Of a stretch of DNA of 64,000 bases, positions 1-64,000 are shown piece by piece. Within the stretch, counting starts at the first letter, position 1; every line of letters begins with the position of its first letter. Source of the DNA: a virus; IMG/VR virus record IMGVR_UViG_3300037088_000682, positions 7,489 to 71,488 of that record. The stretch is one strand, 5' to 3'. The notes under the pieces were generated by a model that did not search any database, was not told where the DNA came from, and was given only the letters and a program-made list of their open reading frames with translations. Both the position numbers and the translations under genes were made by a program.

Positions 1-80
1 ACCCGCCACCGGTAAGTGATCCCCCTTCCTGGTGGCTTCAAGAGATACCCACTCGATTCGAACGAGAGGATGTTATCTGA
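1..80 (+). CDS. 3' end of a hypothetical protein (partial) carrying the C-terminal TRFER tag
   Basis: Frame 3 from position 3 reads PPPVSDPPSWWLQEIPTRFEREDVI-stop (TGA 78-80); not in the ORF track. Confidence 0.75.
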   Translation, partial: PPPVSDPPSWWLQEIPTRFEREDVI

Positions 81-663
81 ATTCATCCTTCCAAAGTTTG
101 ACTAGGTTGTTGCAGTGTTGGAGATCTTCTGGGGTTGGCTTAGCAAAGTAATTGTTTGAGACATTGAAGCTCTCAAACCCATCGAATGCCCCACTCATCC
201 GTCCAAAGATGAGGTCCCTTCTCCAGAATAACCCACTCTTTGAGACGAAGTAACCATCGCCCTCTCGAATTACCCTCCCGGCATCAAGTCCAAACTCCTC
301 GAACCACAGACGACTCAGCTTCCGACAATACTCTTGATCAGCCTTGAGCTCGTTTACATCGTGAAGTCTCTCGTATTCGAATGGGCTTTCATCATCTACT
401 ATAGCTATTTCGAGCCCACCTCGAAATATTACCCCACCCCGATAAACCTTGTAGTTATCGAGAGTAATCGCCTCAGACGGGGTTTCATCAGACGGGTCAT
501 CATCTAGATCAAGAGGGGGTGGGTACAGCTTTTTCGGAGTCGGAGCTTGACCCAACTCTTTAGCTATCTGAATCCCCTCTTTCAAACCCTTCTTGTGACC
601 GATTAGATAGCCAAGAAGAAGTGCAACTGCAATGAGGAAACCTATAGTGACAGGTGGAAGCAT
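73..663 (-). CDS. hypothetical protein with N-terminal transmembrane helix
   Basis: ORF 73..795; likely start at MLPPVTIGFLIAVALLLGYLIG, just downstream of the previous gene's stop. Confidence 0.6.
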   Translation of the reverse strand: MLPPVTIGFLIAVALLLGYLIGHKKGLKEGIQIAKELGQAPTPKKLYPPPLDLDDDPSDETPSEAITLDNYKVYRGGVIFRGGLEIAIVDDESPFEYERLHDVNELKADQEYCRKLSRLWFEEFGLDAGRVIREGDGYFVSKSGLFWRRDLIFGRMSGAFDGFESFNVSNNYFAKPTPEDLQHCNNLVKLWKDEFR

Positions 664-664
664 A

Positions 665-1471
665 TCACTCCGGCAACTCAAGCATCCAGCTCTCCCAACC
701 CGGGAGCGATAGGAACAGGTGAAGGCCAAGTAGCTCTTCGGCTGCTGGCACATCCCAATCATGCACACAGATTGGGGAATTCTTGTCAAGATCAAACATT
801 GTCCTGTTACCAGACTTCTCGGATCGGTTCGGCTTGGTGCGTGAGGTCAAGAGGTAGCGATGGCCAGTGTCCTGCCCGACTGTGATGAACTGATTCGTTC
901 GCCTGAAGTCTTCCAGCTGCTCTGGATTCAAGAAGGTCTCTAGAACCTTGGTGGCCCTAATCTCAGCCTTCACGAACTCAGGAACAGGACATCCCCTGAC
1001 GGGTACAGCTACCGTGGTAGCAGCCACCACCCTCGCTGGTCTAATGTCGTTCCAGTAATCTTCAATCCTCTCTAGTACAGTAGGGGTAGGTGGAGTCACA
1101 GCAGTGGGGTTAGGCTCTGGCTCGATCTTGTACTCTTGAAGTCGACCGTCTGCCAACTTCACAGCTGACACCTGACCCCGATGGGGTTTCAGTCTAGAGG
1201 TGATGTGTCTGGCAACCTTAGTGAGGGGCGCCTGGAGTCTAACAGTCATCCCGTGTTCTGTTCGACAAATCGATGGAAGAATGCTTGGAAAGGATTCTGG
1301 GGTAGCCCAAGGCTTATGAATCATTCCCCCCTTCAGAGCCTTTCGCCTGAAGGCCTCCATAACCGTCAGTTCCTCGTTCGACAGGCTGAACATCCTCAGA
1401 GAGGTCTCGGTTTGGCTCACTGCCTCTAATTGAATATCCCCGTGAAAACTCGGAATGTACCACGTTATCAT
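665..1471 (-). CDS. hypothetical protein (internal IEDYWNDIR motif)
   Basis: 268-aa ORF in a minus-strand gene run. Confidence 0.7.
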   Translation of the reverse strand: MITWYIPSFHGDIQLEAVSQTETSLRMFSLSNEELTVMEAFRRKALKGGMIHKPWATPESFPSILPSICRTEHGMTVRLQAPLTKVARHITSRLKPHRGQVSAVKLADGRLQEYKIEPEPNPTAVTPPTPTVLERIEDYWNDIRPARVVAATTVAVPVRGCPVPEFVKAEIRATKVLETFLNPEQLEDFRRTNQFITVGQDTGHRYLLTSRTKPNRSEKSGNRTMFDLDKNSPICVHDWDVPAAEELLGLHLFLSLPGWESWMLELPE

Positions 1472-2066
1472 TACTGTTTCTCTCCTTGAGGTTTACGATC
1501 AACTGTGCAACCCTATCATTAATGATTCTGCGACTATCTACGTCGGCTTGATTCATAGTATCCAGGACTGTGATCAAGTCCTTCAACTCTTGTACCCCTG
1601 CTGCAGCCAATTGAGCTCGTTGGTTCTCAATGGTGACTTGGGACAGAGTGTCCATTTGAATACTCAGGTCTCTTTTCTGCTGGCGAGGATCTGTGTGGCG
1701 AGGATCTGTGTATTGGATGGGTACAGCCATCTCTCCTACAGCACCAGCGTAAATAACACCCCCAGTAGTTCCCCCATAGATCCCCTCATCTTCATTATCG
1801 CCCTCAAAGAGGTTGGCATCATACTTACACTCCTTTCTAGGAACCCTCGGCTTAGCTTCCGCCCGCATCAACGACTGAGCAACCTCACACAAGCTCGCTA
1901 CAGAAGAGAACCTAGTCCGTTCACTCGAATCAAGCTTGTCGGCTATGAGCGCCTTGATGGCTTCAAGTGCTGTCTTTAAGTGTCCTTCTTCCTCGACTGG
2001 CAGGTGATCGAGCTTACTAGTTTGTTTCATCATCATGGGGCAGGTACCAATTACACCTGAAAACAC
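1314..2066 (-). CDS. hypothetical protein
   Basis: 250-aa ORF; GGTGTA element lies upstream of the MMM run near 2037; 3' overlap with the next gene is unusually long. Confidence 0.6.
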   Translation of the reverse strand: MFSGVIGTCPMMMKQTSKLDHLPVEEEGHLKTALEAIKALIADKLDSSERTRFSSVASLCEVAQSLMRAEAKPRVPRKECKYDANLFEGDNEDEGIYGGTTGGVIYAGAVGEMAVPIQYTDPRHTDPRQQKRDLSIQMDTLSQVTIENQRAQLAAAGVQELKDLITVLDTMNQADVDSRRIINDRVAQLIVNLKERNSNDNVVHSEFSRGYSIRGSEPNRDLSEDVQPVERGTDGYGGLQAKGSEGGNDS

Positions 2067-2163
2067 AAAGTATCAATCAGAAACTTCCCAGGTGGTGTAC
2101 CTAAATCCTGGGAGTGAAGTCCCTTACCTGCAACCACTAGCGGGTCAGCAATCCGGTTAACCT

Positions 2164-2733
2164 GTGGAAGACGACTTCGAAGATTATTGGGCGACTGTAA
2201 GGCCTAATCGGGAATCGCCGAAGAAGCCCGGTATCGATCTGAAGGCGGAGCTCAGAGAGCACGCCAGCAGGATGACTGAGGCCATGGAGGAGATGACTGG
2301 GAGACGGTCTCCTCCTACTTCCGAGATGCTTGACGACTTTACTGATAGCCTTCGGTTTGCAATTACAGCCCTACCGGCCCCTGAAGCGGATGCTGCCCCC
2401 AGACTCTATGTTGATACCCGTGACCCACCCGAACAAGAACCTGGAGAGGTACCCGTTGGTGGGGTACTGAGATTTTCTTCCGGAGGTGTGACGATAAGTT
2501 CAGATGGTGGATTGTTGAGTGTTTCTCCTGGTGGTAGTAGTGAAGGGTTGGCTGGGATTAGACTACCCCAAATCTCTGGTAACTCAGACTTCAATCTTCA
2601 AGATCGATTTGAGATTATCCTTCGAGAGCAAGCAAACCTGCTAGGTAGGGTTCTTGTACTAGAGCAAGAAAACCGAGAACAAAGGGCCCACATTGCTTCT
2701 GTTGAATCAGTTGTTAGGAACCAAAGAAGATGA
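2164..2733 (+). CDS. hypothetical protein with N-terminal FEDYWATVR motif and C-terminal coiled coil
   Basis: 189-aa ORF; heptad pattern near the C-terminus. Confidence 0.65.
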   Translation: MEDDFEDYWATVRPNRESPKKPGIDLKAELREHASRMTEAMEEMTGRRSPPTSEMLDDFTDSLRFAITALPAPEADAAPRLYVDTRDPPEQEPGEVPVGGVLRFSSGGVTISSDGGLLSVSPGGSSEGLAGIRLPQISGNSDFNLQDRFEIILREQANLLGRVLVLEQENREQRAHIASVESVVRNQRR

Positions 2734-3001
2734 GTGACAATCGATGGCCTAGGATTTTTGGCCCCGTTGACTGTTTTGGTGGGGTAGCTACTGAATATGT
2801 CCCAGGCCCTGAGGGTCTTAGGCGAGGGGCTACCGCTTGCAAGCATGGTGAAGGTGAGTGTATTATCTGCGGAACTACCAATCACCGAGATACAAAACAC
2901 ACGACAGTCAATGGGAAGGGTAAGGTCGGAAACATCCCCCGATAGTTTGCTTATACACTTCACCTGATCTTCTTCTATGAAGTGTAAGTAGCAAACCCCT
3001 C

Positions 3002-3859
3002 ATGTTCCCAATTGACAATAGTATAGCAGCCTACATCACTCGCGTGAGGTCTCTTCCGATACTCTCACGCGAGGAAGAGGTACGTTTATGCAAGGCCTGG
3101 AGGGACAACCAGGATTACTCAGCCAGGGATCAGATCCTTCAGGCTAACTTACGCCATGCTTCAGCGGTCGCCCTTCAGTTCCGTCGGTACCCCATCCCTT
3201 TGGAAGATCTGCTCTCAGAAGCCAACCTGGGGCTCATGAAAGCCATTGATAGCCACTACGACCCCGACAGTGGAAACAGGTTCATCACTTTTGCCGTCTA
3301 TTGGATTCGAGCTTACGTATTTCGGTATATCATCAAGTGTCAGAATGAGTCCAATACCGTGGCAGACTTCAGATCCAGGGACTACTTCAAGTTTCAAAAG
3401 GAGAAGGTCAAAGCCTACAATAGGTATCGATCCAGAGAAGAGGTCGAGCAGGCTTTAGTTGAGAGTATGGGTATGCCATTGGACAAGGTTCAAAAGTTAA
3501 TGATGGCTACGGAAGGTAGAGATCTGTCCTTGGCGGTGGATATCCACGGGGATCGCGGTGGGGATCCCGTAGAATTAGTGGAGACCCTCGTATCGGATTC
3601 CCAGAGTCAAGACGAGTACCTCGACGATACCAATCGTCAGAATCGATATAGAGCGGCGGTACAGAAGGCCTTGAAGGATCTGTCCCCTCGGGAACTCATT
3701 ATTGTGAAAGATCGCCTGATGCAGGATCCGGAGTCAGCCAAAACCCTTAAGGAAATCGGAGAGAAATTCGGAGTGTCCAGGGAAAGGACCCGTCAATTGG
3801 AGGTTAAAGCTGTTAAAAAACTCAGACTTAGGCTTGAATCGTTGAGGGGTTCAGTGTAA
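3002..3859 (+). CDS. RNA polymerase sigma-70 family factor, RpoH/sigma-32-like
   Basis: Region 1.2 YITRVRSLPILSREEE; region 2 ANLR...DLLSEANLGLMKA...RFITFAVYWIRA; region 4 TLKEIGEKFGVSRERTRQLE. Confidence 0.92.
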   Translation: MFPIDNSIAAYITRVRSLPILSREEEVRLCKAWRDNQDYSARDQILQANLRHASAVALQFRRYPIPLEDLLSEANLGLMKAIDSHYDPDSGNRFITFAVYWIRAYVFRYIIKCQNESNTVADFRSRDYFKFQKEKVKAYNRYRSREEVEQALVESMGMPLDKVQKLMMATEGRDLSLAVDIHGDRGGDPVELVETLVSDSQSQDEYLDDTNRQNRYRAAVQKALKDLSPRELIIVKDRLMQDPESAKTLKEIGEKFGVSRERTRQLEVKAVKKLRLRLESLRGSV

Positions 3860-4146
3860 TGTTTCACTCAATGGATCACGCCCCTAAAGAAGCCTGGCTG
3901 AATACCACAGAAGGGAAAGCTTGGTTGGAGTACGCCTTTCGAAGGAATGAGGCCGGTAAGTTCACTAGTCTTACCATCATAATGGTACTTTTCGTTTTTG
4001 GTATGCGTATTTACGATGTTCCTTTGGGTCAAATTCTACTCACTCTCCTTCTGTGGATCCCCACGATGACCGCCATTAAGAGCATTTCTTATGTCAATGC
4101 CAAAGAGCGGCTGGAGGATATTCGGAAGAAGCTCTCCAAAGGGTAA
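3859..4146 (+). CDS. small membrane protein
   Basis: Two hydrophobic segments; TAATG coupling to the sigma gene. Confidence 0.6.
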   Translation: MFHSMDHAPKEAWLNTTEGKAWLEYAFRRNEAGKFTSLTIIMVLFVFGMRIYDVPLGQILLTLLLWIPTMTAIKSISYVNAKERLEDIRKKLSKG

Positions 4147-4190
4147 CTAATATCCTTTACTAATATGGGTTTTTGGTGTATCAGGGGTGA

Positions 4191-4664
4191 ATGGGCTCTA
4201 AAAAAGATGAACAGGCGGAAGAACTAGCAGCAACGATCAAGGCCCTACGGGAGATGAAGCCAATAAGCGTCCCTCTCGATGGTTCAAAAAGCATGCACCA
4301 TATACTGGATAGTGTGAAGAACTCTTTCTTAGGAGGCCTTCGGTATGTTCTCGATGTGTCTTGGAACAGTTCCATCGAGGCACTTATCATTGCTCAGAAC
4401 TCTGAGAGACAAGGTGACTTCGAACGTCACGTAGCTAACAACCTTGAGGAGGTTAAGGAGTGGCTACAGCGGGGAACCAAGGTTGAAGATCTCAGGAACT
4501 TCGTGCGAGTCAAGGCTGAAAACCTGAGTTTGAAAAACGAGATAGAGGAGCTGAGGTCAGAGTTAGGCCAACTTAAGCGGTCTAACGGTGATTCAGAATC
4601 TCCCTACTACTGTGGGCCTCGAATGATAATGATGAATCCCTTCATGGGCGGTCGTCGCTGGTAG
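4191..4664 (+). CDS. hypothetical coiled-coil protein
   Basis: 157-aa ORF preceded by GGTGTA-10nt-ATG. Confidence 0.65.
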   Translation: MGSKKDEQAEELAATIKALREMKPISVPLDGSKSMHHILDSVKNSFLGGLRYVLDVSWNSSIEALIIAQNSERQGDFERHVANNLEEVKEWLQRGTKVEDLRNFVRVKAENLSLKNEIEELRSELGQLKRSNGDSESPYYCGPRMIMMNPFMGGRRW

Positions 4665-4678
4665 TGTAAACTATTCCA

Positions 4679-4987
4679 GTGCCCGCCCGAGACATCTCCG
4701 ACCTAGCTCAGGACATGATTGACACCCTCGTGGGGGAGGGTGTCGACTTTGAGGCTGCCTGTGATGCTGCCGAGAACTCGTTGTCTGAACTCCTGAACCC
4801 AGTGTACTCCAGGATGTTTAATGAGTACATCGAGATTCAGACCAATTGTGAGAATGCAGCGGCCACGGTCACCGACAGAATACGGGAACAACGGGGGCAG
4901 CCGCAGCAAGATCCCGAGCCTCCACAAACTTCTGATGAGCAGGAAGTTGTACGACGTTCTAGGTTCGAAAGGGATGAGGTTGTTTGA
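4679..4987 (+). CDS. hypothetical protein, C-terminal tag SRFERDEVV
   Basis: ORF track; tag at the terminus. Confidence 0.7.
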   Translation: MPARDISDLAQDMIDTLVGEGVDFEAACDAAENSLSELLNPVYSRMFNEYIEIQTNCENAAATVTDRIREQRGQPQQDPEPPQTSDEQEVVRRSRFERDEVV

Positions 4988-5190
4988 TGCAAAATGAACC
5001 CAAGTACACTTGCCCTAAGTGCGGCGGTCATGAGTACGGGTCTTCTAAGAATCTTGATGGCACGCAGACTCGCCACTGCCATGGTTGGATACCCAACAGC
5101 AAAGATCCCTGTCTCTTCCATTGGCCTGAAAGTGAAGACCGGCATTACATAGCCGAAGAGCTCACTGAAGTTGAAGAGGTTGTCGAGTGA
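4984..5190 (+). CDS. small zinc-ribbon-like protein
   Basis: CPKC...HCH...C; overlaps both neighbouring genes. Confidence 0.5.
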   Translation: MMQNEPKYTCPKCGGHEYGSSKNLDGTQTRHCHGWIPNSKDPCLFHWPESEDRHYIAEELTEVEEVVE

Positions 5191-5549
5191 GAACTCTCAA
5201 GGAAATCTTCGAAAAAGAACAAGACTTCGATGTCGCTATGTACGAGCTCGGGACGATGCTCGGGTTCTGGCCTGAAGTCGATTGGCAGAACCGCGAGAGC
5301 TGGCTTCAGTACAACGAGAGGAAGTGGATCTTCTGGAGTAATAACCCGGTCGGCAACCACCTCTCGAAGATGCTTGAAGAACTCGTAGGGATGGGAGCAC
5401 TCATCAAATGTGGGAAAGATGAGTTGGGGGTCAAGTACAACGAGTTATTCATACCGGATGCAGTAGGCCCCTCTGAGGATTCAGAAGAGGAAACCGGGTT
5501 CGTCGACCAGGAAGCGGGTTCTCACATCATACCCAAGGTGAAGAGCTAG
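5187..5549 (+). CDS. hypothetical protein
   Basis: 120-aa ORF in an operon-like run. Confidence 0.6.
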   Translation: MRTLKEIFEKEQDFDVAMYELGTMLGFWPEVDWQNRESWLQYNERKWIFWSNNPVGNHLSKMLEELVGMGALIKCGKDELGVKYNELFIPDAVGPSEDSEEETGFVDQEAGSHIIPKVKS

Positions 5550-5819
5550 ATCACCTCATCTCGTTCAAATCTAGAAGGCGTTTCTGGGGGCTTGATCTCT
5601 GGAGCCTCGGAGAACCCATTTCATCTCGAGAATCCATTTCGTTAGCTTGGCCCTAACTTCCGGGCCACTCAAATGCGCTATATGATTGACTGATAGACTA
5701 CAGTTACCTAAGTGTAAGGTAACATCAGGGCACCCATCATGGGCTCGAACTAGGGAAGCCCTCACTTGTAGCTTTTGGGTGTGTTCGAACTCCCCAGTGA
5801 ACGGGTCTATGGCCACCAA
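5547..5819 (-). pseudogene. hypothetical protein with frameshift; true C-terminus APEIKPPETPSRFERDEVI
   Basis: ORF 5571..5819 ends ...PRNAF, but an alternative frame from about 5620 reads NGFSEAPEIKPPETPSRFERDEVI-stop. Confidence 0.55.
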
Positions 5820-5923
5820 GGGATGCTACCGCATCCCGACAGGTTACTCAACCACTTTCTGAACCAATGGCCGCCATTTACCTGGAACTCTTTGGCTACT
5901 TGGGGTATTGATCTTCACTCGGA

Positions 5924-6441
5924 ATGCCCTTTCGATCCCTCGACGACCTAATCACGGACATCACGGATACCATGCTAGAAGTGGCGGACTCTAGCAACGA
6001 TCCCATTGTTGCTTATGAGAACTTACTGGAAAGCCTACCCCGCATCATCCGCTTGTTAATCGATGGGGTACTGGTCAATTCAGGTGATTCAGTAAAGATA
6101 TCTCTAGTTAACGGTCTAGCAACTAGGGTGCGAAGTCAGATAATGACTCGTATCAGGGTTCCTGCAGAAAGACATACTCTGGTTGACCCAGCCACCCTAA
6201 CGGTTCCACTACGAAATCGTCACCACTGGATTCGTAACATGGGACAGACGACTCTTTGCACCTGTGGCTACTGCTCCCTTGAGATTGAAGAAGGGGAGGT
6301 AACTAACCTGAGAGACAATCCCTGTCCGGGAAGACGTATTGATTACGCCCCCGAGATTGAGATAAGTTCCAAGTCAAAAAGAACACGGGTGTGCCAGAAC
6401 CTGTCCGACCCACCCGCTTCGAACGAGAAGAACCGATCTAG
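5924..6441 (+). pseudogene. hypothetical protein with frameshift near 6360; true C-terminus VPEPVRPTRFEREEPI
   Basis: Frame 1 from 6361 reads DKFQVKKNTGVPEPVRPTRFEREEPI-stop(6441); one missing G at gagattga/gataag would join the frames. Confidence 0.6.
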
Positions 6442-7047
6442 TCTCACTCCTTCTTGTCGGGAGCGCCCTCCAGCCGCCGGATGCTCTCGAGAGCATCCTC
6501 CTCATTGTCGACGGTCTTAAGGATAGCCCCAGTGACGATCTCCACAGCAACATGAACCTTGTAGTTGGTCTTCCGTTCGAGAAGATCCAGAAGCTTGGCC
6601 AAGGTGGGGTCGGTAATCGCCCCCTTCTCCTCGACGGTTCTCACAATCTCATCTGCACTTGAACGAGTTCCAGCCATAGTTCTCCTGTGTTAGCGGGTTG
6701 AAAGAAGTGTCCAGGTGCTTCCAAGATTGCAAACCCGGTACAGCTTGTAGTGGGGGCCGCCGAAGGGCGGCTGGGTGTGATCGTGGATCTGCATCAACTC
6801 ACAATCCTGAGTCTCGAAGCTGTAGTAGGATGGATCTCCCCTGTGAGAGCAGCCAACCTGTTGTAGGAGAACCCCTACTGTGAAAGCCCCGATGAGGGCC
6901 AGTGTTTTGAAGGTCTTGTTAGGCATTTTCATCGGAGCTTTCACAGTTTGGGTTCCAGAAAGTCATTCATGTCGGCGGAGGCCCAGAGTCCGCCGGGGCC
7001 CGCCCAAACCACCGGCGCGAGTCTCTCAAGTTCGGTTGGGGTCGGCA

Positions 7048-7371
7048 TTATTTCACTGCCTCGGACTCAAGGCTTGGAGCACTGATTGTAGGTCGTTCTG
7101 GGTAGAACACTCCCATGCTCAGGTCTCCCGAGGCTACATGGTTGCGAAGTTCCCCGTGAAGTTGGCGGAGGGTCAAGAGCTTGGCCTTGGCTTCTTTCAG
7201 CCATTCGGCTTCGCCGGCCTTGCGCTCTTCAACCCAGGAATCCCTGTGTAATGGGTCAATCTCCCAGTCATATCCGCCAAACTTGGCTGAGAAAATCAAC
7301 CAGAGTTCCCAGTTCAGGGCAAGCTCTTTGGCTACTTCAGGATTGAGAGGGATCTTTACAGCGGCTGGCAT
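7048..7371 (-). CDS. hypothetical protein
   Basis: 107-aa ORF; CCGTA-9nt-ATG upstream. Confidence 0.55.
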   Translation of the reverse strand: MPAAVKIPLNPEVAKELALNWELWLIFSAKFGGYDWEIDPLHRDSWVEERKAGEAEWLKEAKAKLLTLRQLHGELRNHVASGDLSMGVFYPERPTISAPSLESEAVK

Positions 7372-7637
7372 AACTAATACTACGGATGAGGGGTGAAGAT
7401 CTCACCACTAACCATGAACAATATCGTGTCCGTTTTGAGCTTCCTCGAGCGCAATCTCCCCTTGATGGTACCCCAGCCGGTAGGTTGGGCTTGCGTCCTC
7501 TGGGCACCTTCTGCCAGAGCGGCCACAGTCCCGGCCTAGTCTCCAGATCTGGATGACCCTGTCGCTCTCTTCCAGGGTGGCTCCGCCGGGGCACCCCAGC
7601 GCGTGACTTCCCCCACCATTACCACAGTAGTGACAAC

Positions 7638-7946
7638 TCATGTAGCCGGCTCCTGAATGTAGAGAGGTCGGTGTTTGGGGTCAATCTTGATCTCGAAGGA
7701 CTCCTCCATCACAGCCACAAAGGACTCCCAGTCCTCTAAGGTGGGCTCGGCCTTACTGTGTCGAACCATTTGAGGGGTATTCCAGTGTAGGTTGTACTCC
7801 CGGGATATTGGACAGAATCTAGCAATACACCGGCACAACCGATTGACCCAGACAGTACGCCCGTCTGATTCTACATGGGTATTCTTTACTCGGGTAGTAA
7901 CTCTTTCTCTGCGTAGGGTAGTGTTCATCAACCGGTAGTCTTCCAT
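7638..7946 (-). CDS. hypothetical protein
   Basis: 102-aa ORF in a minus-strand run. Confidence 0.55.
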   Translation of the reverse strand: MEDYRLMNTTLRRERVTTRVKNTHVESDGRTVWVNRLCRCIARFCPISREYNLHWNTPQMVRHSKAEPTLEDWESFVAVMEESFEIKIDPKHRPLYIQEPAT

Positions 7947-7947
7947 C

Positions 7948-8673
7948 TTACACCAAAACCCCCTTCTTCTGAGCTATGTACTTCTTGAGTCTCAAGGTGA
8001 ATTCACCATCAGTCAGATCACACTTGGCCATATTAAGCCAAAGTGGAACCACTCTAATGTTTCCAACCTCATATTGGATCTTCGGGCTTACTCTATCCAG
8101 AGAGGCCCTGTCCGCAATTTTGTCAACCCCTCGGGTACTAGAGAAGTTCATATACGGGAACCTCTCTAATCCTTTTAGAGCTAAGGTGACCAAAGTATCA
8201 AGTGGTATTACCGAGCGGCTCTGGTATCGTCCGCCTTTAGAGGCTCTTTTGAGTACCCTCTTCGCCCAATAGTATACCTGTTTCTCTAATGGCCGCTTAC
8301 TGAGCGTCTTTCGGAAGTTTGAACCCCACTCCCTGAGTTTCAGTAGGTGAGCCGCCCTCTCTTGGGGATTGAACCTAGCGCGTCGATTAGACTCCCTCTT
8401 TGCATGACAAACTTTGCAGGTAAACCCTGTATAACTTCTTTTACACTTTGTGCAAATCCTCACCCTAGCTAACACCTCGGGTAGTGCTCTATAGTGAGTT
8501 GCGCATAATCCTTTAGATTGTATTGGATTATAGCACTTGAGTACACTACACGATTTTCTTTTCCTACCTGGATTAGTGATAGTACTGTAGTAATGTGACC
8601 TACAAAAACCCTTCGCATAATAATTACGACCACAACCCCTAACAGAACACTTTCTACCACCAGGCCAGCCCAT
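7948..8673 (-). CDS. HNH-like endonuclease with N-terminal Cys/His zinc-binding repeats
   Basis: Two CSVxxC...KGxCxxHY repeats; C-terminal SLDRV...YEVGNIRVV...N..K HNH-like core. Confidence 0.65.
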   Translation of the reverse strand: MGWPGGRKCSVRGCGRNYYAKGFCRSHYYSTITNPGRKRKSCSVLKCYNPIQSKGLCATHYRALPEVLARVRICTKCKRSYTGFTCKVCHAKRESNRRARFNPQERAAHLLKLREWGSNFRKTLSKRPLEKQVYYWAKRVLKRASKGGRYQSRSVIPLDTLVTLALKGLERFPYMNFSSTRGVDKIADRASLDRVSPKIQYEVGNIRVVPLWLNMAKCDLTDGEFTLRLKKYIAQKKGVLV

Positions 8674-8963
8674 AAAAGTTTACTTTCCTGTGATGCCCTT
8701 GCGAGTCTCCGCTTCACTTCGACACGAACAGATCCAAGCCTCGTCCAGCTTCATCAACCTTGAAGGGTAATGACAGGTTCGGGTCGTAACCCCAGAGCCC
8801 AAGACGGACTCCTCACACTTTGTGAGCATTACCCGTAGGTCTCTGTTGGGATTGAGCATTAATGCTAGCAAAGCAATCGAAAATACAACAGCAAGTACTA
8901 GGAGTGAAGTCTTCATTTAGTGTTCATTTTCTCGTTTGTTCTTGGCGTGTTGCTCCACAAGAC

Positions 8964-9683
8964 TCAGCCGGCGCGGGCAGGTGAGGCTAGCCTCTTCCGT
9001 GCAGTTCTGTGATCTACATGACTCACAATATATCTTGTCCTCGGGGACTTCGGGGACTTCGAACCACTTGAAAAGCCACTTGAACATGAATTCCCCTTTC
9101 GGGTGAGGTAGCTCTCGATGTCCTCTACCCTACCAGGGTGATTGTCATAAGTTCCGTCTTGACAGCGGCCCTGGTACCTGTCGAACACTTCGCGGCGAGA
9201 GTTCAGAACCCCAATCAACCAACCCGGGACAGGCTCCCACTCTGGCTTGAGGCCAAGGCTGGCATTGACCCGCTTCGTCCTTCTACGAGTCACCTTGAGG
9301 AAGCCAAAGGGGTTTTCCAGGATGGCCAGAGCTTCCTGCTTCGCCCTCGTCCAAGACTCGTTTGTGAGCCTCATCTCCCAAAGCGGGACTAAGTCTATGT
9401 TGATGACCCCAGTCCCACGCCAAGGTCGCCTTGTTCGTAATTCGTAGTCCCGACTCAAATCTCTGTCCGTATGGTGGGGAACCTTCCAGAAGTACCTGTA
9501 GTACAGTGTGTTGGTGGTAAAGTCGACTACCCAACGCTCGGGGCCCTCATCGTGAATGAATGCACCTGAGTGCCGGCGGGTATCAATCCTGCTCTGTCGG
9601 TACCACAGACCAGCGCAGACCAATCCAATGAGGCATCCCATTACTATCATGCGGCGGCTGTCCCTGGATGATCCTTGAGCCAT
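8964..9683 (-). CDS. hypothetical membrane-anchored protein
   Basis: N-terminal hydrophobic helix; 239-aa ORF. Confidence 0.55.
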   Translation of the reverse strand: MAQGSSRDSRRMIVMGCLIGLVCAGLWYRQSRIDTRRHSGAFIHDEGPERWVVDFTTNTLYYRYFWKVPHHTDRDLSRDYELRTRRPWRGTGVINIDLVPLWEMRLTNESWTRAKQEALAILENPFGFLKVTRRRTKRVNASLGLKPEWEPVPGWLIGVLNSRREVFDRYQGRCQDGTYDNHPGRVEDIESYLTRKGNSCSSGFSSGSKSPKSPRTRYIVSHVDHRTARKRLASPARAG

Positions 9684-10102
9684 TGGTTGGCTTCACCTTC
9701 ATCACAGAAGTTGGCGTAGGCATAGCCACTCTGATCTCCAAACACACAGAAGGCAGCGACACCCTCATCCCACTCGACATAGCGCCCCTCACCGGGGATA
9801 GGCTTCAGATCTTCATACTTTTGATGCATGTCGAACTCGCTTCTTTGATTTTGGTACCAACTCGAGATGGAGTCTAGCCATTACTTTCCCGTTTGAGCAG
9901 CTAAACCGATTAGCCGTACGCCTGGATGCCCTATCAGCGGGGCAGTTATCGGTACCGATCAGGCAATCGCAGTCTGGCCCCCAGGATATTGGAACGTTAA
10001 ACTTGTCTAGACCACTGAAGGCACGGCCTGGCTTACCATCATCGGCAATCCAGCGTCTGCCATCCCAGCGCTCCACCTCTTTGGATCCGGTGGGAGGGCG
10101 GC

Positions 10103-10636
10103 CTAACCAGTGCTTGATGGGTTTGGTGGGCATGGGGTTACCCTTTCGAGTGCTAGTCTTTCTAGGTAGGCGGCTGCATCTTCACCTTCGTCGGCCTCAT
10201 GATTGTCCTTGATGATATCCAAGGCCATTTCCAGAGCTTCTTCCTGGCTATCAAGGGTCTCACCAGTCCAGAGTTCATCCCCATCGAGTTCGTCTTCGGT
10301 TTGAATGTACCAGAGGTCATCAGAGCCCTCTCCGATCTTTACCCTGACATCGATAGCGGCAGGGTGCTCGCCCTTCCCCATCTGCTCCTCAGTCAAAACG
10401 TAGACATAAGTTCCCACAAGTGCCCATTCCTTGACACTAGGATTGATCATCAGAGAACTCTCGGGGACATAGATCCCCTTCTGTAACCCCTGGTCGGTTT
10501 CAATGGGGTCGTCCAGCGCTACAACGTAGAACCAGACCGGCACTACGAACTGGACACCGAGTACGGTGCCGGAGAACTTCTGGTTTTCACTGATTACGCT
10601 TACGGATTGGTCGATTGAGTAGCGTGGATTTGACAT
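10103..10636 (-). CDS. hypothetical protein with N-terminal SH3/KOW-like barrel
   Basis: YSIDQSVSV...GTVLGV...YVVALD...VPESSL pattern. Confidence 0.55.
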   Translation of the reverse strand: MSNPRYSIDQSVSVISENQKFSGTVLGVQFVVPVWFYVVALDDPIETDQGLQKGIYVPESSLMINPSVKEWALVGTYVYVLTEEQMGKGEHPAAIDVRVKIGEGSDDLWYIQTEDELDGDELWTGETLDSQEEALEMALDIIKDNHEADEGEDAAAYLERLALERVTPCPPNPSSTG

Positions 10637-11470
10637 AGTTAGATCTTGCTGGTAGGTGTGAGGTTGAACTTCTCCGCCAACTCCGCCGCGACAATCTCAT
10701 CGGTCGTGTTGAAGGAACCGGTCAAGAGAGAATGATAGGCAAGGTAGCCCATCCGGAGTGAGTTCTTAGACTGAGATGGGATCCCTTCGATTACATCGAG
10801 CGTAGCCACTCGGGCCATTCCAAACCCACAACGAAACTCATTTTCGTCAATGGGATCTGGTTTTACAGTGTCGATGTTTGATTGCATTGGGCACCCCTCT
10901 TCGGACGCTATCCTTATTACGGACAACGCGAGAGGATCTCAACTATTATTTCCGGGTTGGCGTTGGTTTCTCCACGGACTGATGTCCTGGAAGGGCCAAA
11001 GGGGCACCGCTTGCTCCTTATTCCCAATGATCTCCGCTAGGATGCAGGCATCCTCTGAGAAGAATTCGTGTACAATCCTGTGAAACTTAGTGTTATCGGG
11101 ACGTTGGAAGAAAATCTTGAAGGTTCTGATTCTCATGTGACTGCTTTCGAGTAGGCCGATATGAATCTGGAGTAGACAAATCCGTCTGAGGATTCGATAA
11201 GGAGCAGCCGTTGACCTACAACCAGCTCAGGGTACTTTTTGACATCCTCTTCAGTGATGGTCAGGGTGAATACCCCGTCCTCAGCGCTATCTGAGAATCC
11301 CTTGTTGGCCCGACCCCATAAGTAGGGGACATAGTCGGGCTCATCTTGGAACTTTCCTGGTCTGTCAATCATTTCTGGCTCCTACCTAACTATTACGAAT
11401 AAGGAACCCTTTTCTCAACATTTTTCTAATCTTACCGGTGTCATTGACTTCTGAGGTCAACGACAATATC

Positions 11471-12058
11471 ATGCCTGAAGAAGAGACACCCTCCGAGCCG
11501 CCGGCATCCAAAGCTTTCAAGTGGGTTACTCAGATCCTATCGGCTAGAGGTTTCATTCTTGGAGTAGCAGCTATTCTAACCGCAGCCGCTTCTTGGTTCA
11601 AGGCTCCCGATACCACGGCCACCAAGGCCACTTACGAGGTAATTGTAAGTAAAGTCAACGAAGTAGCGAAGGCTACCGAAAGTAACCACGATGACATAGC
11701 TGCACTTCGAGCTTACCTGGACGGATACACTAAGGCTGAATTGATTAATCCGCCGCCCCCTGTCACCCAACCAGGGCCGCAGCTGCCCACGGTACAAACC
11801 CCAGGGGTAGTAGACTTGAAGAAAAAGGATAGTTCAACCCCTGATTACTTCGCTAAAGCCATTAAGGCCTCCCGTGCCCACCACGCGGCCGTTGGGAGCC
11901 AACCAGCCGAAACCTCATATCAAATGCCACCCGAGCCGAAAGCTATGGAAGATGTTGCTGTAGTTCATGAACTCCCTAGCCTATCACCACGCCCGGCCGC
12001 AGCCGAGCTACCCCCGTTTGACCAAGTCGTTCAAGAATCAAGCAAGAAGAAAAACTAG
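11471..12058 (+). CDS. membrane-anchored proline-rich protein
   Basis: TM segment FILGVAAILTAAASWF followed by a coiled coil and a Pro-rich tail. Confidence 0.6.
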   Translation: MPEEETPSEPPASKAFKWVTQILSARGFILGVAAILTAAASWFKAPDTTATKATYEVIVSKVNEVAKATESNHDDIAALRAYLDGYTKAELINPPPPVTQPGPQLPTVQTPGVVDLKKKDSSTPDYFAKAIKASRAHHAAVGSQPAETSYQMPPEPKAMEDVAVVHELPSLSPRPAAAELPPFDQVVQESSKKKN

Positions 12059-12063
12059 GAGCA

Positions 12064-12303
12064 GTGACTATGGCTAGCATAGACGAAGAGGAAGACACCC
12101 TCCCTGAGGTTGGCGATACAGTTACCCTGAATGTCTCTGAGGGCCCGGAGATGGTGGTCTCGAAGATAACAACTGCTGATGGGGTCACCGAATGCACCTG
12201 CATTTGGTTCGAAGACCAGCGGCAAGGTGATACCCCGAGTTCGAGTTGGGTACTCAAGAAGGAAGTGTTCCCGATCGAAGTCTTGAACGTCTCTGAGAAC
12301 TAA
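12064..12303 (+). CDS. YodC/DUF2158-like small protein
   Basis: VGDTVTL...GPEMVV...CIWF...FP...L pattern. Confidence 0.6.
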   Translation: MTMASIDEEEDTLPEVGDTVTLNVSEGPEMVVSKITTADGVTECTCIWFEDQRQGDTPSSSWVLKKEVFPIEVLNVSEN

Positions 12304-12617
12304 GGCTTCCAGCCATTAGCGATGGTCGAGCGCGGTAGACTCAAACGGTCTTGGTACACGCGAGGTCGGGTTCTCAAAGAGAAGGATCTAAAAGAGGGCC
12401 TTGTCATCTGGGCGTACTTACAGCTCTACGAGAATGCCCAACCCACAATCAACAGGCCGGTGGATCTTCGAATGCACCACAAGCCCTCCGGACACTTCTG
12501 GATGCTCGGGGATGCCGAGTACGACTATGAGCCCATCGGCGATCCCGAAGAGGACTGCTGCATTGAGTTCCCCGAGGGCACCCTCACACTCTACGAGGCA
12601 GTGACTAAGCCGAAGCC

Positions 12618-13100
12618 CTAGCCAACCTCATTCCTTCTTGGGGAAAGGGAGATTTGGCTGCTCCGGGACGTAGGTGCCCAAAGAGTTAATAGGTTTTCAG
12701 TTATATGGTAATTGAGCTTTAGTTTTGCCAGCTTCCGTTCGGTCTCCTTGACCCATCCAAGCCTCAATGCCGATTCTCTCTTGAGCTCATCGGTGATGCG
12801 CTCAAGCATATTGTATACGGCTATCGAGTAGATTTGACCGACGCCCACAACAATCTTGGATTCTCCTTCAGTGTGGTTCCAATACTTCAATGTTATCGAC
12901 CAGGACTCTGGGTTCCGAATACGTTTGGTTATCAGTTCCGGGTAGTGATCCCCTCGCTCATCGTAATTTGAAAACTCATGAACTTGGCGGGTCAGCACCT
13001 CCAGAACCCGATAGATGACCTCCACTGTGGATTCAGCGCCTGGCAGAGTATCCTTGAACAAACCCCAGTACTCTTCGATATCCATCTCTTCCGACGCCAT
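12618..13100 (-). CDS. hypothetical protein, N-terminal IEEYW motif
   Basis: 160-aa ORF; GGTGTA-10nt-ATG upstream. Confidence 0.65.
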   Translation of the reverse strand: MASEEMDIEEYWGLFKDTLPGAESTVEVIYRVLEVLTRQVHEFSNYDERGDHYPELITKRIRNPESWSITLKYWNHTEGESKIVVGVGQIYSIAVYNMLERITDELKRESALRLGWVKETERKLAKLKLNYHITENLLTLWAPTSRSSQISLSPRRNEVG

Positions 13101-13828
13101 GCCCGACTATTACACCGCGAACGCGCCCCCTTGAATTGTGGTGGGTAAGGTGGGTATACTCAGAACCTCATGAAAGTTCCGACTAACCCTGACTCATTGG
13201 CTGAACACCTCAGGTACCGAACGGCTTTGACCCAATACAAGTCGGCCAAGGGGTTATTTAGAGCCGCTAGAAAGGAGCTCCGAGCTTCAAGGATCGCGGT
13301 GATGCGCCGGAAGAGGTCTGAGAGGAACCTCCCTCCTAAGAAAAATGTTGAGATTCAGATTCCTTGTCCGTAATACTCAATATGGCAGGTTCTACGTCTC
13401 CGACAATCCCTCCTGAAACTAGCGGGTACTTTCCACTATGTCAGGAACGGCCTACCGATCCCCCATCATTGACCGAGGGGATCATAGCTCGAATTGAAGC
13501 AATCCGAGTTCGGCAACTCAAGATTGAAGAGTCTTTTTACGAGGAGTTCAATTCGCTACACTTGGAGAATACCTGACATGGATATGGAGTTGGTACTCTT
13601 AGTGTGGGACAACCCCAAGCCAATTCGAGCGGCGGCCCGAATTCTAAAAGTCAGACCAGATAGGGTCTCGGTTCATGTTGCCACACTGGATGGATCGATC
13701 TTTCGAGCAATTTTCATTGATGATCACCTTCAGAATAGCAAAGAATCCAAGCGAGCCTTGCAATTGGTTCAATGGTCACCCCTTCAAATCCCCAGACGCT
13801 ACCACCTTCAGAAATGTTCTAGGTAATT

Positions 13829-14143
13829 ATGGACGCTGTTAAGTTACTCATTGAGATGCAGGCCCCTGAAATCCCCTGTGTGATTACAGTGAGGAGAGAC
13901 CCTAAGAAGTACTCGCTCACCAGCCACCATGAGCTGGAAGTCCTCTGGGAAAACCCAGATCTGATGGGTCTCAAGTTCGATTGGATTGAGTGTCCAGAAG
14001 AGGATCTTCGAAAATGGGCAGCCCAATGCTTCGCCGCCGAAGGGATCGAGTCCTTCTTGGTTCCGAGCAAGGACTTGGTCGCACTCCAAATGACTTGCCC
14101 CAATCTAACTGCCATCTGGATTCTATCCACGGTAATGAATTAG
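13829..14143 (+). CDS. hypothetical protein
   Basis: 104-aa ORF in a plus-strand run. Confidence 0.55.
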   Translation: MDAVKLLIEMQAPEIPCVITVRRDPKKYSLTSHHELEVLWENPDLMGLKFDWIECPEEDLRKWAAQCFAAEGIESFLVPSKDLVALQMTCPNLTAIWILSTVMN

Positions 14144-14150
14144 AGGACGC

Positions 14151-14537
14151 GTGGCCGACAGGGTTGATGCCGTAACCGCCGTAGTCAAGGCCATCTTGAA
14201 GGGGCTTGTGGTTCAAACCAAGTTCTTTTCAGTAGATATGGAAAAGGTAGTACATTGGACTGATGTTGGGGGCGAGATCCTTATCCAGGATTACGATACT
14301 TTTGACCTGGCCGTGTTCTTCGTGGATATGGTAGGCTCCAAATACCCTAAAATAGCCCTGAGGGCTGCAAGGAAATCCTTGAGTGGAACAGCCATACACT
14401 TCAAACGGCCTGCAATCCTGCACCATTCAGATCCTCATGAGTTGTTCGAAGATTTGATAGCTCCCGATCTGCCCACGGTAGAGAGATCCTCATCTGAACC
14501 CCCAACGTTGAGATCAAACCCTAACACTGAATTATGA
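14151..14537 (+). CDS. hypothetical protein
   Basis: GAGG ribosome-binding site; ATGA overlap with the next gene. Confidence 0.55.
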   Translation: MADRVDAVTAVVKAILKGLVVQTKFFSVDMEKVVHWTDVGGEILIQDYDTFDLAVFFVDMVGSKYPKIALRAARKSLSGTAIHFKRPAILHHSDPHELFEDLIAPDLPTVERSSSEPPTLRSNPNTEL

Positions 14538-15103
14538 GAACCTACCTCTCAATCGACATTGACTTTTGGAATAACCTGGAAGCGGCCGAACGAGTTCTCA
14601 CTAAGTTACTGCTCCGGCGCGGGGACATCCCTACTATTGCTGTGATGAACCATCAGCAGTTGCTGCCGATGGTTAACGAGTCCAACGCGGATGTCCTAGT
14701 CAATATCGATGAACACTCAGATCTGTGCGATACGAGCGTATCCAGATTTGAGTGTGGTAGTTGGGTCTCTTACGTCAAATGGAGGAAGAACGGTAAGTAT
14801 GTCTGGTTGCGAAATAACCATGGGACTGCCAAAGGAAACTGTAACCATGATGCTTCCGGGTGGGATAGTGGTACCGATTGGTTGGTAACCAAGAGCTACT
14901 TCAGAGGACAGTGGACTGACCTGTGTAAGTACCTTCCAGACTGCGTTGGAATCGGCCTATGCATGAGCCCGTCCTTCTCTGTCTGCGGCGCCCCAGAGCT
15001 GTTCAGGATGCTTGTGAAGGCATTTGATCTCCCATACAAGCGCGGACGATCCAAAGAATGGTTCAATTGCACTAGACGCCCCCCGGGCATTCAAGCAGCA
15101 TAG
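14534..15103 (+). CDS. UPF0489/arginase-deacetylase-fold metal-binding protein
   Basis: YLSIDIDFW, NHQ and NIDEHSDL motifs. Confidence 0.5.
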   Translation: MRTYLSIDIDFWNNLEAAERVLTKLLLRRGDIPTIAVMNHQQLLPMVNESNADVLVNIDEHSDLCDTSVSRFECGSWVSYVKWRKNGKYVWLRNNHGTAKGNCNHDASGWDSGTDWLVTKSYFRGQWTDLCKYLPDCVGIGLCMSPSFSVCGAPELFRMLVKAFDLPYKRGRSKEWFNCTRRPPGIQAA

Positions 15104-15113
15104 GAGTACAGTT

Positions 15114-15233
15114 ATGATAAGAAATTCATTGAAGCGCGGCCTCACCCTTGTGGAGTTGATGGTTATCGTAGCAGCGATATCTCTAGTCGGAGCCGGTATT
15201 GTGGCGTTAGGGACTCGCTTCGGTTGGTTCTAG
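15114..15233 (+). CDS. 39-aa type IV prepilin-like peptide
   Basis: AGGAG ribosome-binding site; MIRNSLKRG/LTLVELMVIVAAISLVGAGIVALG matches a class III signal peptide with Glu at +5. Confidence 0.6.
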   Translation: MIRNSLKRGLTLVELMVIVAAISLVGAGIVALGTRFGWF

Positions 15234-15787
15234 TACTCCTGATACCCTGGAGAAGGCGGTGGGGCTTCAATGTTTGGTTGTGGGGTGATCGTCATGAGAA
15301 CCACGGCCACAGCCTCTTCCAAGGGTAGGGTCACTTTAGTGCCGTTCTCCAGGTCAACCCAATAGAGACCCTCGGGGTTCTTCCTCAACATGAAGCCGTT
15401 CTGTATCATCCCGACAACCCCAGATCGGTCAATGTGGGAGCCACCGATAATACCATCCCCCCTAAGATCTCTGACGTGGAGACCAGCCTCTCGAAGCTTT
15501 TCGATGGCCCGCTCGTGGGTCATTGGACTTAACTCAACGTTCTTGATGAGGAAGTCCACCGCTTCTTCAAGGGCCATGTGACGCTTCATATCCCTTTGGC
15601 AATCGGCAACCAACCCCACATCATAGATTTCGTTCCCGAGGGGTATGAGCACGAAAGCGTTCCGAACCATCGTGATGGAGTCGACAACTTCCCGCCACCC
15701 GCCGCCAAAGAAGGATCCGTTTTCCCCTAGATCCTTGACGTACAGGCCGGCCCCTCGAAGTTTTCCCACCGCTTCTTCTGGTGTCAT
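15230..15787 (-). CDS. hypothetical protein with two tandem homologous domains
   Basis: MTPEEAVGKLRGAGLYVKDL...LEEAV vs MTHERAIEKLREAGLHVRDL...LEEAV; GGTGTA-9nt-ATG. Confidence 0.65.
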   Translation of the reverse strand: MTPEEAVGKLRGAGLYVKDLGENGSFFGGGWREVVDSITMVRNAFVLIPLGNEIYDVGLVADCQRDMKRHMALEEAVDFLIKNVELSPMTHERAIEKLREAGLHVRDLRGDGIIGGSHIDRSGVVGMIQNGFMLRKNPEGLYWVDLENGTKVTLPLEEAVAVVLMTITPQPNIEAPPPSPGYQEY

Positions 15788-15824
15788 CTTGCTTAATACA
15801 CCAGACTCGGTGTATAGGTCACCC

Positions 15825-16523
15825 ATGCCTCAACCTCACGAATATATCACTTTCGCCCTTGATGTCCCCGATGCGCAGCAGGCCGAGAAGTTCGTCACAA
15901 CCCTCGACCCATATGTGGGTGCATTCAAGGTAGGGCTGGAACTTTTCGTGAAGACTGGACGACTCTTCAGCGAGCTCACCAAGAAATCGATCATCCTCGA
16001 CCTCAAGCTCCACGATATCCCGGAGACGGTTGAGCGTGCGGTCAAGACCGGTGGTGACCGGGGCGCCAAGTATATGACGCTTCACGCCCAGCAGAGGCAG
16101 ACTCTGGAAAAAGCCGCCATGGCCGCGGAGCCCTTTGGAATGACCCTCCTGATGGTCACTGTTTTGACCTCAATTGGTGAGGGTGATTACCGAGACCTTG
16201 ATTACAACCCGAACATGAACCTCTTGGGTAGAGTCAGTCTGTTAACCAAGCTGGGTTATGACTCTGGGATCCGTGGCTTCGTGTGTTCACCCAGAGAAGT
16301 TGGAGCGTTGAAGAAGATGCGTCCAGACACCTTCTATCTTGTTCCTGGAGTACGCTCTGCAGGAGCTGATGTTGGTGATCAGAAACGCGTGGGCACCCCA
16401 GCACAGGCGGTCATTGACGGAGCCAACCTTGTGGTGGTGGGTCGACAGATCCGTGATGCTGCTGACCCCATTGAAGCCGCCAAGGCAATAGCTGAAGAGA
16501 TTCGAGTCGGGGTTAATTCGTAG
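15825..16523 (+). CDS. pyrF: orotidine-5'-phosphate decarboxylase
   Basis: FALD, FKVGLELF, DLKLHDIPETV, VTVLTS, VPGVR, DQKRV, VVGRQI; start refined to ATG 15825. Confidence 0.95.
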   Translation: MPQPHEYITFALDVPDAQQAEKFVTTLDPYVGAFKVGLELFVKTGRLFSELTKKSIILDLKLHDIPETVERAVKTGGDRGAKYMTLHAQQRQTLEKAAMAAEPFGMTLLMVTVLTSIGEGDYRDLDYNPNMNLLGRVSLLTKLGYDSGIRGFVCSPREVGALKKMRPDTFYLVPGVRSAGADVGDQKRVGTPAQAVIDGANLVVVGRQIRDAADPIEAAKAIAEEIRVGVNS

Positions 16524-16897
16524 TATCGTCCAAGAGCCTCGCCAAGATCTGATGACTCTTCACGAGTAGATCGTTGGTCATCTCAGCTTTTGGTACTTGG
16601 CGGTATACTCGGGAAACTAGGAAACCTAGCGAGGACTTCCCTCGTCGATAGAGGACTACTGCAAACCGATTCTCTTCGTCATTGAGGGTTTGGCGACAGA
16701 GCTCCTCTAGCTCCGAGTCAGTCACGCAAGAGCCTCTCGCACTTGCTTTCGAATACACTCCTCAACGGTATTACCGTCTTCAGGTATCCTCCAAAAAGAT
16801 GGGAACCCGGTGTTGTTCCACAGTAGGTACCCAGCTGAATCATCATCAAGCTGCTTGCCTAACTTGGATGCCTCATCCTTTACAATTTCGAGAGCGG

Positions 16898-17539
16898 TCA
16901 TACTCTTTCATCTACACCGAGAACCCAGGGTACATAACCATCAGTGAACTCAACTGCTGGATTGGGGGTTCTAACATCAGGGGAGCCTTCACATCTGGTA
17001 AAAACGTAGTTCACGAACTTCCAAAAGTAGAGGTGAAACTGTCTTTCACCCCATTGGACAGTCAACATGCCCGGCTCATGCTTCACAACATCCAGGATGG
17101 TTCCAGCTGGAATGGTGACCATTTCACGCCTAAACGTCCCAGCTAACCGACGTTCCTCATCCTGATTGATGATAAATTCAGATTCGTTTTTTAGCATCCG
17201 AACTTGACGCCCTACTGACTTGGAGAATGCTTCGTCTAGCTCAATAGTCCTACGCCACTTCGGACACATTGCTTCAACCATGGCGTACACTTGAGCAATA
17301 GCATCAGCCCTATCCGTAGTGAAGGTTTCCACTAGATTGAAGCAGCTACTCTCGTGTTGAACCAACGGGTAATCCTTGGCCGGAGTCACATCGATTTTGA
17401 TAGTGATCCTAAGAGAATCATCGTCCCATTCCTTGAACCCATTACCCAGGTTTTCCTCTAAGTGGTAGGAGTAAAGCTTCCTCTTGAGAGGTGTGACCAG
17501 GTCACGAATTCGTTGCCTGGCCTCACTAATATCAGACAT
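16898..17539 (-). CDS. hypothetical protein
   Basis: 213-aa ORF. Confidence 0.6.
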   Translation of the reverse strand: MSDISEARQRIRDLVTPLKRKLYSYHLEENLGNGFKEWDDDSLRITIKIDVTPAKDYPLVQHESSCFNLVETFTTDRADAIAQVYAMVEAMCPKWRRTIELDEAFSKSVGRQVRMLKNESEFIINQDEERRLAGTFRREMVTIPAGTILDVVKHEPGMLTVQWGERQFHLYFWKFVNYVFTRCEGSPDVRTPNPAVEFTDGYVPWVLGVDERV

Positions 17540-18257
17540 TTAGCACCCACAGGCTATGCAGTCGTTTCACTTCGACTAGGACGGGCTTGAAAGCAAGATC
17601 TAGCTCTTTCCGGCGCAAAGTTGTGACTAAGAGGATTCGTTCTTCAGCTGTTATGTTAGGTACCCTACACCCCTTATCGTACCCTGGAATTAGACTAACC
17701 TTGCGTTTAATCACTTTCTGAGCTTCAGGACGAAGATGGTAGTCCTGTGTACCGCGAGCCTTTACCATAAGCCCTGAATAGAGCTCCCAGCAGAGTACTG
17801 GGTTAGCCTTTGCAGCGGGATGCCGGTACAACCCATACTCATCGAACCACCATTCCAATAAATCTGGGTTCGATGGTTTTTCTAGAAGTATTGGCCATTG
17901 ATCAAAGTCTGAATTGAGGTACGGGACTGGAATCTTGAACTTCAACCTCTCGTTTGATTCCATGTTGTTGCAAACCAAGCGTCTTTTCCCAACTTGGATA
18001 GCGGCCCAGCGAAGGACAGTCTTGTAATATGGACGAGTTACCCTATCCAATATCGCCCAACAAGACCCGTGATCGAAGCCAATCTTGTAAGGCTCACTTG
18101 AAACATAACTAAGATTAGTTGTTACATCACTGACGTAGCGTGCCTTCAGGGGCTTGCCGATAACCACGTCCCAGTGCCGGAAGTTTTCCTTGAGGAAGGC
18201 CAGCATCCGCTTCTTGGCTTCTTTACTCTCACAGGTGACGCTAAATGATCCGCCCAT
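17532..18257 (-). CDS. hypothetical protein
   Basis: ORF 17532..18287; likely ATG at 18257. Confidence 0.6.
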   Translation of the reverse strand: MGGSFSVTCESKEAKKRMLAFLKENFRHWDVVIGKPLKARYVSDVTTNLSYVSSEPYKIGFDHGSCWAILDRVTRPYYKTVLRWAAIQVGKRRLVCNNMESNERLKFKIPVPYLNSDFDQWPILLEKPSNPDLLEWWFDEYGLYRHPAAKANPVLCWELYSGLMVKARGTQDYHLRPEAQKVIKRKVSLIPGYDKGCRVPNITAEERILLVTTLRRKELDLAFKPVLVEVKRLHSLWVLNV

Positions 18258-18490
18258 ATTGGCTTCCGGTGTACCTGAATACACCATGGAAAGTCAAGAA
18301 CTGGCTAAGATTGTTGAGAAGGCCAAATCGATTGTCGGAATCCGCGAGATGCTTCGGACTGGCCAAGATGAAGAAGGGAACCGGCCCTCCGCCATGGCCT
18401 ATGAGGTTTTGAAGCATACAGAGGCTGAACTTGGAAAGTTGGCCGCGGAATGGATTGCCACGCATAGTCGTCTTGTACTGGATTCTTGAT

Positions 18491-18910
18491 ATGCCTGATC
18501 TAGTTGTCACCGTCCCCAAAGCCATCTGGGCCTTTTGGGTAGGCGAGGGGGATGCCGCTGAGGAGCCCGAGAGCGGCGAGGAGTGGGCCTTCTTCGTGGG
18601 TGGGGCTAAGCCCAATATTGAAGCCGGGGAACGTCTCTACATCGTCTCCTGGGGCAAGCTGAGGGGTTATTCTCCGGTGACCCGGGTCATCCAACGAGAA
18701 AAGAAGGGCTGGGGCATCTGCCGGCGCGGCGGGGCCGTAGCCTGTACCATTGACGAGGCGATCCCTGGATTCCGTGGGTACCGTAAGCGGTGGTGGGCAA
18801 AGACGGCAGAGACCCCCTTCCCAAAGTGGCGAACTCAGGGGGTAGACCAAAGACAACTTGAGATCTTGTTCAAGGCGGAGAAGGCTACTAATCGAGACTC
18901 AAGGTTTTGA
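18491..18910 (+). CDS. ASCH/PUA-like domain protein (tentative)
   Basis: DLVVTVPK...GERLYIV...GKLRGY...IPGFRGYR resembles the ASCH fold. Confidence 0.4.
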   Translation: MPDLVVTVPKAIWAFWVGEGDAAEEPESGEEWAFFVGGAKPNIEAGERLYIVSWGKLRGYSPVTRVIQREKKGWGICRRGGAVACTIDEAIPGFRGYRKRWWAKTAETPFPKWRTQGVDQRQLEILFKAEKATNRDSRF

Positions 18911-19108
18911 TTGGCGGGTAGTTGGTATCGATCTTCACGTACTGGCGTAGCTTTCGGTCATACTTGAGTCGAACGTAGTACATGTCCTTGTAGGCGAGCA
19001 AGGCATCCCATACCTTGGACACTACCCTTGTGTACCCGGTGACAGTGAATACCGATGGCCCGATCTTCGTAGGACGAGCTTCAATTCGCTCTCTCGCCAT
19101 GGTCGACT

Positions 19109-19468
19109 TCAGAGAGGATAGTCATCTCTGAGGACTCGGGCAAGTCTAGAATCTGGTTTGGGATCTTCAGCTGGTACCCTTTCTTGAATTCGCTCCTCTA
19201 ACGCACCACTAAGTTGATGGTCTATAACTGAAGACTCTATTTTCTCTACCTCTTCACGAGCCCTCGCCAGAGTTGCTAACCGTTCAAGACGTACTTCGAG
19301 ACCCCTCTCAAAGAGAACCAGTTTGATGGTGATTAGCAACCCAAGGAGTAGAACCAATCCAGCACTTACGAATACCATCCAGGAGAGGGCTCTATGAGCC
19401 CTAAAGAGTATCATGACTAGACATAAGAGGACTCCCGACATCGGGAAAAGAATCTTGAGGTATCTCAC
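19109..19468 (-). CDS. two-TM membrane protein, C-terminal tag variant SRLARVLRDDYPL
   Basis: Two hydrophobic helices; Pro-rich linker precedes the tag. Confidence 0.6.
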   Translation of the reverse strand: MRYLKILFPMSGVLLCLVMILFRAHRALSWMVFVSAGLVLLLGLLITIKLVLFERGLEVRLERLATLARAREEVEKIESSVIDHQLSGALEERIQERVPAEDPKPDSRLARVLRDDYPL

Positions 19469-19763
19469 AGCACTGTCTCCTGTCTATTTCTTGTCCTTTT
19501 CAGACAAGTAGACGTCACCGGCTGGGGTTCTCTTGTAATTGGGGTTGCAAGGCAAGTGCGTGACTTCCTTCACTTCAAAGGCCAATCCGAGGTTTTGTAA
19601 AACTTTGATTGGCTTATACTCAGGGGCTGTCCGCCTAGGGAGCTCTCTGAGAAGTTTTAGTTGAGGGCCCGAGAGCCTAATCTTCTTAGATTCAGCCATA
19701 CTTTCTATTACGCGTGAGGAAGCCAGATCTCAATCAAAAAAGTCTTTTTGGTGTAATCCTGGT

Positions 19764-20297
19764 ATGAGCTACAACCGAGTTTACCTTGCGGGCCCGGACG
19801 TATTTTACCCGGATGCCGCCGACCGAGCAGCCAGATTGAAGGAGATGTGCCGTAAGCGCGGTCTGGAAGGCGTATTCCCCTTAGACTCGAGTCTTGTACT
19901 CCTTGATCCACTTGAACAAGAAGAGAACGGGTTCCGAATATACAGTGCCAACTTGAAGCTCATCGAAAGTTGCTGGTCTACACTCGCCAATATGTCCCCC
20001 TTCCGAGGCCCTTCAATGGATGTTGGTACTGGGTTTGAGATGGGGTATAGCCGTGCCCTGAATATGATTGTTGTCGGGTACACCAACTCCAAGACAGAAT
20101 ACAAGACTCGAGTCCAGGAAGATGGCCTCCTCATTGAGAACTTTGGGATGGTTGACAACTTGATGGTTCATGGGGCTGCCTGTGGAGATATTTTTGAAGA
20201 TCCTGAAGAAGCTATCGAATACTTAGCCAGACTATTCAATGATGGTGAGCCCACTCAGCCGATCAAGAAAGAGGGTGAGGAAACTACCGCGGTGTAA
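19764..20297 (+). CDS. nucleoside 2-deoxyribosyltransferase / nucleotide N-glycosidase family protein
   Basis: VYLAGPDVF, DVGTGFEMGYSRAL and DNLMV motifs. Confidence 0.85.
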   Translation: MSYNRVYLAGPDVFYPDAADRAARLKEMCRKRGLEGVFPLDSSLVLLDPLEQEENGFRIYSANLKLIESCWSTLANMSPFRGPSMDVGTGFEMGYSRALNMIVVGYTNSKTEYKTRVQEDGLLIENFGMVDNLMVHGAACGDIFEDPEEAIEYLARLFNDGEPTQPIKKEGEETTAV

Positions 20298-20305
20298 CCA
20301 CCGAG

Positions 20306-20938
20306 ATGCCTCGATACGGTGACTGGTCTCAGACCCTAACAGGTCGAAAGTTCTACATGTTCGACCCACATCCCGATGACATTGTCATCGAAGATATCGC
20401 TGGGTCAGAAGCAAAGATCTGTCGGTTTGCAGGTCATTCACTTGTGTTCTACAGTGTAGCCCAACATTCTGTCATTGGAAGCTACATTCTTGAGCAAAGA
20501 ACTAGGAACTTACTGCTGGCATTTGGGTTTCTACTCCACGATTCAGGTGAGCCGTACATCGGCGATATGACTCGTCCCCTAAAGAGAATGCCTGAGATGG
20601 CTCCCTATCGAGCTGTTGACAGCAACCTCAACCAAGTTATCGGTAAGAAATGGGGTGTTGACTTGGAACACCCGCTCATCAAAGACATGGACGATGAGAT
20701 GTTGGCCACGGAGAGAAAGCTCTTCATGGTGCCGGTAGAGGGTTGGCACTTGAGGTCGAAGCCACTCGATATCAAGATCAAGCCTTGGACTTGGCAAAAG
20801 GCCGAAAGAATGTATCTTGCTCGTTATCACGAGTTGTGCCTTCGCTTGGATGGAGTTCCCAAGTTGGCCACAACTGTGCTAAAGCATACGAGGTTGCTCA
20901 ACCTAGCTAGCAAGGCATTCTCCTCAAGGGCCGAATAA
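20306..20938 (+). CDS. HD-domain deoxynucleotide phosphohydrolase (YfbR/YfdR-like)
   Basis: IEDIA...CRFAGH...YSVAQHS...LLHD..E.YIGD...PLK. Confidence 0.85.
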   Translation: MPRYGDWSQTLTGRKFYMFDPHPDDIVIEDIAGSEAKICRFAGHSLVFYSVAQHSVIGSYILEQRTRNLLLAFGFLLHDSGEPYIGDMTRPLKRMPEMAPYRAVDSNLNQVIGKKWGVDLEHPLIKDMDDEMLATERKLFMVPVEGWHLRSKPLDIKIKPWTWQKAERMYLARYHELCLRLDGVPKLATTVLKHTRLLNLASKAFSSRAE

Positions 20939-21179
20939 TGTCCAAGAAACCTGTAGAAGAGCGAGCCCACAAGCAAGAGGTTCTGGCGGGTACGCGTGAT
21001 GCTTACCAAACCGGCTACCCTCACATCGACCTCCAGATGGGCTTGGACGAGGCTTGGAAGCTTGCCGTGGAGCTCGACCCCTGCCTGCCTTCAGTACACC
21101 CTAAGAACCTTCCTGAGAGCGTCAAGAGAGCCCTAGTCGGCCTGGCCCGCTGTGTGACCGAACTGAGATATGAGTGGTC

Positions 21180-21521
21180 TTAGTCTCCCAGTACCTGCTT
21201 GACCACTTCTTCGAGCTCTCTCAGGTGAAACGGCTTTTGAAGGATGATTGGAAACCCCTCAAGGTACGGCCAACCAGTTATTAGAATGAATTTGTTGACT
21301 AGCTCCGGATGCTCTACCCCAAGCCAAAAGTAGAGAGATTCAACGTTCCCATCCTCGAGACTGTAGTCGGCAACGATTAGGTCGAAAGATTCGGTTCCGA
21401 CTAAGGCTTTGGCAGCAGCTACCGAGGAGGTAGTTTTTACTTCAAAACTCATAAGTTCTAGGAGGTTACTGAGTAGCCTCCGAACAACCGGTTCATCTTC
21501 TGCTAGTAGTACGCGTCGCAC
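21180..21521 (-). CDS. stand-alone response regulator receiver domain
   Basis: VLLAEDE, DLIVAD (phosphoacceptor), ITG, QKPF. Confidence 0.85.
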   Translation of the reverse strand: MRRVLLAEDEPVVRRLLSNLLELMSFEVKTTSSVAAAKALVGTESFDLIVADYSLEDGNVESLYFWLGVEHPELVNKFILITGWPYLEGFPIILQKPFHLRELEEVVKQVLGD

Positions 21522-21631
21522 CCTAAGATATTTTAGAAGTACTTTCTGGTCATTAGTGTTATATTAGCCTCTCACCTTAGTCGGTGTATCTCATTGAGAA
21601 ATCGACCTTTCATCCGTAATAGTAGGTAGCC

Positions 21632-22981
21632 GTGGACGTTCCTGAAAAAGTAGTTGAAGTTTGCAGAAGGCTCACATCAGCCGGCTTTCAATCCTGGTTG
21701 GTGGGGGGAGCCGTGCGAGACTCCATTATGGGGCGGGAAGCTCATGACTGGGATATCGCAACCAGCGCGAGACCGCCTGATGTAGCAAAGTTGTTCAGAT
21801 CGGTTGAGACCGGACTGAAACATGGAACCCTGACGGTATTGGTTGAGGACGATCAGTTCGAGGTCACCACCTTTCGGGGTGAGGGTGAGTACTCAGACGG
21901 CCGTCGGCCGGACGAGATTCAGTTCCTAGACCGAATCGATCAAGACCTGGCCCGCCGGGACTTCACGATGAATGCCATCGCCTATGACCCGATTGGCAAT
22001 GTCTTCTGTGATCCATTCAACGGCCAGGACGATATCAAAGCTCGAATAATCAGGGCCGTTGGTGATCCTCTACAAAGATTCTCCGAGGATGGATTGAGGA
22101 GTCTGCGCGCATTGAGGTTCATGGTCTCGTTGGAATTCGATATTGACATCCCAACCTACAGGGCTATTCCTCGAACCTTGGACACTTACGCGAAAGTAAG
22201 TGCCGAGCGGATTCGGGATGAGTGGTTCAAAATCATGGCCGCGCGCCGCCCATCGGAGGCCTTTAGGGCCATGGACTATACAGGTATGCTGAAACTTACG
22301 GTACCCGAGATGGTACCTATGATCGGTTGTGCCCAAAATAGGTACCATGAGTTCGACGTCTGGGAACACAGTTTGTCCACAGTGGACGCCTGCCCAGCTG
22401 AAGACGTTGTCCTGAGGTTGGGAGCACTTTTCCACGATGTTGGGAAACCCGCATCCAAAGGTACCCATCCCGAGCACGGAGATGCTACCTTCTACGACCA
22501 CGAGACCATCGGAGCCAACATGGCTACCGAATTTCTACCTCGAATGAAACTATCCAACGAGGATCAGGAGAGGATTGTCCACCTGGTGAGGCACCACTTC
22601 ATCCGGTACAGTGCCGATTGGTCGGCAGCTACTATCCGCCGGTGGGTGCGCCGAGTTGGGTTGGACAACGTGGCCAGTCTTTGCACTCTGGCCCGAGCGG
22701 ACATCTTCGGAAAAGGCAAAGCAAGAGTCCAGCTGGAAGAGGACACCATCAACGAGTTGGAATCCAAGATTGCCAATATGAAGGTCACCGAGGTTATCCC
22801 CACCTCCACCAAGGTGCTCACCATCAACGGATGCGACGTAATGACCCACCTGGGCATTGGCCCAGGGCCTACCGTCGGGAAGGTTCTGGCAGCCCTCTTA
22901 GAGCTCGTAACCGATAACCCGGAAGTCAATACCCCCGAGAACTTATTGACTCTGGCTGAGACCATAGTAGCATCCCCCTAG
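21632..22981 (+). CDS. CCA-adding tRNA nucleotidyltransferase (class II) with HD domain
   Basis: VGGAVRD, DWD, EVTTFR, DLARRDFTMNA, RFSEDGLR, SAERIRDE, H...LFHDVGK. Confidence 0.9.
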   Translation: MDVPEKVVEVCRRLTSAGFQSWLVGGAVRDSIMGREAHDWDIATSARPPDVAKLFRSVETGLKHGTLTVLVEDDQFEVTTFRGEGEYSDGRRPDEIQFLDRIDQDLARRDFTMNAIAYDPIGNVFCDPFNGQDDIKARIIRAVGDPLQRFSEDGLRSLRALRFMVSLEFDIDIPTYRAIPRTLDTYAKVSAERIRDEWFKIMAARRPSEAFRAMDYTGMLKLTVPEMVPMIGCAQNRYHEFDVWEHSLSTVDACPAEDVVLRLGALFHDVGKPASKGTHPEHGDATFYDHETIGANMATEFLPRMKLSNEDQERIVHLVRHHFIRYSADWSAATIRRWVRRVGLDNVASLCTLARADIFGKGKARVQLEEDTINELESKIANMKVTEVIPTSTKVLTINGCDVMTHLGIGPGPTVGKVLAALLELVTDNPEVNTPENLLTLAETIVASP

Positions 22982-22987
22982 GTTACT

Positions 22988-23818
22988 ATGCTAATTCTGG
23001 CAGTGATAGCGGCTATACTCGTGGTGATCATCAGTGTAGCCGCTGTCTTCATCATGCTAAGTAAGTATCAGAAGGCGAAGAATGAGGCTGAGAAACATAG
23101 GTTAGAAGCGGTAGTTGCTGCGAATGCTGCTAGGGTAGCCTTGGGTCAACGTCCCATACCAGGTTCTGGGGTGACCTCTGCGGAGATGGCCGAGCGCCTT
23201 GGTCTTGATCCTCATCCCGCTAGAGCTCCAGAGCCTCCGCCTAACCGATCAGAGACGGGTAGGAATCTCACTCAACCACGTCCAAGACCGAGATCTCGTC
23301 AAAGTGTTGAAGGGGCTTTCTCTAATATGTTTGCAGAGATGGGTACTTCGATGGACTCGCTCTTCAATGGCCTCACTCGAAATATGAACAATGTAGTAGA
23401 GCAAGCTACGCAGCTTGCAAACGTAGCCACGAGCATTGCTCGTGATGCTCAAACCCTTATTGAATTAGGGGTAACTCCAAATCAGATTGTTGTAAATCAA
23501 ACACGTTCGTGGAACCTCAGAAACCTCAATACACTCCTTGGGAGAGGGACTCGAACCCTACGACTGTTGGAGACTAGACACCCTGAGGAGTACCAGAATT
23601 GGGGTGAGTTGGTTCAACGGTTCATGACTAGTATTCAATCTGGTGAGTTGGTAATTCGAGATAACTTCATTGAGTCCGCTTCGATGAGTTCAGTAGTCAC
23701 AGGCCCCAGCGGCCCACGTTGCTCCATAGGAGGGCAACCTACACAACCTGAGACCAAAGCTGTTGTAGAACCCGAGAAGCCTATCCCTACTCGGTTCGAG
23801 CGAGATCCGGTGATATGA
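22988..23818 (+). CDS. membrane-anchored hypothetical protein, C-terminal tag PTRFERDPVI
   Basis: N-terminal TM; tag at the terminus. Confidence 0.75.
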   Translation: MLILAVIAAILVVIISVAAVFIMLSKYQKAKNEAEKHRLEAVVAANAARVALGQRPIPGSGVTSAEMAERLGLDPHPARAPEPPPNRSETGRNLTQPRPRPRSRQSVEGAFSNMFAEMGTSMDSLFNGLTRNMNNVVEQATQLANVATSIARDAQTLIELGVTPNQIVVNQTRSWNLRNLNTLLGRGTRTLRLLETRHPEEYQNWGELVQRFMTSIQSGELVIRDNFIESASMSSVVTGPSGPRCSIGGQPTQPETKAVVEPEKPIPTRFERDPVI

Positions 23819-24870
23819 TGCACTTTGACTTGAGCGCTATAGTCCTAACCTTCCTGTTCTGGGCTATCTTCGTTTGGTTGGTGTCTTATCGCAAGTGGTT
23901 CTGGGGGGGCTTGAAAGTTAATCTACTCGTTTGTGGATCACTTGCTGGTCTAGGGATCTTGTCCCTCTACGCAGTAGATTATCCAGGAGTCATTAATTTC
24001 CTACACTTGAACAAGCTCCTGTCTACTGAGGTTAGTCACCACGCTCTCACTCTTATAGGGTTCATGTTCCTAGTTTTTTCATTATCGTTCAGAGTGGTTT
24101 TGCAACCCAACCCTGAGCCACGCTTTAGGCGCTTCGTCTCTGAACATCACGTGTTCCCTCTTTCTGGAACAAGACACATCATTGATGGTACTCGAGTGCG
24201 AGAGGGGGACTTAGTCCTTCTTACACAACAGAGGAATGCTATAGAGAATGGCCCTTGGGTTGTTCACCGTAAGCGATGGGTTAGAGATCTACGCTGTCCC
24301 ACTGGGCAGCATGCTTTTGGTTCGTGGGTACTCACCACTAGTGGTGAAACTAGGGGGAGAACACTGTGGTTATGTGGGTTAAGCCGAAACGACTTGGTCG
24401 GGCAAGGAGAGTTGGTTTGGAGTCAGATCAACGCGACTACCCAACTCCGTACCTTTATGTCACTTCAGATCCCCAAATCTGTTGGGGAGGCCGCACTATT
24501 CCTTCTCGAGTCAGGAGTGTTCCCACATCAAGTTAGAGGAGGAGATAGAGCTTACACAGTGGGTCACCTCCGAGAACGAGGTATCATCTCGTATACGGCT
24601 GAGGGGATCTTGATGAACAAGACCGATACCCAGGGGGACTCTCCTGATTGGGGGCCTCGAGTTAGGGCAACCATGCGACTTCTCATTCACTCTGGCGAGT
24701 ATGACTATGATAAACATGAATACGAGGGTCTCCTTGCCGCTGGGTTAGAACATCGACTAACAGCTTCAGACTTCGGAGCTGATCTGACGTTTCGGATTAA
24801 GAACGAAGTGAGTGAAGTGGATGAACCTAAGTTGCCACCAACTCGATTTGAAAGGGATGCTGTTGTATGA
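23815..24870 (+). CDS. three-TM protein with tail-fibre-like domain, C-terminal tag PTRFERDAVV
   Basis: Three hydrophobic helices; LSG..IIDG...GDLVLL..Q....ENGPWVV motif; tag at the terminus. Confidence 0.7.
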   Translation: MMHFDLSAIVLTFLFWAIFVWLVSYRKWFWGGLKVNLLVCGSLAGLGILSLYAVDYPGVINFLHLNKLLSTEVSHHALTLIGFMFLVFSLSFRVVLQPNPEPRFRRFVSEHHVFPLSGTRHIIDGTRVREGDLVLLTQQRNAIENGPWVVHRKRWVRDLRCPTGQHAFGSWVLTTSGETRGRTLWLCGLSRNDLVGQGELVWSQINATTQLRTFMSLQIPKSVGEAALFLLESGVFPHQVRGGDRAYTVGHLRERGIISYTAEGILMNKTDTQGDSPDWGPRVRATMRLLIHSGEYDYDKHEYEGLLAAGLEHRLTASDFGADLTFRIKNEVSEVDEPKLPPTRFERDAVV

Positions 24871-25397
24871 CTGACCCTTCCCTGACCAAGCTTCTGTTGA
24901 GTATAACGGTGCCCCTACTCGTTATTACTTTCCATACTTTCTATCAAGCTAATGTAAAGTACAAGAGCCACAATACTGCAGCCATCCTCAAATTCAGGTT
25001 GGGTATGCTCGCTGTGTTCTTGGTTTTACTAATGATGTTCTTGGTAACACTCATCAAGGTACAGCGCATTGATACACACTTAAACATCCATTATTGGGAG
25101 AGCCCTCTTATCATACTTTTCGCCATTAATGCTGTTGCTTTCGGTCGCTTCGTTTTTAGCATACCAGACGCTACCTTCCTAGAAAGAGCTCGGATAGCTA
25201 GTAATGAAGGGGTGCTAGCCCATAATGAAAGTGTTCTTAGGGAACTCAGAGGTGTCCAAGAAGCGATGGGTCAACGCACCCCGTTCAACCCAGACGCTAC
25301 CATCAAACGCACCCACCCAATTGAAGCCCCTACCCCAAAGAAGCCAGAACCCGAAGTGTATAGACCAACACGGTTTGAACGTGATGAAGTGATTTGA
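24867..25397 (+). CDS. three-TM membrane protein, C-terminal tag PTRFERDEVI
   Basis: Hydrophobic helices; ATGA coupling; tag at the terminus. Confidence 0.75.
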   Translation: MTDPSLTKLLLSITVPLLVITFHTFYQANVKYKSHNTAAILKFRLGMLAVFLVLLMMFLVTLIKVQRIDTHLNIHYWESPLIILFAINAVAFGRFVFSIPDATFLERARIASNEGVLAHNESVLRELRGVQEAMGQRTPFNPDATIKRTHPIEAPTPKKPEPEVYRPTRFERDEVI

Positions 25398-25406
25398 GAA
25401 TCTGAA

Positions 25407-25994
25407 ATGAAGAAGACATTAGGTTTTGTACCAATCCTAGCAATAGTAGCAGTATTCACGTGTGTCACCCTCGTTGTAGTAACGAGAGGGACTAGTCGCA
25501 GAGACCAAGTACATCAGCAAATATTGGCTGCTACGTCCTCAGCAATAGAGAACTCCAAAGAAGCTTCAGCAATTTCGAACCGTACAGCGGCTAGCCTTTC
25601 CGCCGCCCCCAGTGCTTCCGTCGATAAGATTGAACCCCGTTCGATCATGAGGATTCATTTCCCTCGGGATAAGGAACTGGAGTTTGGGGTTAGGAGCCTA
25701 CGTCTCGGAATCTACCCCACAGAGGTCGCGGCCAAAGAAGCCCAAACCAAGTTTGGTGCCTATATCACCAAGTGTGTTAACTACTCTTTGACTTCCGATT
25801 GGGCCTGGTGGTGCCATTTGGATTTACTCAAGCGTACCAAGATTGAAAAAGACCACGGTCAGTGGCAGTTGTACCTTGAGAACCTAACCGTTCCGGAGGG
25901 GATGAACCTCTGTGCATTTCTCTGGGTATCCCCTGAGATGCTGGAAGTTCCTTGGGCTCGGTTACCTAACAACACCTGCGTATTCAGGAACTAA
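25407..25994 (+). CDS. exported or membrane-anchored hypothetical protein
   Basis: MKK plus hydrophobic N-terminus; Ser/Ala linker. Confidence 0.6.
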   Translation: MKKTLGFVPILAIVAVFTCVTLVVVTRGTSRRDQVHQQILAATSSAIENSKEASAISNRTAASLSAAPSASVDKIEPRSIMRIHFPRDKELEFGVRSLRLGIYPTEVAAKEAQTKFGAYITKCVNYSLTSDWAWWCHLDLLKRTKIEKDHGQWQLYLENLTVPEGMNLCAFLWVSPEMLEVPWARLPNNTCVFRN

Positions 25995-26296
25995 TGAGTC
26001 GATACACTGAGTTGGTTGGGAAGCTTCAGCAAGGCGAGACCATCACTTACCGGGAATTCGGGAACTCGATGTTGCCCAAACTCAAGAGCCGTGTCCTGGT
26101 GACCGTCAGTCCCTGCCAGCTTGAGGACTGTGCAGTGGGGGACATCGTCCTAGCCAAGGTTCGTGGAGCCCACTACCTGCACTACGTGAAGGCTATCTCC
26201 AACCAAGGAGTTCAGATAGGAAATGCCAGCGGCCACATCAATGGCTGGACTCGAAACGTCTACGGGAAACTCGCCTCCTACGAGAACCCTCAATGA
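25994..26296 (+). CDS. S24/S26 peptidase-like protein
   Basis: GNSMLP and GDIVLAKV..HYLH..K motifs. Confidence 0.6.
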   Translation: MSRYTELVGKLQQGETITYREFGNSMLPKLKSRVLVTVSPCQLEDCAVGDIVLAKVRGAHYLHYVKAISNQGVQIGNASGHINGWTRNVYGKLASYENPQ

Positions 26297-26870
26297 GAGT
26301 GCCTTTAACCTACCAGAAGATACCAGATACCCACAACTGCCCCCTCAAACAGTGCCTAGTTTTTGAGAAGTACGACGGGACTAACCTCCATTGGGTATTG
26401 AATCCTAAGTTTGGTTGGATAGACTATGGTACCCGCCGTGATCGGTTCCCCTTCAACATCGCTGGAGGTAGGAAGTTCGAACAGGCCCATCCTGAATTAT
26501 CTGGAGTTCAGCCAACGAGATTGTGGTATTCACTGAGTACTTCGGGCCTAACTCGTTTGCCGGGATGCATCAACCCGGGGACGAAATGGATCTGATCATC
26601 TTTGATGTTCAGATCGATGGTAATCTTCTTCCTCCAGAAGAGTTCCTCAGGGTCTTCAAAGACTTCAACATCGCTCGAGTTGTCTTCAAAGGCAAGTACT
26701 CGGGTCAGCTCTTCAATGACGTTCGGGAAGGCAAGTACGGGGTGAAGGAAGGCGTGGTGGTGAAGGGCGTAGCCGATGGTCAGCTCTACATGGCCAAGAT
26801 TAAGACAAACGCTTACCTAGAACGCTTGAAGAATACGTTCGGGGATTCCTGGAAAGAGTACTGGGAGTAG
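26293..26870 (+). pseudogene. RNA ligase-like nucleotidyltransferase, split by a frameshift near 26510
   Basis: Motif I FEKYDGTN in ORF 26293..26595; FTEYFG, IFDV, EGVVVK and KIK in ORF 26523..26870. Confidence 0.7.
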
Positions 26871-26880
26871 CGGTGTATTA

Positions 26881-27318
26881 GTGGGAATGCTACTAAGACT
26901 TGAAGACCTCACCTTAGATCCCTCTGATTACCTCCACACATTAGCGGTGAGACTCCCCTTACCTAGTGATTGGGAGATTGAGGCTCATCAAGGTATTGCT
27001 AGGTGTGGGGTAATGCTACGGGGTCAAAACAGCAGAGAATCCCTTTGGCTCCCTTTCGATGAGAGGGATGACTTTTATGGTACCGTATTGTTTCGGCAAC
27101 CAGCAGCTCGTGAAGATCAAGTCCTGTCCTGGACTTACTTGGTCAACATTTGGTACCAATCGAGGGAGGTTATCCCTTGGCATGTTACTCTGACCTCGCA
27201 CCCTTCAACTTGGCACTTCAGCTTCGGATTAGCCGGAAGTAATCAGGGTGTCAGGGTCATCCTTCCTGACTACATACCCCTAGCTCATCCTCAGTTAGAA
27301 TCCGTTGGAACCGGGTAA
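26881..27318 (+). CDS. hypothetical protein
   Basis: GGTGTA upstream; 145-aa ORF. Confidence 0.5.
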   Translation: MGMLLRLEDLTLDPSDYLHTLAVRLPLPSDWEIEAHQGIARCGVMLRGQNSRESLWLPFDERDDFYGTVLFRQPAAREDQVLSWTYLVNIWYQSREVIPWHVTLTSHPSTWHFSFGLAGSNQGVRVILPDYIPLAHPQLESVGTG

Positions 27319-27643
27319 GGATCCCCCGTCGACAATAGGCTGCGATGATGATGCTGGACATATCATCCACGTGTTTAGCTCCGTGTACTTGCTCCATATG
27401 CTGGGCAAGTTCTGACCTTTGCCACAAGCCCCACTTGTTTCTGAGATACCGTCCTAAGGTGCTATGCAGCTCAGTGACAGCTGTTTTCTCGTTGGCTACA
27501 CTGAGGAAGGCTCGGACATCGTCATTCAACATCTGATCTAGAGCAATGAGCGCTTCTTCAAGTGTTCTAGGTTGAAGCGCCTCCTCTTTGACTTTAGCGT
27601 GCAAAGGTGAGTCTTTAAGAGCTTTTGGTTTCTCGAGTGGCAT
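27257..27643 (-). CDS. hypothetical protein, near-terminal tag TRFQRILTEDE
   Basis: H.TLGRYLRNKWGLW...H.DDMS motif; tag near the terminus. Confidence 0.65.
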   Translation of the reverse strand: MPLEKPKALKDSPLHAKVKEEALQPRTLEEALIALDQMLNDDVRAFLSVANEKTAVTELHSTLGRYLRNKWGLWQRSELAQHMEQVHGAKHVDDMSSIIIAAYCRRGILTRFQRILTEDELGVCSQEG

Positions 27644-27830
27644 CGGACACCTCTAACGGTGGACGGCCTGTTGGGATTGTTTTTAAGGGCTTCTTGATAA
27701 GAGGTTCAAACGCCACTTCGGGCGGATCACAGATGCAAACCTCAAGCCTCTCTTTACAGGTAGCACCGTAACCACTATCACCGATTATTCTGCAAATGAG
27801 AAAAGACATAGCCGGTGTACTAACTATATC

Positions 27831-28298
27831 ATGGTTGCTAAAAGCAATACAGGTTCCCAGCTTAGTTGGGAGAAAAAGTGGTTCGTTATGGAGGCAAACG
27901 GGCAGCCCTTCAAGAAGGAACTCGATTGTTATCGAATAACAGAGCCGGAAAGCGGGTACATAGTCAAGATGGGGTGCATCAGGCACTTTGTCCCCGCAGG
28001 TAAGTGTTATCAAACCGAACAAGAAGCCGGTGTCAAAGTTGCTGAGCTACAGAGCCTTGTTGGTGTCCGCGAGCAATTGGCCGCCTATGCCCATGAAGCC
28101 TGGTCATGCTGGATGAAGTACCTGTTCAGCAAGTGCACCCCTTTGACTGGGGGTGGGCTAGCTATCGATAGGAGTCTCGTTGAGCGGTGGGAGCGGCAAA
28201 TGAACACACCCTACGCGGAGCTATCGGAAGATGAAAAGGCTTCCGATAGAGACGAAGCTCACAAGATGTTGGACATCATGGCGAAGGCCAAAAGTTAG
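27831..28298 (+). CDS. hypothetical protein
   Basis: AHEAW...PYAELSEDEK..DR (RyR-domain-like pattern). Confidence 0.55.
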   Translation: MVAKSNTGSQLSWEKKWFVMEANGQPFKKELDCYRITEPESGYIVKMGCIRHFVPAGKCYQTEQEAGVKVAELQSLVGVREQLAAYAHEAWSCWMKYLFSKCTPLTGGGLAIDRSLVERWERQMNTPYAELSEDEKASDRDEAHKMLDIMAKAKS

Positions 28299-28621
28299 CC
28301 CGGGTGCCGACCTAGAAGCGCAAACACATCAGTAACCCTTGCCCCTGTATTGCGCATAGCTTGAACCAAGCACCTAGCACTATAAGCTCCCTTGAATGCA
28401 TTCAAAACATTCTGTAGCTTTCGAGCATCCTTTTCCTTGAGAGCATCCTGCACCTCAATGAGAACATCAGTGTCATCCATTGCAGTTTTCGGTGACACAC
28501 TAGCTGCTAGCTTCACCAAAGACTGAGCTAGCCTCTCTCGACTTGGATTAGGTGTTTTGGCGTAATCCAGTATTCCCTGAAGGGAAGCTGCTAGTTCTCT
28601 TGAATCAGCGATCTTATCCAT
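28295..28621 (-). CDS. hypothetical protein, possibly virion-associated
   Basis: 108-aa helical ORF; its ribosome-binding site lies in a 13-bp hairpin. Confidence 0.55.
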   Translation of the reverse strand: MDKIADSRELAASLQGILDYAKTPNPSRERLAQSLVKLAASVSPKTAMDDTDVLIEVQDALKEKDARKLQNVLNAFKGAYSARCLVQAMRNTGARVTDVFALLGRHPG

Positions 28622-28626
28622 GGGGT

Positions 28627-28669
28627 TACCTTTTGAGATCCAAGTCCGCTACCTGAATCTCAAAAGGTA
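28627..28669 (-). promoter_or_regulatory. 13-bp stem hairpin overlapping the ribosome-binding site of gene 28295..28621
   Basis: TACCTTTTGAGAT (28627-39) pairs with ATCTCAAAAGGTA (28657-69); 17-nt loop; 5 nt from the ATG. Confidence 0.55.
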
Positions 28670-28689
28670 TAGAAGGACTATTCAGTAGA

Positions 28690-29061
28690 TCAACGCGGGC
28701 AGGGGATCCCACTAGCAGCTCGGCTCTTCTCGAACTCGATCTGAGCCTCGGCTTCTTCCTCTGGGGAGAGCTTTCCTCCGAAGCAACCCCCGTCCATGAG
28801 ATCCTTCACCGTAAGGCCTTCTGGTAGCATGTCTTCAACCAAGAACATGCCCTTGACCTTGGTGCCACCCTCTTCCTCGATTGTGGACTCAACGTAGAGG
28901 TGTGGGTACCCTTCCTTGTCGATGACCAACTGCCATCGACCATCCTCAGGCTTGATTACACCCTGAGCTTCGGGATCACTATCGTATCTGCCTATGCAAA
29001 TATTCTGCATTTTGAATGACTCTTTCAGCGGGAGGTTATGAACCAACCGGAAGTCATCCAC
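28690..29061 (-). CDS. hypothetical protein
   Basis: 123-aa ORF. Confidence 0.55.
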   Translation of the reverse strand: MDDFRLVHNLPLKESFKMQNICIGRYDSDPEAQGVIKPEDGRWQLVIDKEGYPHLYVESTIEEEGGTKVKGMFLVEDMLPEGLTVKDLMDGGCFGGKLSPEEEAEAQIEFEKSRAASGIPCPR

Positions 29062-29131
29062 TTCACGGTAATGGGTACCCTAATCCGTCGATTCGAAACT
29101 GTCAAGAACCAATTTCGGTGTAGTTGGGTCA

Positions 29132-29509
29132 ATGAAGCCAGGTGATGTTCTCCCCGATGGGCTCATTGCCTATCATGCTTGCGCAGTACTCAACGATTTA
29201 GACATCCTGGTAGCGCTCCCCTCCTTCGTACTCGACGATGTAAGGAGGAACTCCGGGATCACTCCCGAGTGGCCTCTGGGCATCTACGTCGTGTTCACTG
29301 AAGAGGGCATCCTCCTCGGTGTTCACGGGAAGAATAGCGAGGGTGACTTCGAGGACAAGGTGAGCTTCCTCGAGCTCACCGATGATAAAGTACCCGACAT
29401 AGGCGAGGAGATCTGGACTATGTGGAAGATTCATCGAAGCGCCTCCGATGAATCTGTCGAAGCCAACTACAAGATCCTGTTGGATCGAACCTTGGGGAAA
29501 TCCAACTAA
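29132..29509 (+). CDS. hypothetical protein
   Basis: GGTGTA-9nt-ATG upstream. Confidence 0.65.
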   Translation: MKPGDVLPDGLIAYHACAVLNDLDILVALPSFVLDDVRRNSGITPEWPLGIYVVFTEEGILLGVHGKNSEGDFEDKVSFLELTDDKVPDIGEEIWTMWKIHRSASDESVEANYKILLDRTLGKSN

Positions 29510-30006
29510 TGCCCTTAAACCAAAATGAAGTGTTCCCGGTGATGCAGAAAGATCAGTGGTGGGCTCAAAAGGGAACCCTTGCTCTCCTGCACGTATTGTC
29601 CGTAGATTACTACTATACTTGTGCCGATAGTTATTTTGAATTAGAGGTCTGGGCACCCAATGAACCACCTGGAAATAAGTGGAATTGGGCTCAGGGACTG
29701 GGGCCACCAAAGCAATCTCTCCTTTGGTTCAGATCCAGATTAGACGTAAAACACCCCGTTGAGAGCTACAAGACCGGAACTGTCTACATTTCAGCAAGGA
29801 ACCACCAACTCTTCTTTGTCGCAAACATCGAGGGTGGGGTCTGGATTCTCGCAGATTGGGAGGTCACCCTTGAAGACCTCCGACAATCGTATGTGTTTCA
29901 ACCAGCCCCTGTTGATCCCAATCAGATCCTCGAAACTAGGTTGGAAAGGGTTTTAGGTGAAGACCATGCTCCGACTGAAAGTCACTCCAATCTTCCGTTG
30001 GTATGA
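29509..30006 (+). CDS. hypothetical protein, tag variant TRLERVLGED
   Basis: TAATG coupling; tag near the C-terminus. Confidence 0.65.
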   Translation: MPLNQNEVFPVMQKDQWWAQKGTLALLHVLSVDYYYTCADSYFELEVWAPNEPPGNKWNWAQGLGPPKQSLLWFRSRLDVKHPVESYKTGTVYISARNHQLFFVANIEGGVWILADWEVTLEDLRQSYVFQPAPVDPNQILETRLERVLGEDHAPTESHSNLPLV

Positions 30007-30083
30007 CTTCTGGGTTGGCGTCTTCGTTGACACCAAAAAGCGCTCGGTCTACCTATTTTACCTTCCAATGTGTGGGGTGAGGT

Positions 30084-30464
30084 TTGACTACTAGTGAGAT
30101 CAACGTCAACATCGCACTATTTGTAGTCTTTGGGATTGGGTGTGTCCTACCCTTAACTATGCTGTTCGTCGCCCGTTGGTGGCATGCAAGGAAGCTTAAA
30201 AAAGAATCGTCGGCCAACTTGACAAGTGTAGGCGACGAGAGTACACTCACCTACATGGACTACAACCAAAAAGAAGTTCACGGCCTGTTCCACACGCTAT
30301 GGTCAAAGGCCGTTGGTACTGAAAACTACAATAAATCCGAATGGAAGCAGCTGGGGAACTACCTCTATGCTCTGATGGAAGCCCCTGGTGCCTCTCAAAA
30401 GATCGCGGGTACCGAGAAGGAAGTCAAACCCCCGACCCGATTCCAGCGCGACGAAGTGGTTTAG
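30084..30464 (+). CDS. membrane-anchored protein, C-terminal tag PTRFQRDEVV
   Basis: N-terminal TM; tag at the terminus. Confidence 0.7.
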   Translation: MTTSEINVNIALFVVFGIGCVLPLTMLFVARWWHARKLKKESSANLTSVGDESTLTYMDYNQKEVHGLFHTLWSKAVGTENYNKSEWKQLGNYLYALMEAPGASQKIAGTEKEVKPPTRFQRDEVV

Positions 30465-30982
30465 GACTCCAGAAATTGAAGGTACGGTACTCCCAAAGAG
30501 GCTGTGATTGCAGCGGTCTCTTCTGGTAGCGGTACTCTCGACTCCTGCAAGAAGTCCGTGTAACAGATGAGTGTGTTCTTTCGATGAGGGAGACCCTCAG
30601 CCTTTCGCTTCAGGAGATACCGAAATAGTTCCGGGGTTCCACACGCAGTGCCATCAGTATTCTTACCCAAGTAAATGACCACCTGAGACCGTCTCAGAAG
30701 TGGCAGGAGACCGTTGTCATAGTTGGAGGGCCAACTGACGAAGGCGACCTCAATGGGGTCATCCTGGACGTCCCTGAATAGCATCTTACGATACTCAATC
30801 TCATCCGGAACCCCGTTGAAGTGAAGGTCCTCTTTTTCAATAGCAATGACCTTCGTGGCCCCGAGCCGAAGTAATTCACAGGTTAAGTACAAGTCACCGG
30901 CTCCGAGATCATAGACAACCTGACCTCGAACAAGTCCTTCAACTAAACTGGCTTGCTGGTCAGTTAGGGTACCGTAAGGCAT
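30461..30982 (-). CDS. class I SAM-dependent methyltransferase-like protein
   Basis: VYDLGAGD motif I; VIAIE; VSWP. Confidence 0.6.
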   Translation of the reverse strand: MPYGTLTDQQASLVEGLVRGQVVYDLGAGDLYLTCELLRLGATKVIAIEKEDLHFNGVPDEIEYRKMLFRDVQDDPIEVAFVSWPSNYDNGLLPLLRRSQVVIYLGKNTDGTACGTPELFRYLLKRKAEGLPHRKNTLICYTDFLQESRVPLPEETAAITASLGVPYLQFLES

Positions 30983-31044
30983 ACCCCTAGTATAAACCGC
31001 AAGGTTATTCTAGATCAAGAAGATTCCGGTTCAAAAACTGAGCT

Positions 31045-31380
31045 CTAGCCCAACTTCTCGTCTTCAACGCCCATTGGAAGTGCATCTTCCAACTCGTCAG
31101 TCACTTCACAACCTGCTTCCCCATTGGCTACACAGCGTAGAGCTAGAAAGCGACGCTCTAATCTCAGTACTCTTAGACTTTGATGACCAAGAGTGGTGAT
31201 TATTTGAACCTGACTCTCAAATACCTTAGCGACTAGCGTTCGCATATCCCCCAGTGCGGATAGATCTTCTCGAATTCCTCTAATCTCTTCTAAGATCGTC
31301 CCAAGGATTAAGGGAGGATCTTGATTACTAAGTGGATTCAGTCCGGAAGGGTCTGTTTTGTGTTCGTCATGCTCTGACAT
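31045..31380 (-). CDS. hypothetical coiled-coil protein
   Basis: ORF 31045..31407; likely start MSEHDE. Confidence 0.5.
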   Translation of the reverse strand: MSEHDEHKTDPSGLNPLSNQDPPLILGTILEEIRGIREDLSALGDMRTLVAKVFESQVQIITTLGHQSLRVLRLERRFLALRCVANGEAGCEVTDELEDALPMGVEDEKLG

Positions 31381-31608
31381 ACTACATCGGCGAATACCAA
31401 GGCCCAAAGGGGGGCGGTTAGAAGCCGTCTCCTATCTTACTGGAACCAATCGGAAAATTATCGGGGGTGTTAGGCGACACCTAGTTCCCTAAGTTGTTAG
31501 ATCAGACCTATATTCGTAGACTCACCAAAGAGATTTGCCTACGCAGTAATGATGTAATATACTTACTGGTTGGAGCCTAAACAGAATCTAATTTTCGAGG
31601 TGACTCCC

Positions 31609-32247
31609 ATGCCCGACCACGTAACACTTGCAGAGATGGTAGCTACACGCACAGCCGAGCGCATGAGGGAAAACTTCAAAGAAGAGTTAGGGTCCTTCCG
31701 TGATCAATGGTTGCAAGACATGTCTAAGCTGAGAGACGACTTGACCGTCAGAGGTCTACTCAACTCTGAAGCATGTGGGCTAGACTGCCCATTGAAGGAG
31801 ACCCTAGTTGCTATTGCAAAGGGTGCGAAGGTACTGGTTGTTGATGATTACCCTCAAGTACGCAAGGTATTGGCCCGCTTGCTCACTGAGGCTGGCGTAA
31901 TTGCAATTGAAGCAGATAGCGGTAATACAGCAATAGAGTTATTGAAGAGTACCCCTGATATCGATGTTGTAATTGCCGATGTAACGATGCCCAGCAACGG
32001 ATATACATTGCTTGAACATGTTCGTAGCCACTACCCAACCATCGAAGTTGTGATGGTGAGTGGGTATGACGCTGAGGCGGAGCGCGCCCGTGATCTTGGA
32101 GCCTTTGGTTTCTTATCAAAGCCCTTCACGGCTGCGCAAGCTGTGCTTATTATTGAACGTGCAGTAGAAAATCGACGTTTGAAGGCTACAGCTTCTGTTG
32201 TAGTTGCATCCGCCCCTGCACGACCAGATGGTCAAGTAAATAAGTGA
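31609..32247 (+). CDS. response regulator receiver with N-terminal extension
   Basis: VLVVDD, DVVIADVTMP..NG, VSG, FLSKPF; GAGGTG ribosome-binding site before ATG 31609. Confidence 0.85.
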   Translation: MPDHVTLAEMVATRTAERMRENFKEELGSFRDQWLQDMSKLRDDLTVRGLLNSEACGLDCPLKETLVAIAKGAKVLVVDDYPQVRKVLARLLTEAGVIAIEADSGNTAIELLKSTPDIDVVIADVTMPSNGYTLLEHVRSHYPTIEVVMVSGYDAEAERARDLGAFGFLSKPFTAAQAVLIIERAVENRRLKATASVVVASAPARPDGQVNK

Positions 32248-32509
32248 CCAATACAAACACGTGTATCTTGTATGCGTTTGTAAATGAGAGAGCTTTTGAG
32301 TCAAGAGCTAAGGTTTGACAATCACAAGGTAGTGCTAGCACATTTAACTTAATGAATTTACGGTAATAAATTTCTAATATCTCAGTTTGTCTCCTCGGTG
32401 TAGAACCCATTTGAACTGCCTACTGCCCATCCGCTGGTGGACATGGAACGGTTCAGCCTTCCGACGCTCGGAGGGTTCGCTTCGAAACGCTACGCTAAAG
32501 GAGATTGTT

Positions 32510-33493
32510 ATGACTAAAGATCCGTCAATGGGGAGTGAAGCTGCGAGGGCTGCTGCGAACTTCTTTGCCCAACGAACAACTCTGGAACTTTGCAAGAGCT
32601 TCATCGAGTTCATGTATCAAAAAGGGGAGGCTGCTGCGAAGGAAAATAGGAGTGCTGCAGCTGGGGGCCGAGTTCGTAACAACTACATCCTATGGGGGGA
32701 TTGGATGGCTCAATCATTGAGTACCCTCGGGCTACTTATCGAGGAACCTGTCCAGGTTAAACCAGGTGACGTTCTCATACCTCTCGACCCCATTGAGGCG
32801 ATGATTCACCTGGAGAAGCTATCTAGTGCCCCTCCTAAGATCAAGGTACCCACACCCATTATCGAGCCCCCTGCTAATACCCAACCTGAGCCTGAGGTGG
32901 ATCTTACCGCCTTACTAGGTGATGAAGTCGACAAGGCCAATCAAGCACTAGCCGCTGAAAAGGGTTTCTTGATTGCTATGTGCGAGACCGCCGAGAACCT
33001 AAGCGGTAAGTTGATTGAGCGAGGGGCTACCCTTGGTATCTCAGAGTTACGACAAGATCCCTGTGTGATCTGTAGCCACGGAAAGTATGGGGTTCTGGTT
33101 CAATCTTTCACGGTTATGCGGCATGGGACCCACTATAAGTGTGACTTCAAGGCCAATAACCACCCGGTTACTCGATACAACTCCGACATGTTCGTTCAGG
33201 GGGATAGTGAAAAGCTCATTCGATCCAACAGGAATAACTCGAACTACCGAAAGGGCAAGAACGAGTTCTTCGTCAAAGGGATGAACTACAAGGAGGGATC
33301 CATCTACAGCAGTTACGTGATGGTGGACGGTAATGAACGGCCCGATTTGGCTATCTACTACCAGCTCCAAGAGGGACAGGCTGTCAGGGTGGACGAGAAG
33401 CGCAGCCGCGAAGTTGAAACCTTGCTGGCATCCGGAAGAGACCCTGCCTTGTCAATTAAAAGGGACAATTTGCAGCCAAGTAGTGTATTGTAG
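32510..33493 (+). CDS. hypothetical protein
   Basis: AAGGAG ribosome-binding site before ATG 32510; long ORF. Confidence 0.7.
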   Translation: MTKDPSMGSEAARAAANFFAQRTTLELCKSFIEFMYQKGEAAAKENRSAAAGGRVRNNYILWGDWMAQSLSTLGLLIEEPVQVKPGDVLIPLDPIEAMIHLEKLSSAPPKIKVPTPIIEPPANTQPEPEVDLTALLGDEVDKANQALAAEKGFLIAMCETAENLSGKLIERGATLGISELRQDPCVICSHGKYGVLVQSFTVMRHGTHYKCDFKANNHPVTRYNSDMFVQGDSEKLIRSNRNNSNYRKGKNEFFVKGMNYKEGSIYSSYVMVDGNERPDLAIYYQLQEGQAVRVDEKRSREVETLLASGRDPALSIKRDNLQPSSVL

Positions 33494-33497
33494 CTGG

Positions 33498-33782
33498 ATG
33501 GGTATCCCTAAAAAGAAAAGCAGAAAGCTCGAAGTCGATGGGGCTGGGTTCCGGTTCATGATCAAAGATGGGCCCGCAACACAAGACCCACTCGACCGAG
33601 AGATAGTCCTAACCGTCCAAGAGGATTCTGAGACCCCTGGACGGGTTCTCCACGTGGCTTTGCCCTATGGGTACGCTGTTGGCCCCGAGGCAATCCGGAA
33701 GCTCGTACGCCAAGGCCTGAGCGCGGGCTGGGCCCCCACCGAACGAGGAGGGCCCTTCAACCTGGAAAGCTTCGTACTTTGA
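33498..33782 (+). CDS. hypothetical protein
   Basis: AGTGTA-10nt-ATG; MGIPKKKSRKLEVDG. Confidence 0.6.
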   Translation: MGIPKKKSRKLEVDGAGFRFMIKDGPATQDPLDREIVLTVQEDSETPGRVLHVALPYGYAVGPEAIRKLVRQGLSAGWAPTERGGPFNLESFVL

Positions 33783-34438
33783 GTACTAAGTTGTACACAG
33801 CCTACAGGGTACGTAAAAGTGCCAATATGTGGGATATTATCCATGACATTCGATTACAGGCTACCGAGAATGTCAAGAAGGCGCTCCACAAGTTCTACAA
33901 CGCCCACATGCCGGCGGTTCAGACTGATACTGATTTGTTCAAGGAACACTTTAGGATCTGTGAGAATTACGGCCGATCGCAGAGGGTAACTGAGTTACTA
34001 GCTTCAGTTCGAGCGGGATCGGAAGCCATCAAACGTTCCTACGAGATCAACTCAACCAGCTCTCTTAGAAGTGAGTACGACTTTGATGTTTCAGTTGGAT
34101 TCCGCCAATATAACGGGAGAATCTACCTAATACCCTATTGTGATCTGACTATGAATGGGGTCTTGGATTTCCTGAAGAAGGATTCAAGGCTCACTGACTT
34201 CCATTACCAAAACTCGACGGACAAGCCGAAGAGCATCTCAGAAAAGGCCTGGGATAAGCGCCGGGACGTTTGGTACGGGATGAGCAAGGAAGGCCGGTTC
34301 AAAGACGTTCTTCTCCTGTACATCTGCAGGTTCGATATGTATTGGGATCTCGAGCCCTCCCACGAGCTGATCAAAGAAATATTGGAACGGGAACCGGCTA
34401 AAGGTGTAGATACAGAGCCTACCGGGAGCGAGAAATGA
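33779..34438 (+). CDS. hypothetical protein
   Basis: 219-aa ORF coupled to tdk. Confidence 0.65.
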   Translation: MSTKLYTAYRVRKSANMWDIIHDIRLQATENVKKALHKFYNAHMPAVQTDTDLFKEHFRICENYGRSQRVTELLASVRAGSEAIKRSYEINSTSSLRSEYDFDVSVGFRQYNGRIYLIPYCDLTMNGVLDFLKKDSRLTDFHYQNSTDKPKSISEKAWDKRRDVWYGMSKEGRFKDVLLLYICRFDMYWDLEPSHELIKEILEREPAKGVDTEPTGSEK

Positions 34439-34968
34439 AAGTCGGACGTCTGCGAGTGCTAACTGGGCCTATGTTTTCAGATAAAACCGAGAACTTGATA
34501 GCCATGGCCAGGGCCTTCTCTAACGAGGAGCGAGGCATCTACAAACCAGTCACAGATACTCGTCACAAGGACGGTTTCATCGAGTCTCATAAGGGTACCA
34601 CAATCCCAGCTTTGTGGGTAGACTTGAACTTATTAGAGGTAAAGACTGAAGGTGTTCTGCATATATTCGTTGATGAAGCCCAGTTTCTCAATGAGAGCGC
34701 TGTCACGCAGATTCAGAAGTTCTTGCGACAGGGGGTTGACGTAACACTCTCTGGGTTAGACTTGGACTATCGAGGACTCCCCTTTGGAGTGATGCCGATC
34801 CTCTTAGCCTATTCCGATGTGGTTCTGAAGTTGACAGCGAAGTGTGCTGTCTGTGGTGGGAACTCTAATAGAACCCACAGGAAAATTGACTCAGAAGAAC
34901 TAATATTGATTGGCGGCGAAGAGTCTTACGATACAAGATGCATACTCTGCTACTCAGTTGATTCTTGA
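34435..34968 (+). CDS. tdk: thymidine kinase
   Basis: GPMFSDKT, DTR, VDEAQF, GLDLDYRGLPF, C..C, IGGEESY..RC..C. Confidence 0.92.
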   Translation: MKVGRLRVLTGPMFSDKTENLIAMARAFSNEERGIYKPVTDTRHKDGFIESHKGTTIPALWVDLNLLEVKTEGVLHIFVDEAQFLNESAVTQIQKFLRQGVDVTLSGLDLDYRGLPFGVMPILLAYSDVVLKLTAKCAVCGGNSNRTHRKIDSEELILIGGEESYDTRCILCYSVDS

Positions 34969-35214
34969 GTTGGCGGCGGGAACCGAGTAGTCAGTGGGCC
35001 AGGGGTAATACTGTCGCTGGTGATGCGTTCTATTCGAACTTTTAGCTTGCTATCACTCGTCTGTTCTGGCATTTCACGACTGACTACCTCGAGATGAGGG
35101 TTGCACAGCACCACCTCGATGCGACGCCACTTCATTTCGTAGATCAGAAAGTAGTCCGCTGATTGGCCGCAGAGTATACACGTTAGCATCTAGTAACGAA
35201 GAACAAGTAGTAGT

Positions 35215-35550
35215 TTAGGAGTTGTTGATTCGGTCAAACCTAGTGGGAGGCTTCCTACCTTCTACTGGTGCTGGGACTGGTGGAGCTTCTACAACTGGCG
35301 CCTCGTCTTCATCCTCGTCTTCATCTTCATCCTCGTCTTCGGTAGAAACAGCCTGAGCTTCATTGATAATAGTAGGAGACCTAACGAATATCGCACAGAA
35401 ACTTTTCCAGCAGACAGTCAGGTGACTTGAAATCGCAATGATGGTTTGGAATATGCAAATAATGAGAACAATGACAATTACTGTAGTGCAAATAGGGCTT
35501 GCAAAGATCCATTTCCAAACTTGACCCATCACGGGGATAGTATACCCCAA
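35215..35550 (-). CDS. membrane protein with acidic tract, C-terminal tag PTRFDRINNS
   Basis: TM helix; (ED)n run; tag at the terminus. Confidence 0.65.
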   Translation of the reverse strand: MGYTIPVMGQVWKWIFASPICTTVIVIVLIICIFQTIIAISSHLTVCWKSFCAIFVRSPTIINEAQAVSTEDEDEDEDEDEDEAPVVEAPPVPAPVEGRKPPTRFDRINNS

Positions 35551-35594
35551 CTAGAGTACTGGTGTAAGTAGATTTTTGAGTAAGTGGGAACCTG

Positions 35595-37734
35595 ATGAGT
35601 ATGTATAAACTAGAACAAAGAAAAGTCGGTGACCTGATACCGCACCCTCACAACATAACATACTTCGGATACCCTGATCAGGATCCGAGCTTCCCTACCA
35701 TCAGCGAGTCTATCCATAAGAACGGTGTTCGGGAACCACCCATCATCAAGGAAGACGGAACCATCCTCTCGGGCCATATCCGTATCGCCGGATTCATGCT
35801 GTCATTGGCTAAGAATGGCGTAAAGAAGGCCAATATCACAAAGGAACTCATTCAAGTTCAAGTGCACCCAGGATTTGAGAATGAAAAAGAGGAAGTCAAG
35901 TATCTCATTGATGCTAACATCGAGAGAAGGCAGCTTACACTTCAAAAAATAGCTAGTATCTGGGACCTGTTCACTAAGGAGTATGTAAAGCCAAGGTTTG
36001 GTCGCCCAACAAAAGATGAGGTAAGACCTACAACTCCAAAAGAGATGGCTTCTGAATTAGGGATATCTGTCAAGTCAGCAGAGTCTCTACTAATCGTCAA
36101 GAACAGCTTGTTGGTCCCTGACATCGTAAAAGAGAAGGTATTCAGCAAGAAGCTATCCCCACAATTCGTGGCCAAAGCTGTTATCTTTGCAGAGGAAGAG
36201 GCTAAGCGGGAGCAGAGGGAACCAACCCAAGACGACATCCTTCGATACCTTCAGAACCCTCCACCTAAGACGACTTTGGATATCATTCAAGAGGTGTCCA
36301 CAAAGCCTGTTACTAAGAAGCCTGTTGAAAAACCCGCTGCGGTCAAAGAACCTGAACCACCCCCGGTGGTTGTTGAAGCACAACCAGAGCCAAGCTTCGA
36401 AGATGTACTCGTACAACTGGACGAGCCCCCAGATCCACCCGAGGTTGTTGAAGTCAAGGCCGCCGAAACCGAAGTTGTTGAACGACACCAAGGCAGAAGA
36501 GCCCCCTGTTGTTAAACAGGGAGTAATTGATCTCCACACTGAATACCCAATAAGTGCTATCAAAATAGAGCCTAAAAACAAGGATCTATTGGAAAAGCAC
36601 CTTAAAATAGTCCAACCTGTTGCACCCGAAGAGCCTCAAACGTTTGCTGATGTCGCCGATACCTATACGGACACAGCCGGAACCTTTGCTGACACTTCCA
36701 ACACTTTTGAAGTCGAAACCGAAGAGCACTTGGCTGAGGTAGTCAAGATAACTGATGCAAAGGATCGGATCCTCGCCGAGTACATAATGACTGATGCAGG
36801 TAAGGTCAAGTTAGCTACCGCAATAAAGATCGGATTTGATGAGGCTTTAGATATACTACTCGAGAAGTCTATCGAGTACAAACTTGATCACGCCCGCAAA
36901 ACCATCGAGAACCTGCTGGGAGACATCACTCTCAACGATACGATCACTAGGCACCTCCTTGGCCTCCATACACGCTTGGATGCCTTCCTGAAGGCCATTG
37001 AAGCCATCCCCTCTGCGGAGACCATCACCTTACCAGAACCGGCTCCACAAGCCCCTGCACCCTATTACATACCGGAGGATATCACTAGCAAGATTGCTCT
37101 CTGCCAATCCATCTTGAGCGATATCACTGAAGTGGATGACCCGGTACAAGTCCGAGATCTCCTGCTGGATACCATTCAAGAAGCCAAGGGGGCGGTTGAC
37201 CGCCTAACTCAAACTAAACGAACACTCGAGCTGAATGGTCTGTATTGTGTCGATTGTCTCGAGCCCCAGTTCAATACCGTTCATGGTGCTGTCTGCGAGA
37301 ATGGCCACGGAGGTTCCTTAGGAATCACCGAGGCTCTTGCCAAAATTGAAGAGTCCAAGAGGGCTTCTGCTCTAAAACCAGATCCAGAACCCGTTGAGGT
37401 AATCAACCCAGACGAAATTGACATGGGGCCAGAATCGGAAACCGTTCCAGCGACCACTTCCACAACGGAGCTGGATAACGATGAAATAAGCCGACTTCTC
37501 AACGATATTAGCCCAACTACACCTCCGGTAGCCAAGGCTGAACCAGCCCCAAAGCCCAAAAAAGATCCCAAAGCCAAGCCAGTCCCAGTAGTCAAACTAG
37601 AACCTGCTCCCGCACCAGTAGTCAAGGCTGAACCTGAGTCCCCCAAGCCAACTCCAGTGGCAGCGAGTACCGGAACCGGTGATCCAGTCGAGGAACTCCT
37701 CTACGAGTTCATGGACGTACTCAGCGGTGTATAG
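35595..37734 (+). CDS. ParB-like N-terminal domain protein with long Pro/Glu-rich C-terminal region (frameshift near 36483)
   Basis: LIPHPHN...SIHKNGVREP...ILSGH.R...N.ERRQLT plus HTH; composition continues in ORF 36187..37734. Confidence 0.7.
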
Positions 37735-37757
37735 CTACTAGCTCACAATCAGAGAGA

Positions 37758-38975
37758 ATGGCCGCTATCACACGAAACAAGTTCGGGTGGAGGAAGGTTT
37801 TGTCCTTCGCTTCGGACATTCTCCAGAAGATCCCAAGGCGTGGTGATGGCTTATTCACTACAATTATCAAGATTTTAGCGATAGTTGACTCGTACAACGT
37901 TCAAATGAGTAAGGGAAAGTCGACGGCCCTCTTCGACTTCTTCGGAAGCCTTGACCTGGAAGAAGTCACCAATGCTCAGTTTGTCAGCCTATTCTACTCG
38001 ACCGGCTTGAGGAATAACTTCAAGGTTCGGAAGTTTGAGATGGGGGACTACATGGAGATTGTGAAGGCCGAGCATGCCGGGATCGGCACACTCTACTTCG
38101 TTGAGTGGCATTGGGGGAGCCGTCCAGAACCCTCCGCCGATTTCTGGCATACCAAGGGGTTCAACTTTGAAAAGACCCTAGTTGTTCTGTGGAATAGGTT
38201 TCACGGGAGGATCCACCTCGGCCTCACTCAAGACAACAAGAACGGTGAGCTCAAGTCCACCTATTCGGAGATACCAGAACCCACTGACCCATTACTAGGG
38301 AAGACTGCTGTTATCCTTGAATCTTTCAAAGAACAGCACCTCCTATATGTGAAGGACAAGGTACCCAGAACTTACCTGTTCTGTGGGAAACAAGGGATCG
38401 GAAAAACTTGCTTTTGCCTCCGGTTATCCAAGCTCACCGGTGGAAGAACTCTGCGCATTGATGCCTGCGGTATCACCGCGGTTGGAGTCAAGGACTTGGA
38501 CTTTATCATCAATGGGTTGAACCCAAACTTTCTCATCGTTGATGACATAGACCGCGCCCCCGACCTAGAGAAGTCCCTTCCAACCCTGTTTGCCATCCTC
38601 TCAGACTTCAAGTGCAAGCACCCCAACGTCACAGTAGCTCTGACCATCAATGATATTACCAAGCTCGACCCAGCCCTCCTGAGGCCAGGTCGTATTGATG
38701 AGATTATTGAGCTCGAGCCCCCAGATGAGGAAGATCGGGGAGCCATCCTCCAAGGATACTTGACTGAATTCAAGGTTACCCATGAAGTTGACTTGAAGAA
38801 GATTTCTGGGGCTACAGAGGGGCTGACTGCTGCCTATCTTCGAGAGATTGCTCTTCAACTCAGGTATCAGCCGCAGGATATGGTTCTGAAAGTAGTCACT
38901 CGGATGAATGAGTTGGCAAGTGCAAAAGAAGAGAAAAAGGAAGAGACCAAACCCTGTCGCGCTACCCCGGTGTAA
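37758..38975 (+). CDS. AAA+ ATPase
   Basis: Walker A GKQGIGKT; Walker B LIVDDID; SRH TIN...LDPALLRPGRID. Confidence 0.9.
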   Translation: MAAITRNKFGWRKVLSFASDILQKIPRRGDGLFTTIIKILAIVDSYNVQMSKGKSTALFDFFGSLDLEEVTNAQFVSLFYSTGLRNNFKVRKFEMGDYMEIVKAEHAGIGTLYFVEWHWGSRPEPSADFWHTKGFNFEKTLVVLWNRFHGRIHLGLTQDNKNGELKSTYSEIPEPTDPLLGKTAVILESFKEQHLLYVKDKVPRTYLFCGKQGIGKTCFCLRLSKLTGGRTLRIDACGITAVGVKDLDFIINGLNPNFLIVDDIDRAPDLEKSLPTLFAILSDFKCKHPNVTVALTINDITKLDPALLRPGRIDEIIELEPPDEEDRGAILQGYLTEFKVTHEVDLKKISGATEGLTAAYLREIALQLRYQPQDMVLKVVTRMNELASAKEEKKEETKPCRATPV

Positions 38976-38977
38976 TT

Positions 38978-39259
38978 ATGGTCATGACCCCTGAACAGAT
39001 TCGGATTTCTTGCGTGAAGTACGAGCGAATGGTCTCCAACGCCAAGATCACCCCGGAACAGTACCCAACGAATACCAAGCAAAAAGTAGATGTCGTGGAT
39101 TCACTAGCGCACGCTAGGTGGATGTGTGGAGAGATCCTCTCCTTACTCATTCAGGGGAAAGTTGAAAAAGCTGAACGATGGTTGTGCTTTGTCCAAGGGG
39201 TTCTATGGGTGAACGGCATCTGTAGTATCGACGAGATGCGAGACGACAATCGGGGTTAA
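38978..39259 (+). CDS. hypothetical protein
   Basis: H..WM...KA.RWL.FVQG.LW pattern. Confidence 0.65.
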   Translation: MVMTPEQIRISCVKYERMVSNAKITPEQYPTNTKQKVDVVDSLAHARWMCGEILSLLIQGKVEKAERWLCFVQGVLWVNGICSIDEMRDDNRG

Positions 39260-40386
39260 GTAGCAGACACTGTAAATAACTTTCTGCTCTTACCTCTACG
39301 AATTAGGGAAATGTTAGAATGATGCACGTGATATATCTTTGCAAGATGGGTTCCAGGTAAGGGGCTGACTAGTATCTCCTGAACCTCTTGATCTGTAAGT
39401 TTGGTAGCATAGTGGGTTTCACCACGAGGTCTACTTTCAGGGTGCAAACGAGAACCAGAGCGATCCCCACGTGGAACTCGCTCGGGGTGAGTGACAGAAC
39501 TATGTCTACCTTTTCTAGACATGTCCCTCATATTGTCCAACTGAGTCCCCTCAAATAAGTGGTCTGGGTTGGCACAGCTCCTATTATCACACTTGTGGAG
39601 AGCAAACATTCCTGGAAGTAAACACCGTCCTAACTTGGCCTCTAGGACAAGGTTGGTGACATGGCGTACTCTTCTACTAACCCCAATCAACCCATAGCCA
39701 CCATTATTGGAACCGAGACACGTCCAACAAGGGCCTAAGTCAGCGCGTACAATAGGCCCATTGGTGTTCAGGTGCTGAATCAGAACTTCAGTGATTCGCA
39801 ACCCGTGAAACTTAACTGACTGTTCTTTCAATACTTGAAGACCCGGTGCTATCACTAATTGGGGCTCCAGAAGGTGTTTCCAAGTTAGGCCGTTACGGAT
39901 CTTTTGGATGCAACTCTTATTCACCCCAAACTTAGTTGCTAGCCATTGGTAGCTCTCAGAACTAGTACGAATTTCCTGAACCCTATCTACAGTGAGTTTA
40001 GAGTTCGAGTTACCAGATCCACTTCTACTTCGAATCATCTCTTTACAGCATCTACCCTTGGTAACCTTATCTGTCATATTATCACTTGTTGTACCCTCGA
40101 ACAAGTGATTTGGTTCAAGACATGAGGGGTTATCACAACTGTGACATGAGAGCATACCGATCGTAAGCGGCCGTTTCAACTTAGCTTCCAGGATCAGACG
40201 ACTAACTTGATATTGCTTTCTACCGATCATCACCCGATAGCGCTCACCAATATGACTACCGAACTTCTCCAAGCAAGCGCCTAACTCTTGTCGTACAATT
40301 ACATCAATCAAGTTGTGAGTGATCCGATCCGCCAAAGCGCGACCGTGATAAGTCACAATCATATTGTAGGTGTCTTGGATACTCAT
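39256..40386 (-). CDS. HNH homing endonuclease with two tandem HNH+HTH units
   Basis: CHSCDNPSCLEPNHLFEGTTSDNM and LHKCDNRSCANPDHLFEGTQLDNM, each followed by KLT...LA..F/Y.V. Confidence 0.85.
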   Translation of the reverse strand: MSIQDTYNMIVTYHGRALADRITHNLIDVIVRQELGACLEKFGSHIGERYRVMIGRKQYQVSRLILEAKLKRPLTIGMLSCHSCDNPSCLEPNHLFEGTTSDNMTDKVTKGRCCKEMIRSRSGSGNSNSKLTVDRVQEIRTSSESYQWLATKFGVNKSCIQKIRNGLTWKHLLEPQLVIAPGLQVLKEQSVKFHGLRITEVLIQHLNTNGPIVRADLGPCWTCLGSNNGGYGLIGVSRRVRHVTNLVLEAKLGRCLLPGMFALHKCDNRSCANPDHLFEGTQLDNMRDMSRKGRHSSVTHPERVPRGDRSGSRLHPESRPRGETHYATKLTDQEVQEILVSPLPGTHLAKIYHVHHSNISLIRRGKSRKLFTVSAT

Positions 40387-40442
40387 TGACTCTATAGGGG
40401 CTTAGAAAGTACCTAAACCCCTATACCACACTGCTGAATTGA

Positions 40443-41459
40443 CTACAATGCTTCGGTAACAATCACCCAAAAGTCTGAACACAGATTTGTGTTCTTTATG
40501 TAGTCATATGAAGCCCAATAATACCCAGAAAGGGCCCAATCAAAACCCCAGGAGTTTCGCACTAAAAATGCGCCCTTGGAATTCGCCCTGAACGGGTTGA
40601 CCATATTATCATTGTAGCCAACAAGGCACTGCGCATGTCCGCCTTGGAGCTGCTCAGACGAACCAGGAAGGTCTAAGAAGCCCTTGGTGGCCATGTCCTG
40701 AGACATGAAGTAGTCGTAGACCTGGAAGCCGTAGCCAACGAGCAAGCCCGAGGCAATAGAGGCTTTCATTGTCGCTAGGTCACCATCCGTAATCGAGTGA
40801 TAGCTACTAATTTTCTTGGTCGCGGCCGCTGTCCAAAGTGCTGCGGGGGGCTTAACCGTAAACTTGGTGATATCGTATGGCCAGGATGCTTCGTCTGCAC
40901 AACCATACTGAGCCCCAGCTTTGATAGTGTCACGAATAGTTGCCCCACTATCCTCATTGACCGTATTTTCTATTAGTCTAGTAGCGTAATACTCAAACAG
41001 CCTGCTGACTTGGATCAGCTTCGTGGGGGTTGGCGTTGGAGTAGGCGTCGGTGGGGGGGTCGGTGGTGTAGGAGTAGGCGTTGGAGTCGGGGCTGGTGGG
41101 GGTGTAACCGTGGTTAGGTACGAAATAACTCCAGCTGCAGATACTGTAATACCCGATACTGTAACCGTTGCTCCTGCGGCCATCGCCGAGCCAACAATGG
41201 ACTTCTTGGCACCCTTGCTGATCTCATCTGCTTCAACCATCCCGGCGAACATATTAGCTGTGCAAGATCCAAGTTGTCCTTGATCTTCAATCGCACTACA
41301 GCCTGATCTGAGATCAACAGAGGTAGGAGCTGCTGTTAGAAGTCCTTGAGGTAGTTTCACTCGGAATGCTTCATCCCGAGCGTCAAAGGTTTGTTTTCTC
41401 CATCCACCAAGGTGAACTTGGCGAACAGAACCGTCATGGGTATGGTGTGTTCTGAGCAT
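40443..41459 (-). CDS. papain-like cysteine peptidase (C1A) with Pro/Thr-rich insertion
   Basis: VDLR, DQGQLGSCTAN, GGHA, VRNSWG..W..SGY. Confidence 0.88.
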   Translation of the reverse strand: MLRTHHTHDGSVRQVHLGGWRKQTFDARDEAFRVKLPQGLLTAAPTSVDLRSGCSAIEDQGQLGSCTANMFAGMVEADEISKGAKKSIVGSAMAAGATVTVSGITVSAAGVISYLTTVTPPPAPTPTPTPTPPTPPPTPTPTPTPTKLIQVSRLFEYYATRLIENTVNEDSGATIRDTIKAGAQYGCADEASWPYDITKFTVKPPAALWTAAATKKISSYHSITDGDLATMKASIASGLLVGYGFQVYDYFMSQDMATKGFLDLPGSSEQLQGGHAQCLVGYNDNMVNPFRANSKGAFLVRNSWGFDWALSGYYWASYDYIKNTNLCSDFWVIVTEAL

Positions 41460-41558
41460 ACCCTTTAGGGGTCACAAGTGGATTAGTACCTGACTAATCC
41501 TTCATAAAGCTCTAAGGTTAAACTTGCTATTCGATTCAAACTCGAGGATGATGCCCCA

Positions 41559-41804
41559 GTGAATCGCTTTGACCGTATCCTCAGTGAGAGTCACATGCCA
41601 CTTCACTTGAGGTTGGATTGGCAAGCTTGGGGGGACACTAAGTGTGTTGTAGGGGAGCCCGGAGTCAGAGATACACTGCACCCGTGCGAGTTCTTCCAGT
41701 ATGGCCCTGCTACTGGAGATTGTGAATCCGACGGTCACTACATGTGCAAGGAGTGCAAGTGCCTGACACCACTCAAAGCATCTAGTGATCTGGAGTATCT
41801 TTGA
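41559..41804 (+). CDS. small Cys-rich protein with N-terminal NRFDRIL
   Basis: C..DGHYMCKEC; start codon uncertain. Confidence 0.45.
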   Translation: MNRFDRILSESHMPLHLRLDWQAWGDTKCVVGEPGVRDTLHPCEFFQYGPATGDCESDGHYMCKECKCLTPLKASSDLEYL

Positions 41805-42156
41805 AGCTAACCCAACTATATTTTACCCCACGACTATCCAAGAATGCCATCATATCCCGAGCCCCATCCTCATTTGATGAGTGGATGTGAATCATTTCTG
41901 GAGCCTTGTGAAGGAACTTTATCAAGTATCCGCAGGCATCTCGGCCTGTCCCATCACTATCCCCGATGTAGCTACGATGGAGATCAGTGAAGTCATTCAG
42001 GTCATGATCAAGGCTAATCATGTCGAAGCTAACATACTTCGCTAACGCCTCTCTATACTCATCGAGAGTGTAGACATGTATGATTTCGTCTGATGGGTAT
42101 CGATTATCCATCAGCTTGTGACGATTTGTGTCGTCATCTAGAAAAAGAATCCTCAT
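41782..42156 (-). CDS. cyclic-phosphate-processing receiver-like domain protein
   Basis: ILFLDDD, ISLDHDL, TG, IHIHSSN..G..M. Confidence 0.75.
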   Translation of the reverse strand: MRILFLDDDTNRHKLMDNRYPSDEIIHVYTLDEYREALAKYVSFDMISLDHDLNDFTDLHRSYIGDSDGTGRDACGYLIKFLHKAPEMIHIHSSNEDGARDMMAFLDSRGVKYSWVSFKDTPDH

Positions 42157-42233
42157 GAGCCCCACTGTATAAGCAACTGACCCAAAGGGGAACACCAACA
42201 AAACCCCTCTGGGCCAGTTGACAGACTTTTGAA

Positions 42234-42581
42234 TTACCGCTTGCGAGACCGGGAGGGCTTCTTAGCCGGCGAGGCCACTCTGGGGGCCACCGGAGTTCGA
42301 ACTTCCTTCTTCCTATGAGAACGCTTGGGGGCAGGAGGAGCGGCCTCACGACTCGGGGCGAACGGAACTTTGGGGTGCTTCCTGGCCTCACTGACCGATT
42401 CAATACCACTGAGTCTAGAAGAACTGGTCTTGCTCCCCCTCCGCTCTTCCCCTATTAGAGCAGCTATCTGAATGGTCAACCCTATAGGATCCGGAGCTCC
42501 TGAGATACCTCGTTGCCTGTAAATATCAGCGGCTTCTTGGATATCAGTGGCAACTTGTTGCGCTTCTCTACTCAATGGCAT
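42234..42581 (-). CDS. basic hypothetical protein
   Basis: AGGAGG ribosome-binding site; Arg/Lys/Pro-rich tail. Confidence 0.55.
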   Translation of the reverse strand: MPLSREAQQVATDIQEAADIYRQRGISGAPDPIGLTIQIAALIGEERRGSKTSSSRLSGIESVSEARKHPKVPFAPSREAAPPAPKRSHRKKEVRTPVAPRVASPAKKPSRSRKR

Positions 42582-42636
42582 ACTTCCTCCTACTCACTAT
42601 CTGAATAAACGTGAAGCTACACCAGATTAACAGAAT

Positions 42637-43110
42637 TTGCATCAAGTTTTTGCAGAAGTGGCCGAAAGGTGTAATACTTTCCCCGTGGCTTCCCCTCTTT
42701 TTGACCCGAAGAATCGACCAAAGCCAGCTAATACGTTGGCCGAAACCGAATTACTTCGGTTGGAGAAAATCAGGCAGCAAAGCGGGAACGTCGTCATTTC
42801 AGTGGACACCTGCCCGGGATTGTTCCTTTTGGCCTTCAATCTGCTTCTGACTCAAAACAATGGTAATGGAGGCACTTTCGTCAGCTATAAGTTCCCAATA
42901 CCCAAGTACTGGAAGCGCCACGTTTCTAAGATCCACTTACTAATCCCGGCAAAGGGGACTCTTGAACTCAAAAACGGTTCACAAATCGAAAGAGTCCCAT
43001 CTGCAAAGGTTTCAGAGATCTTAGGTAGAATCCAATATGGGTTTGAGCAGGATGGTTTCCAGATAGTCCTAGGAGCTCCCAGTCGTTTCGAAAGAGCTGA
43101 CGTCATCTAG
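42637..43110 (+). CDS. hypothetical protein, C-terminal tag PSRFERADVI
   Basis: Tag at the terminus. Confidence 0.65.
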   Translation: MHQVFAEVAERCNTFPVASPLFDPKNRPKPANTLAETELLRLEKIRQQSGNVVISVDTCPGLFLLAFNLLLTQNNGNGGTFVSYKFPIPKYWKRHVSKIHLLIPAKGTLELKNGSQIERVPSAKVSEILGRIQYGFEQDGFQIVLGAPSRFERADVI

Positions 43111-43626
43111 GCGGAGTTGAGCTCGAACAGCCATTAGAATCTTCCCTAAACGATTGACGCCCGTTCTTGAACAACCCCAACCCCAGTAGGGATCGAAGTC
43201 AGTGTTCTCGATAATGGGTCGCTCACCACTATTGAGCAGGATGGTTTTAATATCCTGATTTTGAGCAAACTTGGAGTGCACCACACAGAACATGACCCAA
43301 TCCTTGAAGTAGTCGATAACATTGGCTTGTCCGCGACCATCATCCACTATAGTGAGAGCCAGCTTGGTAGGTGGTTTGAATGGTCTGTCCCAATCTTCTC
43401 GAAGTGGTTTGGTTTTGTCCCGGCCAAGGGTTGCAGCATCCATGGGGCTCTTTGCCTTATGGATCTGATCGACGAGATCCATCCGATGCGGGAAGAACTT
43501 CCAAGCCTGAAACGGGGCTTCTGAGAACTCCCAGATCCTAGAGCCAAATGTAAGACTGTGTCGTGAAAAGTTGGAAAAACACCCGTAGGGGGTTTCCTTA
43601 GGCCGGTAAAATAGGATGGGTTCCAT
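43069..43626 (-). CDS. NADAR (YbiA-like) family protein
   Basis: YGCFSNF, SE..FQA.KF, KF.QN, L..G...IIE, D.YWG, G.NRLG.ILM.VR. Confidence 0.85.
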   Translation of the reverse strand: MEPILFYRPKETPYGCFSNFSRHSLTFGSRIWEFSEAPFQAWKFFPHRMDLVDQIHKAKSPMDAATLGRDKTKPLREDWDRPFKPPTKLALTIVDDGRGQANVIDYFKDWVMFCVVHSKFAQNQDIKTILLNSGERPIIENTDFDPYWGWGCSRTGVNRLGKILMAVRAQLRLDDVSSFETTGSS

Positions 43627-43688
43627 CTTTCTCACTACACCGAAAGAAAGTTGTTCACTTCTTTGGGTACTTGGGGTATACCACTAAC

Positions 43689-43758
43689 TGTCGGCTCTAG
43701 AGTGGATCTTCGTGTTCCGCCCCCCCCTCAAAGACACGAGGGTCTCCTAGGGCCGTCA
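43689..43758 (+). ncRNA. candidate small hairpin RNA with C-rich loop
   Basis: CGGCUCUAG/CUAGGGCCG and GAUCUUCGUGU/ACACGAGGGUC stems; loop UCCGCCCCCCCCUCAAAG; GGGGTA element about 10 nt upstream. Confidence 0.4.
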
Positions 43759-43811
43759 ATTAATTTTGTCTTCTCAGTGGTCGCATGAACTTTTGATGCG
43801 ATTGACACTGC

Positions 43812-44453
43812 ATGAAGACTTTACTGTTCGCCCTTCTGGTGGCCGGCACCCTCTTTGGCTGCCGAAATGCCTACGAGCCAACCAAACCAGTACCAAGTAC
43901 CCTCTTATCCACAGAGGTTCCGTTGGTTCCGGCAATGTCTTCTGCAGCCCCGGATCTGCTCGCGGCCCCCGCTCTCGAGGTTCACTTCTCCCCAAAGGGT
44001 GGTTGCACAGATTCAGTGGTAGGTTTTATTACTTCAGCCAAAACTGAGGTGCTTGTCCTGGCCTACTCCTTCACATCAAAGCCAATCATAGCGGCTTTGA
44101 TTGCTCAGGCCAGTAAGACCAAACCAATCTTCGATCGGATGGACTTAGGTTCCCCACAGACCCAGCAACTGATTGCTGCGGGTATCCCGGTTCTCATCGA
44201 TAGTAAGCACGCTATTGCCCACAACAAGGTCATCATCGTTGATAGGAAATACCTAGAGACGGGCTCCTTCAACTTCACCCAGCAAGCCGAAACTAGCAAT
44301 GCCGAAAATTGTGTCATCATCCGAAACAGGGTAATGGCTCAAGAGTTTGCGGCGAATTGGCTGTTGCATCAGTCCCATTCCGTTCCACCCTCGGTAGCCG
44401 ATGCCGGGGTGTTCGATGCTGGATTGAAGTCGGCCGAGCATCTAGAACAGTAA
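43812..44453 (+). CDS. phospholipase D-family nuclease (Nuc-like), predicted lipoprotein
   Basis: Lipobox LFGC; FSP, AYSFT, HNKVIIVD...TGSFNFT...NAEN. Confidence 0.85.
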   Translation: MKTLLFALLVAGTLFGCRNAYEPTKPVPSTLLSTEVPLVPAMSSAAPDLLAAPALEVHFSPKGGCTDSVVGFITSAKTEVLVLAYSFTSKPIIAALIAQASKTKPIFDRMDLGSPQTQQLIAAGIPVLIDSKHAIAHNKVIIVDRKYLETGSFNFTQQAETSNAENCVIIRNRVMAQEFAANWLLHQSHSVPPSVADAGVFDAGLKSAEHLEQ

Positions 44454-44495
44454 AAAGTTCTGATTCTTTCCACTGGGTTGGTGTATCATCCGAAG

Positions 44496-44981
44496 ATGCT
44501 TTGTGTAGGACTCTTCGGAACCTGTGACCAGAATCGATGGAGGGATCCATTCATGGCCCGGTACGATGAGTTGGGGATCCCTTACTTCAACCCAATGGTT
44601 GACAACTGGCACGCGGGACTAGTTCCTCTCGAAGCTCAACACCTAGCCGAGGACGAGATCATCATGTTCCCGATTCTTGGCTGGTCATACGCTGAAGGAA
44701 GCCTCTCTGAGATGGGCTTCGGCCCCCTCAAAGCAATGCGTCAGAACATCAACCGTAGCTTCGTCTACCTAATAGAAACAGTCCTCCACGAGAGGCTGAC
44801 AGATCCCGAACGGGGTAAGGCATCCATTCGATCTCGTAAGCTACTACTAGGACACCTCAAAGAACTTGACGCTCCCAACATCTATGTAGTTCAAAATCTA
44901 GAACAAGCTCTTGAAACTACAACCACCCTCTACGACTTACATAAGAAGATGGGTGAGTTGAGGAACACCTCTGCTGGGTAA
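44496..44981 (+). CDS. nucleoside 2-deoxyribosyltransferase-like protein
   Basis: VGLFGTC...WRD...YFNP.V..W...E...SLSE. Confidence 0.6.
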   Translation: MLCVGLFGTCDQNRWRDPFMARYDELGIPYFNPMVDNWHAGLVPLEAQHLAEDEIIMFPILGWSYAEGSLSEMGFGPLKAMRQNINRSFVYLIETVLHERLTDPERGKASIRSRKLLLGHLKELDAPNIYVVQNLEQALETTTTLYDLHKKMGELRNTSAG

Positions 44982-44983
44982 CT

Positions 44984-45349
44984 ATGGCCAAAGCTTCAAT
45001 CTGGTTAGTCTTGTTGACAGAGGGCTCTGGGGACGCCACGGTATCCGATCTGATAAAGAAGGGCTACAGTGTTGGACAGATTGAACCTGGCTCATCTATC
45101 ATCAACAGGGTAAAGGGCAGTGACTCTGCTGTCACCTTGGCTATCTCCGTCAGTTGTCTTGACAAGGATGCAAACCAAGTCGATGAGGATCTCAGAGCTC
45201 TTCTATCCACCAGGAAGACCAATTACCTATTTTACCTAATCAAAATGGGGTCTCAGACTAGGTGGAGCACTGGTAATATAGATGGCAAGGCCAATCAAGT
45301 TCTAACTCGCTCTGAAAGAATCCTCAGCGATGATGACCCAACCGCTTGA
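44984..45349 (+). CDS. hypothetical protein, tag variant TRSERILSDDD
   Basis: Tag near the terminus. Confidence 0.6.
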   Translation: MAKASIWLVLLTEGSGDATVSDLIKKGYSVGQIEPGSSIINRVKGSDSAVTLAISVSCLDKDANQVDEDLRALLSTRKTNYLFYLIKMGSQTRWSTGNIDGKANQVLTRSERILSDDDPTA

Positions 45350-45644
45350 AACAGAAGAGCGGTGCCCTACTTGTACGAGGCCGATGGTTCACAAGAGTGA
45401 ACATCACTTCGTCCCTAGGTGTAGAGGCGGCAAAGAGACCAAGTTCATTTGCTGTGACTGCCACAGAACTATCCATTCTTTATTCTCGAATAAAGAATTG
45501 GAAAGGACTTACAGTACAGTTGAGGCTCTTCTTGGGAACGAGAGATTCAGGAAAGCTATAGAATTTCTCAAGAAGCAAGATCCTAGTCGTAGGTACAAGG
45601 CAATTAGGGCTAGAGATCAGAAGAAGCGTGGTCGTAACGGGTAA
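45330..45644 (+). CDS. small HNH nuclease-like protein
   Basis: CPTC...HHFVP...GG...CCDCHRTIH. Confidence 0.7.
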   Translation: MMTQPLETEERCPTCTRPMVHKSEHHFVPRCRGGKETKFICCDCHRTIHSLFSNKELERTYSTVEALLGNERFRKAIEFLKKQDPSRRYKAIRARDQKKRGRNG

Positions 45645-45665
45645 GCTTCGGTGTAAGTGGGGTGG

Positions 45666-46136
45666 ATGTCTACCCCTATCATCAATAACCCTTATCGAGT
45701 ACTAGCTTCTTACGCTCTCCGTAAACCACCAGAGGTTCTACCTGACTCTGTTATCTTCGAGGCCAGAGCTCGGGCCAAACAAGTCTGTGGATCAGATCCC
45801 CCACTGTTAGGTAAGTTTCTTAGCTTCTACACAGACATTGAGCCTCACATAAAGGTTACAGCTGAAGATGCCGAGCGGGCTGAGAAGCTTCTTCGCTGTA
45901 TTTGGAGAGGTGACCTTGATGAAGCATATGACCCTATCCCAGGTATCTATCAACATTTCAAAGGTGGTACTTACAGAGTACAAGCACTAGCCAAGCTTTT
46001 ACAAGGGCCGAAAGAAGAAATAGCTGTTGTGTATGGGAACGATGAAGAAACCTTTGTTCGTCCTCTAAAGGAATGGGTTGAACTAATCTTGTGGCCCGAT
46101 GGTGAATACCACCCGCGATTCATGAGGGTGAAATGA
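45666..46136 (+). CDS. DUF1653-like domain protein
   Basis: GIYQHFKGGTYRV...VVY...FVRPL.EW...PRF. Confidence 0.65.
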   Translation: MSTPIINNPYRVLASYALRKPPEVLPDSVIFEARARAKQVCGSDPPLLGKFLSFYTDIEPHIKVTAEDAERAEKLLRCIWRGDLDEAYDPIPGIYQHFKGGTYRVQALAKLLQGPKEEIAVVYGNDEETFVRPLKEWVELILWPDGEYHPRFMRVK

Positions 46137-46348
46137 AGTGGTTCGGAGAGAGTTGGGGATCTGTTGTTTGCAGGTCACTACCGGCATCACCTACTCCCGT
46201 TGGTGAGTTGTGTGCTCTATGTGAAGTATCTATCGTTGAGGGTGATCAAGGAATCCTACTCCCGTACTCAAGTGAGGGTGAAAAAGAGACTGAAGAGCCT
46301 TGGCACTTAAAGTGTCTGTCGAAAGCAACTGTTGGGATCCCGTAAACC

Positions 46349-47101
46349 ATGCCTGCTGGCGCCCTGTGGCTACTTCACTATGCGGATGACATAGATCATC
46401 GAATCCAAGCTCGCTCGGATCGGCAGAGGTTTGCTCAGGACAGGAATGTTCTTACCGCTACAATAACTAGACGTGATGGGCAAGTTCTGTTGGAAGTTCA
46501 GCTCATAGATGACACCAACATCACTTTCGATGAGAGTCTGCGCAGAATCTTTGCTCAGAATTCCTACCCGATGTTTGAGTTTAGAGAAGAGGGGAGAAGG
46601 CGGGACTTTCAAACCGAGTACATGGGGCGATTCGCCTTACCGGAGCCCAATCCTGATCCAACCCCTCGAGTACCCCCAGACGTACGGGATAGGATTATCA
46701 GCGAGTACATCAGTACAGCGGAAGGGAGGCGGACTCTGGCCGCTTCAATGGTAGCCCCTCTGCGAAGACCATTGGACTACTCTTCAATAGCCCGGAGAAC
46801 CTTCATGGTCGAGCAATTACCAGATGGGGCCCTCCCAATCTACGACAAGGATCCTCAAGTCAAGTTTGACCCGCCAGCCTGGGTTCAAGCGGGCACTTGG
46901 GTCAAAGAGGGCGATGACTACGCAACTATTCTTGCTTTAGAGTCACCAGAGGGTTTTCCTGTGGTAGAGTATCGATTGTGGCGGGATTACGGGCCTACTC
47001 TGAAATGTGTTGCCAAGTCCTTCTGCGACCGGTGGCTCCCCTCAGAACCACCCGCCGAACCGAGGACTCGATTCCAGAGAATCCTGGACGATGATGACTG
47101 A
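46349..47101 (+). CDS. hypothetical protein with capsid-like segment, C-terminal tag TRFQRILDDDD
   Basis: RDRIISEYISTAEGRRTLAASMVAPLRR.LDY..IARRTFMVEQLPDGALPIYDKDP segment; tag at the terminus. Confidence 0.7.
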   Translation: MPAGALWLLHYADDIDHRIQARSDRQRFAQDRNVLTATITRRDGQVLLEVQLIDDTNITFDESLRRIFAQNSYPMFEFREEGRRRDFQTEYMGRFALPEPNPDPTPRVPPDVRDRIISEYISTAEGRRTLAASMVAPLRRPLDYSSIARRTFMVEQLPDGALPIYDKDPQVKFDPPAWVQAGTWVKEGDDYATILALESPEGFPVVEYRLWRDYGPTLKCVAKSFCDRWLPSEPPAEPRTRFQRILDDDD

Positions 47102-47438
47102 AACTGAAGCGAAGAAAGTAGCAGTCAAAGAGGCCCGTCCTGGTGAGGCCACCCTCAAGGTCATACTCGCACTTGCCAAAGCCACTCAAAACCTAACTGA
47201 GATTGGAGTCAACGCCCTTGATTACGAGGAAGTGCTCTTACTACTCAGTTACGCAAAGGACACCCCGAGCTTCATACTTCATGGAGCTGAGATCACGATT
47301 GACTTAGTCAATCGTGGAGAGCTCAATGTTGTGGTTGGTAAGTCTCAATCACTGGTAATCGTCAAGGACGTTTGGGCGATACTCCATCCAGAAACAGCAA
47401 CAAGGTTCCATAGAATACTGTGGGATGAGGTGATCTGA
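47094..47438 (+). CDS. hypothetical protein, C-terminal tag TRFHRILWDEVI
   Basis: Hybrid of the two tag subtypes. Confidence 0.65.
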   Translation: MTETEAKKVAVKEARPGEATLKVILALAKATQNLTEIGVNALDYEEVLLLLSYAKDTPSFILHGAEITIDLVNRGELNVVVGKSQSLVIVKDVWAILHPETATRFHRILWDEVI

Positions 47439-47798
47439 ATGACCCTCCGTGTATTGATCATTGATGATGTGGCCAGAGCGGGAGCCGCTAGAGTAGTCGA
47501 GTATGCAAGCCGTCCCGAGAACCTCTACGTACCTGGGCCCGGAGCCAAGGTACCAGGATATGACCCTGGTCACGTTCTGCGACTCGGTGAGTACAGGATG
47601 GTCTTCTCGCTAACGAAAGTCCCTAATGGGGAGATTTACCGTCACTTCTCAATGTCTGTCCCTGCTCAAGGCAAGTTCCCACACCCTGCAGCGGTTGAAG
47701 AAGTACTAGGCCTCTTTGGCTTCGTTGGTGGATTGAAGAAATCTCAAGCTGATCTCAACGAAGAAGAAGGTTGTGTTGTAGCCGCCCAACTACTTTAG
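47439..47798 (+). CDS. hypothetical protein
   Basis: 119-aa ORF. Confidence 0.6.
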   Translation: MTLRVLIIDDVARAGAARVVEYASRPENLYVPGPGAKVPGYDPGHVLRLGEYRMVFSLTKVPNGEIYRHFSMSVPAQGKFPHPAAVEEVLGLFGFVGGLKKSQADLNEEEGCVVAAQLL

Positions 47799-48163
47799 AT
47801 CACGTCCTCACGTTCAAATCTAGTTGGAGGGATCTGATCAGGCTTTTCCCTCTTCCGACGTTCAACCTTTGGTTTCGGAGCAGGGCGCCACTTGTCCCGT
47901 ATATCTCCAGACCACCTAGAGGCTTCGACCTTGATGTCCGTCTCTAAGTGGAGATCAACATACTTTACCCCATTAGCTGTCACTCGTATCCTGTGGATAA
48001 CGAACACTGGCATATCATAGGGTGTTGGATTCTCTGGTAATTCTCTACTTATCCAATCAGAACCCCCAAAAACCTTCCCAGAAGGGATTGGGATTATCTT
48101 CTTATCTACAGCGATCCAACTCTCGTCCTTGGGGGCCTTCCAGGGGTCTTTTGTCCTAGGCAT
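47795..48163 (-). CDS. hypothetical protein, C-terminal tag PTRFEREDVI
   Basis: Tag at the terminus; GGTGTA-10nt-ATG. Confidence 0.7.
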   Translation of the reverse strand: MPRTKDPWKAPKDESWIAVDKKIIPIPSGKVFGGSDWISRELPENPTPYDMPVFVIHRIRVTANGVKYVDLHLETDIKVEASRWSGDIRDKWRPAPKPKVERRKREKPDQIPPTRFEREDVI

Positions 48164-48199
48164 GAATCACCTCTACACCGGTGTAAGAGGTGATTCATG
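48161..48199. promoter_or_regulatory. palindromic bidirectional promoter / translation-start element
   Basis: CATGAATCACCTCTACACCGGTGTAAGAGGTGATTCATG is a near-perfect inverted repeat linking two divergent start codons. Confidence 0.65.
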
Positions 48200-49102
48200 C
48201 CAACGTGGCAGATTGAATATCCATCTCACAGACAAGGGATTCGTTCTCGGTATAGCGAGGACGTTAGTCTCATTCGCAATGACCAGTCTTTTGCAAATAT
48301 GGTGGTTACTGAACTAACAGATCGACCAATCATTGTAATCAAGGTCTCATTCCTTGGGGTTGGCCCTAGTGATCCAAGAGTTAGAGAGATAGTTCGATGT
48401 GGGTCTTTTCAGATCCCTCCTAACATATGGTTCCCTCTACAGGTGAGTAGGATAACCCCGGATGAGAATGGTAGGTATCGGGTACGTGGTCGCACCCAGC
48501 ATGCAGCTATAATCGATGATGCAGCTCACTTCATACCTGGAACACCCGTCGGTATCGATCCTGCCACCGGCTTGATAGTACCCAACTCGAACAATCCAAT
48601 TGGATTGATTAGTGAGGAAACCTCACTACTGGAGGATCCCCCTCCTAGGATTCTTCTAGGAATTGATCCAGGCAGCGGATCAGATAGAACAGCGGTAACA
48701 GTCTCCCGCTACCCAGTTCGAACCGAGATGACTGTCATACCCGGCGATGAACCCTCCTCACTCAGTCTTGGGTTTACCATACGCGAAGAGATTGGGATCG
48801 GAGTTTTCAACCCTGAAGCTGTGCGAAGAGTTTCGATGCCCACCTTCGAGCTCCAAGAAAACCCATCCATAAACATTGGAGACATTAGGAGTAGACGGTT
48901 CGATCTAGTTGATCGTGCTCGACAATCCATTCAAGAATCTGAAGATCAGCGTATATTTGATGCTCTAGATGCAGCTGTTGATCAGCCCTTCATTGATCGA
49001 CCCATCAGAGGTTTCCAACAGCCCACTCCAGAACCTGTATATGACGGGCCACGACCCATTAGATTCACACGGATCTTAGAGGACGAGTGGTACCCCCTAT
49101 GA
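48197..49102 (+). CDS. hypothetical protein with capsid-like segments, tag variant IRFTRILEDE
   Basis: PVRTEMTV...GFTIREEIGIGVFNP and PTFELQENPSI...RRFDLVDRA..IQESEDQRIF segments. Confidence 0.7.
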   Translation: MPTWQIEYPSHRQGIRSRYSEDVSLIRNDQSFANMVVTELTDRPIIVIKVSFLGVGPSDPRVREIVRCGSFQIPPNIWFPLQVSRITPDENGRYRVRGRTQHAAIIDDAAHFIPGTPVGIDPATGLIVPNSNNPIGLISEETSLLEDPPPRILLGIDPGSGSDRTAVTVSRYPVRTEMTVIPGDEPSSLSLGFTIREEIGIGVFNPEAVRRVSMPTFELQENPSINIGDIRSRRFDLVDRARQSIQESEDQRIFDALDAAVDQPFIDRPIRGFQQPTPEPVYDGPRPIRFTRILEDEWYPL

Positions 49103-49633
49103 GTTGAAGATAGTCCCCTCAGAAACCTTTTCTTCCATTGTCAAGGCTTCTCTGGCCACCCCAAGGACTCTAACCGCAACAACAGAGGTGGCTGTACGGG
49201 TACCCGTTCGATGAACCCGATGAGTCTTCCCCTTGTGATCGAACGTTCTTTCTGGTAATGAACGTCTCCAAACAGCTATAAGCCTCTGCCCTAGCCCCAT
49301 GACGGTCAAGGAGGAACCTTTGAGTAGCTCCTGGTCAACAGGTTCAATCCCGGGAGCCTCCCCTTCTACGTCCTCTAGAGGGGAACCATCAAGGAACTCC
49401 CCGAGCGAGATCAAACCTATCTCGAGCGAAGGATACTTCCCAGATGGGCCGTTCGGTTTTAGGGATACGTTGATTCTTCCGTTCTCCGCCAAGGCTTCCA
49501 GTGTAAATCCTTGCATGATCTTATGGTCAACAAGCTCCACCTCCCGGTCGAGTCGTTCGAATCTTGAAACTATGGGGCCTTCCGCAGGCTCAATGATGTC
49601 GATGTTGTGGTCAAAGCGAGTTAATTCAGCCAT
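49097..49633 (-). CDS. hypothetical protein with two N-terminal tag-like motifs
   Basis: MAELTRFDH...IVSRFERLDREV. Confidence 0.6.
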   Translation of the reverse strand: MAELTRFDHNIDIIEPAEGPIVSRFERLDREVELVDHKIMQGFTLEALAENGRINVSLKPNGPSGKYPSLEIGLISLGEFLDGSPLEDVEGEAPGIEPVDQELLKGSSLTVMGLGQRLIAVWRRSLPERTFDHKGKTHRVHRTGTRTATSVVAVRVLGVAREALTMEEKVSEGTIFNS

Positions 49634-49645
49634 TGGAGCTCTATA

Positions 49646-50053
49646 ATGTCCGGTCTGTACCTACCGGGAGTTCAAGAAACACTGTCGTGGATCCTTAATC
49701 TGAACGATATGAGATCTGCACACGTTGAGGAATTGAGTTTCGTTTGCTGGGCTAATACTCTAGAGGAATTACAAGATTTCGTCAATCGAGAACAAGTCGA
49801 GTGTTATATGGATGGTAAGTGGGGGAAAACCTTCAGGAAATTCGGCCCACTTGAGTGGTACAACAAACCCTGGGACGTAGGTAACCACTATCTTCAGGCC
49901 CCACCAACCGTAATTATTCATGGGATCCTGGAGTATCGAGCCCCTATCATAGTGAATCTTCCGAGTATCGAAGATCTTGAGCAGCGAGCTAAGTACGAAC
50001 ACCCAGAGAACCCTACTAGGTTTGAACGCATTGCCTTTAATATGGTCAAGTAG
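49646..50053 (+). CDS. hypothetical protein, C-terminal tag PTRFERIAF
   Basis: Tag near the terminus. Confidence 0.65.
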   Translation: MSGLYLPGVQETLSWILNLNDMRSAHVEELSFVCWANTLEELQDFVNREQVECYMDGKWGKTFRKFGPLEWYNKPWDVGNHYLQAPPTVIIHGILEYRAPIIVNLPSIEDLEQRAKYEHPENPTRFERIAFNMVK

Positions 50054-51214
50054 ATGCCACCACCAATTTGGGCAACACTAGGGCAGGCTATCTACCCGAG
50101 GCCCGCCGAAGGGAACATAATCAGCAGGGATTCTGTTGCGATCATCGTTTACATCAGGGATGAAGAAGTGCATCTTAACTCTAGTGGGGTTGTATTTACC
50201 GTAGATACCAGCATATTAGCTCGAGATTGGATGCCAAGTTCAGAAGCAGAGCCCTTTTTACAGTGGGGTATTCCTTCAGGGGTTACTCATATTCTTGGGG
50301 GTCAACCTGAGTTCGTTGGGGTACTTCCTGTTACCCCAGAGTTAGTTCCAATCCAACCTACTGATCCGGTAAGCAATCGTTGGCTTCAAACCGGGGTCAG
50401 GCTCCAACCGTTGGGAGAAGGCCCAGGAGGAGTCATTACTGGGGTGACTGATCGCGGGATTCATATTAGAGACGTTGAGCGTTGGGACACAACTCCCATG
50501 CAACTTGGAACTACCGTACGAGTCTTCACTCCTCTGGAAGTCTTAGAGTTATACCGGCCAGCTCCGCCACCCATGCCATCTTGGTTCGCCGTTGGCTCTA
50601 GGATTGTTCAAAACCACGATCAACGGACTTACATTATTCTCTCATTCAGCCCAGAAACCTACTCCATGAGGGCTACCCTCGAAGACGAGGTAAGCCCAGT
50701 CACTTTCTCTGTCAATGACTTCGCTCGCCACTGGAGACCCGCTAGCTCCATCGTCGAACATCGACCCAATAGCAATAACACCCCGCTTGTTCCAACAAGA
50801 GTTCAGGTTGCTCCGCCTTGGTTAATCCCAGGTACTTTTCTTAGAAAACGAGCTAAACCACCCTACTTGGTGACCGTCACAAGCCTAGATTCAGAGCATT
50901 TTACTGTACGGCTGACTCAAGTGGCAAGCTTGAATCCAATGAAATTGGGTCCTACTTGGGAGGAAACCGAGTACTGTAAAGTAGAAGAGCAGTTTAATCC
51001 AGTTGATTTGGATGGGGTCGCAAGGGCTGAGTACAAGTGCCCGAAGTGCGGGGAACTTGGCGCCAGAGACAAGGCAGCGGAAGAGCGAAGATTGATTGAA
51101 AAGGTACGGGCTTATACCTGCAAGCAAGAGCACACGTGGTACTTCATTGACGGTACCGACTACGACGGCCAGGTAGCGATACCCACTAGATTTGAAAGGG
51201 ATATCGGCATTTAG
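50054..51214 (+). CDS. multi-module hypothetical protein with zinc ribbon, C-terminal tag PTRFERDIGI
   Basis: Four (P)xW...G repeats; CPKC...C..EH; tag at the terminus. Confidence 0.75.
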   Translation: MPPPIWATLGQAIYPRPAEGNIISRDSVAIIVYIRDEEVHLNSSGVVFTVDTSILARDWMPSSEAEPFLQWGIPSGVTHILGGQPEFVGVLPVTPELVPIQPTDPVSNRWLQTGVRLQPLGEGPGGVITGVTDRGIHIRDVERWDTTPMQLGTTVRVFTPLEVLELYRPAPPPMPSWFAVGSRIVQNHDQRTYIILSFSPETYSMRATLEDEVSPVTFSVNDFARHWRPASSIVEHRPNSNNTPLVPTRVQVAPPWLIPGTFLRKRAKPPYLVTVTSLDSEHFTVRLTQVASLNPMKLGPTWEETEYCKVEEQFNPVDLDGVARAEYKCPKCGELGARDKAAEERRLIEKVRAYTCKQEHTWYFIDGTDYDGQVAIPTRFERDIGI

Positions 51215-51257
51215 CAGTGTCTTTTTTTGCGATCTGGTGTAGTGTCCCCGTGAAGTT

Positions 51258-52466
51258 ATGAATAAACCGACCAAACTCAAGACTCCTCGGCCCGTACCTT
51301 TCAAGAAACCAGAATGGTGGAATGCATTCAACCTCGAATCTCTCGAAAGGTACAGCGATACTGCCAGGATGCTCCTGGATTATGCAATCACCTCTGGCCA
51401 GACGGTCTACTCGGGAAGCTGCAAGGGTGTTCTGGAGGATGCCGGAGAAGAACACGCTTTTGAGGAGTTCGTCAAAGCTCTGGTTGATGGGGTTGGGGGC
51501 TCCACAAACTTCGCCCACTGCCCGATATTTGGACGCGGTGAAACTGAAACCTGGGTCCTATGGGCCAACGGGTCTATTACGATTCGGGTTGGGCTCGACA
51601 AGAAGATAACGGTTAGCATCTGCACTCTCAGTCTAGAGTCCTATCAGATTGTTGGGGGTATTCTGGGAGAATACTTGTTGCCGGAGAACGTGAGACAGCC
51701 GGTTTATGCTCTTGCTGAGGGCCCGACTGGTACTGAAATCATGGAGGTTGGGCTCGCCGGTGAGGCTCTCGAGCGTGATAACTACGAGGATGAGGTTCTC
51801 AAAGGCTTTGACTTCATAGTGTCGGAGTTCCAACGGGAAGCCCCCATCGGGCGCCTAGCCATCATATACGGAGACCCGGGCAGCGGCAAGACCTACATGA
51901 TTCGTGGATTCCTCGAAGAAGTGCCAGATGCCATCTTCGTTCTGATACCTAGCCACCTTGTTGAGTCACTAGCGGGACCAAAATTGGTACCTATGTTGAT
52001 TCGAGCTCGAAGTTTGGCTGGAACAGACAGTCCCATCATCCTAGTTATCGAGGATGCGGATAAGGCTCTTGTCATTCGGGAGGAGGGATCTCTGGCAGCC
52101 ATCTCTTCTCTGCTCAATGTGTCTGATGGTATCCTTGGACACACGCTGAACTTGAGGGTCATTTGCACCACCAATGCCAAGATTGAACACATTGATCCAG
52201 CTCTTTTAAGGGCTGGTCGACTCTCACTTCAGATCAATATTGGGAAGTTGTCCACCGCGAAGTGTACTGCTATCTACGAGCGAATCATGAACGGGGAAAC
52301 TGTCATCTTCAACGAGGAACAACCCCTCGCCGAGGTCTATCGGTTCGCCAATACCGAATCTTATGCTGATTCAGATGAGGACACCGATGAGAGTGAAGAC
52401 GAAGACGAGGATGATGACGAAACTCTCGATGGTGATGACGATGAGGACGAGGACGAAGAGGAATGA
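51258..52466 (+). CDS. AAA+ ATPase with highly acidic C-terminal tail
   Basis: GDPGSGKT; LVIEDAD; LLNVSDG; TTN...IDPALLRAGRL; D/E tail of about 30 aa. Confidence 0.9.
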   Translation: MNKPTKLKTPRPVPFKKPEWWNAFNLESLERYSDTARMLLDYAITSGQTVYSGSCKGVLEDAGEEHAFEEFVKALVDGVGGSTNFAHCPIFGRGETETWVLWANGSITIRVGLDKKITVSICTLSLESYQIVGGILGEYLLPENVRQPVYALAEGPTGTEIMEVGLAGEALERDNYEDEVLKGFDFIVSEFQREAPIGRLAIIYGDPGSGKTYMIRGFLEEVPDAIFVLIPSHLVESLAGPKLVPMLIRARSLAGTDSPIILVIEDADKALVIREEGSLAAISSLLNVSDGILGHTLNLRVICTTNAKIEHIDPALLRAGRLSLQINIGKLSTAKCTAIYERIMNGETVIFNEEQPLAEVYRFANTESYADSDEDTDESEDEDEDDDETLDGDDDEDEDEEE

Positions 52467-52769
52467 GTGGCCGCTAGAAAAAGAATCACAGATCTAACAC
52501 TACTTAATGCGCTTCTCGATGCTGGGAAGTCAAGGCTTTCAATTAGTGAAGCTAAATCCTTCAATTCTATGTTGGACGGCCTTGACGCGGGACAGTTCAT
52601 TAACCTTACTCAAGGTCAACGTGAGTGGGTTGAAAAGAAGTACTACGAATTAGGGATGGATCGTGCTTACATTAACAAGGCCCCTCCTATTCGAAAGCCT
52701 TCCATTAAAGGGAAACTGGGCACCCCCATTTGGGAACAACCAAGACCAGCAAGACCACCTGGTAGGTGA
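52467..52769 (+). CDS. hypothetical protein
   Basis: 100-aa ORF directly after the ATPase. Confidence 0.6.
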   Translation: MAARKRITDLTLLNALLDAGKSRLSISEAKSFNSMLDGLDAGQFINLTQGQREWVEKKYYELGMDRAYINKAPPIRKPSIKGKLGTPIWEQPRPARPPGR

Positions 52770-52772
52770 TTC

Positions 52773-53203
52773 GTGGGATTTCTTATACGTTTCAATGACT
52801 CAGTAATCACTGTTATGCATCGAGGTGATACTCGCTGCACCTTACGGGTAGAGAACGGGCCCGTTACGATTCAACGATATGATCCTGGGTCGGATCAGTC
52901 TGAACACACAACTAATCTTAGGGCATACAGGAGTCAACTTCTACCTAACCTGCACTTCTATGTGTCAGAACACAAAAAACCCCACCAGAGGTTGTTAGAC
53001 CCACCCGCTTTGAGAGACTTCTTCGAGAGTCCGAGGTTTGGGAAGAATATCGACCCCCACCTAAACCTATCCAAAAGAGCAAAGAAATCACAGAGGCTGA
53101 GTTGGCAGAAATCTTCAACAAGCCTAAGAAGATGATTGCTGAGGCTCCAGATCCAATGGGGATCGACATTACGAAACTTATGGAAGAGGTTTTGAAGTCC
53201 TAG
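52773..53203 (+). pseudogene. hypothetical protein with probable frameshift near 53075
   Basis: Alternative frame KEITEAELAEIFNKPKKMIAEAPDPMGIDITKLMEEVLKS-stop fills the gap to the next promoter. Confidence 0.45.
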
Positions 53204-53220
53204 GTGTAGTAGGGAGTGTC

Positions 53221-54150
53221 ATGCTGTTCCGACTAGACAACCCACGCTTCATCATGAACTCGCAGGAATTCCCTGCGAATGTAGTTTTCTACTGTCTGGC
53301 CTATCAGGACTGCACGGGGGATCTCATTGTCAATTACACAGATCCCGGGTCATCGAGACGTGTAACCGAACCCATTACTCCAACCAGAAGTTTACCCATA
53401 TTTGCCGGGATGACTCTTCATGAGTATGTAGTTCCGTTTTTAGAGTTACATGACAATCTTGGACGGCGCGGGGCCACCGTTGGGTTCAACTTCGTAGCTC
53501 GAAGTTCCTTCAGGGTTGCCGGAGCCAACTATGGTACTCGAACCTTAGATACGACCATGATATTCCCAGTCATTGGCGGTGGAATCATTAGGATCCAAGC
53601 CGGTGGGCAGGAATGGGACATTGCCAACCCAACCTTTGACCCCAATGCCCAAATTCCAGGAATGAATACCACTTATGGAACGGGAGGTAGCGCAGATTAC
53701 ATAAGCGGCCCTCAAGGGATTGAAAACCGACGAGTACCTGATGATATCATGATCAATGCTTACCAAAGGACACATCGTGGTTACGTCGGTGATACTAGTG
53801 AAATTGAACGTAGGCGAGCCGCTCGTCTAGCCAACTTTGATCTGAGAGAGGTGTCCGCTCTCGAACAGCAACAGGAAGCCCAGACCCCACCCCCACAAGC
53901 TGAGAGTAGAATCACTTTGTCGGCAGCCGAATTACGTCGACAAGAACGGGAAGTTCAGATTCAGGAAGCCGAAACTAGCCGAGTAGGCAGCCTATCCCCA
54001 ACCCCGGCTATCGGCGGGCACAGCCGTATTATCGGAGCGAGACTCACAGAAGAGCGGGAGGTTAGTTTGATCATGCCGGCAACCAAAGCCCCCAAAGCTC
54101 CACCGAAAACCCGCCTCGAACGCATATCCGAAGATACAGAAGAAGATTGA
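53221..54150 (+). CDS. hypothetical protein, tag variant TRLERISEDTEED
   Basis: GGTGTA upstream; Pro-rich linker precedes the tag. Confidence 0.7.
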   Translation: MLFRLDNPRFIMNSQEFPANVVFYCLAYQDCTGDLIVNYTDPGSSRRVTEPITPTRSLPIFAGMTLHEYVVPFLELHDNLGRRGATVGFNFVARSSFRVAGANYGTRTLDTTMIFPVIGGGIIRIQAGGQEWDIANPTFDPNAQIPGMNTTYGTGGSADYISGPQGIENRRVPDDIMINAYQRTHRGYVGDTSEIERRRAARLANFDLREVSALEQQQEAQTPPPQAESRITLSAAELRRQEREVQIQEAETSRVGSLSPTPAIGGHSRIIGARLTEEREVSLIMPATKAPKAPPKTRLERISEDTEED

Positions 54151-54192
54151 TTGAACTTCAGAACCATGCTATTCGATTCCCCTGGTGAGTAG

Positions 54193-54690
54193 ATGAAATT
54201 CCTCAAGGATCTGATTCCAATAGTAGATGAACTTAGGATTACCATCCGACACATTGTTGGGGTAGGACTGCGTAAGATCGCTGATTACCTATTGTGGGAT
54301 TACAACGAGGCATCACCCGTTGAGGTCAAGCCATCGGTAGAAGTCGATCCTCCAGTCAAGGTGCGGGATCGAAGCAACTACGATCCTATGAAGCACGGGT
54401 CAGTCCCATCAGCCTTGTATGGGGCTCTCACAGTGCTCTTGGCAAAGATGCCGCCTGGGTATCCGATGACCATCAATCAACTCTTGGAGGAGTTTGAGGC
54501 CACCGATTCAACGCTACGCAAAGGGCTCAAGATCATGATCGAGCGCGGAGTTATCGGTCAGGGTGGGTCTCCAGCAGAGTTCTTCATTCTCGACAGGGAT
54601 GGAGCTACCAAACAGGTCAAGGAATTTGAGGAGAGGGGGGTAGCCTTGTACCTAAAGCAACGCGGGGAAGCGGACGCGAGCCTGCACTAA
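54193..54690 (+). CDS. winged-helix-like protein
   Basis: MTINQLLEEFEATDSTLRKGLKIMIERGVI. Confidence 0.5.
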   Translation: MKFLKDLIPIVDELRITIRHIVGVGLRKIADYLLWDYNEASPVEVKPSVEVDPPVKVRDRSNYDPMKHGSVPSALYGALTVLLAKMPPGYPMTINQLLEEFEATDSTLRKGLKIMIERGVIGQGGSPAEFFILDRDGATKQVKEFEERGVALYLKQRGEADASLH

Positions 54691-55212
54691 CTTTCTGAAA
54701 AGGGCTTCTTTCCCAGGCATTGAGAACGGAAGTGTGATAAAGATCTTGTCGTCTCCCGAGTCACCACCCCACAACACCATCTCATAAGCAGCCCACTCGA
54801 ACGGCCCCACGGGAAATGGCTGAATAGGTTCCTCTGCGTAGGCCAAACATACATGGGGTTTGTACTCAGGGTGCTTCTTCGAATACTTGACGTTGGCCTC
54901 ATCGAATGAGGTGCAGAGATCCTTTTGAAACTGAACTAACTCAGGGCTCTTCACAATTCCAATGATGGGTACTCCGTCATCACCCTTAGGGAAGCAACCC
55001 ACCTCTTCTACGAGTAATGGGATGGGTCGAGTACGACTAGCTACCTCATAGGCCACTATGATTGCTTTGGAGATCTCGTCGATAGGGACGTTACTTCCAA
55101 AATAAATGGCAGTAATATGCAAGTCCGCCCTGCTCTCAGCCTCACCAGGTACATCAATCTGGCTTAGTAGGCGCGCTACCTCATGAGGTACAGCTAATCC
55201 GAGAAATGCCAT
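54652..55212 (-). CDS. 2H phosphoesterase (LigT/Acb1-like)
   Basis: Two Hx(T/S)-type motifs: LHITAIY and YKPHVCLAY. Confidence 0.8.
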   Translation of the reverse strand: MAFLGLAVPHEVARLLSQIDVPGEAESRADLHITAIYFGSNVPIDEISKAIIVAYEVASRTRPIPLLVEEVGCFPKGDDGVPIIGIVKSPELVQFQKDLCTSFDEANVKYSKKHPEYKPHVCLAYAEEPIQPFPVGPFEWAAYEMVLWGGDSGDDKIFITLPFSMPGKEALFRKLVQARVRFPALL

Positions 55213-55272
55213 TCTCTAGTCACTCTTGATAAGAAGAAGTTCTAGTCCCTCACAACAGGTGTAATAGCTGTC

Positions 55273-55824
55273 ATGTCCGAGACCCAAGTAATTCAAATCC
55301 TACAAAAACATTCAGTTCTACGAACCACTCCGGATAAGCCATTCATACTGAAATCCGGTAAGCAATCGCTGGTCTATGTAGATGTCCGTAACACCGCTCT
55401 TAGCCACGAAGGTATCTGGGTTCTTGCTCCTTTTCTATACGAGAAGGTGCTTGGCTACCCGAATGTCAACCTAGTGGCCGGAGTTGCCCTCGGTGGTTGC
55501 CCTCTGGCATCGGGGGTTTCAATGTACTCCTCGACCCGGGAGCGCCACCTGGACACCCTCTATGTAAGACCGGTGGCCAAAGATCATGGCACTGGAAAGC
55601 TCGTGGAGGGGGTCTTCAAAGCCGGTGCTGAAGTGGTCTTGCTCGAGGACGTAGTGACCTCCGGAGGTTCCTCCGTGACGGCAATCAAGACCCTACAAGA
55701 GGCTGGACTCAAGGTCACAGCGGTCATCGCCGTTCTGGACAGGGAAGAAGGCGGCCGATCCCTCATCGAGCCCCACTGTAGCTTCCACGCGCTTAGTGTA
55801 CTCAAAGATCTGTTGGCCAATTGA
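55273..55824 (+). CDS. pyrE: orotate phosphoribosyltransferase
   Basis: FILKSGKQS..YVD.R, KDHGT, VLLEDVVTSGGS, LDREEG. Confidence 0.93.
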   Translation: MSETQVIQILQKHSVLRTTPDKPFILKSGKQSLVYVDVRNTALSHEGIWVLAPFLYEKVLGYPNVNLVAGVALGGCPLASGVSMYSSTRERHLDTLYVRPVAKDHGTGKLVEGVFKAGAEVVLLEDVVTSGGSSVTAIKTLQEAGLKVTAVIAVLDREEGGRSLIEPHCSFHALSVLKDLLAN

Positions 55825-56389
55825 CCTGAACCTTGGGGCCAACATAAAAGTTACGGTACTGTCACCAAATTAGTTGAGATTTATGCCTCATATCCGTAAT
55901 AGTTTATGAGGCATATGGAATACGAAGTCCTAAATTTACGAACGAGAAGGCGAATAGCGAAGCTTTGGGGTGTTCCACCTTTCAGGGTCGATGTTCAAGT
56001 TGACCCTGAAAGGAAGCTACTGAAGGCGACTATTGACGGACATGATCCCGATGAGACTCTACAAGCTATCTTGGAGAAGGACATTCGAGATTTCACTCAA
56101 GCCGCTGTACGTGGGATGAACTAGATGTCCCAGATAACTGCTGCACGAACGGTGACTCGAGTTGATCTGTTTGACGCTGCCTATCGAGGGTTCCGAGTGT
56201 ACAAGGGGATCCGAGAAGCGGCTACAGAGGCTCTTCAAGATGTCATTGGGCCAACCAAGGTCACGCCAATCCTGGGTGGCTACTCCATCGTCTGCGGTGA
56301 GAAGGGTGTGATGGCAGGGGATAACGAAAACGAATTTCTAGAGTCAGCCAGAAGATTAGCCTCTCAGTTCAGAAAGTAACAAAACTCAT

Positions 56390-56878
56390 ATGTCGAATGA
56401 AGTGACGGCTGTTTACGCAGGCAGCTTCGACCCAATTACCCATGGCCACGAAGACCTTGTCAAGAGAGCCAGTCTTCGATTCAAGGAGGTCATAGTTGGA
56501 ATCGGAACCAACTCGTCAAAGACCCCATTCTTCCTACCGGGGGAGCGCAAGCAGCTCATCGAAACCGTCTGTTCTGAGATTGGCAACGTCCGAGTTGAAA
56601 TCTTCAGTGGCCTTTTGGTCAAGTTCTGTAAGAGCGTTGGAGCCGGAGTCATCATCCGCGGGTTCAGATCAGTATCTGACTTCGAGGTTGAGTTGGCCAT
56701 AGCTCATGTGAACTCACAACAGGCACCGGAGATTGAGACCTTCTTCCTAGCGGCGAAGCCAGAGCACACTTTCATCTCCTCCTCGGTAGCCCGTGAGCTT
56801 GCCTTGCACGGCGGCAATCTTGAGTACTACGTCCACCCTGAAGTGGCTAAGGCCATGAGGCGGAAGTCTAGTGGATAA
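56390..56878 (+). CDS. coaD: phosphopantetheine adenylyltransferase
   Basis: YAGSFDPITHGH, IIRGFRSVSDFE.E, IETFFL, ISSS..RE. Confidence 0.93.
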   Translation: MSNEVTAVYAGSFDPITHGHEDLVKRASLRFKEVIVGIGTNSSKTPFFLPGERKQLIETVCSEIGNVRVEIFSGLLVKFCKSVGAGVIIRGFRSVSDFEVELAIAHVNSQQAPEIETFFLAAKPEHTFISSSVARELALHGGNLEYYVHPEVAKAMRRKSSG

Positions 56879-57063
56879 CGACCCCAAGTTCCCAAAGGGT
56901 AATGAGGGTGTCATCGCCGCCCGCCAGTATCTCTATGGGGTGCTCTGGTCAATGCTAGATACTGAATTGAACGGAGACAACCTCGGGAAGCTAGAGGGAT
57001 GGGTGTTCGGCGGCATCGAAACAGAGCATGACAAGAAGCTACTCATTAAGGCTATTGAACGCC

Positions 57064-57573
57064 TCAAGAGTTCGGTGCGCAAGAAGGCTGGCTGGTCTTG
57101 AGCATCTCTTCTGCCGTGTTCCTGAGTATCTGAGTCAATTGCGGGTTGATCCCAAATCTATTCGAGTTGTACTCAATACTGCGCATAATGTCCCCGTCAG
57201 CATGTCTCTTTGTAGATGCTAACCAATCGATCATCATCTCGAGAAGGTCGATAAGATTCATTCCCTCGATGCCATTGGGGTAGAACTGCGGATGATGTTT
57301 GTTATTTTTGTAATGGTGCTCTAGGGCTGGCCCCATCTCAGTGAGGTACTGATTGTACTCGGGGCTCCCAAAGGTTGTCCCTCGCAGCTTCGAAGTGTAC
57401 TCAGCGAACATGCTGACCTCAGGGGATACTAGCTTGGAGAGGTCGTGGAGCTCACCTCGCTTGAGTAACTCTACGGCGGCTTCCCTAAGGAGCACCCTCA
57501 CTACATTGATGTGCTTCTGGGTCTCTGCATTAGCTTCGAGCTCGGCAAGGTTTAGCTTCTGCGTTTCAGTCAT
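57064..57573 (-). CDS. HD-like domain protein (DUF5662-type)
   Basis: HI..V, HDLSK, HHY..N.HHP, DLLEM..DW. Confidence 0.7.
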   Translation of the reverse strand: MTETQKLNLAELEANAETQKHINVVRVLLREAAVELLKRGELHDLSKLVSPEVSMFAEYTSKLRGTTFGSPEYNQYLTEMGPALEHHYKNNKHHPQFYPNGIEGMNLIDLLEMMIDWLASTKRHADGDIMRSIEYNSNRFGINPQLTQILRNTAEEMLKTSQPSCAPNS

Positions 57574-58062
57574 TCAATCGTCTTCCAGTAAGGCATTGAT
57601 TCGGTCGAATCTAGTTAGCTGCCCTTGTTGGGCAACCCCGTTAAATAGTGGGTTGTTGGTGTTGAGTCTAGAGAACATCCACTTAACTGGGACAGTTGGT
57701 ACCACAACGATGGGTGTCTCAAAGACAATGAAGGTCAGCTGAAAGTTGACTCGGATGATCTCGAGTTCAAGATTGTCCCAGTCAGAGCCCTCTCTTGTCA
57801 GAATAAAGTCGATAGCAAAGGCAGTACCCCGTTGAGATCCTAAGTAAGATCTAGCCTCATACTCACCCGCTCGATAGAGTTTGAAAACTGGGTCATCAGA
57901 CTTGAAACTACTCACCCTAGACTTTCTGGTGGGGTGTCGATCAATACGAACAAGGGAGGGTGTCCACATCTGCTCAGGGCCACCACCCAAGATAACCTGT
58001 GGGGTTAGTCCACGGATCTTATCGATCTTGGCCTCGGGCCTCGACAAGTCGATTTGAATCAA
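57574..58062 (-). CDS. hypothetical protein, C-terminal tag TRFDRINALLEDD
   Basis: Tag at the terminus. Confidence 0.65.
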   Translation of the reverse strand: MIQIDLSRPEAKIDKIRGLTPQVILGGGPEQMWTPSLVRIDRHPTRKSRVSSFKSDDPVFKLYRAGEYEARSYLGSQRGTAFAIDFILTREGSDWDNLELEIIRVNFQLTFIVFETPIVVVPTVPVKWMFSRLNTNNPLFNGVAQQGQLTRFDRINALLEDD

Positions 58063-58982
58063 GGGGTCTCCTTAGAACGAGAAGTCCAGGATGATCCTTC
58101 CCTGAATCGAACCAGTAATCGTGGGTGCAACGTTTTCAACCTAATCCGATCTTCTTTGGATCCGCGCCACCCTAACAGAAGATTCAAGGGGCACCCAACA
58201 GGAACCCAACGGTCTAGCGCTAAAATGATCTCGTTCAGCCCTTCGGCCCCTTTCTTGGACAGGCCCTCCATACCCTCGAAGAACACCATGAAGTCTTCTA
58301 GGAGCTGATTGTCCTTGGCTAAATTGAGGATGAACAACAACAGGTCGAGCCGCTCTTCCGCTCCCACGTCCCCTTTGATCCCGGTCTTCAACTTGAGGGA
58401 GGTGAGCGCCGCACCCTCTTTGGCATACCCACCATCAACCCATCGGCCAAGAGCTACAACATTCTCTTCGATGGTCGGGAGTGACCCCCGCTCCTTGGCC
58501 TCGAAGCGGATCTCCACCAGAGCCTTGTAGAATTCGGTCAGGCGCGAGGACTTCTTTCCAACGAGGTCTTTGAGATAGGAGGACAGAACGATGTCCCTGT
58601 GAGCCACCAGACACCATAGGATGTCCCATCCAAGGGGGTTCGATCCTGGGTGCAGGGGTCGGAATGACAGGTTCTCCCGAACCCGGAACTTCGCAGGCAC
58701 CCTCATTCGGCGAACTGTCGACATCAACTGCCCCACCGAGTCTTCTGAGTCACAGAACCCTGATCCCAGTATGACGATTTCCTGAGGAAACTCGTTTGCA
58801 ACTAGTCGCATAACAGACTGTGAGTTGCCCCCTGGGATCACTTTGAAGGTGGGTCTAGAGGTAGAAGAGAGGCCCTTACCCCAATCAATCAGAGGAGCTA
58901 CTTCATATGGGTGTAGCTGCAGGTACTTTGCCCGCCTGGGTTTCAGACGGATATCATCCCAGTATTCCTCGATAGGGGTCAT
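58059..58982 (-). CDS. hypothetical protein, N-terminal IEEYWDDIR motif
   Basis: 307-aa ORF coupled to both neighbours. Confidence 0.7.
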   Translation of the reverse strand: MTPIEEYWDDIRLKPRRAKYLQLHPYEVAPLIDWGKGLSSTSRPTFKVIPGGNSQSVMRLVANEFPQEIVILGSGFCDSEDSVGQLMSTVRRMRVPAKFRVRENLSFRPLHPGSNPLGWDILWCLVAHRDIVLSSYLKDLVGKKSSRLTEFYKALVEIRFEAKERGSLPTIEENVVALGRWVDGGYAKEGAALTSLKLKTGIKGDVGAEERLDLLLFILNLAKDNQLLEDFMVFFEGMEGLSKKGAEGLNEIILALDRWVPVGCPLNLLLGWRGSKEDRIRLKTLHPRLLVRFREGSSWTSRSKETP

Positions 58983-59545
58983 GCTGAAAATAGCTCTCTC
59001 AAGCGAAAACTCAAGGAATCATTCTGAGACTTGACATAGAGAGTGACTACTAGTGATCCATCATTGTCGCGCTCTACTTCATAGTCTTGTGTGAGATCTT
59101 GATCTCGGAACAAGCACTCAAGCACCAGAAGAGCTTGTAGCCCTGTCTTCCTATCCTGTTTCTCCATCCGTATAAGGATCCTATTGAGGGTCTCTCTTGG
59201 AAGATTCCTCAGGAAGTCCTTGACCTCAAGCGCTGGCATTGTGGGCACTTCCAGAAACAGTTGAAGGAGTACAGTTGCATCCTTCTTTCTCTGTTCTACA
59301 AGCAACTCATGTAGTAGCACACGAGAGAATTCGATTAGAACAGGGGTTAACCACTTGTGAATGCTCTCTGAGCTATACTTATCAGCTAATACCGCTGGGA
59401 ACTTTAGGGCAACTGTCTCTAAGGATTTTTCGATGATGGACTCGATACATCCATCAGCCTCTTCGACTGGGGTGATCTGGATACGATCAATTCGAATGGC
59501 ATCCCAGAATTCCTCTAGTTCACTGATACCAAGCGGAGATGGCAT
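58979..59545 (-). CDS. hypothetical protein, N-terminal LEEFWDAIR motif
   Basis: 188-aa ORF. Confidence 0.65.
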   Translation of the reverse strand: MPSPLGISELEEFWDAIRIDRIQITPVEEADGCIESIIEKSLETVALKFPAVLADKYSSESIHKWLTPVLIEFSRVLLHELLVEQRKKDATVLLQLFLEVPTMPALEVKDFLRNLPRETLNRILIRMEKQDRKTGLQALLVLECLFRDQDLTQDYEVERDNDGSLVVTLYVKSQNDSLSFRLRELFSA

Positions 59546-59546
59546 T

Positions 59547-60041
59547 TCAAGTCAGGCCTTTACTTAGCCATTCGGGTAATGGGTCTTTGACTGAGTAACC
59601 GATGGCTACCCAACGTTCGGGTTCCGGAATGGAAAAGATGTGGTTCACCCGCGTCTCTGGCAAGTGGAGGGACTCTAACAACTTCCTGGCAATGATACTG
59701 GACTTCTTCCGCTGCTTCACATCAGGTAGCTTTTTGACACTTTCAGTGAAGGTCTTTGCCATCACGTGTATTCGATCAAATACCAAAGTCCTTAGGTCTT
59801 GCTGAACAAGAACGTGAACTCGGTTACACGAACCGTTCTCGATTACCCGCGAGAGTGCTAGTATTACCGTAGCATCTACTTCTTCAGAATCTTTCTCCTT
59901 TGAGGATACCCCGTGTGTACCTGGTTTTTGATACAGGGAAGTCTGCATCTCGGTCGCAGTGGGGCCGACAAATAGTTGGTGCAACTTCAAGGGGGTCATC
60001 ATGCTGCACCAACGGATACACCAGCGGGATCCCAGAAGCAA
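59547..60041 (-). CDS. hypothetical protein
   Basis: 164-aa ORF; true start probably near 60000. Confidence 0.55.
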   Translation of the reverse strand: MLLGSRWCIRWCSMMTPLKLHQLFVGPTATEMQTSLYQKPGTHGVSSKEKDSEEVDATVILALSRVIENGSCNRVHVLVQQDLRTLVFDRIHVMAKTFTESVKKLPDVKQRKKSSIIARKLLESLHLPETRVNHIFSIPEPERWVAIGYSVKDPLPEWLSKGLT

Positions 60042-60051
60042 GGAATACCAG

Positions 60052-60300
60052 CTAATTCTGCGGTAAAACTCTAGTTGGGAAGACCGTTATTGCCGGCAAG
60101 TGCTTTGACCCCTGCCACTCTTCGAAGGATAAATGCAGGGCTCTAACTGCTACAGGCGAGGCCTTTTCTAATGTTAGTCGAACTCGGAGCACCTGAAGAT
60201 CTTCGGTAGCTATCCAGTTCCTACGAGTAACCTGTTCAGCGAACTCTCCAACTAGGTCGCATCGATATCTCTGAAGGAATAACCACGACAAGAAGCTCAA
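60052..60300 (-). CDS. YozE-like small protein (tentative)
   Basis: MSFLSWL..Q..R.D.VGEFA pattern. Confidence 0.45.
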   Translation of the reverse strand: MSFLSWLFLQRYRCDLVGEFAEQVTRRNWIATEDLQVLRVRLTLEKASPVAVRALHLSFEEWQGSKHLPAITVFPTRVLPQN

Positions 60301-60977
60301 GCTTCCCCTCTTTTAGGCTCGGATAGTGGGAAGATCCTTTCGCTTTGGAGCTGGAAGATTGGTTGGATTGGCTCAGGTTTCATGCCTTCTCGGCTGATCC
60401 ATTGCAACCACTTGTTACCATCGGATCTGAAGTTGACAGCACACCACTTGGCTAGCAGGTCATCAGACCAAAAGACCGGAGATACAGGACGACCTTCTGG
60501 AGGAGCGAACTCCCAAAGTTGCCAAGCTTCCCCGTAGGGCGGTTCGATGGGCTGCCACTCATCATAGAGATTGACCCCTTCATACAATTGTCGAACGGCT
60601 GGGTTTTGATTCGGGATTACCTGAGTCCCATTACATATCCCGCAGACCCCCCAAATTCCCTTTCGGCGAGCTCGAATCTCAACAAGGTAAGATCTGATCA
60701 ACGCAGTATCCGAAGCCCAAACTCTCTTCTGGATCTTCTCAACCTCGGCTACGTCCAACCCACTTTCCTTTGCTGCAAGGATCTCTACTCGAGTTAGTTT
60801 GCAAGCCCACTTTCGAAAAGTCTTGTGTAATAAAGCACACTCTTCATTCAGACCCGTCCCTGAACAAGCAGGACACTCCAAAGGCCCAGGCCACGGATTC
60901 ACATACCCGTGCCAAACCTGTCCGACTGGCCAATCGAAGTCGAACGGGACTCGCTTTACAAACCATCGCTGACTCAC
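60297..60977 (-). CDS. hypothetical protein with DnaJ-type CxxCxGxG motifs
   Basis: CPACSGTG and CGICNGT. Confidence 0.65.
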   Translation of the reverse strand: MSQRWFVKRVPFDFDWPVGQVWHGYVNPWPGPLECPACSGTGLNEECALLHKTFRKWACKLTRVEILAAKESGLDVAEVEKIQKRVWASDTALIRSYLVEIRARRKGIWGVCGICNGTQVIPNQNPAVRQLYEGVNLYDEWQPIEPPYGEAWQLWEFAPPEGRPVSPVFWSDDLLAKWCAVNFRSDGNKWLQWISREGMKPEPIQPIFQLQSERIFPLSEPKRGEA

Positions 60978-61494
60978 GCAGTACCTTGAAATATAAGGAC
61001 TTTTTCAATAGTACCCCTTTCGGTGTAGTTAGGAGTGCGTGAGAACCTGCCTAAGCTCTCGATTACATATAGAGGTGTGTTTATGTAGCACATCTACACA
61101 CCTAATCAGGAGCGGCAACCCTCTAATCCTTTCGCTCGGTTACCCGTACTGAGCTGTTGATTAAGTTTTGTTTCCAGTTGAACCTCACGAACTCACTAAG
61201 TGTGTCAACTCATAAGTTTTTCTATCAACGAATACTACTACCATCGAGAAGTCAACCTGAAACACGTGTCAGATACATTGTTGAATCAAGCATTTACAGA
61301 ATGGTCAATTGAGTATGAAGGTCAAGGGGCCTAATTACTTTTTGATTGACTGAACCTATTATGCGACTATCGTACATCCCCTCTCCAGGAGAGTTGAACT
61401 CATCCAAAAAGACGACTGAAATCCCACGACATTATGGCCTAAATAGTGTGGTTCTCATTTATAGTGGGAGCTACCTGCAAAAAGGAGTAATACC

Positions 61495-62292
61495 TTGGAA
61501 CAGGTAATTGCTTGGATCGTTTCTCTCATTACATCAGTGGCCCCGATGGGCCGAAAACAATACATCCCTGAAGCTACGGAAACCGTTGAAGAAGCCAAAG
61601 CTCGCTACGATTCGATTGCCTCTGATGCAATGATGGTAGCTTATGACCCTCAGGAAAAACCTCTATTTCATGGCAGCCGCGGTCGGGCTCGCACCCTTAT
61701 GGTTATTTTATCAGCGAGTACTTTTGAAAGCTCATTTCGAAAGGATGTTGACCTTGGAATTGGAAAGCTAGCTCAAGGTGACGGTGGTAAGTCTTGGTGT
61801 TTGAATCAGATTCAACTTGGGAAAGTTGATGCTGAGGGTAACACTCCAAATAGAATCGTTGTGACTATTGGGGGTGGTTACAAGTTCAGCAACAAGCCTA
61901 ACGAGGGTTGGAGCGGAACTGACTTAGTTCAAGACCGTCAGAAGTGTTTCCATGCGGCACTAGCAGTCATACGGTCATCGTTCGCTGCAACGTCCAAGCT
62001 TCCGCTTGAGGATAGGTTGAAGGTATACGCAAGTGGTAGCGTTGATAAGGGTGAGGAAGCCAGTAGGCGAAGAATGGGCCTAGCAATGAGATGGATGGCA
62101 ACTAAGTCACCACACTTCAAGGACTCAGAAGTACTTGATTGGATCAACTCTCAACAAGAAGATGTCCCAACTGTCAAAATCATTGACAAGGACATGCTGA
62201 TCTCAAAGTGGGAACCAGGATACAATGTGAAAAACACATTTGTCAGTATACACCTCCCAATTCAACCGCATTTCAGTGACCTGAGTCTCTGA
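61495..62292 (+). CDS. lysozyme-like / lytic transglycosylase-like protein
   Basis: FESSFR...GDGGKSWCLNQI resembles the SLT catalytic motifs; AAGGAG ribosome-binding site. Confidence 0.55.
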   Translation: MEQVIAWIVSLITSVAPMGRKQYIPEATETVEEAKARYDSIASDAMMVAYDPQEKPLFHGSRGRARTLMVILSASTFESSFRKDVDLGIGKLAQGDGGKSWCLNQIQLGKVDAEGNTPNRIVVTIGGGYKFSNKPNEGWSGTDLVQDRQKCFHAALAVIRSSFAATSKLPLEDRLKVYASGSVDKGEEASRRRMGLAMRWMATKSPHFKDSEVLDWINSQQEDVPTVKIIDKDMLISKWEPGYNVKNTFVSIHLPIQPHFSDLSL

Positions 62293-62325
62293 GAAGAATC
62301 CTTTATTCAAGAATCCAGTAGGAGG

Positions 62326-62772
62326 ATGTCAATGGCTATCTCGAATCAGGAACTATCAGATCTCAAATCCAGGGCACTTGCGGCTACTAGAACTGGAACG
62401 AATATCGCACGTGTAGCTGCATATCTGGATGAACTAGTTCGAGAAGTTGGCTCCTCCCAGCCCGAGCGGGGCAAGGAAACAGACACGGAATACCTTCTCA
62501 CGGTTATTGCTGAAGTGGAAGCCCAACGAGCCAATCCTACGCAGAGCCCCTCTGCTCCGCAACCTGAAGAGGTAGCTCAAGCTCCTGAACCTGTTGTGGT
62601 TGAAGCTCCACCCGAGATAACCGTTGAAGGTACCGCCCTGGATGACCAGTGGTCGGAACCGGTTCAGTCCTTCGTCGAAGAAGAAGTGGAAGCCGAAGAA
62701 ACTTCGGCTCCTGAGGTCTCCCCCAAACCCAAAAGTGGCAAGAAGCACAAGGGTGAAAAGAAGGGTAAGTAA
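62326..62772 (+). CDS. hypothetical Pro/Glu-rich protein with basic tail
   Basis: AGGAGG ribosome-binding site. Confidence 0.6.
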   Translation: MSMAISNQELSDLKSRALAATRTGTNIARVAAYLDELVREVGSSQPERGKETDTEYLLTVIAEVEAQRANPTQSPSAPQPEEVAQAPEPVVVEAPPEITVEGTALDDQWSEPVQSFVEEEVEAEETSAPEVSPKPKSGKKHKGEKKGK

Positions 62773-62775
62773 CCT

Positions 62776-63486
62776 TCAGGCTACCGTGTCATCCGTGTTG
62801 AAGGTTGCCTGGGTAACATCGTCGAGACTCTGGGCCATCGTAAGAGCTACTAGGTTTTGAATCTTGTTCTTCTGATCATCCGTCAAGTCTGGCGGAGTCG
62901 TGTAATCCACATTCAACTGTGAAATAGTGTGGAATACAGATGTTAGGGTGTGAGTATAGCTGCTTTCGTCGGCTGTGTAATAGCATTGCTGCCTGAGTAG
63001 GTGCGAGAACTGAGCTGGGTCGCCGGCAAGCACTGCAGGCCAAGACCTGGCAAATCTCTTGTTGAGTAGACCGATGTAGTCGACTGCCCCATCCAGTAAT
63101 GTGTTGAAGGCTCTGAATCGGCATCCTGGATGGTCTGGGTAGAACCAGATGATAGACAACCCATCATTCCGATCCTGAGTCACCTTGGCAGTCGTGGGGT
63201 TCGCAGCAGCCATTGCATGAGCTGTGGCGGTCTTCAGGATTTCATTGCAGGCAAAGAAGCAATAGTCATGACCATCACCACCAACAGACTTAACGTTGCC
63301 TAAATTGTAGCACCACATACTGGCCCCCCAGCCAGTTTCTAAGGCCCATTGGCCGGCCAGGCACCAGACAGATTCTTTTTTTGGACTTTCGCCGAATAAG
63401 TGAGCCCACGCCTCGTACAGAGCTCGAATCAGGTCTTCTTTGCTGACAGGAGTCTTCTGAGCAACTAGTTCGGAGGGCATACCCAA
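62776..63486 (-). CDS. glucosaminidase/muramidase (GH73/FlgJ-like) peptidoglycan hydrolase
   Basis: QWALETGWG...YNLGNVK...FRAF...Y...YYT. Confidence 0.7.
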   Translation of the reverse strand: MGMPSELVAQKTPVSKEDLIRALYEAWAHLFGESPKKESVWCLAGQWALETGWGASMWCYNLGNVKSVGGDGHDYCFFACNEILKTATAHAMAAANPTTAKVTQDRNDGLSIIWFYPDHPGCRFRAFNTLLDGAVDYIGLLNKRFARSWPAVLAGDPAQFSHLLRQQCYYTADESSYTHTLTSVFHTISQLNVDYTTPPDLTDDQKNKIQNLVALTMAQSLDDVTQATFNTDDTVA

Positions 63487-63526
63487 ACTAGCTATAAGAG
63501 GAATCTACTCATACCAGATCTTGGGT

Positions 63527-64000
63527 ATGGCAAACTCCGGTGATACCTTCGTAGAATTAGTTCGAAAATATATTGGTTGCTCGCTCCTGGTTCGAAAGGA
63601 TGACCTAGCAACCCTGGTCTGTCGTGGAGTTGATGATCCTAATCAGACGGTTCTCATCAAGACCAACTGTGGGATGTTCTCCCTTAGGTATTCTGCATGA
63701 AGCTGGAGTTCAACACGACCTTCTCAAGCAGCCCTACAAGTCGGGAATGGCCATCGCCTGGATCCGTACCATTGGGACAGACCTCAAAGCCCTCAACAAG
63801 TACAGCAGTGCCAACGCCCCCAAGGCCGGGTCGCTGCTCCACTACTACACGCCGGGGAAGAACGACAACCACGTCGAATGGCTTCTCTCGGACATGGACG
63901 ACCAGGGTTGTGCTACCCATGCTGGTGGCGGCCGCACCGATAATGCTGTCACCTCTGCCTCAGGAGACGTCCTGACTAACTACTACCGGCCCCTGCAGGA
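63527..64000 (+). CDS. CHAP/NlpC-P60-like amidase (partial; frameshift near 63680)
   Basis: MANSGDTFVELVRKYIG...TNCGMF continues in a shifted frame as LGILHEAGV...PKAGSLLHY...NHVEW; runs off the window. Confidence 0.5.

Follow-up and report, generated by a model that had tools for sequence, protein, structure and literature searches.

What could a short peptide at the C-termini of otherwise unrelated phage proteins be for, and what would read it? The question arises from a 64,000-nt stretch (the window) of the 71-kb IMG/VR record IMGVR_UViG_3300037088_000682, for which an original prediction had listed a shared tag on at least 22 proteins. Our analysis shows that the record represents part of a megaphage genome of roughly 0.5 Mb, and that the tag is a trait of its clade, with dialects, carried by about 7–15% of the clade's proteins. 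This megaphage origin, the dialects, the absence of tags from a block of large genes and the presence of tagged islands in a bacterial genome go beyond the original prediction.

A C-terminal tag in two subtypes

A six-frame search of the window with the pattern [TS]RF[EQH]R gave 17 matches, 11 of them exactly nine residues before the stop, four more within 20 residues and two elsewhere. Combined with direct reading of the endings, it recovered all 22 listed C-terminal tags, on about one protein in seven of the fragment and with bodies otherwise unrelated, as well as the fixed register assigned to subtype A (11 tags; Table 1). The total comprises 19 intact frames of at least 60 amino acids, with the motif within the last 32 residues, the truncated frame at 1–80 and two tags behind frame breaks (5546–5620, minus strand; 6360–6441). 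The frame breaks resemble single-base indels relative to intact homologues. Two entries required amendment: the tag given at 5547 exists behind its frame break but lies on the minus strand, and the hybrid ending given at 47094 is present, with the start of its gene uncertain. Upstream of the window, the record has a further tag, SRFERDQVI. Not all copies of the motif are C-terminal: one is internal, at 52773–53203, where relatives keep it within a continuous frame, and two are near the N-terminus of the 49097–49633 protein.

Table 1 Tagged proteins and AAA/p178 genes of the window. Subtype-B and hybrid endings were read directly.
Feature	Coordinates	Strand	Ending or remark
C-terminal end of 143-aa ORF, start upstream of window	1..80	+	PTRFEREDVI-stop, subtype A
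102-aa ORF	4679..4987	+	SRFERDEVV-stop, subtype A
Gene with frame break	5546..5819	-	Last frame PSRFERDEVI-stop (stop 5546); 15 open codons precede motif
Gene with frame break near A-run	5924..6441	+	Last frame PTRFEREEPI-stop
119-aa protein, 2 predicted membrane helices	19109..19468	-	SRLARVLRDDYPL-stop, subtype B
276-aa protein, N-terminal membrane anchor	22988..23818	+	PTRFERDPVI-stop, subtype A
351-aa protein, 3 predicted membrane helices	23815..24870	+	PTRFERDAVV-stop, subtype A
176-aa protein, 3 predicted membrane helices	24867..25397	+	PTRFERDEVI-stop, subtype A
128-aa ORF	27257..27643	-	TRFQRILTEDELGVCSQEG-stop, subtype B
165-aa ORF	29509..30006	+	TRLERVLGEDHAPTESHSNLPLV-stop, subtype B
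126-aa protein, one membrane anchor	30084..30464	+	PTRFQRDEVV-stop, subtype A
111-aa protein, 2 predicted membrane helices, acidic linker	35215..35550	-	PTRFDRINNS-stop, subtype B
AAA2: 405-aa paralogue of AAA1 (PF00004)	37758..38975	+	
157-aa ORF, first tagged gene of conserved module	42637..43110	+	PSRFERADVI-stop, subtype A
121-aa ORF	44984..45349	+	TRSERILSDDDPTA-stop, subtype B
250-aa ORF	46349..47101	+	TRFQRILDDDD-stop, subtype B
Open frame, start uncertain	47007..47438	+	TRFHRILWDEVI-stop, hybrid: B core and A ending
122-aa ORF	47795..48163	-	PPTRFEREDVI-stop, subtype A
301-aa ORF	48197..49102	+	IRFTRILEDEWYPL-stop, subtype B
p178: 178-aa conserved protein	49097..49633	-	Conserved adjoining AAA genes
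135-aa ORF	49646..50053	+	PTRFERIAFNMVK-stop, subtype B
386-aa ORF containing zinc ribbon	50054..51214	+	PTRFERDIGI-stop, subtype A
AAA1: 402-aa classical-clade AAA ATPase (PF00004), untagged	51258..52466	+	Mid tagged module
Gene with frame break	52773..53203	+	Internal PTRFERLL, 66 residues before stop
309-aa ORF	53221..54150	+	TRLERISEDTEED-stop, subtype B
162-aa ORF	57574..58062	-	TRFDRINALLEDD-stop, subtype B

The core of the tag is [ST]-R-[FL]-[EDQ]-R. In subtype A it is followed by [ED]-[DEP]-V-[IV] and the free C-terminus, and in subtype B by [IV]-[LIAM] and an acidic tail. A variable, Pro-rich linker precedes the tag, as predicted, and a sequence logo of the tags reveals no conserved cleavage motif before it. 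Literature searches found no published description of such a tag or of the string TRFER, in agreement with the earlier statement that no described phage tag of this sequence was known.

Selection on the peptide

The original prediction had named shuffled sequence as the comparison for C-terminal enrichment; [TS]RF[EQ]R lies within 20 residues of a stop 15 times in the 71-kb record, against a mean of 0.13 in 30 shuffles. Across the record and 29 related loci, 75 of 133 motif matches have the exact nine-residue register. A DNA pattern for T-R-F-E-R gives 50, 43 and 26 matches in three relatives, and the reversed pattern 0, 0 and 1. Among 109 non-redundant tags from the record and the same 29 loci, each of the two Arg positions draws on all six Arg codons, and the Phe codons (TTT 47, TTC 47) and Glu codons (GAA 44, GAG 48) are mixed, a diversity that bears out the claim of conservation at the level of peptide rather than DNA. 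The tag is nearly unchanged in orthologues with bodies 52–87% identical: for the 386-aa protein, the ending [ST]RFERDIGI is shared by 10 of 11 database homologues, and for the 122-aa protein all five orthologues have retained the tag. Selection acting on the protein maintains it.

Small, unrelated carriers

The carriers are small, fast-evolving and mutually unrelated; most are without a Pfam family, and a minority are membrane-anchored. With the tag removed, the 53 tagged proteins of the complete relative G003 fall into 44 BLAST clusters, including six small clusters of two or three paralogues, some from neighbouring genes, and 69 aligned tagged proteins have a mean column identity of 7%. Carriers are unrelated at this level, soluble as well as membrane-anchored, and encoded on both strands, as first described. 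Of the 22 carriers in the window, 6 or 7 are predicted to contain one to three membrane helices. Judged from the sequences by the positive-inside rule, the tails of four membrane carriers are cytoplasmic (22988, 24867, 30084 and 23815, the last having the architecture of 24867), and the topology of 19109 is ambiguous.

One domain search returned no family match for three tagged window proteins, and none of the 13 in another set can have a Pfam match at E ≤ 0.001, because the two family lists share no entries; within the window, the view that no recognisable enzyme is tagged therefore holds. Tagged G003 proteins with family matches include a DUF6794 protein (8e-22) and a RecA/KaiC-like P-loop protein (6e-5), and one has a Tad2-like match of 1.7e-4, below the family cut-off.

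A megaphage clade with dialects

In IMG/VR, the strict tag occurs in only seven contigs, all of the same megaphage clade. The complete 512,571-bp genome of G003 has 53 tagged among 810 ORFs, with no tagged gene in its 300–500 kb block of large genes, and 51 tags were found in G002, whose record is 45% complete. More distant relatives have shorter or fewer versions. Credible tags, counted by judgement, number about 27 in G007 and one, a background level, in the complete genome G009; G010 has about eight, shortened to [ST]R[FY][DE]R[ILF]-stop. As judged from sequence identity, the dialect tracks phage phylogeny, G002 being nearer to G003 than G007 is (median identity to G003 60.8 versus 49.5%, 42 shared ORFs).

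A search of 185,579 species genomes gave real tags in a single MAG, labelled 'uncultured delta proteobacterium', which has six in three small islands amid ordinary chromosomal genes. One island is tied to a tyrosine integrase, and one to a VapE-like primase and is phage-related. Because a 304-aa sigma-like protein in one island matches megaphage proteins (39–44% identity in G002, G003, G007 and G010; 26% in G009), the islands may be satellites whose tags encounter a reader encoded by the phage. A Pseudomonas MAG (L030) has one match, which does not coincide with the end of an ORF and was not counted as a real tag.

A neighbouring AAA module

Among the tagged genes lie those of two AAA paralogues and p178. 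The AAA domain belongs to the Cdc48/p97/Rpt type (profile E 1e-26; Z 13–14), and AAA1 has an N-domain of roughly 195 residues and a poly-acidic C-terminal tail. Nine to ten tagged genes surround AAA1 in the window and in G003, and in G010 five credible tags lie within 22 kb of AAA1, three of them within 10 kb. In six lineages p178 is kept beside the AAA genes; in a 380-kb relative, the p178 homologue is followed immediately by AAA2, which is read from the same strand, overlaps it by 4 nt and adjoins AAA1. The N-terminus of p178 contains tag-like motifs, TRFDH at residues 5–9 and SRFERL at 23–28, of which R6, R24 and F25 are invariant in 15 sequences. A resemblance of p178 to beta clamps in weak Foldseek rows (E ≥ 0.02, TM 0.11–0.14) was not upheld (best Z 3.7). 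The module also encodes counter-defence-like proteins, an Acb1-like 2H phosphoesterase and NADAR, and a papain-like Peptidase_C1 gene neighbours AAA2 in the window and in G003. Neither MoxR nor a MoxR/vWA pair was found in five records, two of which are complete.

What reads the tag

On balance, we consider the tag to be probably a portable docking or address short linear motif, with the AAA/p178 module a candidate reader by neighbourhood only. Its reader would be a single cytoplasmic partner, which in subtype A would recognise the free carboxylate as well. Gene order suggests AAA1, AAA2 and p178 as the most likely phage-encoded reader, in which case the tag would pass clients on to a machine that uses ATP to remodel, sort or turn them over. 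A docking tag is favoured by the fixed register, the excess over chance, the codon diversity, the unrelated bodies, retention despite their divergence, the cytoplasmic tails and the restriction to one clade with dialects.

For the module speak the position of AAA1 amid tagged genes, the motifs of p178 and the failure to find p178 in the tag-poor G009. Against it, the neighbourhood evidence comes from four to six related, non-independent genomes, 44 of the 53 tagged G003 genes are far from the AAA genes, G009 is almost devoid of tags yet has retained AAA1 (46% identity), and p178 was not found in the 51-tag, partial G002 record. By our reading of the sequence, the AAA1 pore loop is SLAG, p97-D1-like and without an aromatic residue, which is unusual for a processive unfoldase. 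The p178 protein may itself be just another tag client.

Alternatively, although we think it unlikely, the tag could be a degron that times accessory proteins for destruction by a host protease of ClpXP, Lon or FtsH type or by phage machinery, in which case the phage AAA ATPases would cooperate with the papain-like peptidase encoded nearby. Proteins of early infection or host takeover would then vanish once synthesis ends. Degrons of the ssrA type likewise sit at the extreme C-terminus behind a flexible linker, and the register is fixed to the free carboxylate. The carriers are small accessory proteins, missing from the G003 large-gene block, the cytoplasmic tails of membrane carriers would be within reach of AAA proteases associated with the membrane, AAA2 and Peptidase_C1 adjoin in the window and in G003, and tags on integrated bacterial elements would work with a host protease. 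However, the motif is also found internally and at an N-terminus, the G010 peptidase homologue is about 100 kb from the AAA genes, and the tag has no known counterpart among the recognition classes of ClpX, Lon or SspB. Less likely still is a virion-loading signal that docks diverse counter-defence and takeover proteins to the interior, scaffold or portal of the procapsid for injection with the DNA, as a C-terminal, much expanded counterpart of the T4 capsid targeting sequence (CTS). Small ORFan carriers, the weakly Tad2-like one in G003, the counter-defence-like genes of the module and satellite-like islands that could enter helper capsids by the tag would suit such a signal, but the membrane helices predicted for some carriers make these a poor fit to packing in the capsid lumen, the tag follows no conserved cleavage motif, and the G003 large-gene block is free of tags.

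The restriction of bacterial tags to one MAG, in which p178 was not found, counts in favour of a further reading, slightly less probable again, that phage and other mobile elements dock to a host hub of one deltaproteobacterial lineage, for example of clamp, SSB, RNA-polymerase or chaperone type. The tag dialect on the islands of this MAG fits a host-encoded reader too, although one island is phage-related, and lineage-specific dialects could track different hosts. Yet the dialect goes with phage phylogeny, the sigma-like island protein resembles megaphage proteins, so that the islands are possibly satellites using a phage reader, and the tag matches no hub-binding motif known to us. Very improbable, finally, is that no protein reads the tag, and that it stems instead from a nucleic-acid element located at the 3′ ends of genes, from an effect on translation termination or from descent of the carriers within one diverged family. 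Paralogy among some neighbouring tagged genes would agree with this, but it is largely refuted by the use of all synonymous codons at each tag position; in addition, the motif is always in the gene's own frame on both strands, occurs internally and N-terminally, and is attached in G003 to bodies of 44 clusters.

Comparison with known systems

The ssrA tag, the MuA tail and the SspB XB peptide are C-terminal peptides on flexible linkers that an AAA+ machine, or the N-domain of one, reads together with the free carboxylate. The megaphage tag is likewise short, at the very C-terminus and behind a flexible linker, but has no sequence resemblance to these peptides, and the phage AAA ATPases lack an aromatic pore loop. 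The CTS of T4 sits at the N-terminus and is cut off by the prohead protease, whereas the megaphage tag is C-terminal, follows no conserved cleavage motif and is found on 50 or more proteins per genome, integral membrane proteins included. According to PMC3012670, the short conserved CTS is the sole shared part of a diverse, fast-evolving accessory and counter-defence set of T4 internal proteins, and to that extent both systems place a short shared peptide, an address in T4 and probably one here, on otherwise diverse, fast-evolving phage proteins. The T4 proteins gp43, gp55 and gp33 have, according to PMC2988020, highly similar and interchangeable hydrophobic/acidic C-terminal epitopes on variable unstructured linkers, with the sliding clamp as hub. 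The megaphage tag differs in the two invariant Arg of its core and in its carriers, which number tens rather than three and are not replication or transcription proteins. Subtypes A and B resemble the clamp-binding tails in combining hydrophobic and acidic endings after variable linkers.

Form and position of the tag

All 22 of the tags that the original prediction had placed at the ends of unrelated phage proteins were present among the C termini of the 152 greedy ORFs in the 71,488-bp record and of every open frame with 60 aa or more. Subtype A reads P-[TS]-R-F-E-R-[ED]-[DEP]-V-[IV]-stop, and subtype B reads [TS]-R-[FL]-[EQD]-R-[IV]-[LIAM] with a mostly acidic tail after it; some tags, such as TRFHRILWDEVI, are hybrids of the two. 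A six-frame search of the window for [TS]RF[EQH]R gave 17 matches, with 11 standing exactly nine residues before the stop codon, 4 more within 20 residues of it and 2 elsewhere; the 15 near-stop tags compare with 0.13 expected in shuffled DNA. The tag always takes the reading frame and orientation of its own gene, on either strand, and is C-terminal in 131 of 133 motif matches, at most 40 residues from the stop. Conservation acts on the peptide rather than the DNA, as had been proposed: in 109 non-redundant tags from the window's record and 29 related loci, all six codons are used at both arginine positions (first arginine: AGG 28, CGA 27, CGG 19, CGC 16, AGA 15, CGT 4), phenylalanine is encoded by TTT 47 times and TTC 47 times, and glutamate by GAA 44 times and GAG 48 times. 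The tag is thus real, strongly non-random and selected at the peptide level.

Position −2 of subtype A is Asp or Glu in 44 of 68 tags and Pro in 12, and the last residue is Ile, Val or Leu in 63. C-terminal ligands of class III PDZ domains have the form [DE]-x-hydrophobic-COOH, acidic at −2 with a hydrophobic final residue. A near-tag belonging to neither subtype ends the DUF1653 protein of the window (HPRFMRVK-stop), whose homologue in the megaphage record G007 ends RLRFMRT-stop. Three carriers are interrupted by single frame breaks, at least one of which falls at an A-run, and their relatives are intact where seen; the breaks are probably assembly indels, a programmed frameshift being less likely.

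Coordinates of the features discussed (window positions unless another sequence is named)
Feature	Sequence	Coordinates	Strand	Remark
AAA1, AAA ATPase	window	51258-52466	+	402 aa
AAA2, paralogue of AAA1	window	37758-38975	+	405 aa
p178	window	49097-49633	-	178 aa
Densely tagged block	window	42637-54150		10 tagged genes
122-aa tagged protein	window	47795-48163	-	
386-aa tagged protein	window	50054-51214	+	
Tagged protein with PHROG matches	window	23815-24870		
Frame-broken carrier	window	5546-5819	-	
Frame-broken carrier	window	5924-6441		
Frame-broken carrier	window	52773-53203		relatives have one continuous frame
Acb1-like 2H phosphoesterase	window	54652-55212	-	
NADAR protein	window	43069-43635	-	
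Cytidylyltransferase-like protein	window	56390-56878	+	
DUF1653 protein	window	45657-46136	+	near-tag
289-aa protein (L065)	G003:C1	403571-404440		
Tagged island (L042)	G001:C27:138000-157999	6859-15388		
Tagged island (L044)	G001:C48	8187-12209		
Tagged island (L043)	G001:C40	9947-10620		

Dialects across a megaphage clade

AAA1, one of two AAA ATPases in the window, is 70–73% identical to proteins of the 145-kb megaphage record G004 and of G003, a complete record of 512,571 bp with terminal repeats, and gene order near AAA1 agrees with G003 at 212–232 kb; we therefore take the window to be a fragment of a megaphage of about 0.5 Mb. A BLAST search of phage GenBank with 5.5 kb of the window returned zero matches, and a metagenome scan added no new context, its 42 stretches being for the most part pieces of this clade from a few samples. 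In IMG/VR, a DNA pattern for P-T-R-F-E-R-[DE]-x-[VIM]-[VIM]-stop matched 29 stretches on only 7 contigs, with at most about 14 per contig. The bare T-R-F-E-R pattern occurs 50 times in G003, 43 in G002 and 26 in G004, against 0, 0 and 1 for the reversed control.

In G003 the tag lies within the last 32 residues of 53 of 810 greedy ORFs, compared with 13 motif matches in all other residues (160,339 residues in total). With the tag removed, these 53 proteins fall into 44 BLAST clusters, in keeping with the claim that the carriers are mutually unrelated, and Pfam matches are rare among the 69 tagged proteins of G003 and the window: DUF6794, one RecA/KaiC-like P-loop and a sub-threshold Tad2-like match. 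The tagged ORFs of G003 occupy 0–290 kb, except for one at 502 kb that is contiguous with this region across the terminal repeat; the block of few, large ORFs at 300–500 kb contains zero. Among orthologues the tag is retained although the rest of the protein diverges: 10 of 11 homologues of the 386-aa protein (52–87% identical) end in [ST]RFERDIGI, the eleventh ending otherwise, and the tag is likewise present in 5 of 5 orthologues of the 122-aa protein.

G002, whose median identity to G003 is 61%, carries 51 tags, of which 31 belong to type A and 20 to type B. For three further records, near-stop matches were judged by eye as credible on a Pro-rich or polar linker, the core motif and a hydrophobic or acidic tail. 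About 27 of 46 listed matches were accepted in G007 (complete, 407 kb, 50% median identity), where position 4 is more often Asp and endings are looser (EDPL, EDVV, DDVL); about 8 of 24 in G010, in the shortened form [ST]R[FY][DE]R[ILF]-stop; and one of 20 in G009 (complete, 448 kb), PPPPPNRFDRMMDDD-stop. Pattern and control counts are 32 versus 7, 15 versus 15 and 12 versus 9 in G007, G010 and G009, respectively. Together, these tags and counts indicate that the core R-[FY]-x-R-hydrophobic is older than dense use of the fixed form. Dense use and the fixed nine-residue form are a trait of the lineage comprising the window's own record, G002, G003 and G004, and more loosely G007, and the dialect tracks phage phylogeny. 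Partial G002 loci had suggested that it tracks the host instead; the whole G002 record contradicts this, and the idea was withdrawn because G002 is closer to G003 than G007 is. Separately, a 289-aa protein is 96–98% identical across G003, G007, G010 and G009, whereas other shared proteins are about 40–60% identical, reflecting either recent exchange or extreme constraint.

Genes of the window

The window, bases 7489–71488 of a single virus record, encodes nucleotide-metabolism and counter-defence-like genes: a CCA-adding enzyme, thymidine kinase, OMP decarboxylase, a NADAR protein, an Acb1-like 2H phosphoesterase, PLD, a sigma factor and receiver domains. Alongside these are a papain-like peptidase, an HNH endonuclease and the two AAA ATPases of family PF00004. 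Matches to capsid, portal, terminase and tail families were absent from its ORFs of at least 90 aa, apart from weak PHROG matches on one tagged protein (virion structural protein, 6.2e-11; head decoration, 7.7e-06; tail fibre, 3.6e-05). The phosphoesterase, the NADAR protein and a cytidylyltransferase-like protein lie within the tagged module, which suggests a counter-defence neighbourhood there.

Neither tRNA nor tmRNA was detected within the window, and a link between the tag and tmRNA was dropped for this reason. The hexamer GGTGTA, present in the window span 2050–55273 as well as in the whole G003 record, lies 9–12 nt upstream of the start codon in about 48 G003 ORFs and within 40 nt in 75 of 810. 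It was rejected as a mark of tagged genes, since it precedes tagged (8 of 53) and untagged (67 of 757) G003 ORFs at similar frequency.

Tagged islands in a bacterial genome

Among 185,579 species, each represented by one genome, the strict pattern occurs in two. One is a Pseudomonas MAG with a single match that is not at the end of any listed ORF. The other, an 8-Mb MAG named 'uncultured delta proteobacterium', yielded 6 tags at three places in a whole-genome pattern search whose control yielded 0. Each island is small, consisting of short genes amid ordinary chromosomal ones (YebC, a GH53 glycosidase, a PLP enzyme); a VapE-like primase adjoins one and a tyrosine integrase another, and one island protein combines B-like and A-type motifs. 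Outside the tag, the tagged proteins of the islands have no homologues in the five megaphage records fetched. The VapE island, however, also encodes a 304-aa sigma-like protein that is 39–44% identical to a protein of G002, G003, G007 and G010, and 26% identical to one of G009. We interpret the islands as satellite-like elements, related to phages and integrated in the likely host lineage, and possibly as satellites of the megaphages themselves. They show the tag to be portable from one mobile element to another, and they fit a viral and a cellular reader alike.

A candidate reader

By association, a module of AAA1, AAA2 and the 178-aa protein p178 is the leading but unproven candidate for the reader of the tag. 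AAA1 occupies the middle of a block of almost exclusively tagged genes, and this block is kept in G003, G004 and two shorter contigs. In more divergent relatives AAA1 is still accompanied by p178, a 100-aa protein, the 2H phosphoesterase and AAA2. The G010 homologues of p178 and AAA2 share a strand and are operonic, the former running 4 nt into the start of the latter, with AAA1 next.

Both ATPases have a classical-clade AAA domain (PF00004, E 3e-13 and 1e-11) with readable Walker A and B motifs, sensor and Arg fingers. That of AAA1 is of the Cdc48/p97/Rpt/FtsH type (Cdc48 at 1e-26 in a PDB profile search), with structural matches to FtsHi, Rpt, p97 and Bcs1 at Z 13–14.4. Classical AAA unfoldases thread their substrate with an aromatic residue in pore loop 1; here the loop, read by eye, is S-L-A-G, lacking the aromatic residue and resembling p97 D1. 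The N-domain of AAA1 (about 195 residues, pLDDT about 80–95 in the predicted model) gave no fold of its own, a whole-model search returning AAA-domain matches throughout; leads from the ESM Atlas are unnamed viral clusters (0.92–0.93), DUF5925 (0.88) and BCS1_N (0.82). A long poly-Asp/Glu tail ends nearly all inspected homologues (L073–L083), even at 31% identity (L083), and is absent from L078 and L079.

Two tag-like motifs, TRFDH-x-IDI and SRFERLDRE, stand at the N terminus of p178, with R6, R24 and F25 invariant in 15 sequences. In the predicted model, residues 1–23 are of low confidence and the second motif begins helix 24–40 of the folded part, which suggests that subtype B may be helical when bound. 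We detected p178 in the window's record, G003, G004, G007, L074, G008 and G010, and did not find it in G009 (complete), G011 (67% complete), G002 (45% complete) or the bacterial MAG. It has zero Pfam matches, zero PDB sequence matches and zero Foldseek matches in BFVD at E ≤ 0.001. The top Foldseek rows against the PDB were all beta sliding clamps, but at E 0.02–0.14 and TM 0.11–0.14; because these rows are weak and the best VIA-align Z is only 3.7, for two weakly dsRBD-like alpha-beta3-alpha halves, we rejected a clamp identity. Complex prediction of AAA1 residues 1–375 with the last 35 residues of the 122-aa protein scored 0.00 in two runs, which is neutral on binding.

A MoxR AAA+ and vWA-peptidase pair was set aside: MoxR (AAA_3, PF07726) is absent from all five related records, including two complete genomes, and the control detected it in 13 of 14 known genomes. 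A 515-aa protein encoded next to AAA2 has no Pfam, PHROG or Atlas match. Phylogenetic profiling gave 29 G003 ORFs shared with G007 and G010 and missing from G009; the 10 compared with Pfam include no reader-like domain, only a transglycosylase, RlaP, DHH, an exonuclease or nothing.

What the tag may do

The best reading, which we consider somewhat probable, is a portable address or docking tag recognised by a single partner in the cytoplasm. Six or seven of the window's 22 carriers are predicted to have one to three membrane helices, situated N-terminally. The positive-inside rule predicts cytoplasmic tails for the carriers at 22988, 24867 and 30084, and 23815 is assigned likewise through the architecture it has in common with 24867; the rule is ambiguous for 19109. 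Given these predicted tails, the reader should be cytoplasmic. Membrane helices also argue against simple packing into the capsid lumen for these carriers, and loading of the T4 type is further disfavoured by the C-terminal position of the tag and by a sequence logo with no conserved site before it; that the tag directs its carriers into the virion is quite improbable. We think it unlikely that the tag marks its carriers for destruction, and very unlikely that its reader is a host protein of the bacterial lineage.

A docking tag could belong to a sorting system of the clade's own. The C-terminal address, TRFER plus tail, would mark at least 50 accessory proteins in each genome as clients of a dedicated phage machine, made up of the AAA1/AAA2 ATPase pair and a p178 adaptor that itself displays the tag motif. 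Satellite-like chromosomal elements would have copied the address, slipping their own proteins into this machine during infection. Taken as a whole, we regard this scheme as doubtful.

Hundreds of the small genes in a megaphage have no known function, and a tag shared by 7–15% of them is a handle on this dark matter. In each genome it unites about 50 ORFans in a single functional class, and it predicts a single partner, which could be found by peptide pull-down or structure-prediction screens; it is also a potential portable label for steering cargo. If the phage AAA module reads it, the tag would serve protein sorting or turnover by a viral system of a type not described for phages; if a host hub or protease does, it would expose a common point of attack. 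Its presence on integrated elements of one bacterial genome points to a possible host of this uncultivated phage clade and suggests that megaphages may have satellites.

Comparison with known systems

In the parts consulted, the motif literature on phages, jumbo phages and huge phages holds no description of such a tag, and the portion of Iyer et al. 2021 (PMC7824862) considered here treats MoxR and zinc-ribbon expansions with no mention of it. New here are the TRFER dialect, the fixed-register form, the association with the AAA ATPases and p178, the lack of MoxR and the islands of tagged genes in a bacterial MAG.

Three systems are analogous, C-terminal degrons of AAA+ proteases being the third. 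The closest in concept is the capsid targeting sequence of T4, which is N-terminal and cut off at a consensus site by the prohead protease. In T4, diverse defence-countering internal proteins have only this sequence in common, according to the part of PMC3012670 considered, and the tag likewise unites diverse carriers by one peptide. It differs in its sequence, in the number and kind of its carriers and in being a C-terminal peptide with no conserved site preceding it. The closest in form are the interchangeable hydrophobic-acidic C-terminal tails by which T4 gp43, gp55 and gp33 bind the sliding clamp and which stand behind variable linkers, as set out in the part of PMC2988020 considered. The number and kind of carriers differ here too: clamp-motif carriers, a polymerase and sigma-like factors, act on DNA together with the clamp, whereas those of the window have no Pfam family and several are membrane proteins. 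The invariant core R-F-x-R has no counterpart in the T4 motif as that part of PMC2988020 describes it. The tag does have a flexible linker followed by an acidic-hydrophobic ending.

Follow-up and report, generated by a model that had tools for sequence, protein, structure and literature searches.

Capsid proteins are usually regarded as the bricks of a shell. The locus described here raises the question of what role pieces of a major capsid protein (MCP) may have when they are built, together with other domains, into proteins encoded outside the head module of a giant phage. The 64,000-nucleotide stretch of DNA analysed (the window) belongs to a 71-kb fragment, and its source is a ~500-kb giant phage from peat. 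The original prediction placed MCP-like fragments in three non-structural proteins of this window, with coordinates and peptides that proved exact, and viewed them as decoys, assembly modulators or procapsid tethers.

Capsid-derived pieces in prot2 and prot3

The MCP of this phage clade has the HK97 fold and is of the phage-G type (gp27, PDB 6wkk). The window phage's own MCP gene lies outside the contig, and G001, a related genome that is complete, supplied the reference MCP (289 aa) for comparisons; this protein matched 6wkk_A with an E-value of 5.8e-62 over residues 2-282. The features of the two principal carriers are as follows.

46349-47101, + strand: carrier 2, prot2 (250 aa), with a ferredoxin-like N-domain, a linker, the MCP N-piece, a Tudor/SH3-like barrel and a tag
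46349-46564, + strand: ferredoxin-like N-domain of prot2 (aa 1-72), beta-alpha-beta-beta-alpha, pLDDT 85-97
46670-46864, + strand: MCP N-piece of prot2 (aa 108-172), corresponding to MCP 2-66
46868-47053, + strand: Tudor/SH3-like beta-barrel of prot2 (aa 174-235), pLDDT 92-98
47060-47098, + strand: C-terminal tag of prot2, ...EPRTRFQRILDDDD, predicted helix 241-248
48197-49102, + strand: carrier 3, prot3 (301 aa), with an N-domain, a conserved middle region, the MCP C-piece, the MCP M-piece and a tag
48701-48832, + strand: MCP C-piece of prot3, about MCP 241-284, the C-terminal P-domain strands
48821-48985, + strand: MCP M-piece of prot3, MCP 83-141, the E-loop return strand and spine helix
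49052-49099, + strand: C-terminal tag of prot3, ...RPIRFTRILEDEWYPL, kept in all eight aligned family members

The N-piece of prot2 contains the N-arm helices, the first strand and the base of the E-loop. The segment 46682-46861, which had been assigned to the N-terminus of an HK97-fold MCP, matched positions 43-102 of the profile phrog_2522 'major head protein' (E 1.7e-6). The N-piece was 65% identical to the G001 protein over MCP 4-66 (tblastn, E 3.2e-23), and hhalign agreed (99.8%, E 5.5e-29). In prot3, the C-piece was 45% identical to MCP 241-284 (tblastn, E 1.7e-10) and the M-piece 45% identical to MCP 83-141 (tblastn, E 6.8e-10; hhalign 98.2%), and they matched phrog_2522 at profile positions 272-314 and 122-177, respectively. 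The permuted order that had been recognized in 48710-48976 was confirmed: the MCP C-terminus is followed directly by MCP 83-141. When an MCP-family HMM was run on all 871 stop-to-stop ORFs of the contig, prot2 scored E 3.7e-29 and whole prot3 E 6.6e-21, with domain E-values of 1.5e-10 for the C-piece and 9.4e-11 for the M-piece.

What is missing is the A-domain, which forms the centre of a capsomer. No part of it was found in prot2 or prot3, and MCP 150-240 had no match anywhere in the 71-kb contig. An A-domain piece is present in G001 in a separate 169-aa protein.

The AlphaFold2 model of prot2, built with 37 sequences, had a mean pLDDT of 82.6. Its N-domain gave only middling structural matches to ferredoxin/ACT-like folds (Z about 6). 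Within the N-piece, helices 110-139 were confident and aa 140-175 reached a pLDDT of only 55-67. The best structural match of the barrel was a DUF1653 protein (3be3_B, Z 6.8, rmsd 2.2 over 62 residues), with Tudor domains ranking after it; since these Z scores are under 8, the likeness is at the level of the fold only. Membership of the barrel in the DUF1653 family (PF07866) was considered and rejected, as Pfam gave no hit. The neighbouring protein 45657-46136 is itself DUF1653 (PF07866, E 5.3e-9), and the comparison of the barrel with it by hhalign gave E 0.48. Small DUF1653/DUF4222-type proteins also appear as atlas rows for the barrel. The model of prot3 was poor (pLDDT 40), helix 228-261 was the sole element predicted in its M-piece region, and its alignment was without a barrel-like pattern of conserved Trp residues. 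Taken over the monomer models, the strand-forming MCP-like parts of the carriers were not confidently folded, while the other domains were confident.

The ParB-like protein and other weak pieces

The third proposed carrier, and a possible fourth piece, have the following features.

35595-37734, + strand: carrier 1, ParB-like, two overlapping ORFs (35595-36515 and 36187-37734)
36757-36828, + strand: 24-residue helix in the ParB-like protein, weakly resembling the MCP N-arm helix
50267-50374, + strand: possible fourth MCP piece, aa 72-107 of the tagged ORF 50054-51214, resembling about MCP 229-256

The two overlapping ORFs are probably one ParB-like gene. The orthologues in G001, G002 and G004 are single ORFs of 657-695 aa, and contigs of runs X2 and X3 contain 47 extra letters at about 36483 that join both frames. 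Carrier 1 matched the ParB-like models phrog_4715 (E 2.8e-9) and phrog_620 (E 2.8e-7) and no Pfam family at E<=1. Its helix had been reported to resemble 46682-46861. This resemblance stood in a single BLASTP comparison with the prot2 N-piece (11 of 24 identities, E 3e-4) and in the conservation of the helix in three of four orthologues (it is deleted in G001), two of which scored E 1.4e-4 and 4.3e-4 (Z=871). It was not significant by profile search within the contig, either with the N-piece HMM (E 0.059, a noise hit ranking above it at 0.038) or with the MCP-family HMM (E 0.21). The MCP-like helix is probably real, although short and unproven. The prediction of capsid fragments in three carriers thus held for prot2 and prot3, with a marginal helix in the third. 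The possible fourth piece scored only E 0.79 in the window's own copy, and its orthologues in L045 and L046 scored E 4.3e-4 and 4.4e-4 (5283 ORFs). ORF 50054 and the ParB-like protein each contain too short a piece to rebuild a domain.

prot2 and prot3 belong to one mosaic family

The carriers are not three unrelated non-structural proteins. Two of them share a homologous N-domain (hhalign 94.7%, E 5.8e-8) that is ferredoxin-like and starts Met-Pro...Trp in both, and prot2 and prot3 are paralogues of one mosaic family. Each has its own N-domain and its own tag, and they are not two halves of one broken gene. Their MCP pieces do not overlap, prot2 having MCP 2-66 and prot3 MCP 241-289 plus 83-141. 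Orthologues of prot2 occur in G001, G002 and G003/G004, and prot3 has seven full-length homologues (E 2e-147 to 3e-50). The gene pair is conserved in five lineages; order and strand are the same in the window and in all four loci having a full-length prot2 relative, one of which is just 35% identical. Three small conserved genes lie between the carriers (47007-48163).

47007-47438, + strand: first intervening gene, tagged
47439-47798, + strand: second intervening gene
47795-48163, - strand: third intervening gene, tagged

The order of these genes is kept in G001, G002 and G003/G004, and family searches with the three gave no family.

Single-chain forms, in which the pieces are fused and flanked by these kinds of domain, were also found. 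Among the 150 representatives listed, these were Fd+N-C-M+tag (P0061), Fd+NM+tag (P0016, P0142), Fd+N-A-M+tag (P0138, P0141) and Fd+N-C (P0026, P0111); N-only forms (Fd+N, with or without the tag) were common (36 of the 150). In L048, a distantly related prot3 protein shows another circular order (spine-helix end, C, start of M), a second permutation that would fit one compact unit. The family architecture is a ferredoxin-like N-domain, rearranged pieces of a phage-G-type MCP, often a Tudor-like barrel, and a PTRFER-type tag. The family is large: prot2 matched 581 cluster representatives at E<=1e-3, true capsid proteins included, and of the 137 representatives in which the N-piece is nearly complete, 43 show the mosaic build. 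A literature search found no paper describing the MCP-mosaic family.

The mosaic pieces have stayed close to the capsid protein. At 42 of 66 sites, 45 mosaic N-pieces and 17 MCP N-termini have an identical consensus residue, the per-site information of the two sets is correlated (rho 0.81), and MCP-to-mosaic identity (0.44) is about equal to mosaic-to-mosaic identity (0.46). Both the pieces and the whole genes are under purifying selection in three lineages, with omega of 0.10-0.27, a rough estimate because dS is near saturation. The N-piece tree was unresolved and does not distinguish one origin from several.

As had been noted, two of the three carriers have the tag: prot2 and prot3 end ...RTRFQRILDDDD and ...IRFTRILEDEWYPL. 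The ParB-like protein is without it. In the prot2 family the R-F-x-R-type tag is present or degenerate (W-E-R-L forms). The motif occurs at most 14 residues from the C-terminus in 18 ORFs of the contig and in 55 ORFs of G001.

Possible functions of the carrier pair

The three roles named in the original prediction, decoy, assembly modulator and procapsid tether, are all possible readings of the sequence. Our tentative preference, itself short of an even chance, is that prot2 and prot3 together reconstitute a P-domain surface resembling that of the capsid, which would dock onto capsid assembly or modulate it. By HK97-fold order, we take the pieces to be the N-arm and P-domain elements, distributed across the two proteins. 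The N-piece of prot2 would pair with the C-M pieces of prot3, and the resulting surface would by itself be unable to form shells. It could engage the assembly line through free capsid subunits, procapsid edges or binders of the MCP inner face, such as a scaffold or cargo peptide. The two proteins would then be capsid-docking or assembly-modulating adaptors and not shell subunits. We infer both the pairing and the docking to the capsid or its ligands. What the pieces contain, the conservation of the gene pair and the existence of fused forms favour a P-domain module engaging the assembly pathway. The second permutation, the shared site constraints and the purifying selection also speak for it, and the low model confidence of the strand-forming MCP-like parts would fit the need for a partner. 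Against it stand the separate N-domain and tag of each protein, the frequency of N-only forms, the distance of the pair from the MCP gene in G001 and the shortness of the pieces in ORF 50054 and the ParB-like protein.

The possibility was considered that the pieces are immune decoys, whose early display of the most conserved MCP surfaces would soak up or pre-empt capsid-triggered host sensors; we regard this as unlikely. Capsid proteins are frequent triggers of abortive-infection systems. The retained pieces are the most conserved MCP segments and are MCP-like at the same sites, and the family has many shuffled architectures, as is often the case for arms-race genes. In G001 the carrier pair (220.8-223.8 kb) lies outside the head module, ~180 kb from the MCP gene (403.6-404.4 kb), and in the window its neighbours are thymidine kinase, ParB-like, AAA+, NADAR, cREC_REC and PLD-nuclease genes. 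Given this distance and these accessory neighbours, a counter-defence or early role is suited at least as well; the NADAR, cREC_REC and PLD-nuclease neighbourhood is equally compatible with counter-defence and with engagement of the assembly pathway. However, selection on the orthologues is purifying and not diversifying, a PADLOC scan of all eight proteins gave no defence-related family at E<=0.1, and a capsid fragment could equally trigger a sensor as block one.

It is less probable that the pieces form a self-contained new domain, a scaffold derived from the P-domain that folds singly or as a heterodimer and whose job, for example peptide or nucleic-acid binding with the Tudor-like barrel, is unrelated to capsids. 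That permuted as well as fused forms are conserved, that the pieces never come without extra domains and that the pair lies in a non-structural neighbourhood would all suit such a domain. Drift away from the MCP would nevertheless be expected, and the near equality of the identities given above argues against it.

Less likely still is a weapon against related phages, in which dominant-negative fragments would poison the capsid assembly of co-infecting relatives while the tag or timing spares the phage's own heads. Judging from their content, fragments without an A-domain could cap and not extend a lattice, and targets would be widespread, phage-G-type MCP relatives being encoded in 580 of 595 matched IMG/VR stretches. 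However, the clade's own MCP is no more distant from the pieces than other MCPs are, and self-poisoning would have to be avoided.

A more speculative idea, drawn by analogy and to be held as improbable, is that the PTRFER-type tag is a capsid-groove ligand akin to an encapsulin cargo-loading peptide, and that the mosaics are soluble copies of the inner N-arm/P-domain groove of the MCP, serving to retain or sort tagged proteins or to compete for them. If this were true, the tag and the mosaics would be a phage-encoded system of cargo loading and regulation for the giant head, made from pieces of the capsid protein.

That prot2 and prot3 are true shell subunits, such as a specialised vertex or minor capsid protein resembling an MCP paralogue, is very improbable. 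The similarity to the MCP family is significant, but against the curated NF042927 cut-off of 80 bits the whole proteins scored 22.8 bits (prot2) and 34.9 bits (prot3), as compared with 156.6 bits for the G001 MCP. In neither carrier are the N-arm, E-loop, P-domain, A-domain and C-terminal strands collinear in one chain. Searches with both proteins found no Pfam family at E<=1, the model of the encapsulin shell protein (Linocin_M18) being among those unmatched. The absent A-domain, the permuted order and the location outside the head module likewise contradict this role. Finally, the similarity could be due to chance or to the decay of a duplicated capsid gene. Only the ParB-like stretch taken alone falls within the range of chance, and for prot2 and prot3 this reading is contradicted by E-values of 1e-21 to 1e-29, ORFs intact in five lineages, the low omega and the conserved flanking domains.

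Comparison with known systems

A clade of the largest known phages keeps, under selection, accessory genes that combine rearranged capsid parts with other domains and a common tag. The present analysis adds that the two carriers are paralogues and that their N / C-M gene pair is conserved, and it contributes the forms with fused or differently permuted pieces and the comparison of site constraints. Should these parts dock onto the capsid or mimic it, they would be assembly regulators, cargo adaptors or immune decoys of a new class, and they might also offer a means of loading proteins into giant heads.

The pieces derive from the family of Bacillus phage G gp27 (PDB 6wkk; phrog_2522; NCBIfam NF042927 capsid_Caudo_2), and the pieces are 45-65% identical to the gp27-type MCP of G001. 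Unlike gp27, the carriers are partial, lack the A-domain and have added N-terminal, barrel and tag modules, and in prot3 the C-terminus is placed ahead of the middle. When the phage G genome was searched with prot2 by tblastn, gp27 was the sole match.

In phage T4, gp24 beside gp23 exemplifies capsid-protein paralogues that serve as special shell subunits, both being full-length, collinear HK97 folds. The carriers are likewise second capsid-derived genes within one phage genome; however, the T4 proteins are collinear and in the shell, whereas the carriers are fragmentary and permuted. Encapsulins are small HK97-fold proteins without a delta domain, and their cargo has C-terminal loading peptides. 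The present system resembles them in both respects, its short peptide standing at the C-terminus of many unrelated proteins, but no shell-forming paralogue is present here. A control search with phrog_2522 also 'rings' in Thermotoga maritima.

The capsid-redirecting proteins of pathogenicity-island satellites bind or mimic helper capsid or scaffold proteins. Like them, the carriers are accessory proteins with capsid- or scaffold-like surfaces, their action on assembly being our proposal. The satellite proteins act on a helper, whereas the carriers come from the phage's own genome and are built as mosaics from its MCP.

Capsid segments in two neighbouring proteins

The original prediction placed fragments of a major capsid protein (MCP) in three non-structural proteins, listed here with their contents.

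35595-37734 (+), ParB-like protein with a 24-residue MCP-like stretch at 36757-36828
46349-47101 (+), prot2: ferredoxin-like N-domain, N-terminal MCP piece, barrel, C-terminal tag
48197-49102 (+), prot3: N-domain, C-terminal MCP piece, middle MCP piece, tag

The three peptide positions were exact, and the capsid family proposed in the prediction was the right one, since PHROGs 2522, the MCP of a complete relative genome (G001) and an MCP HMM all match prot2 and prot3. The phrog_2522 profile ('major head protein') aligned with prot2 at aa 113-172 (profile 43-102, E 1.7e-6) and with prot3 in two stretches (E 1.5e-10). When the genome was searched, these two stretches fell on profile 272-314 and then 122-177, which bears out the permuted order proposed for this protein. 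G001 has 512,571 bases with terminal repeats and encodes a relative of prot3 as well as a full-length MCP of 289 aa (phrog_2522 E 7.2e-54; NF042927 156.6 bits; 6wkk_A, phage G gp27, E 5.8e-62). A glutamine-rich protein, a scaffold candidate by guess, has its gene two places upstream of this MCP. When this MCP was used as query against the window, three matches were obtained: MCP 4-66 (65% identity, E 3.2e-23), 241-284 (45%, E 1.7e-10) and 83-141 (45%, E 6.8e-10). Among the 871 contig ORFs, an HMM built from nine MCPs detected both prot2 (E 3.7e-29) and prot3 (E 6.6e-21).

Both proteins score far under the curated MCP cut-off of 80 bits (prot2 22.8, prot3 34.9), and no A-domain match was found in either by the profile, G001-MCP or MCP-HMM searches. 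By every membership test run on their sequences, prot2 and prot3 are not capsid subunits.

The ParB-like stretch

Whereas prot2 and prot3 are strong carriers, the third was downgraded. The profile match of the ParB-like stretch (E 0.059) ranked under a noise match at 0.038, the MCP-family HMM gave E 0.21, and the pairwise BLASTP value of 3e-4 is valid for a single comparison only. The helix is retained in ParB orthologues of two related genomes (G002, E 4.3e-4; G004, E 1.4e-4; Z=871) and deleted in G001. It is probably real but short and unproven. A pattern scan for close ParB relatives returned none.

The ParB-like gene comprises two overlapping ORFs in the window, and each orthologue has one ORF of 657-695 aa in their place. 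One contig from each of two metagenome runs (X2, X3) matches the window to the left and right of ~36483 and has 42 unaligned letters between these matches; these contigs carry 47 letters more than the window at that site, which puts both ParB ORFs in one frame. Contigs of two further runs, X1 and X4, break at the same site. The frameshift that splits the gene (window 36470-36490) is probably a 47-base gap in the assembly.

Domain composition and paralogy

Prot2 and prot3 are paralogues. A beta-alpha-beta-beta-alpha domain is common to their first ~70 residues (hhalign 94.7%, E 5.8e-8), and its secondary structure agrees between the two models. The prot2 model (37 sequences, pLDDT 82.6) begins with a ferredoxin-like domain and a disordered linker. 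Next come two helices of good confidence (aa 110-139) that align to the MCP start, a segment of poor confidence (aa 140-175), a Tudor/SH3-like barrel (aa 178-235) and the helical tag. By HK97 fold order, aa 140-175 is the counterpart of the first MCP strand and the base of the E-loop. The best structural match of the barrel was DUF1653 (3be3_B, Z 6.8), a likeness at the level of fold only; a neighbouring DUF1653 protein (45657-46136) was rejected as its source because the sequences are unrelated. In the poor prot3 model (pLDDT 40) nothing is predicted except the N-domain and a single long helix at aa 228-261, which aligns to the MCP spine-helix region.

Foldseek found no PDB entry similar to the prot2 model at E<=0.001, and a wide structure search (VIA) gave middling ferredoxin-like and Tudor/DUF1653 matches with no HK97 chain listed; both searches barely probed the N-piece. 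A search of the ESM Atlas gave no usable feature matches.

A Met-Pro start is nearly invariant in both mosaic families (window 46349-46354 and 48197-48208): M-P-T-W is invariant in eight of eight prot3 relatives, and Pro2 is at least 90% conserved in the 37 prot2-family sequences. The N-terminal proline might conceivably be functional.

Prot3 aa 97-136 (window 48485-48604) contains a conserved R-G-x5-I-I-D-D-x-A-H-F that resembles the Walker-B region in the large terminase (TerL) of the clade. The stretch aligned to TerL at hhalign E 0.0052 (probability 7%), and TerL was the best non-self match of its sub-HMM among 3404 ORFs (E 0.026). In the opposite direction, a TerL sub-HMM did not find prot3 of the window or of G001, and searching with a guessed nuclease motif returned no match. 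By these alignments, possible TerL pieces in prot3 are a weak lead. The putative large terminase itself lies at G001 415906-417894 (L036:15906-17894, -), with a weak Pfam TerL_ATPase match under the cut-off (E 0.0013). Many of its relatives (P0160, P0164 and others), which are ~1100 aa long, have intein or homing-endonuclease insertions (PF14528 and PF14890).

The C-terminal tag

An R-F-x-R motif occurs at most 14 residues from the C-terminus in 18 contig ORFs, the tag being P-T-R-F-E-R followed by D/E-x-V-I or I-L-x-D-D. The strict form is found on 55 G001 ORFs, mostly between 10 and 290 kb. Examples from the window, and a protein with a different arrangement, are as follows.

22988-25397, tagged ORF
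30084-30464, tagged ORF
35215-35550 (-), tagged ORF
42637-43110, tagged ORF
47007-47438, tagged ORF
47795-48163 (-), tagged ORF
49646-50053, tagged ORF
50054-51214, tagged ORF
49097-49633 (-), 178-aa protein with two N-terminal tag-like motifs instead of a C-terminal one, convergent with prot3 and overlapping its end

The motifs of the 178-aa protein are M-A-E-L-T-R-F-D-H... and ...V-S-R-F-E-R-L-D, and it is well conserved, with 65-69% identity to its relatives. The possibility was considered that the tag is a copy of the start of the MCP spine helix, RRFDLIER, which was the best-scoring MCP site for a matrix made from the 55 G001 tags. Equally high scores were reached by 38% of a set of 255 untagged ORFs, and in 62% of 2000 shuffles, and the idea was rejected; the tag matrix revealed no significant likeness between tag and MCP.

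Further capsid pieces and conservation of the mosaic family

Capsid pieces were also located in other proteins.

G001 462580-463089 (-; L014:1456-1965), 169-aa protein that lacks both N-domain and tag and carries an A-domain piece (MCP 158-238, E 1.8e-15)
G001 133474-133821, capsid piece in a small protein
G001 16081-16656, capsid piece in a small protein
G001 108598-109134, capsid piece in a small protein
Window 50267-50374, possible fourth capsid piece of 36 residues (MCP ~229-256) in tagged ORF 50054-51214

Besides the protein with the A-domain piece, five G001 ORFs have weaker MCP pieces (E 1e-4 to 0.06). Two orthologues, in L045 and L046, show the possible fourth piece clearly (E 4e-4), and the window's own copy is weak (E 0.79). 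In another clade (loci L086, L093, L101), a 131-aa ORF directly downstream of the full MCP gene carries an N-arm-like piece only (e.g. L086:6893-7285, HMM 36-78, E 5.5e-5).

Prot3 has seven full-length homologues in which pieces and tag are conserved. Prot2 matched 581 representatives at E<=1e-3, the majority over aa 105-172 only and true MCPs included.

Architectures by a rule-based census over 150 listed of the 581 representatives (Fd, ferredoxin-like N-domain; N, M, A, C, MCP pieces)
Fd+N+tag: 23 of 150
Fd+N: 13 of 150
Full MCP (NMAC): 7 of 150
N only, probably mostly cut: 51 of 150
Fused or reordered mosaic, for example Fd+N-C-M+tag: P0061
Fused or reordered mosaic Fd+NM+tag: P0016, P0142
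Fused or reordered mosaic Fd+N-A-M+tag: P0138, P0141
Fused or reordered mosaic Fd+N-C: P0026, P0111
Fused or reordered mosaic C-N: P0117
Fused or reordered mosaic M-N-AC+tag: P0152

A full-length prot2 relative was present in 4 of the 80 IMG/VR loci fetched by prot2 alignment, and in all four a C-M carrier lies 1-2 kb downstream. One of these, on a 407-kb contig, has a prot2 relative of 35% identity and a C-M carrier in a different circular order.

Rough omega values among three lineages, for which dS is high, were 0.10-0.13 for whole prot2 and 0.13-0.20 for whole prot3; for the single pieces they were 0.20-0.27 in N, 0.10-0.26 in C and 0.11-0.17 in M. At 42 of 66 sites, 45 mosaic N-pieces have the same consensus residue as the MCPs, and site conservation in the two groups is correlated (rho 0.81). 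Mean N-piece identity was 0.53 between MCPs, 0.46 between mosaics and 0.44 across the two. The N-piece tree (62 rows, 66 columns) left 36 of 59 inner forks open, which makes one capture and several captures indistinguishable.

Source phage and gene neighbourhood

The IMG/VR record has 71,488 bases, of which the window is 7489-71488, and was judged 14% complete, indicating a phage of roughly 500 kb, whose own MCP gene lies outside this contig. Besides X1, which may be the source run, three peat-metagenome runs from two studies (X2 to X4) have contigs with near-identical DNA; all 11 entries with such sequence are DNA from peat metagenomes, and no RNA data set was listed among them. The gene order of window 44478-52466 is retained in G001, G002 and G003/G004. 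The carriers are surrounded by genes for thymidine kinase, the ParB-like protein, two AAA+ ATPases, an HNH endonuclease and the proteins listed below; the setting is one of accessory and nucleotide-metabolism genes and is not a head module.

40443-41459 (-), papain-family peptidase with a Pro/Thr-rich linker
41782-42201 (-), cREC_REC domain
43069-43635 (-), NADAR domain
43812-44453, PLD-like nuclease domain
45657-46136, DUF1653 protein (E 5.3e-9), two genes upstream of prot2

The first four, directly upstream of the mosaic genes, are candidates for counter-defence or accessory functions.

Possible function of the mosaic proteins

By our own assignment, which follows the HK97 fold order and draws support only from the helices in the models, prot2 and prot3 would jointly contain parts of the N-arm and P-domain of the MCP but no A-domain. 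In HK97-fold shells the A-domain packs around the capsomer axis; therefore, a module of P-domain alone could not build shells. N-arms, E-loops and P-domains make contacts between subunits and capsomers, and they make up the inner face, to which scaffolds or, in encapsulins, cargo peptides bind. Such a module might nevertheless attach to subunits of the capsid, to lattice edges or to inner-face ligands. The N-piece of prot2 may pair with the C-M pieces of prot3 into one module, which would dock on the capsid or its ligands. This is in keeping with complementary piece content, a conserved gene pair, fused forms, a second permuted order and strand parts that do not fold alone. A complex prediction of prot2 103-176 with prot3 166-266, from their own alignments, spoke neither for nor against pairing (score 0.00, mark 0.32).

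The reading tentatively preferred is that prot2 and prot3 are a capsid-docking or assembly-modulating adaptor. That they are immune decoys is less likely; a PADLOC scan matched no family for eight of eight proteins. A new function unrelated to capsids is less likely again, and interference with related phages is improbable. A true shell subunit is very improbable given the scores under the curated cut-off and the missing A-domain match. Chance or debris is the least credible of all. Some probability is reserved for readings beyond these.

Among cultured or deposited phages, the only matches of prot2 were MCP genes, namely those of phage G, of Tunturiibacter phage Tunturi_5 and of an uncultured phage of 485 kb. 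A literature search, mostly at the level of listings and abstracts, found no paper on mosaic proteins of capsid pieces. The phages of PMC12619734 are a different lineage of 200-307 kb. This analysis contributes the finding that the two carriers are paralogues, the conserved pair of N and C-M proteins, the fused and re-permuted forms, the comparison of site constraint, the downgrading of the ParB stretch and the probable gap in the assembly of the ParB gene.
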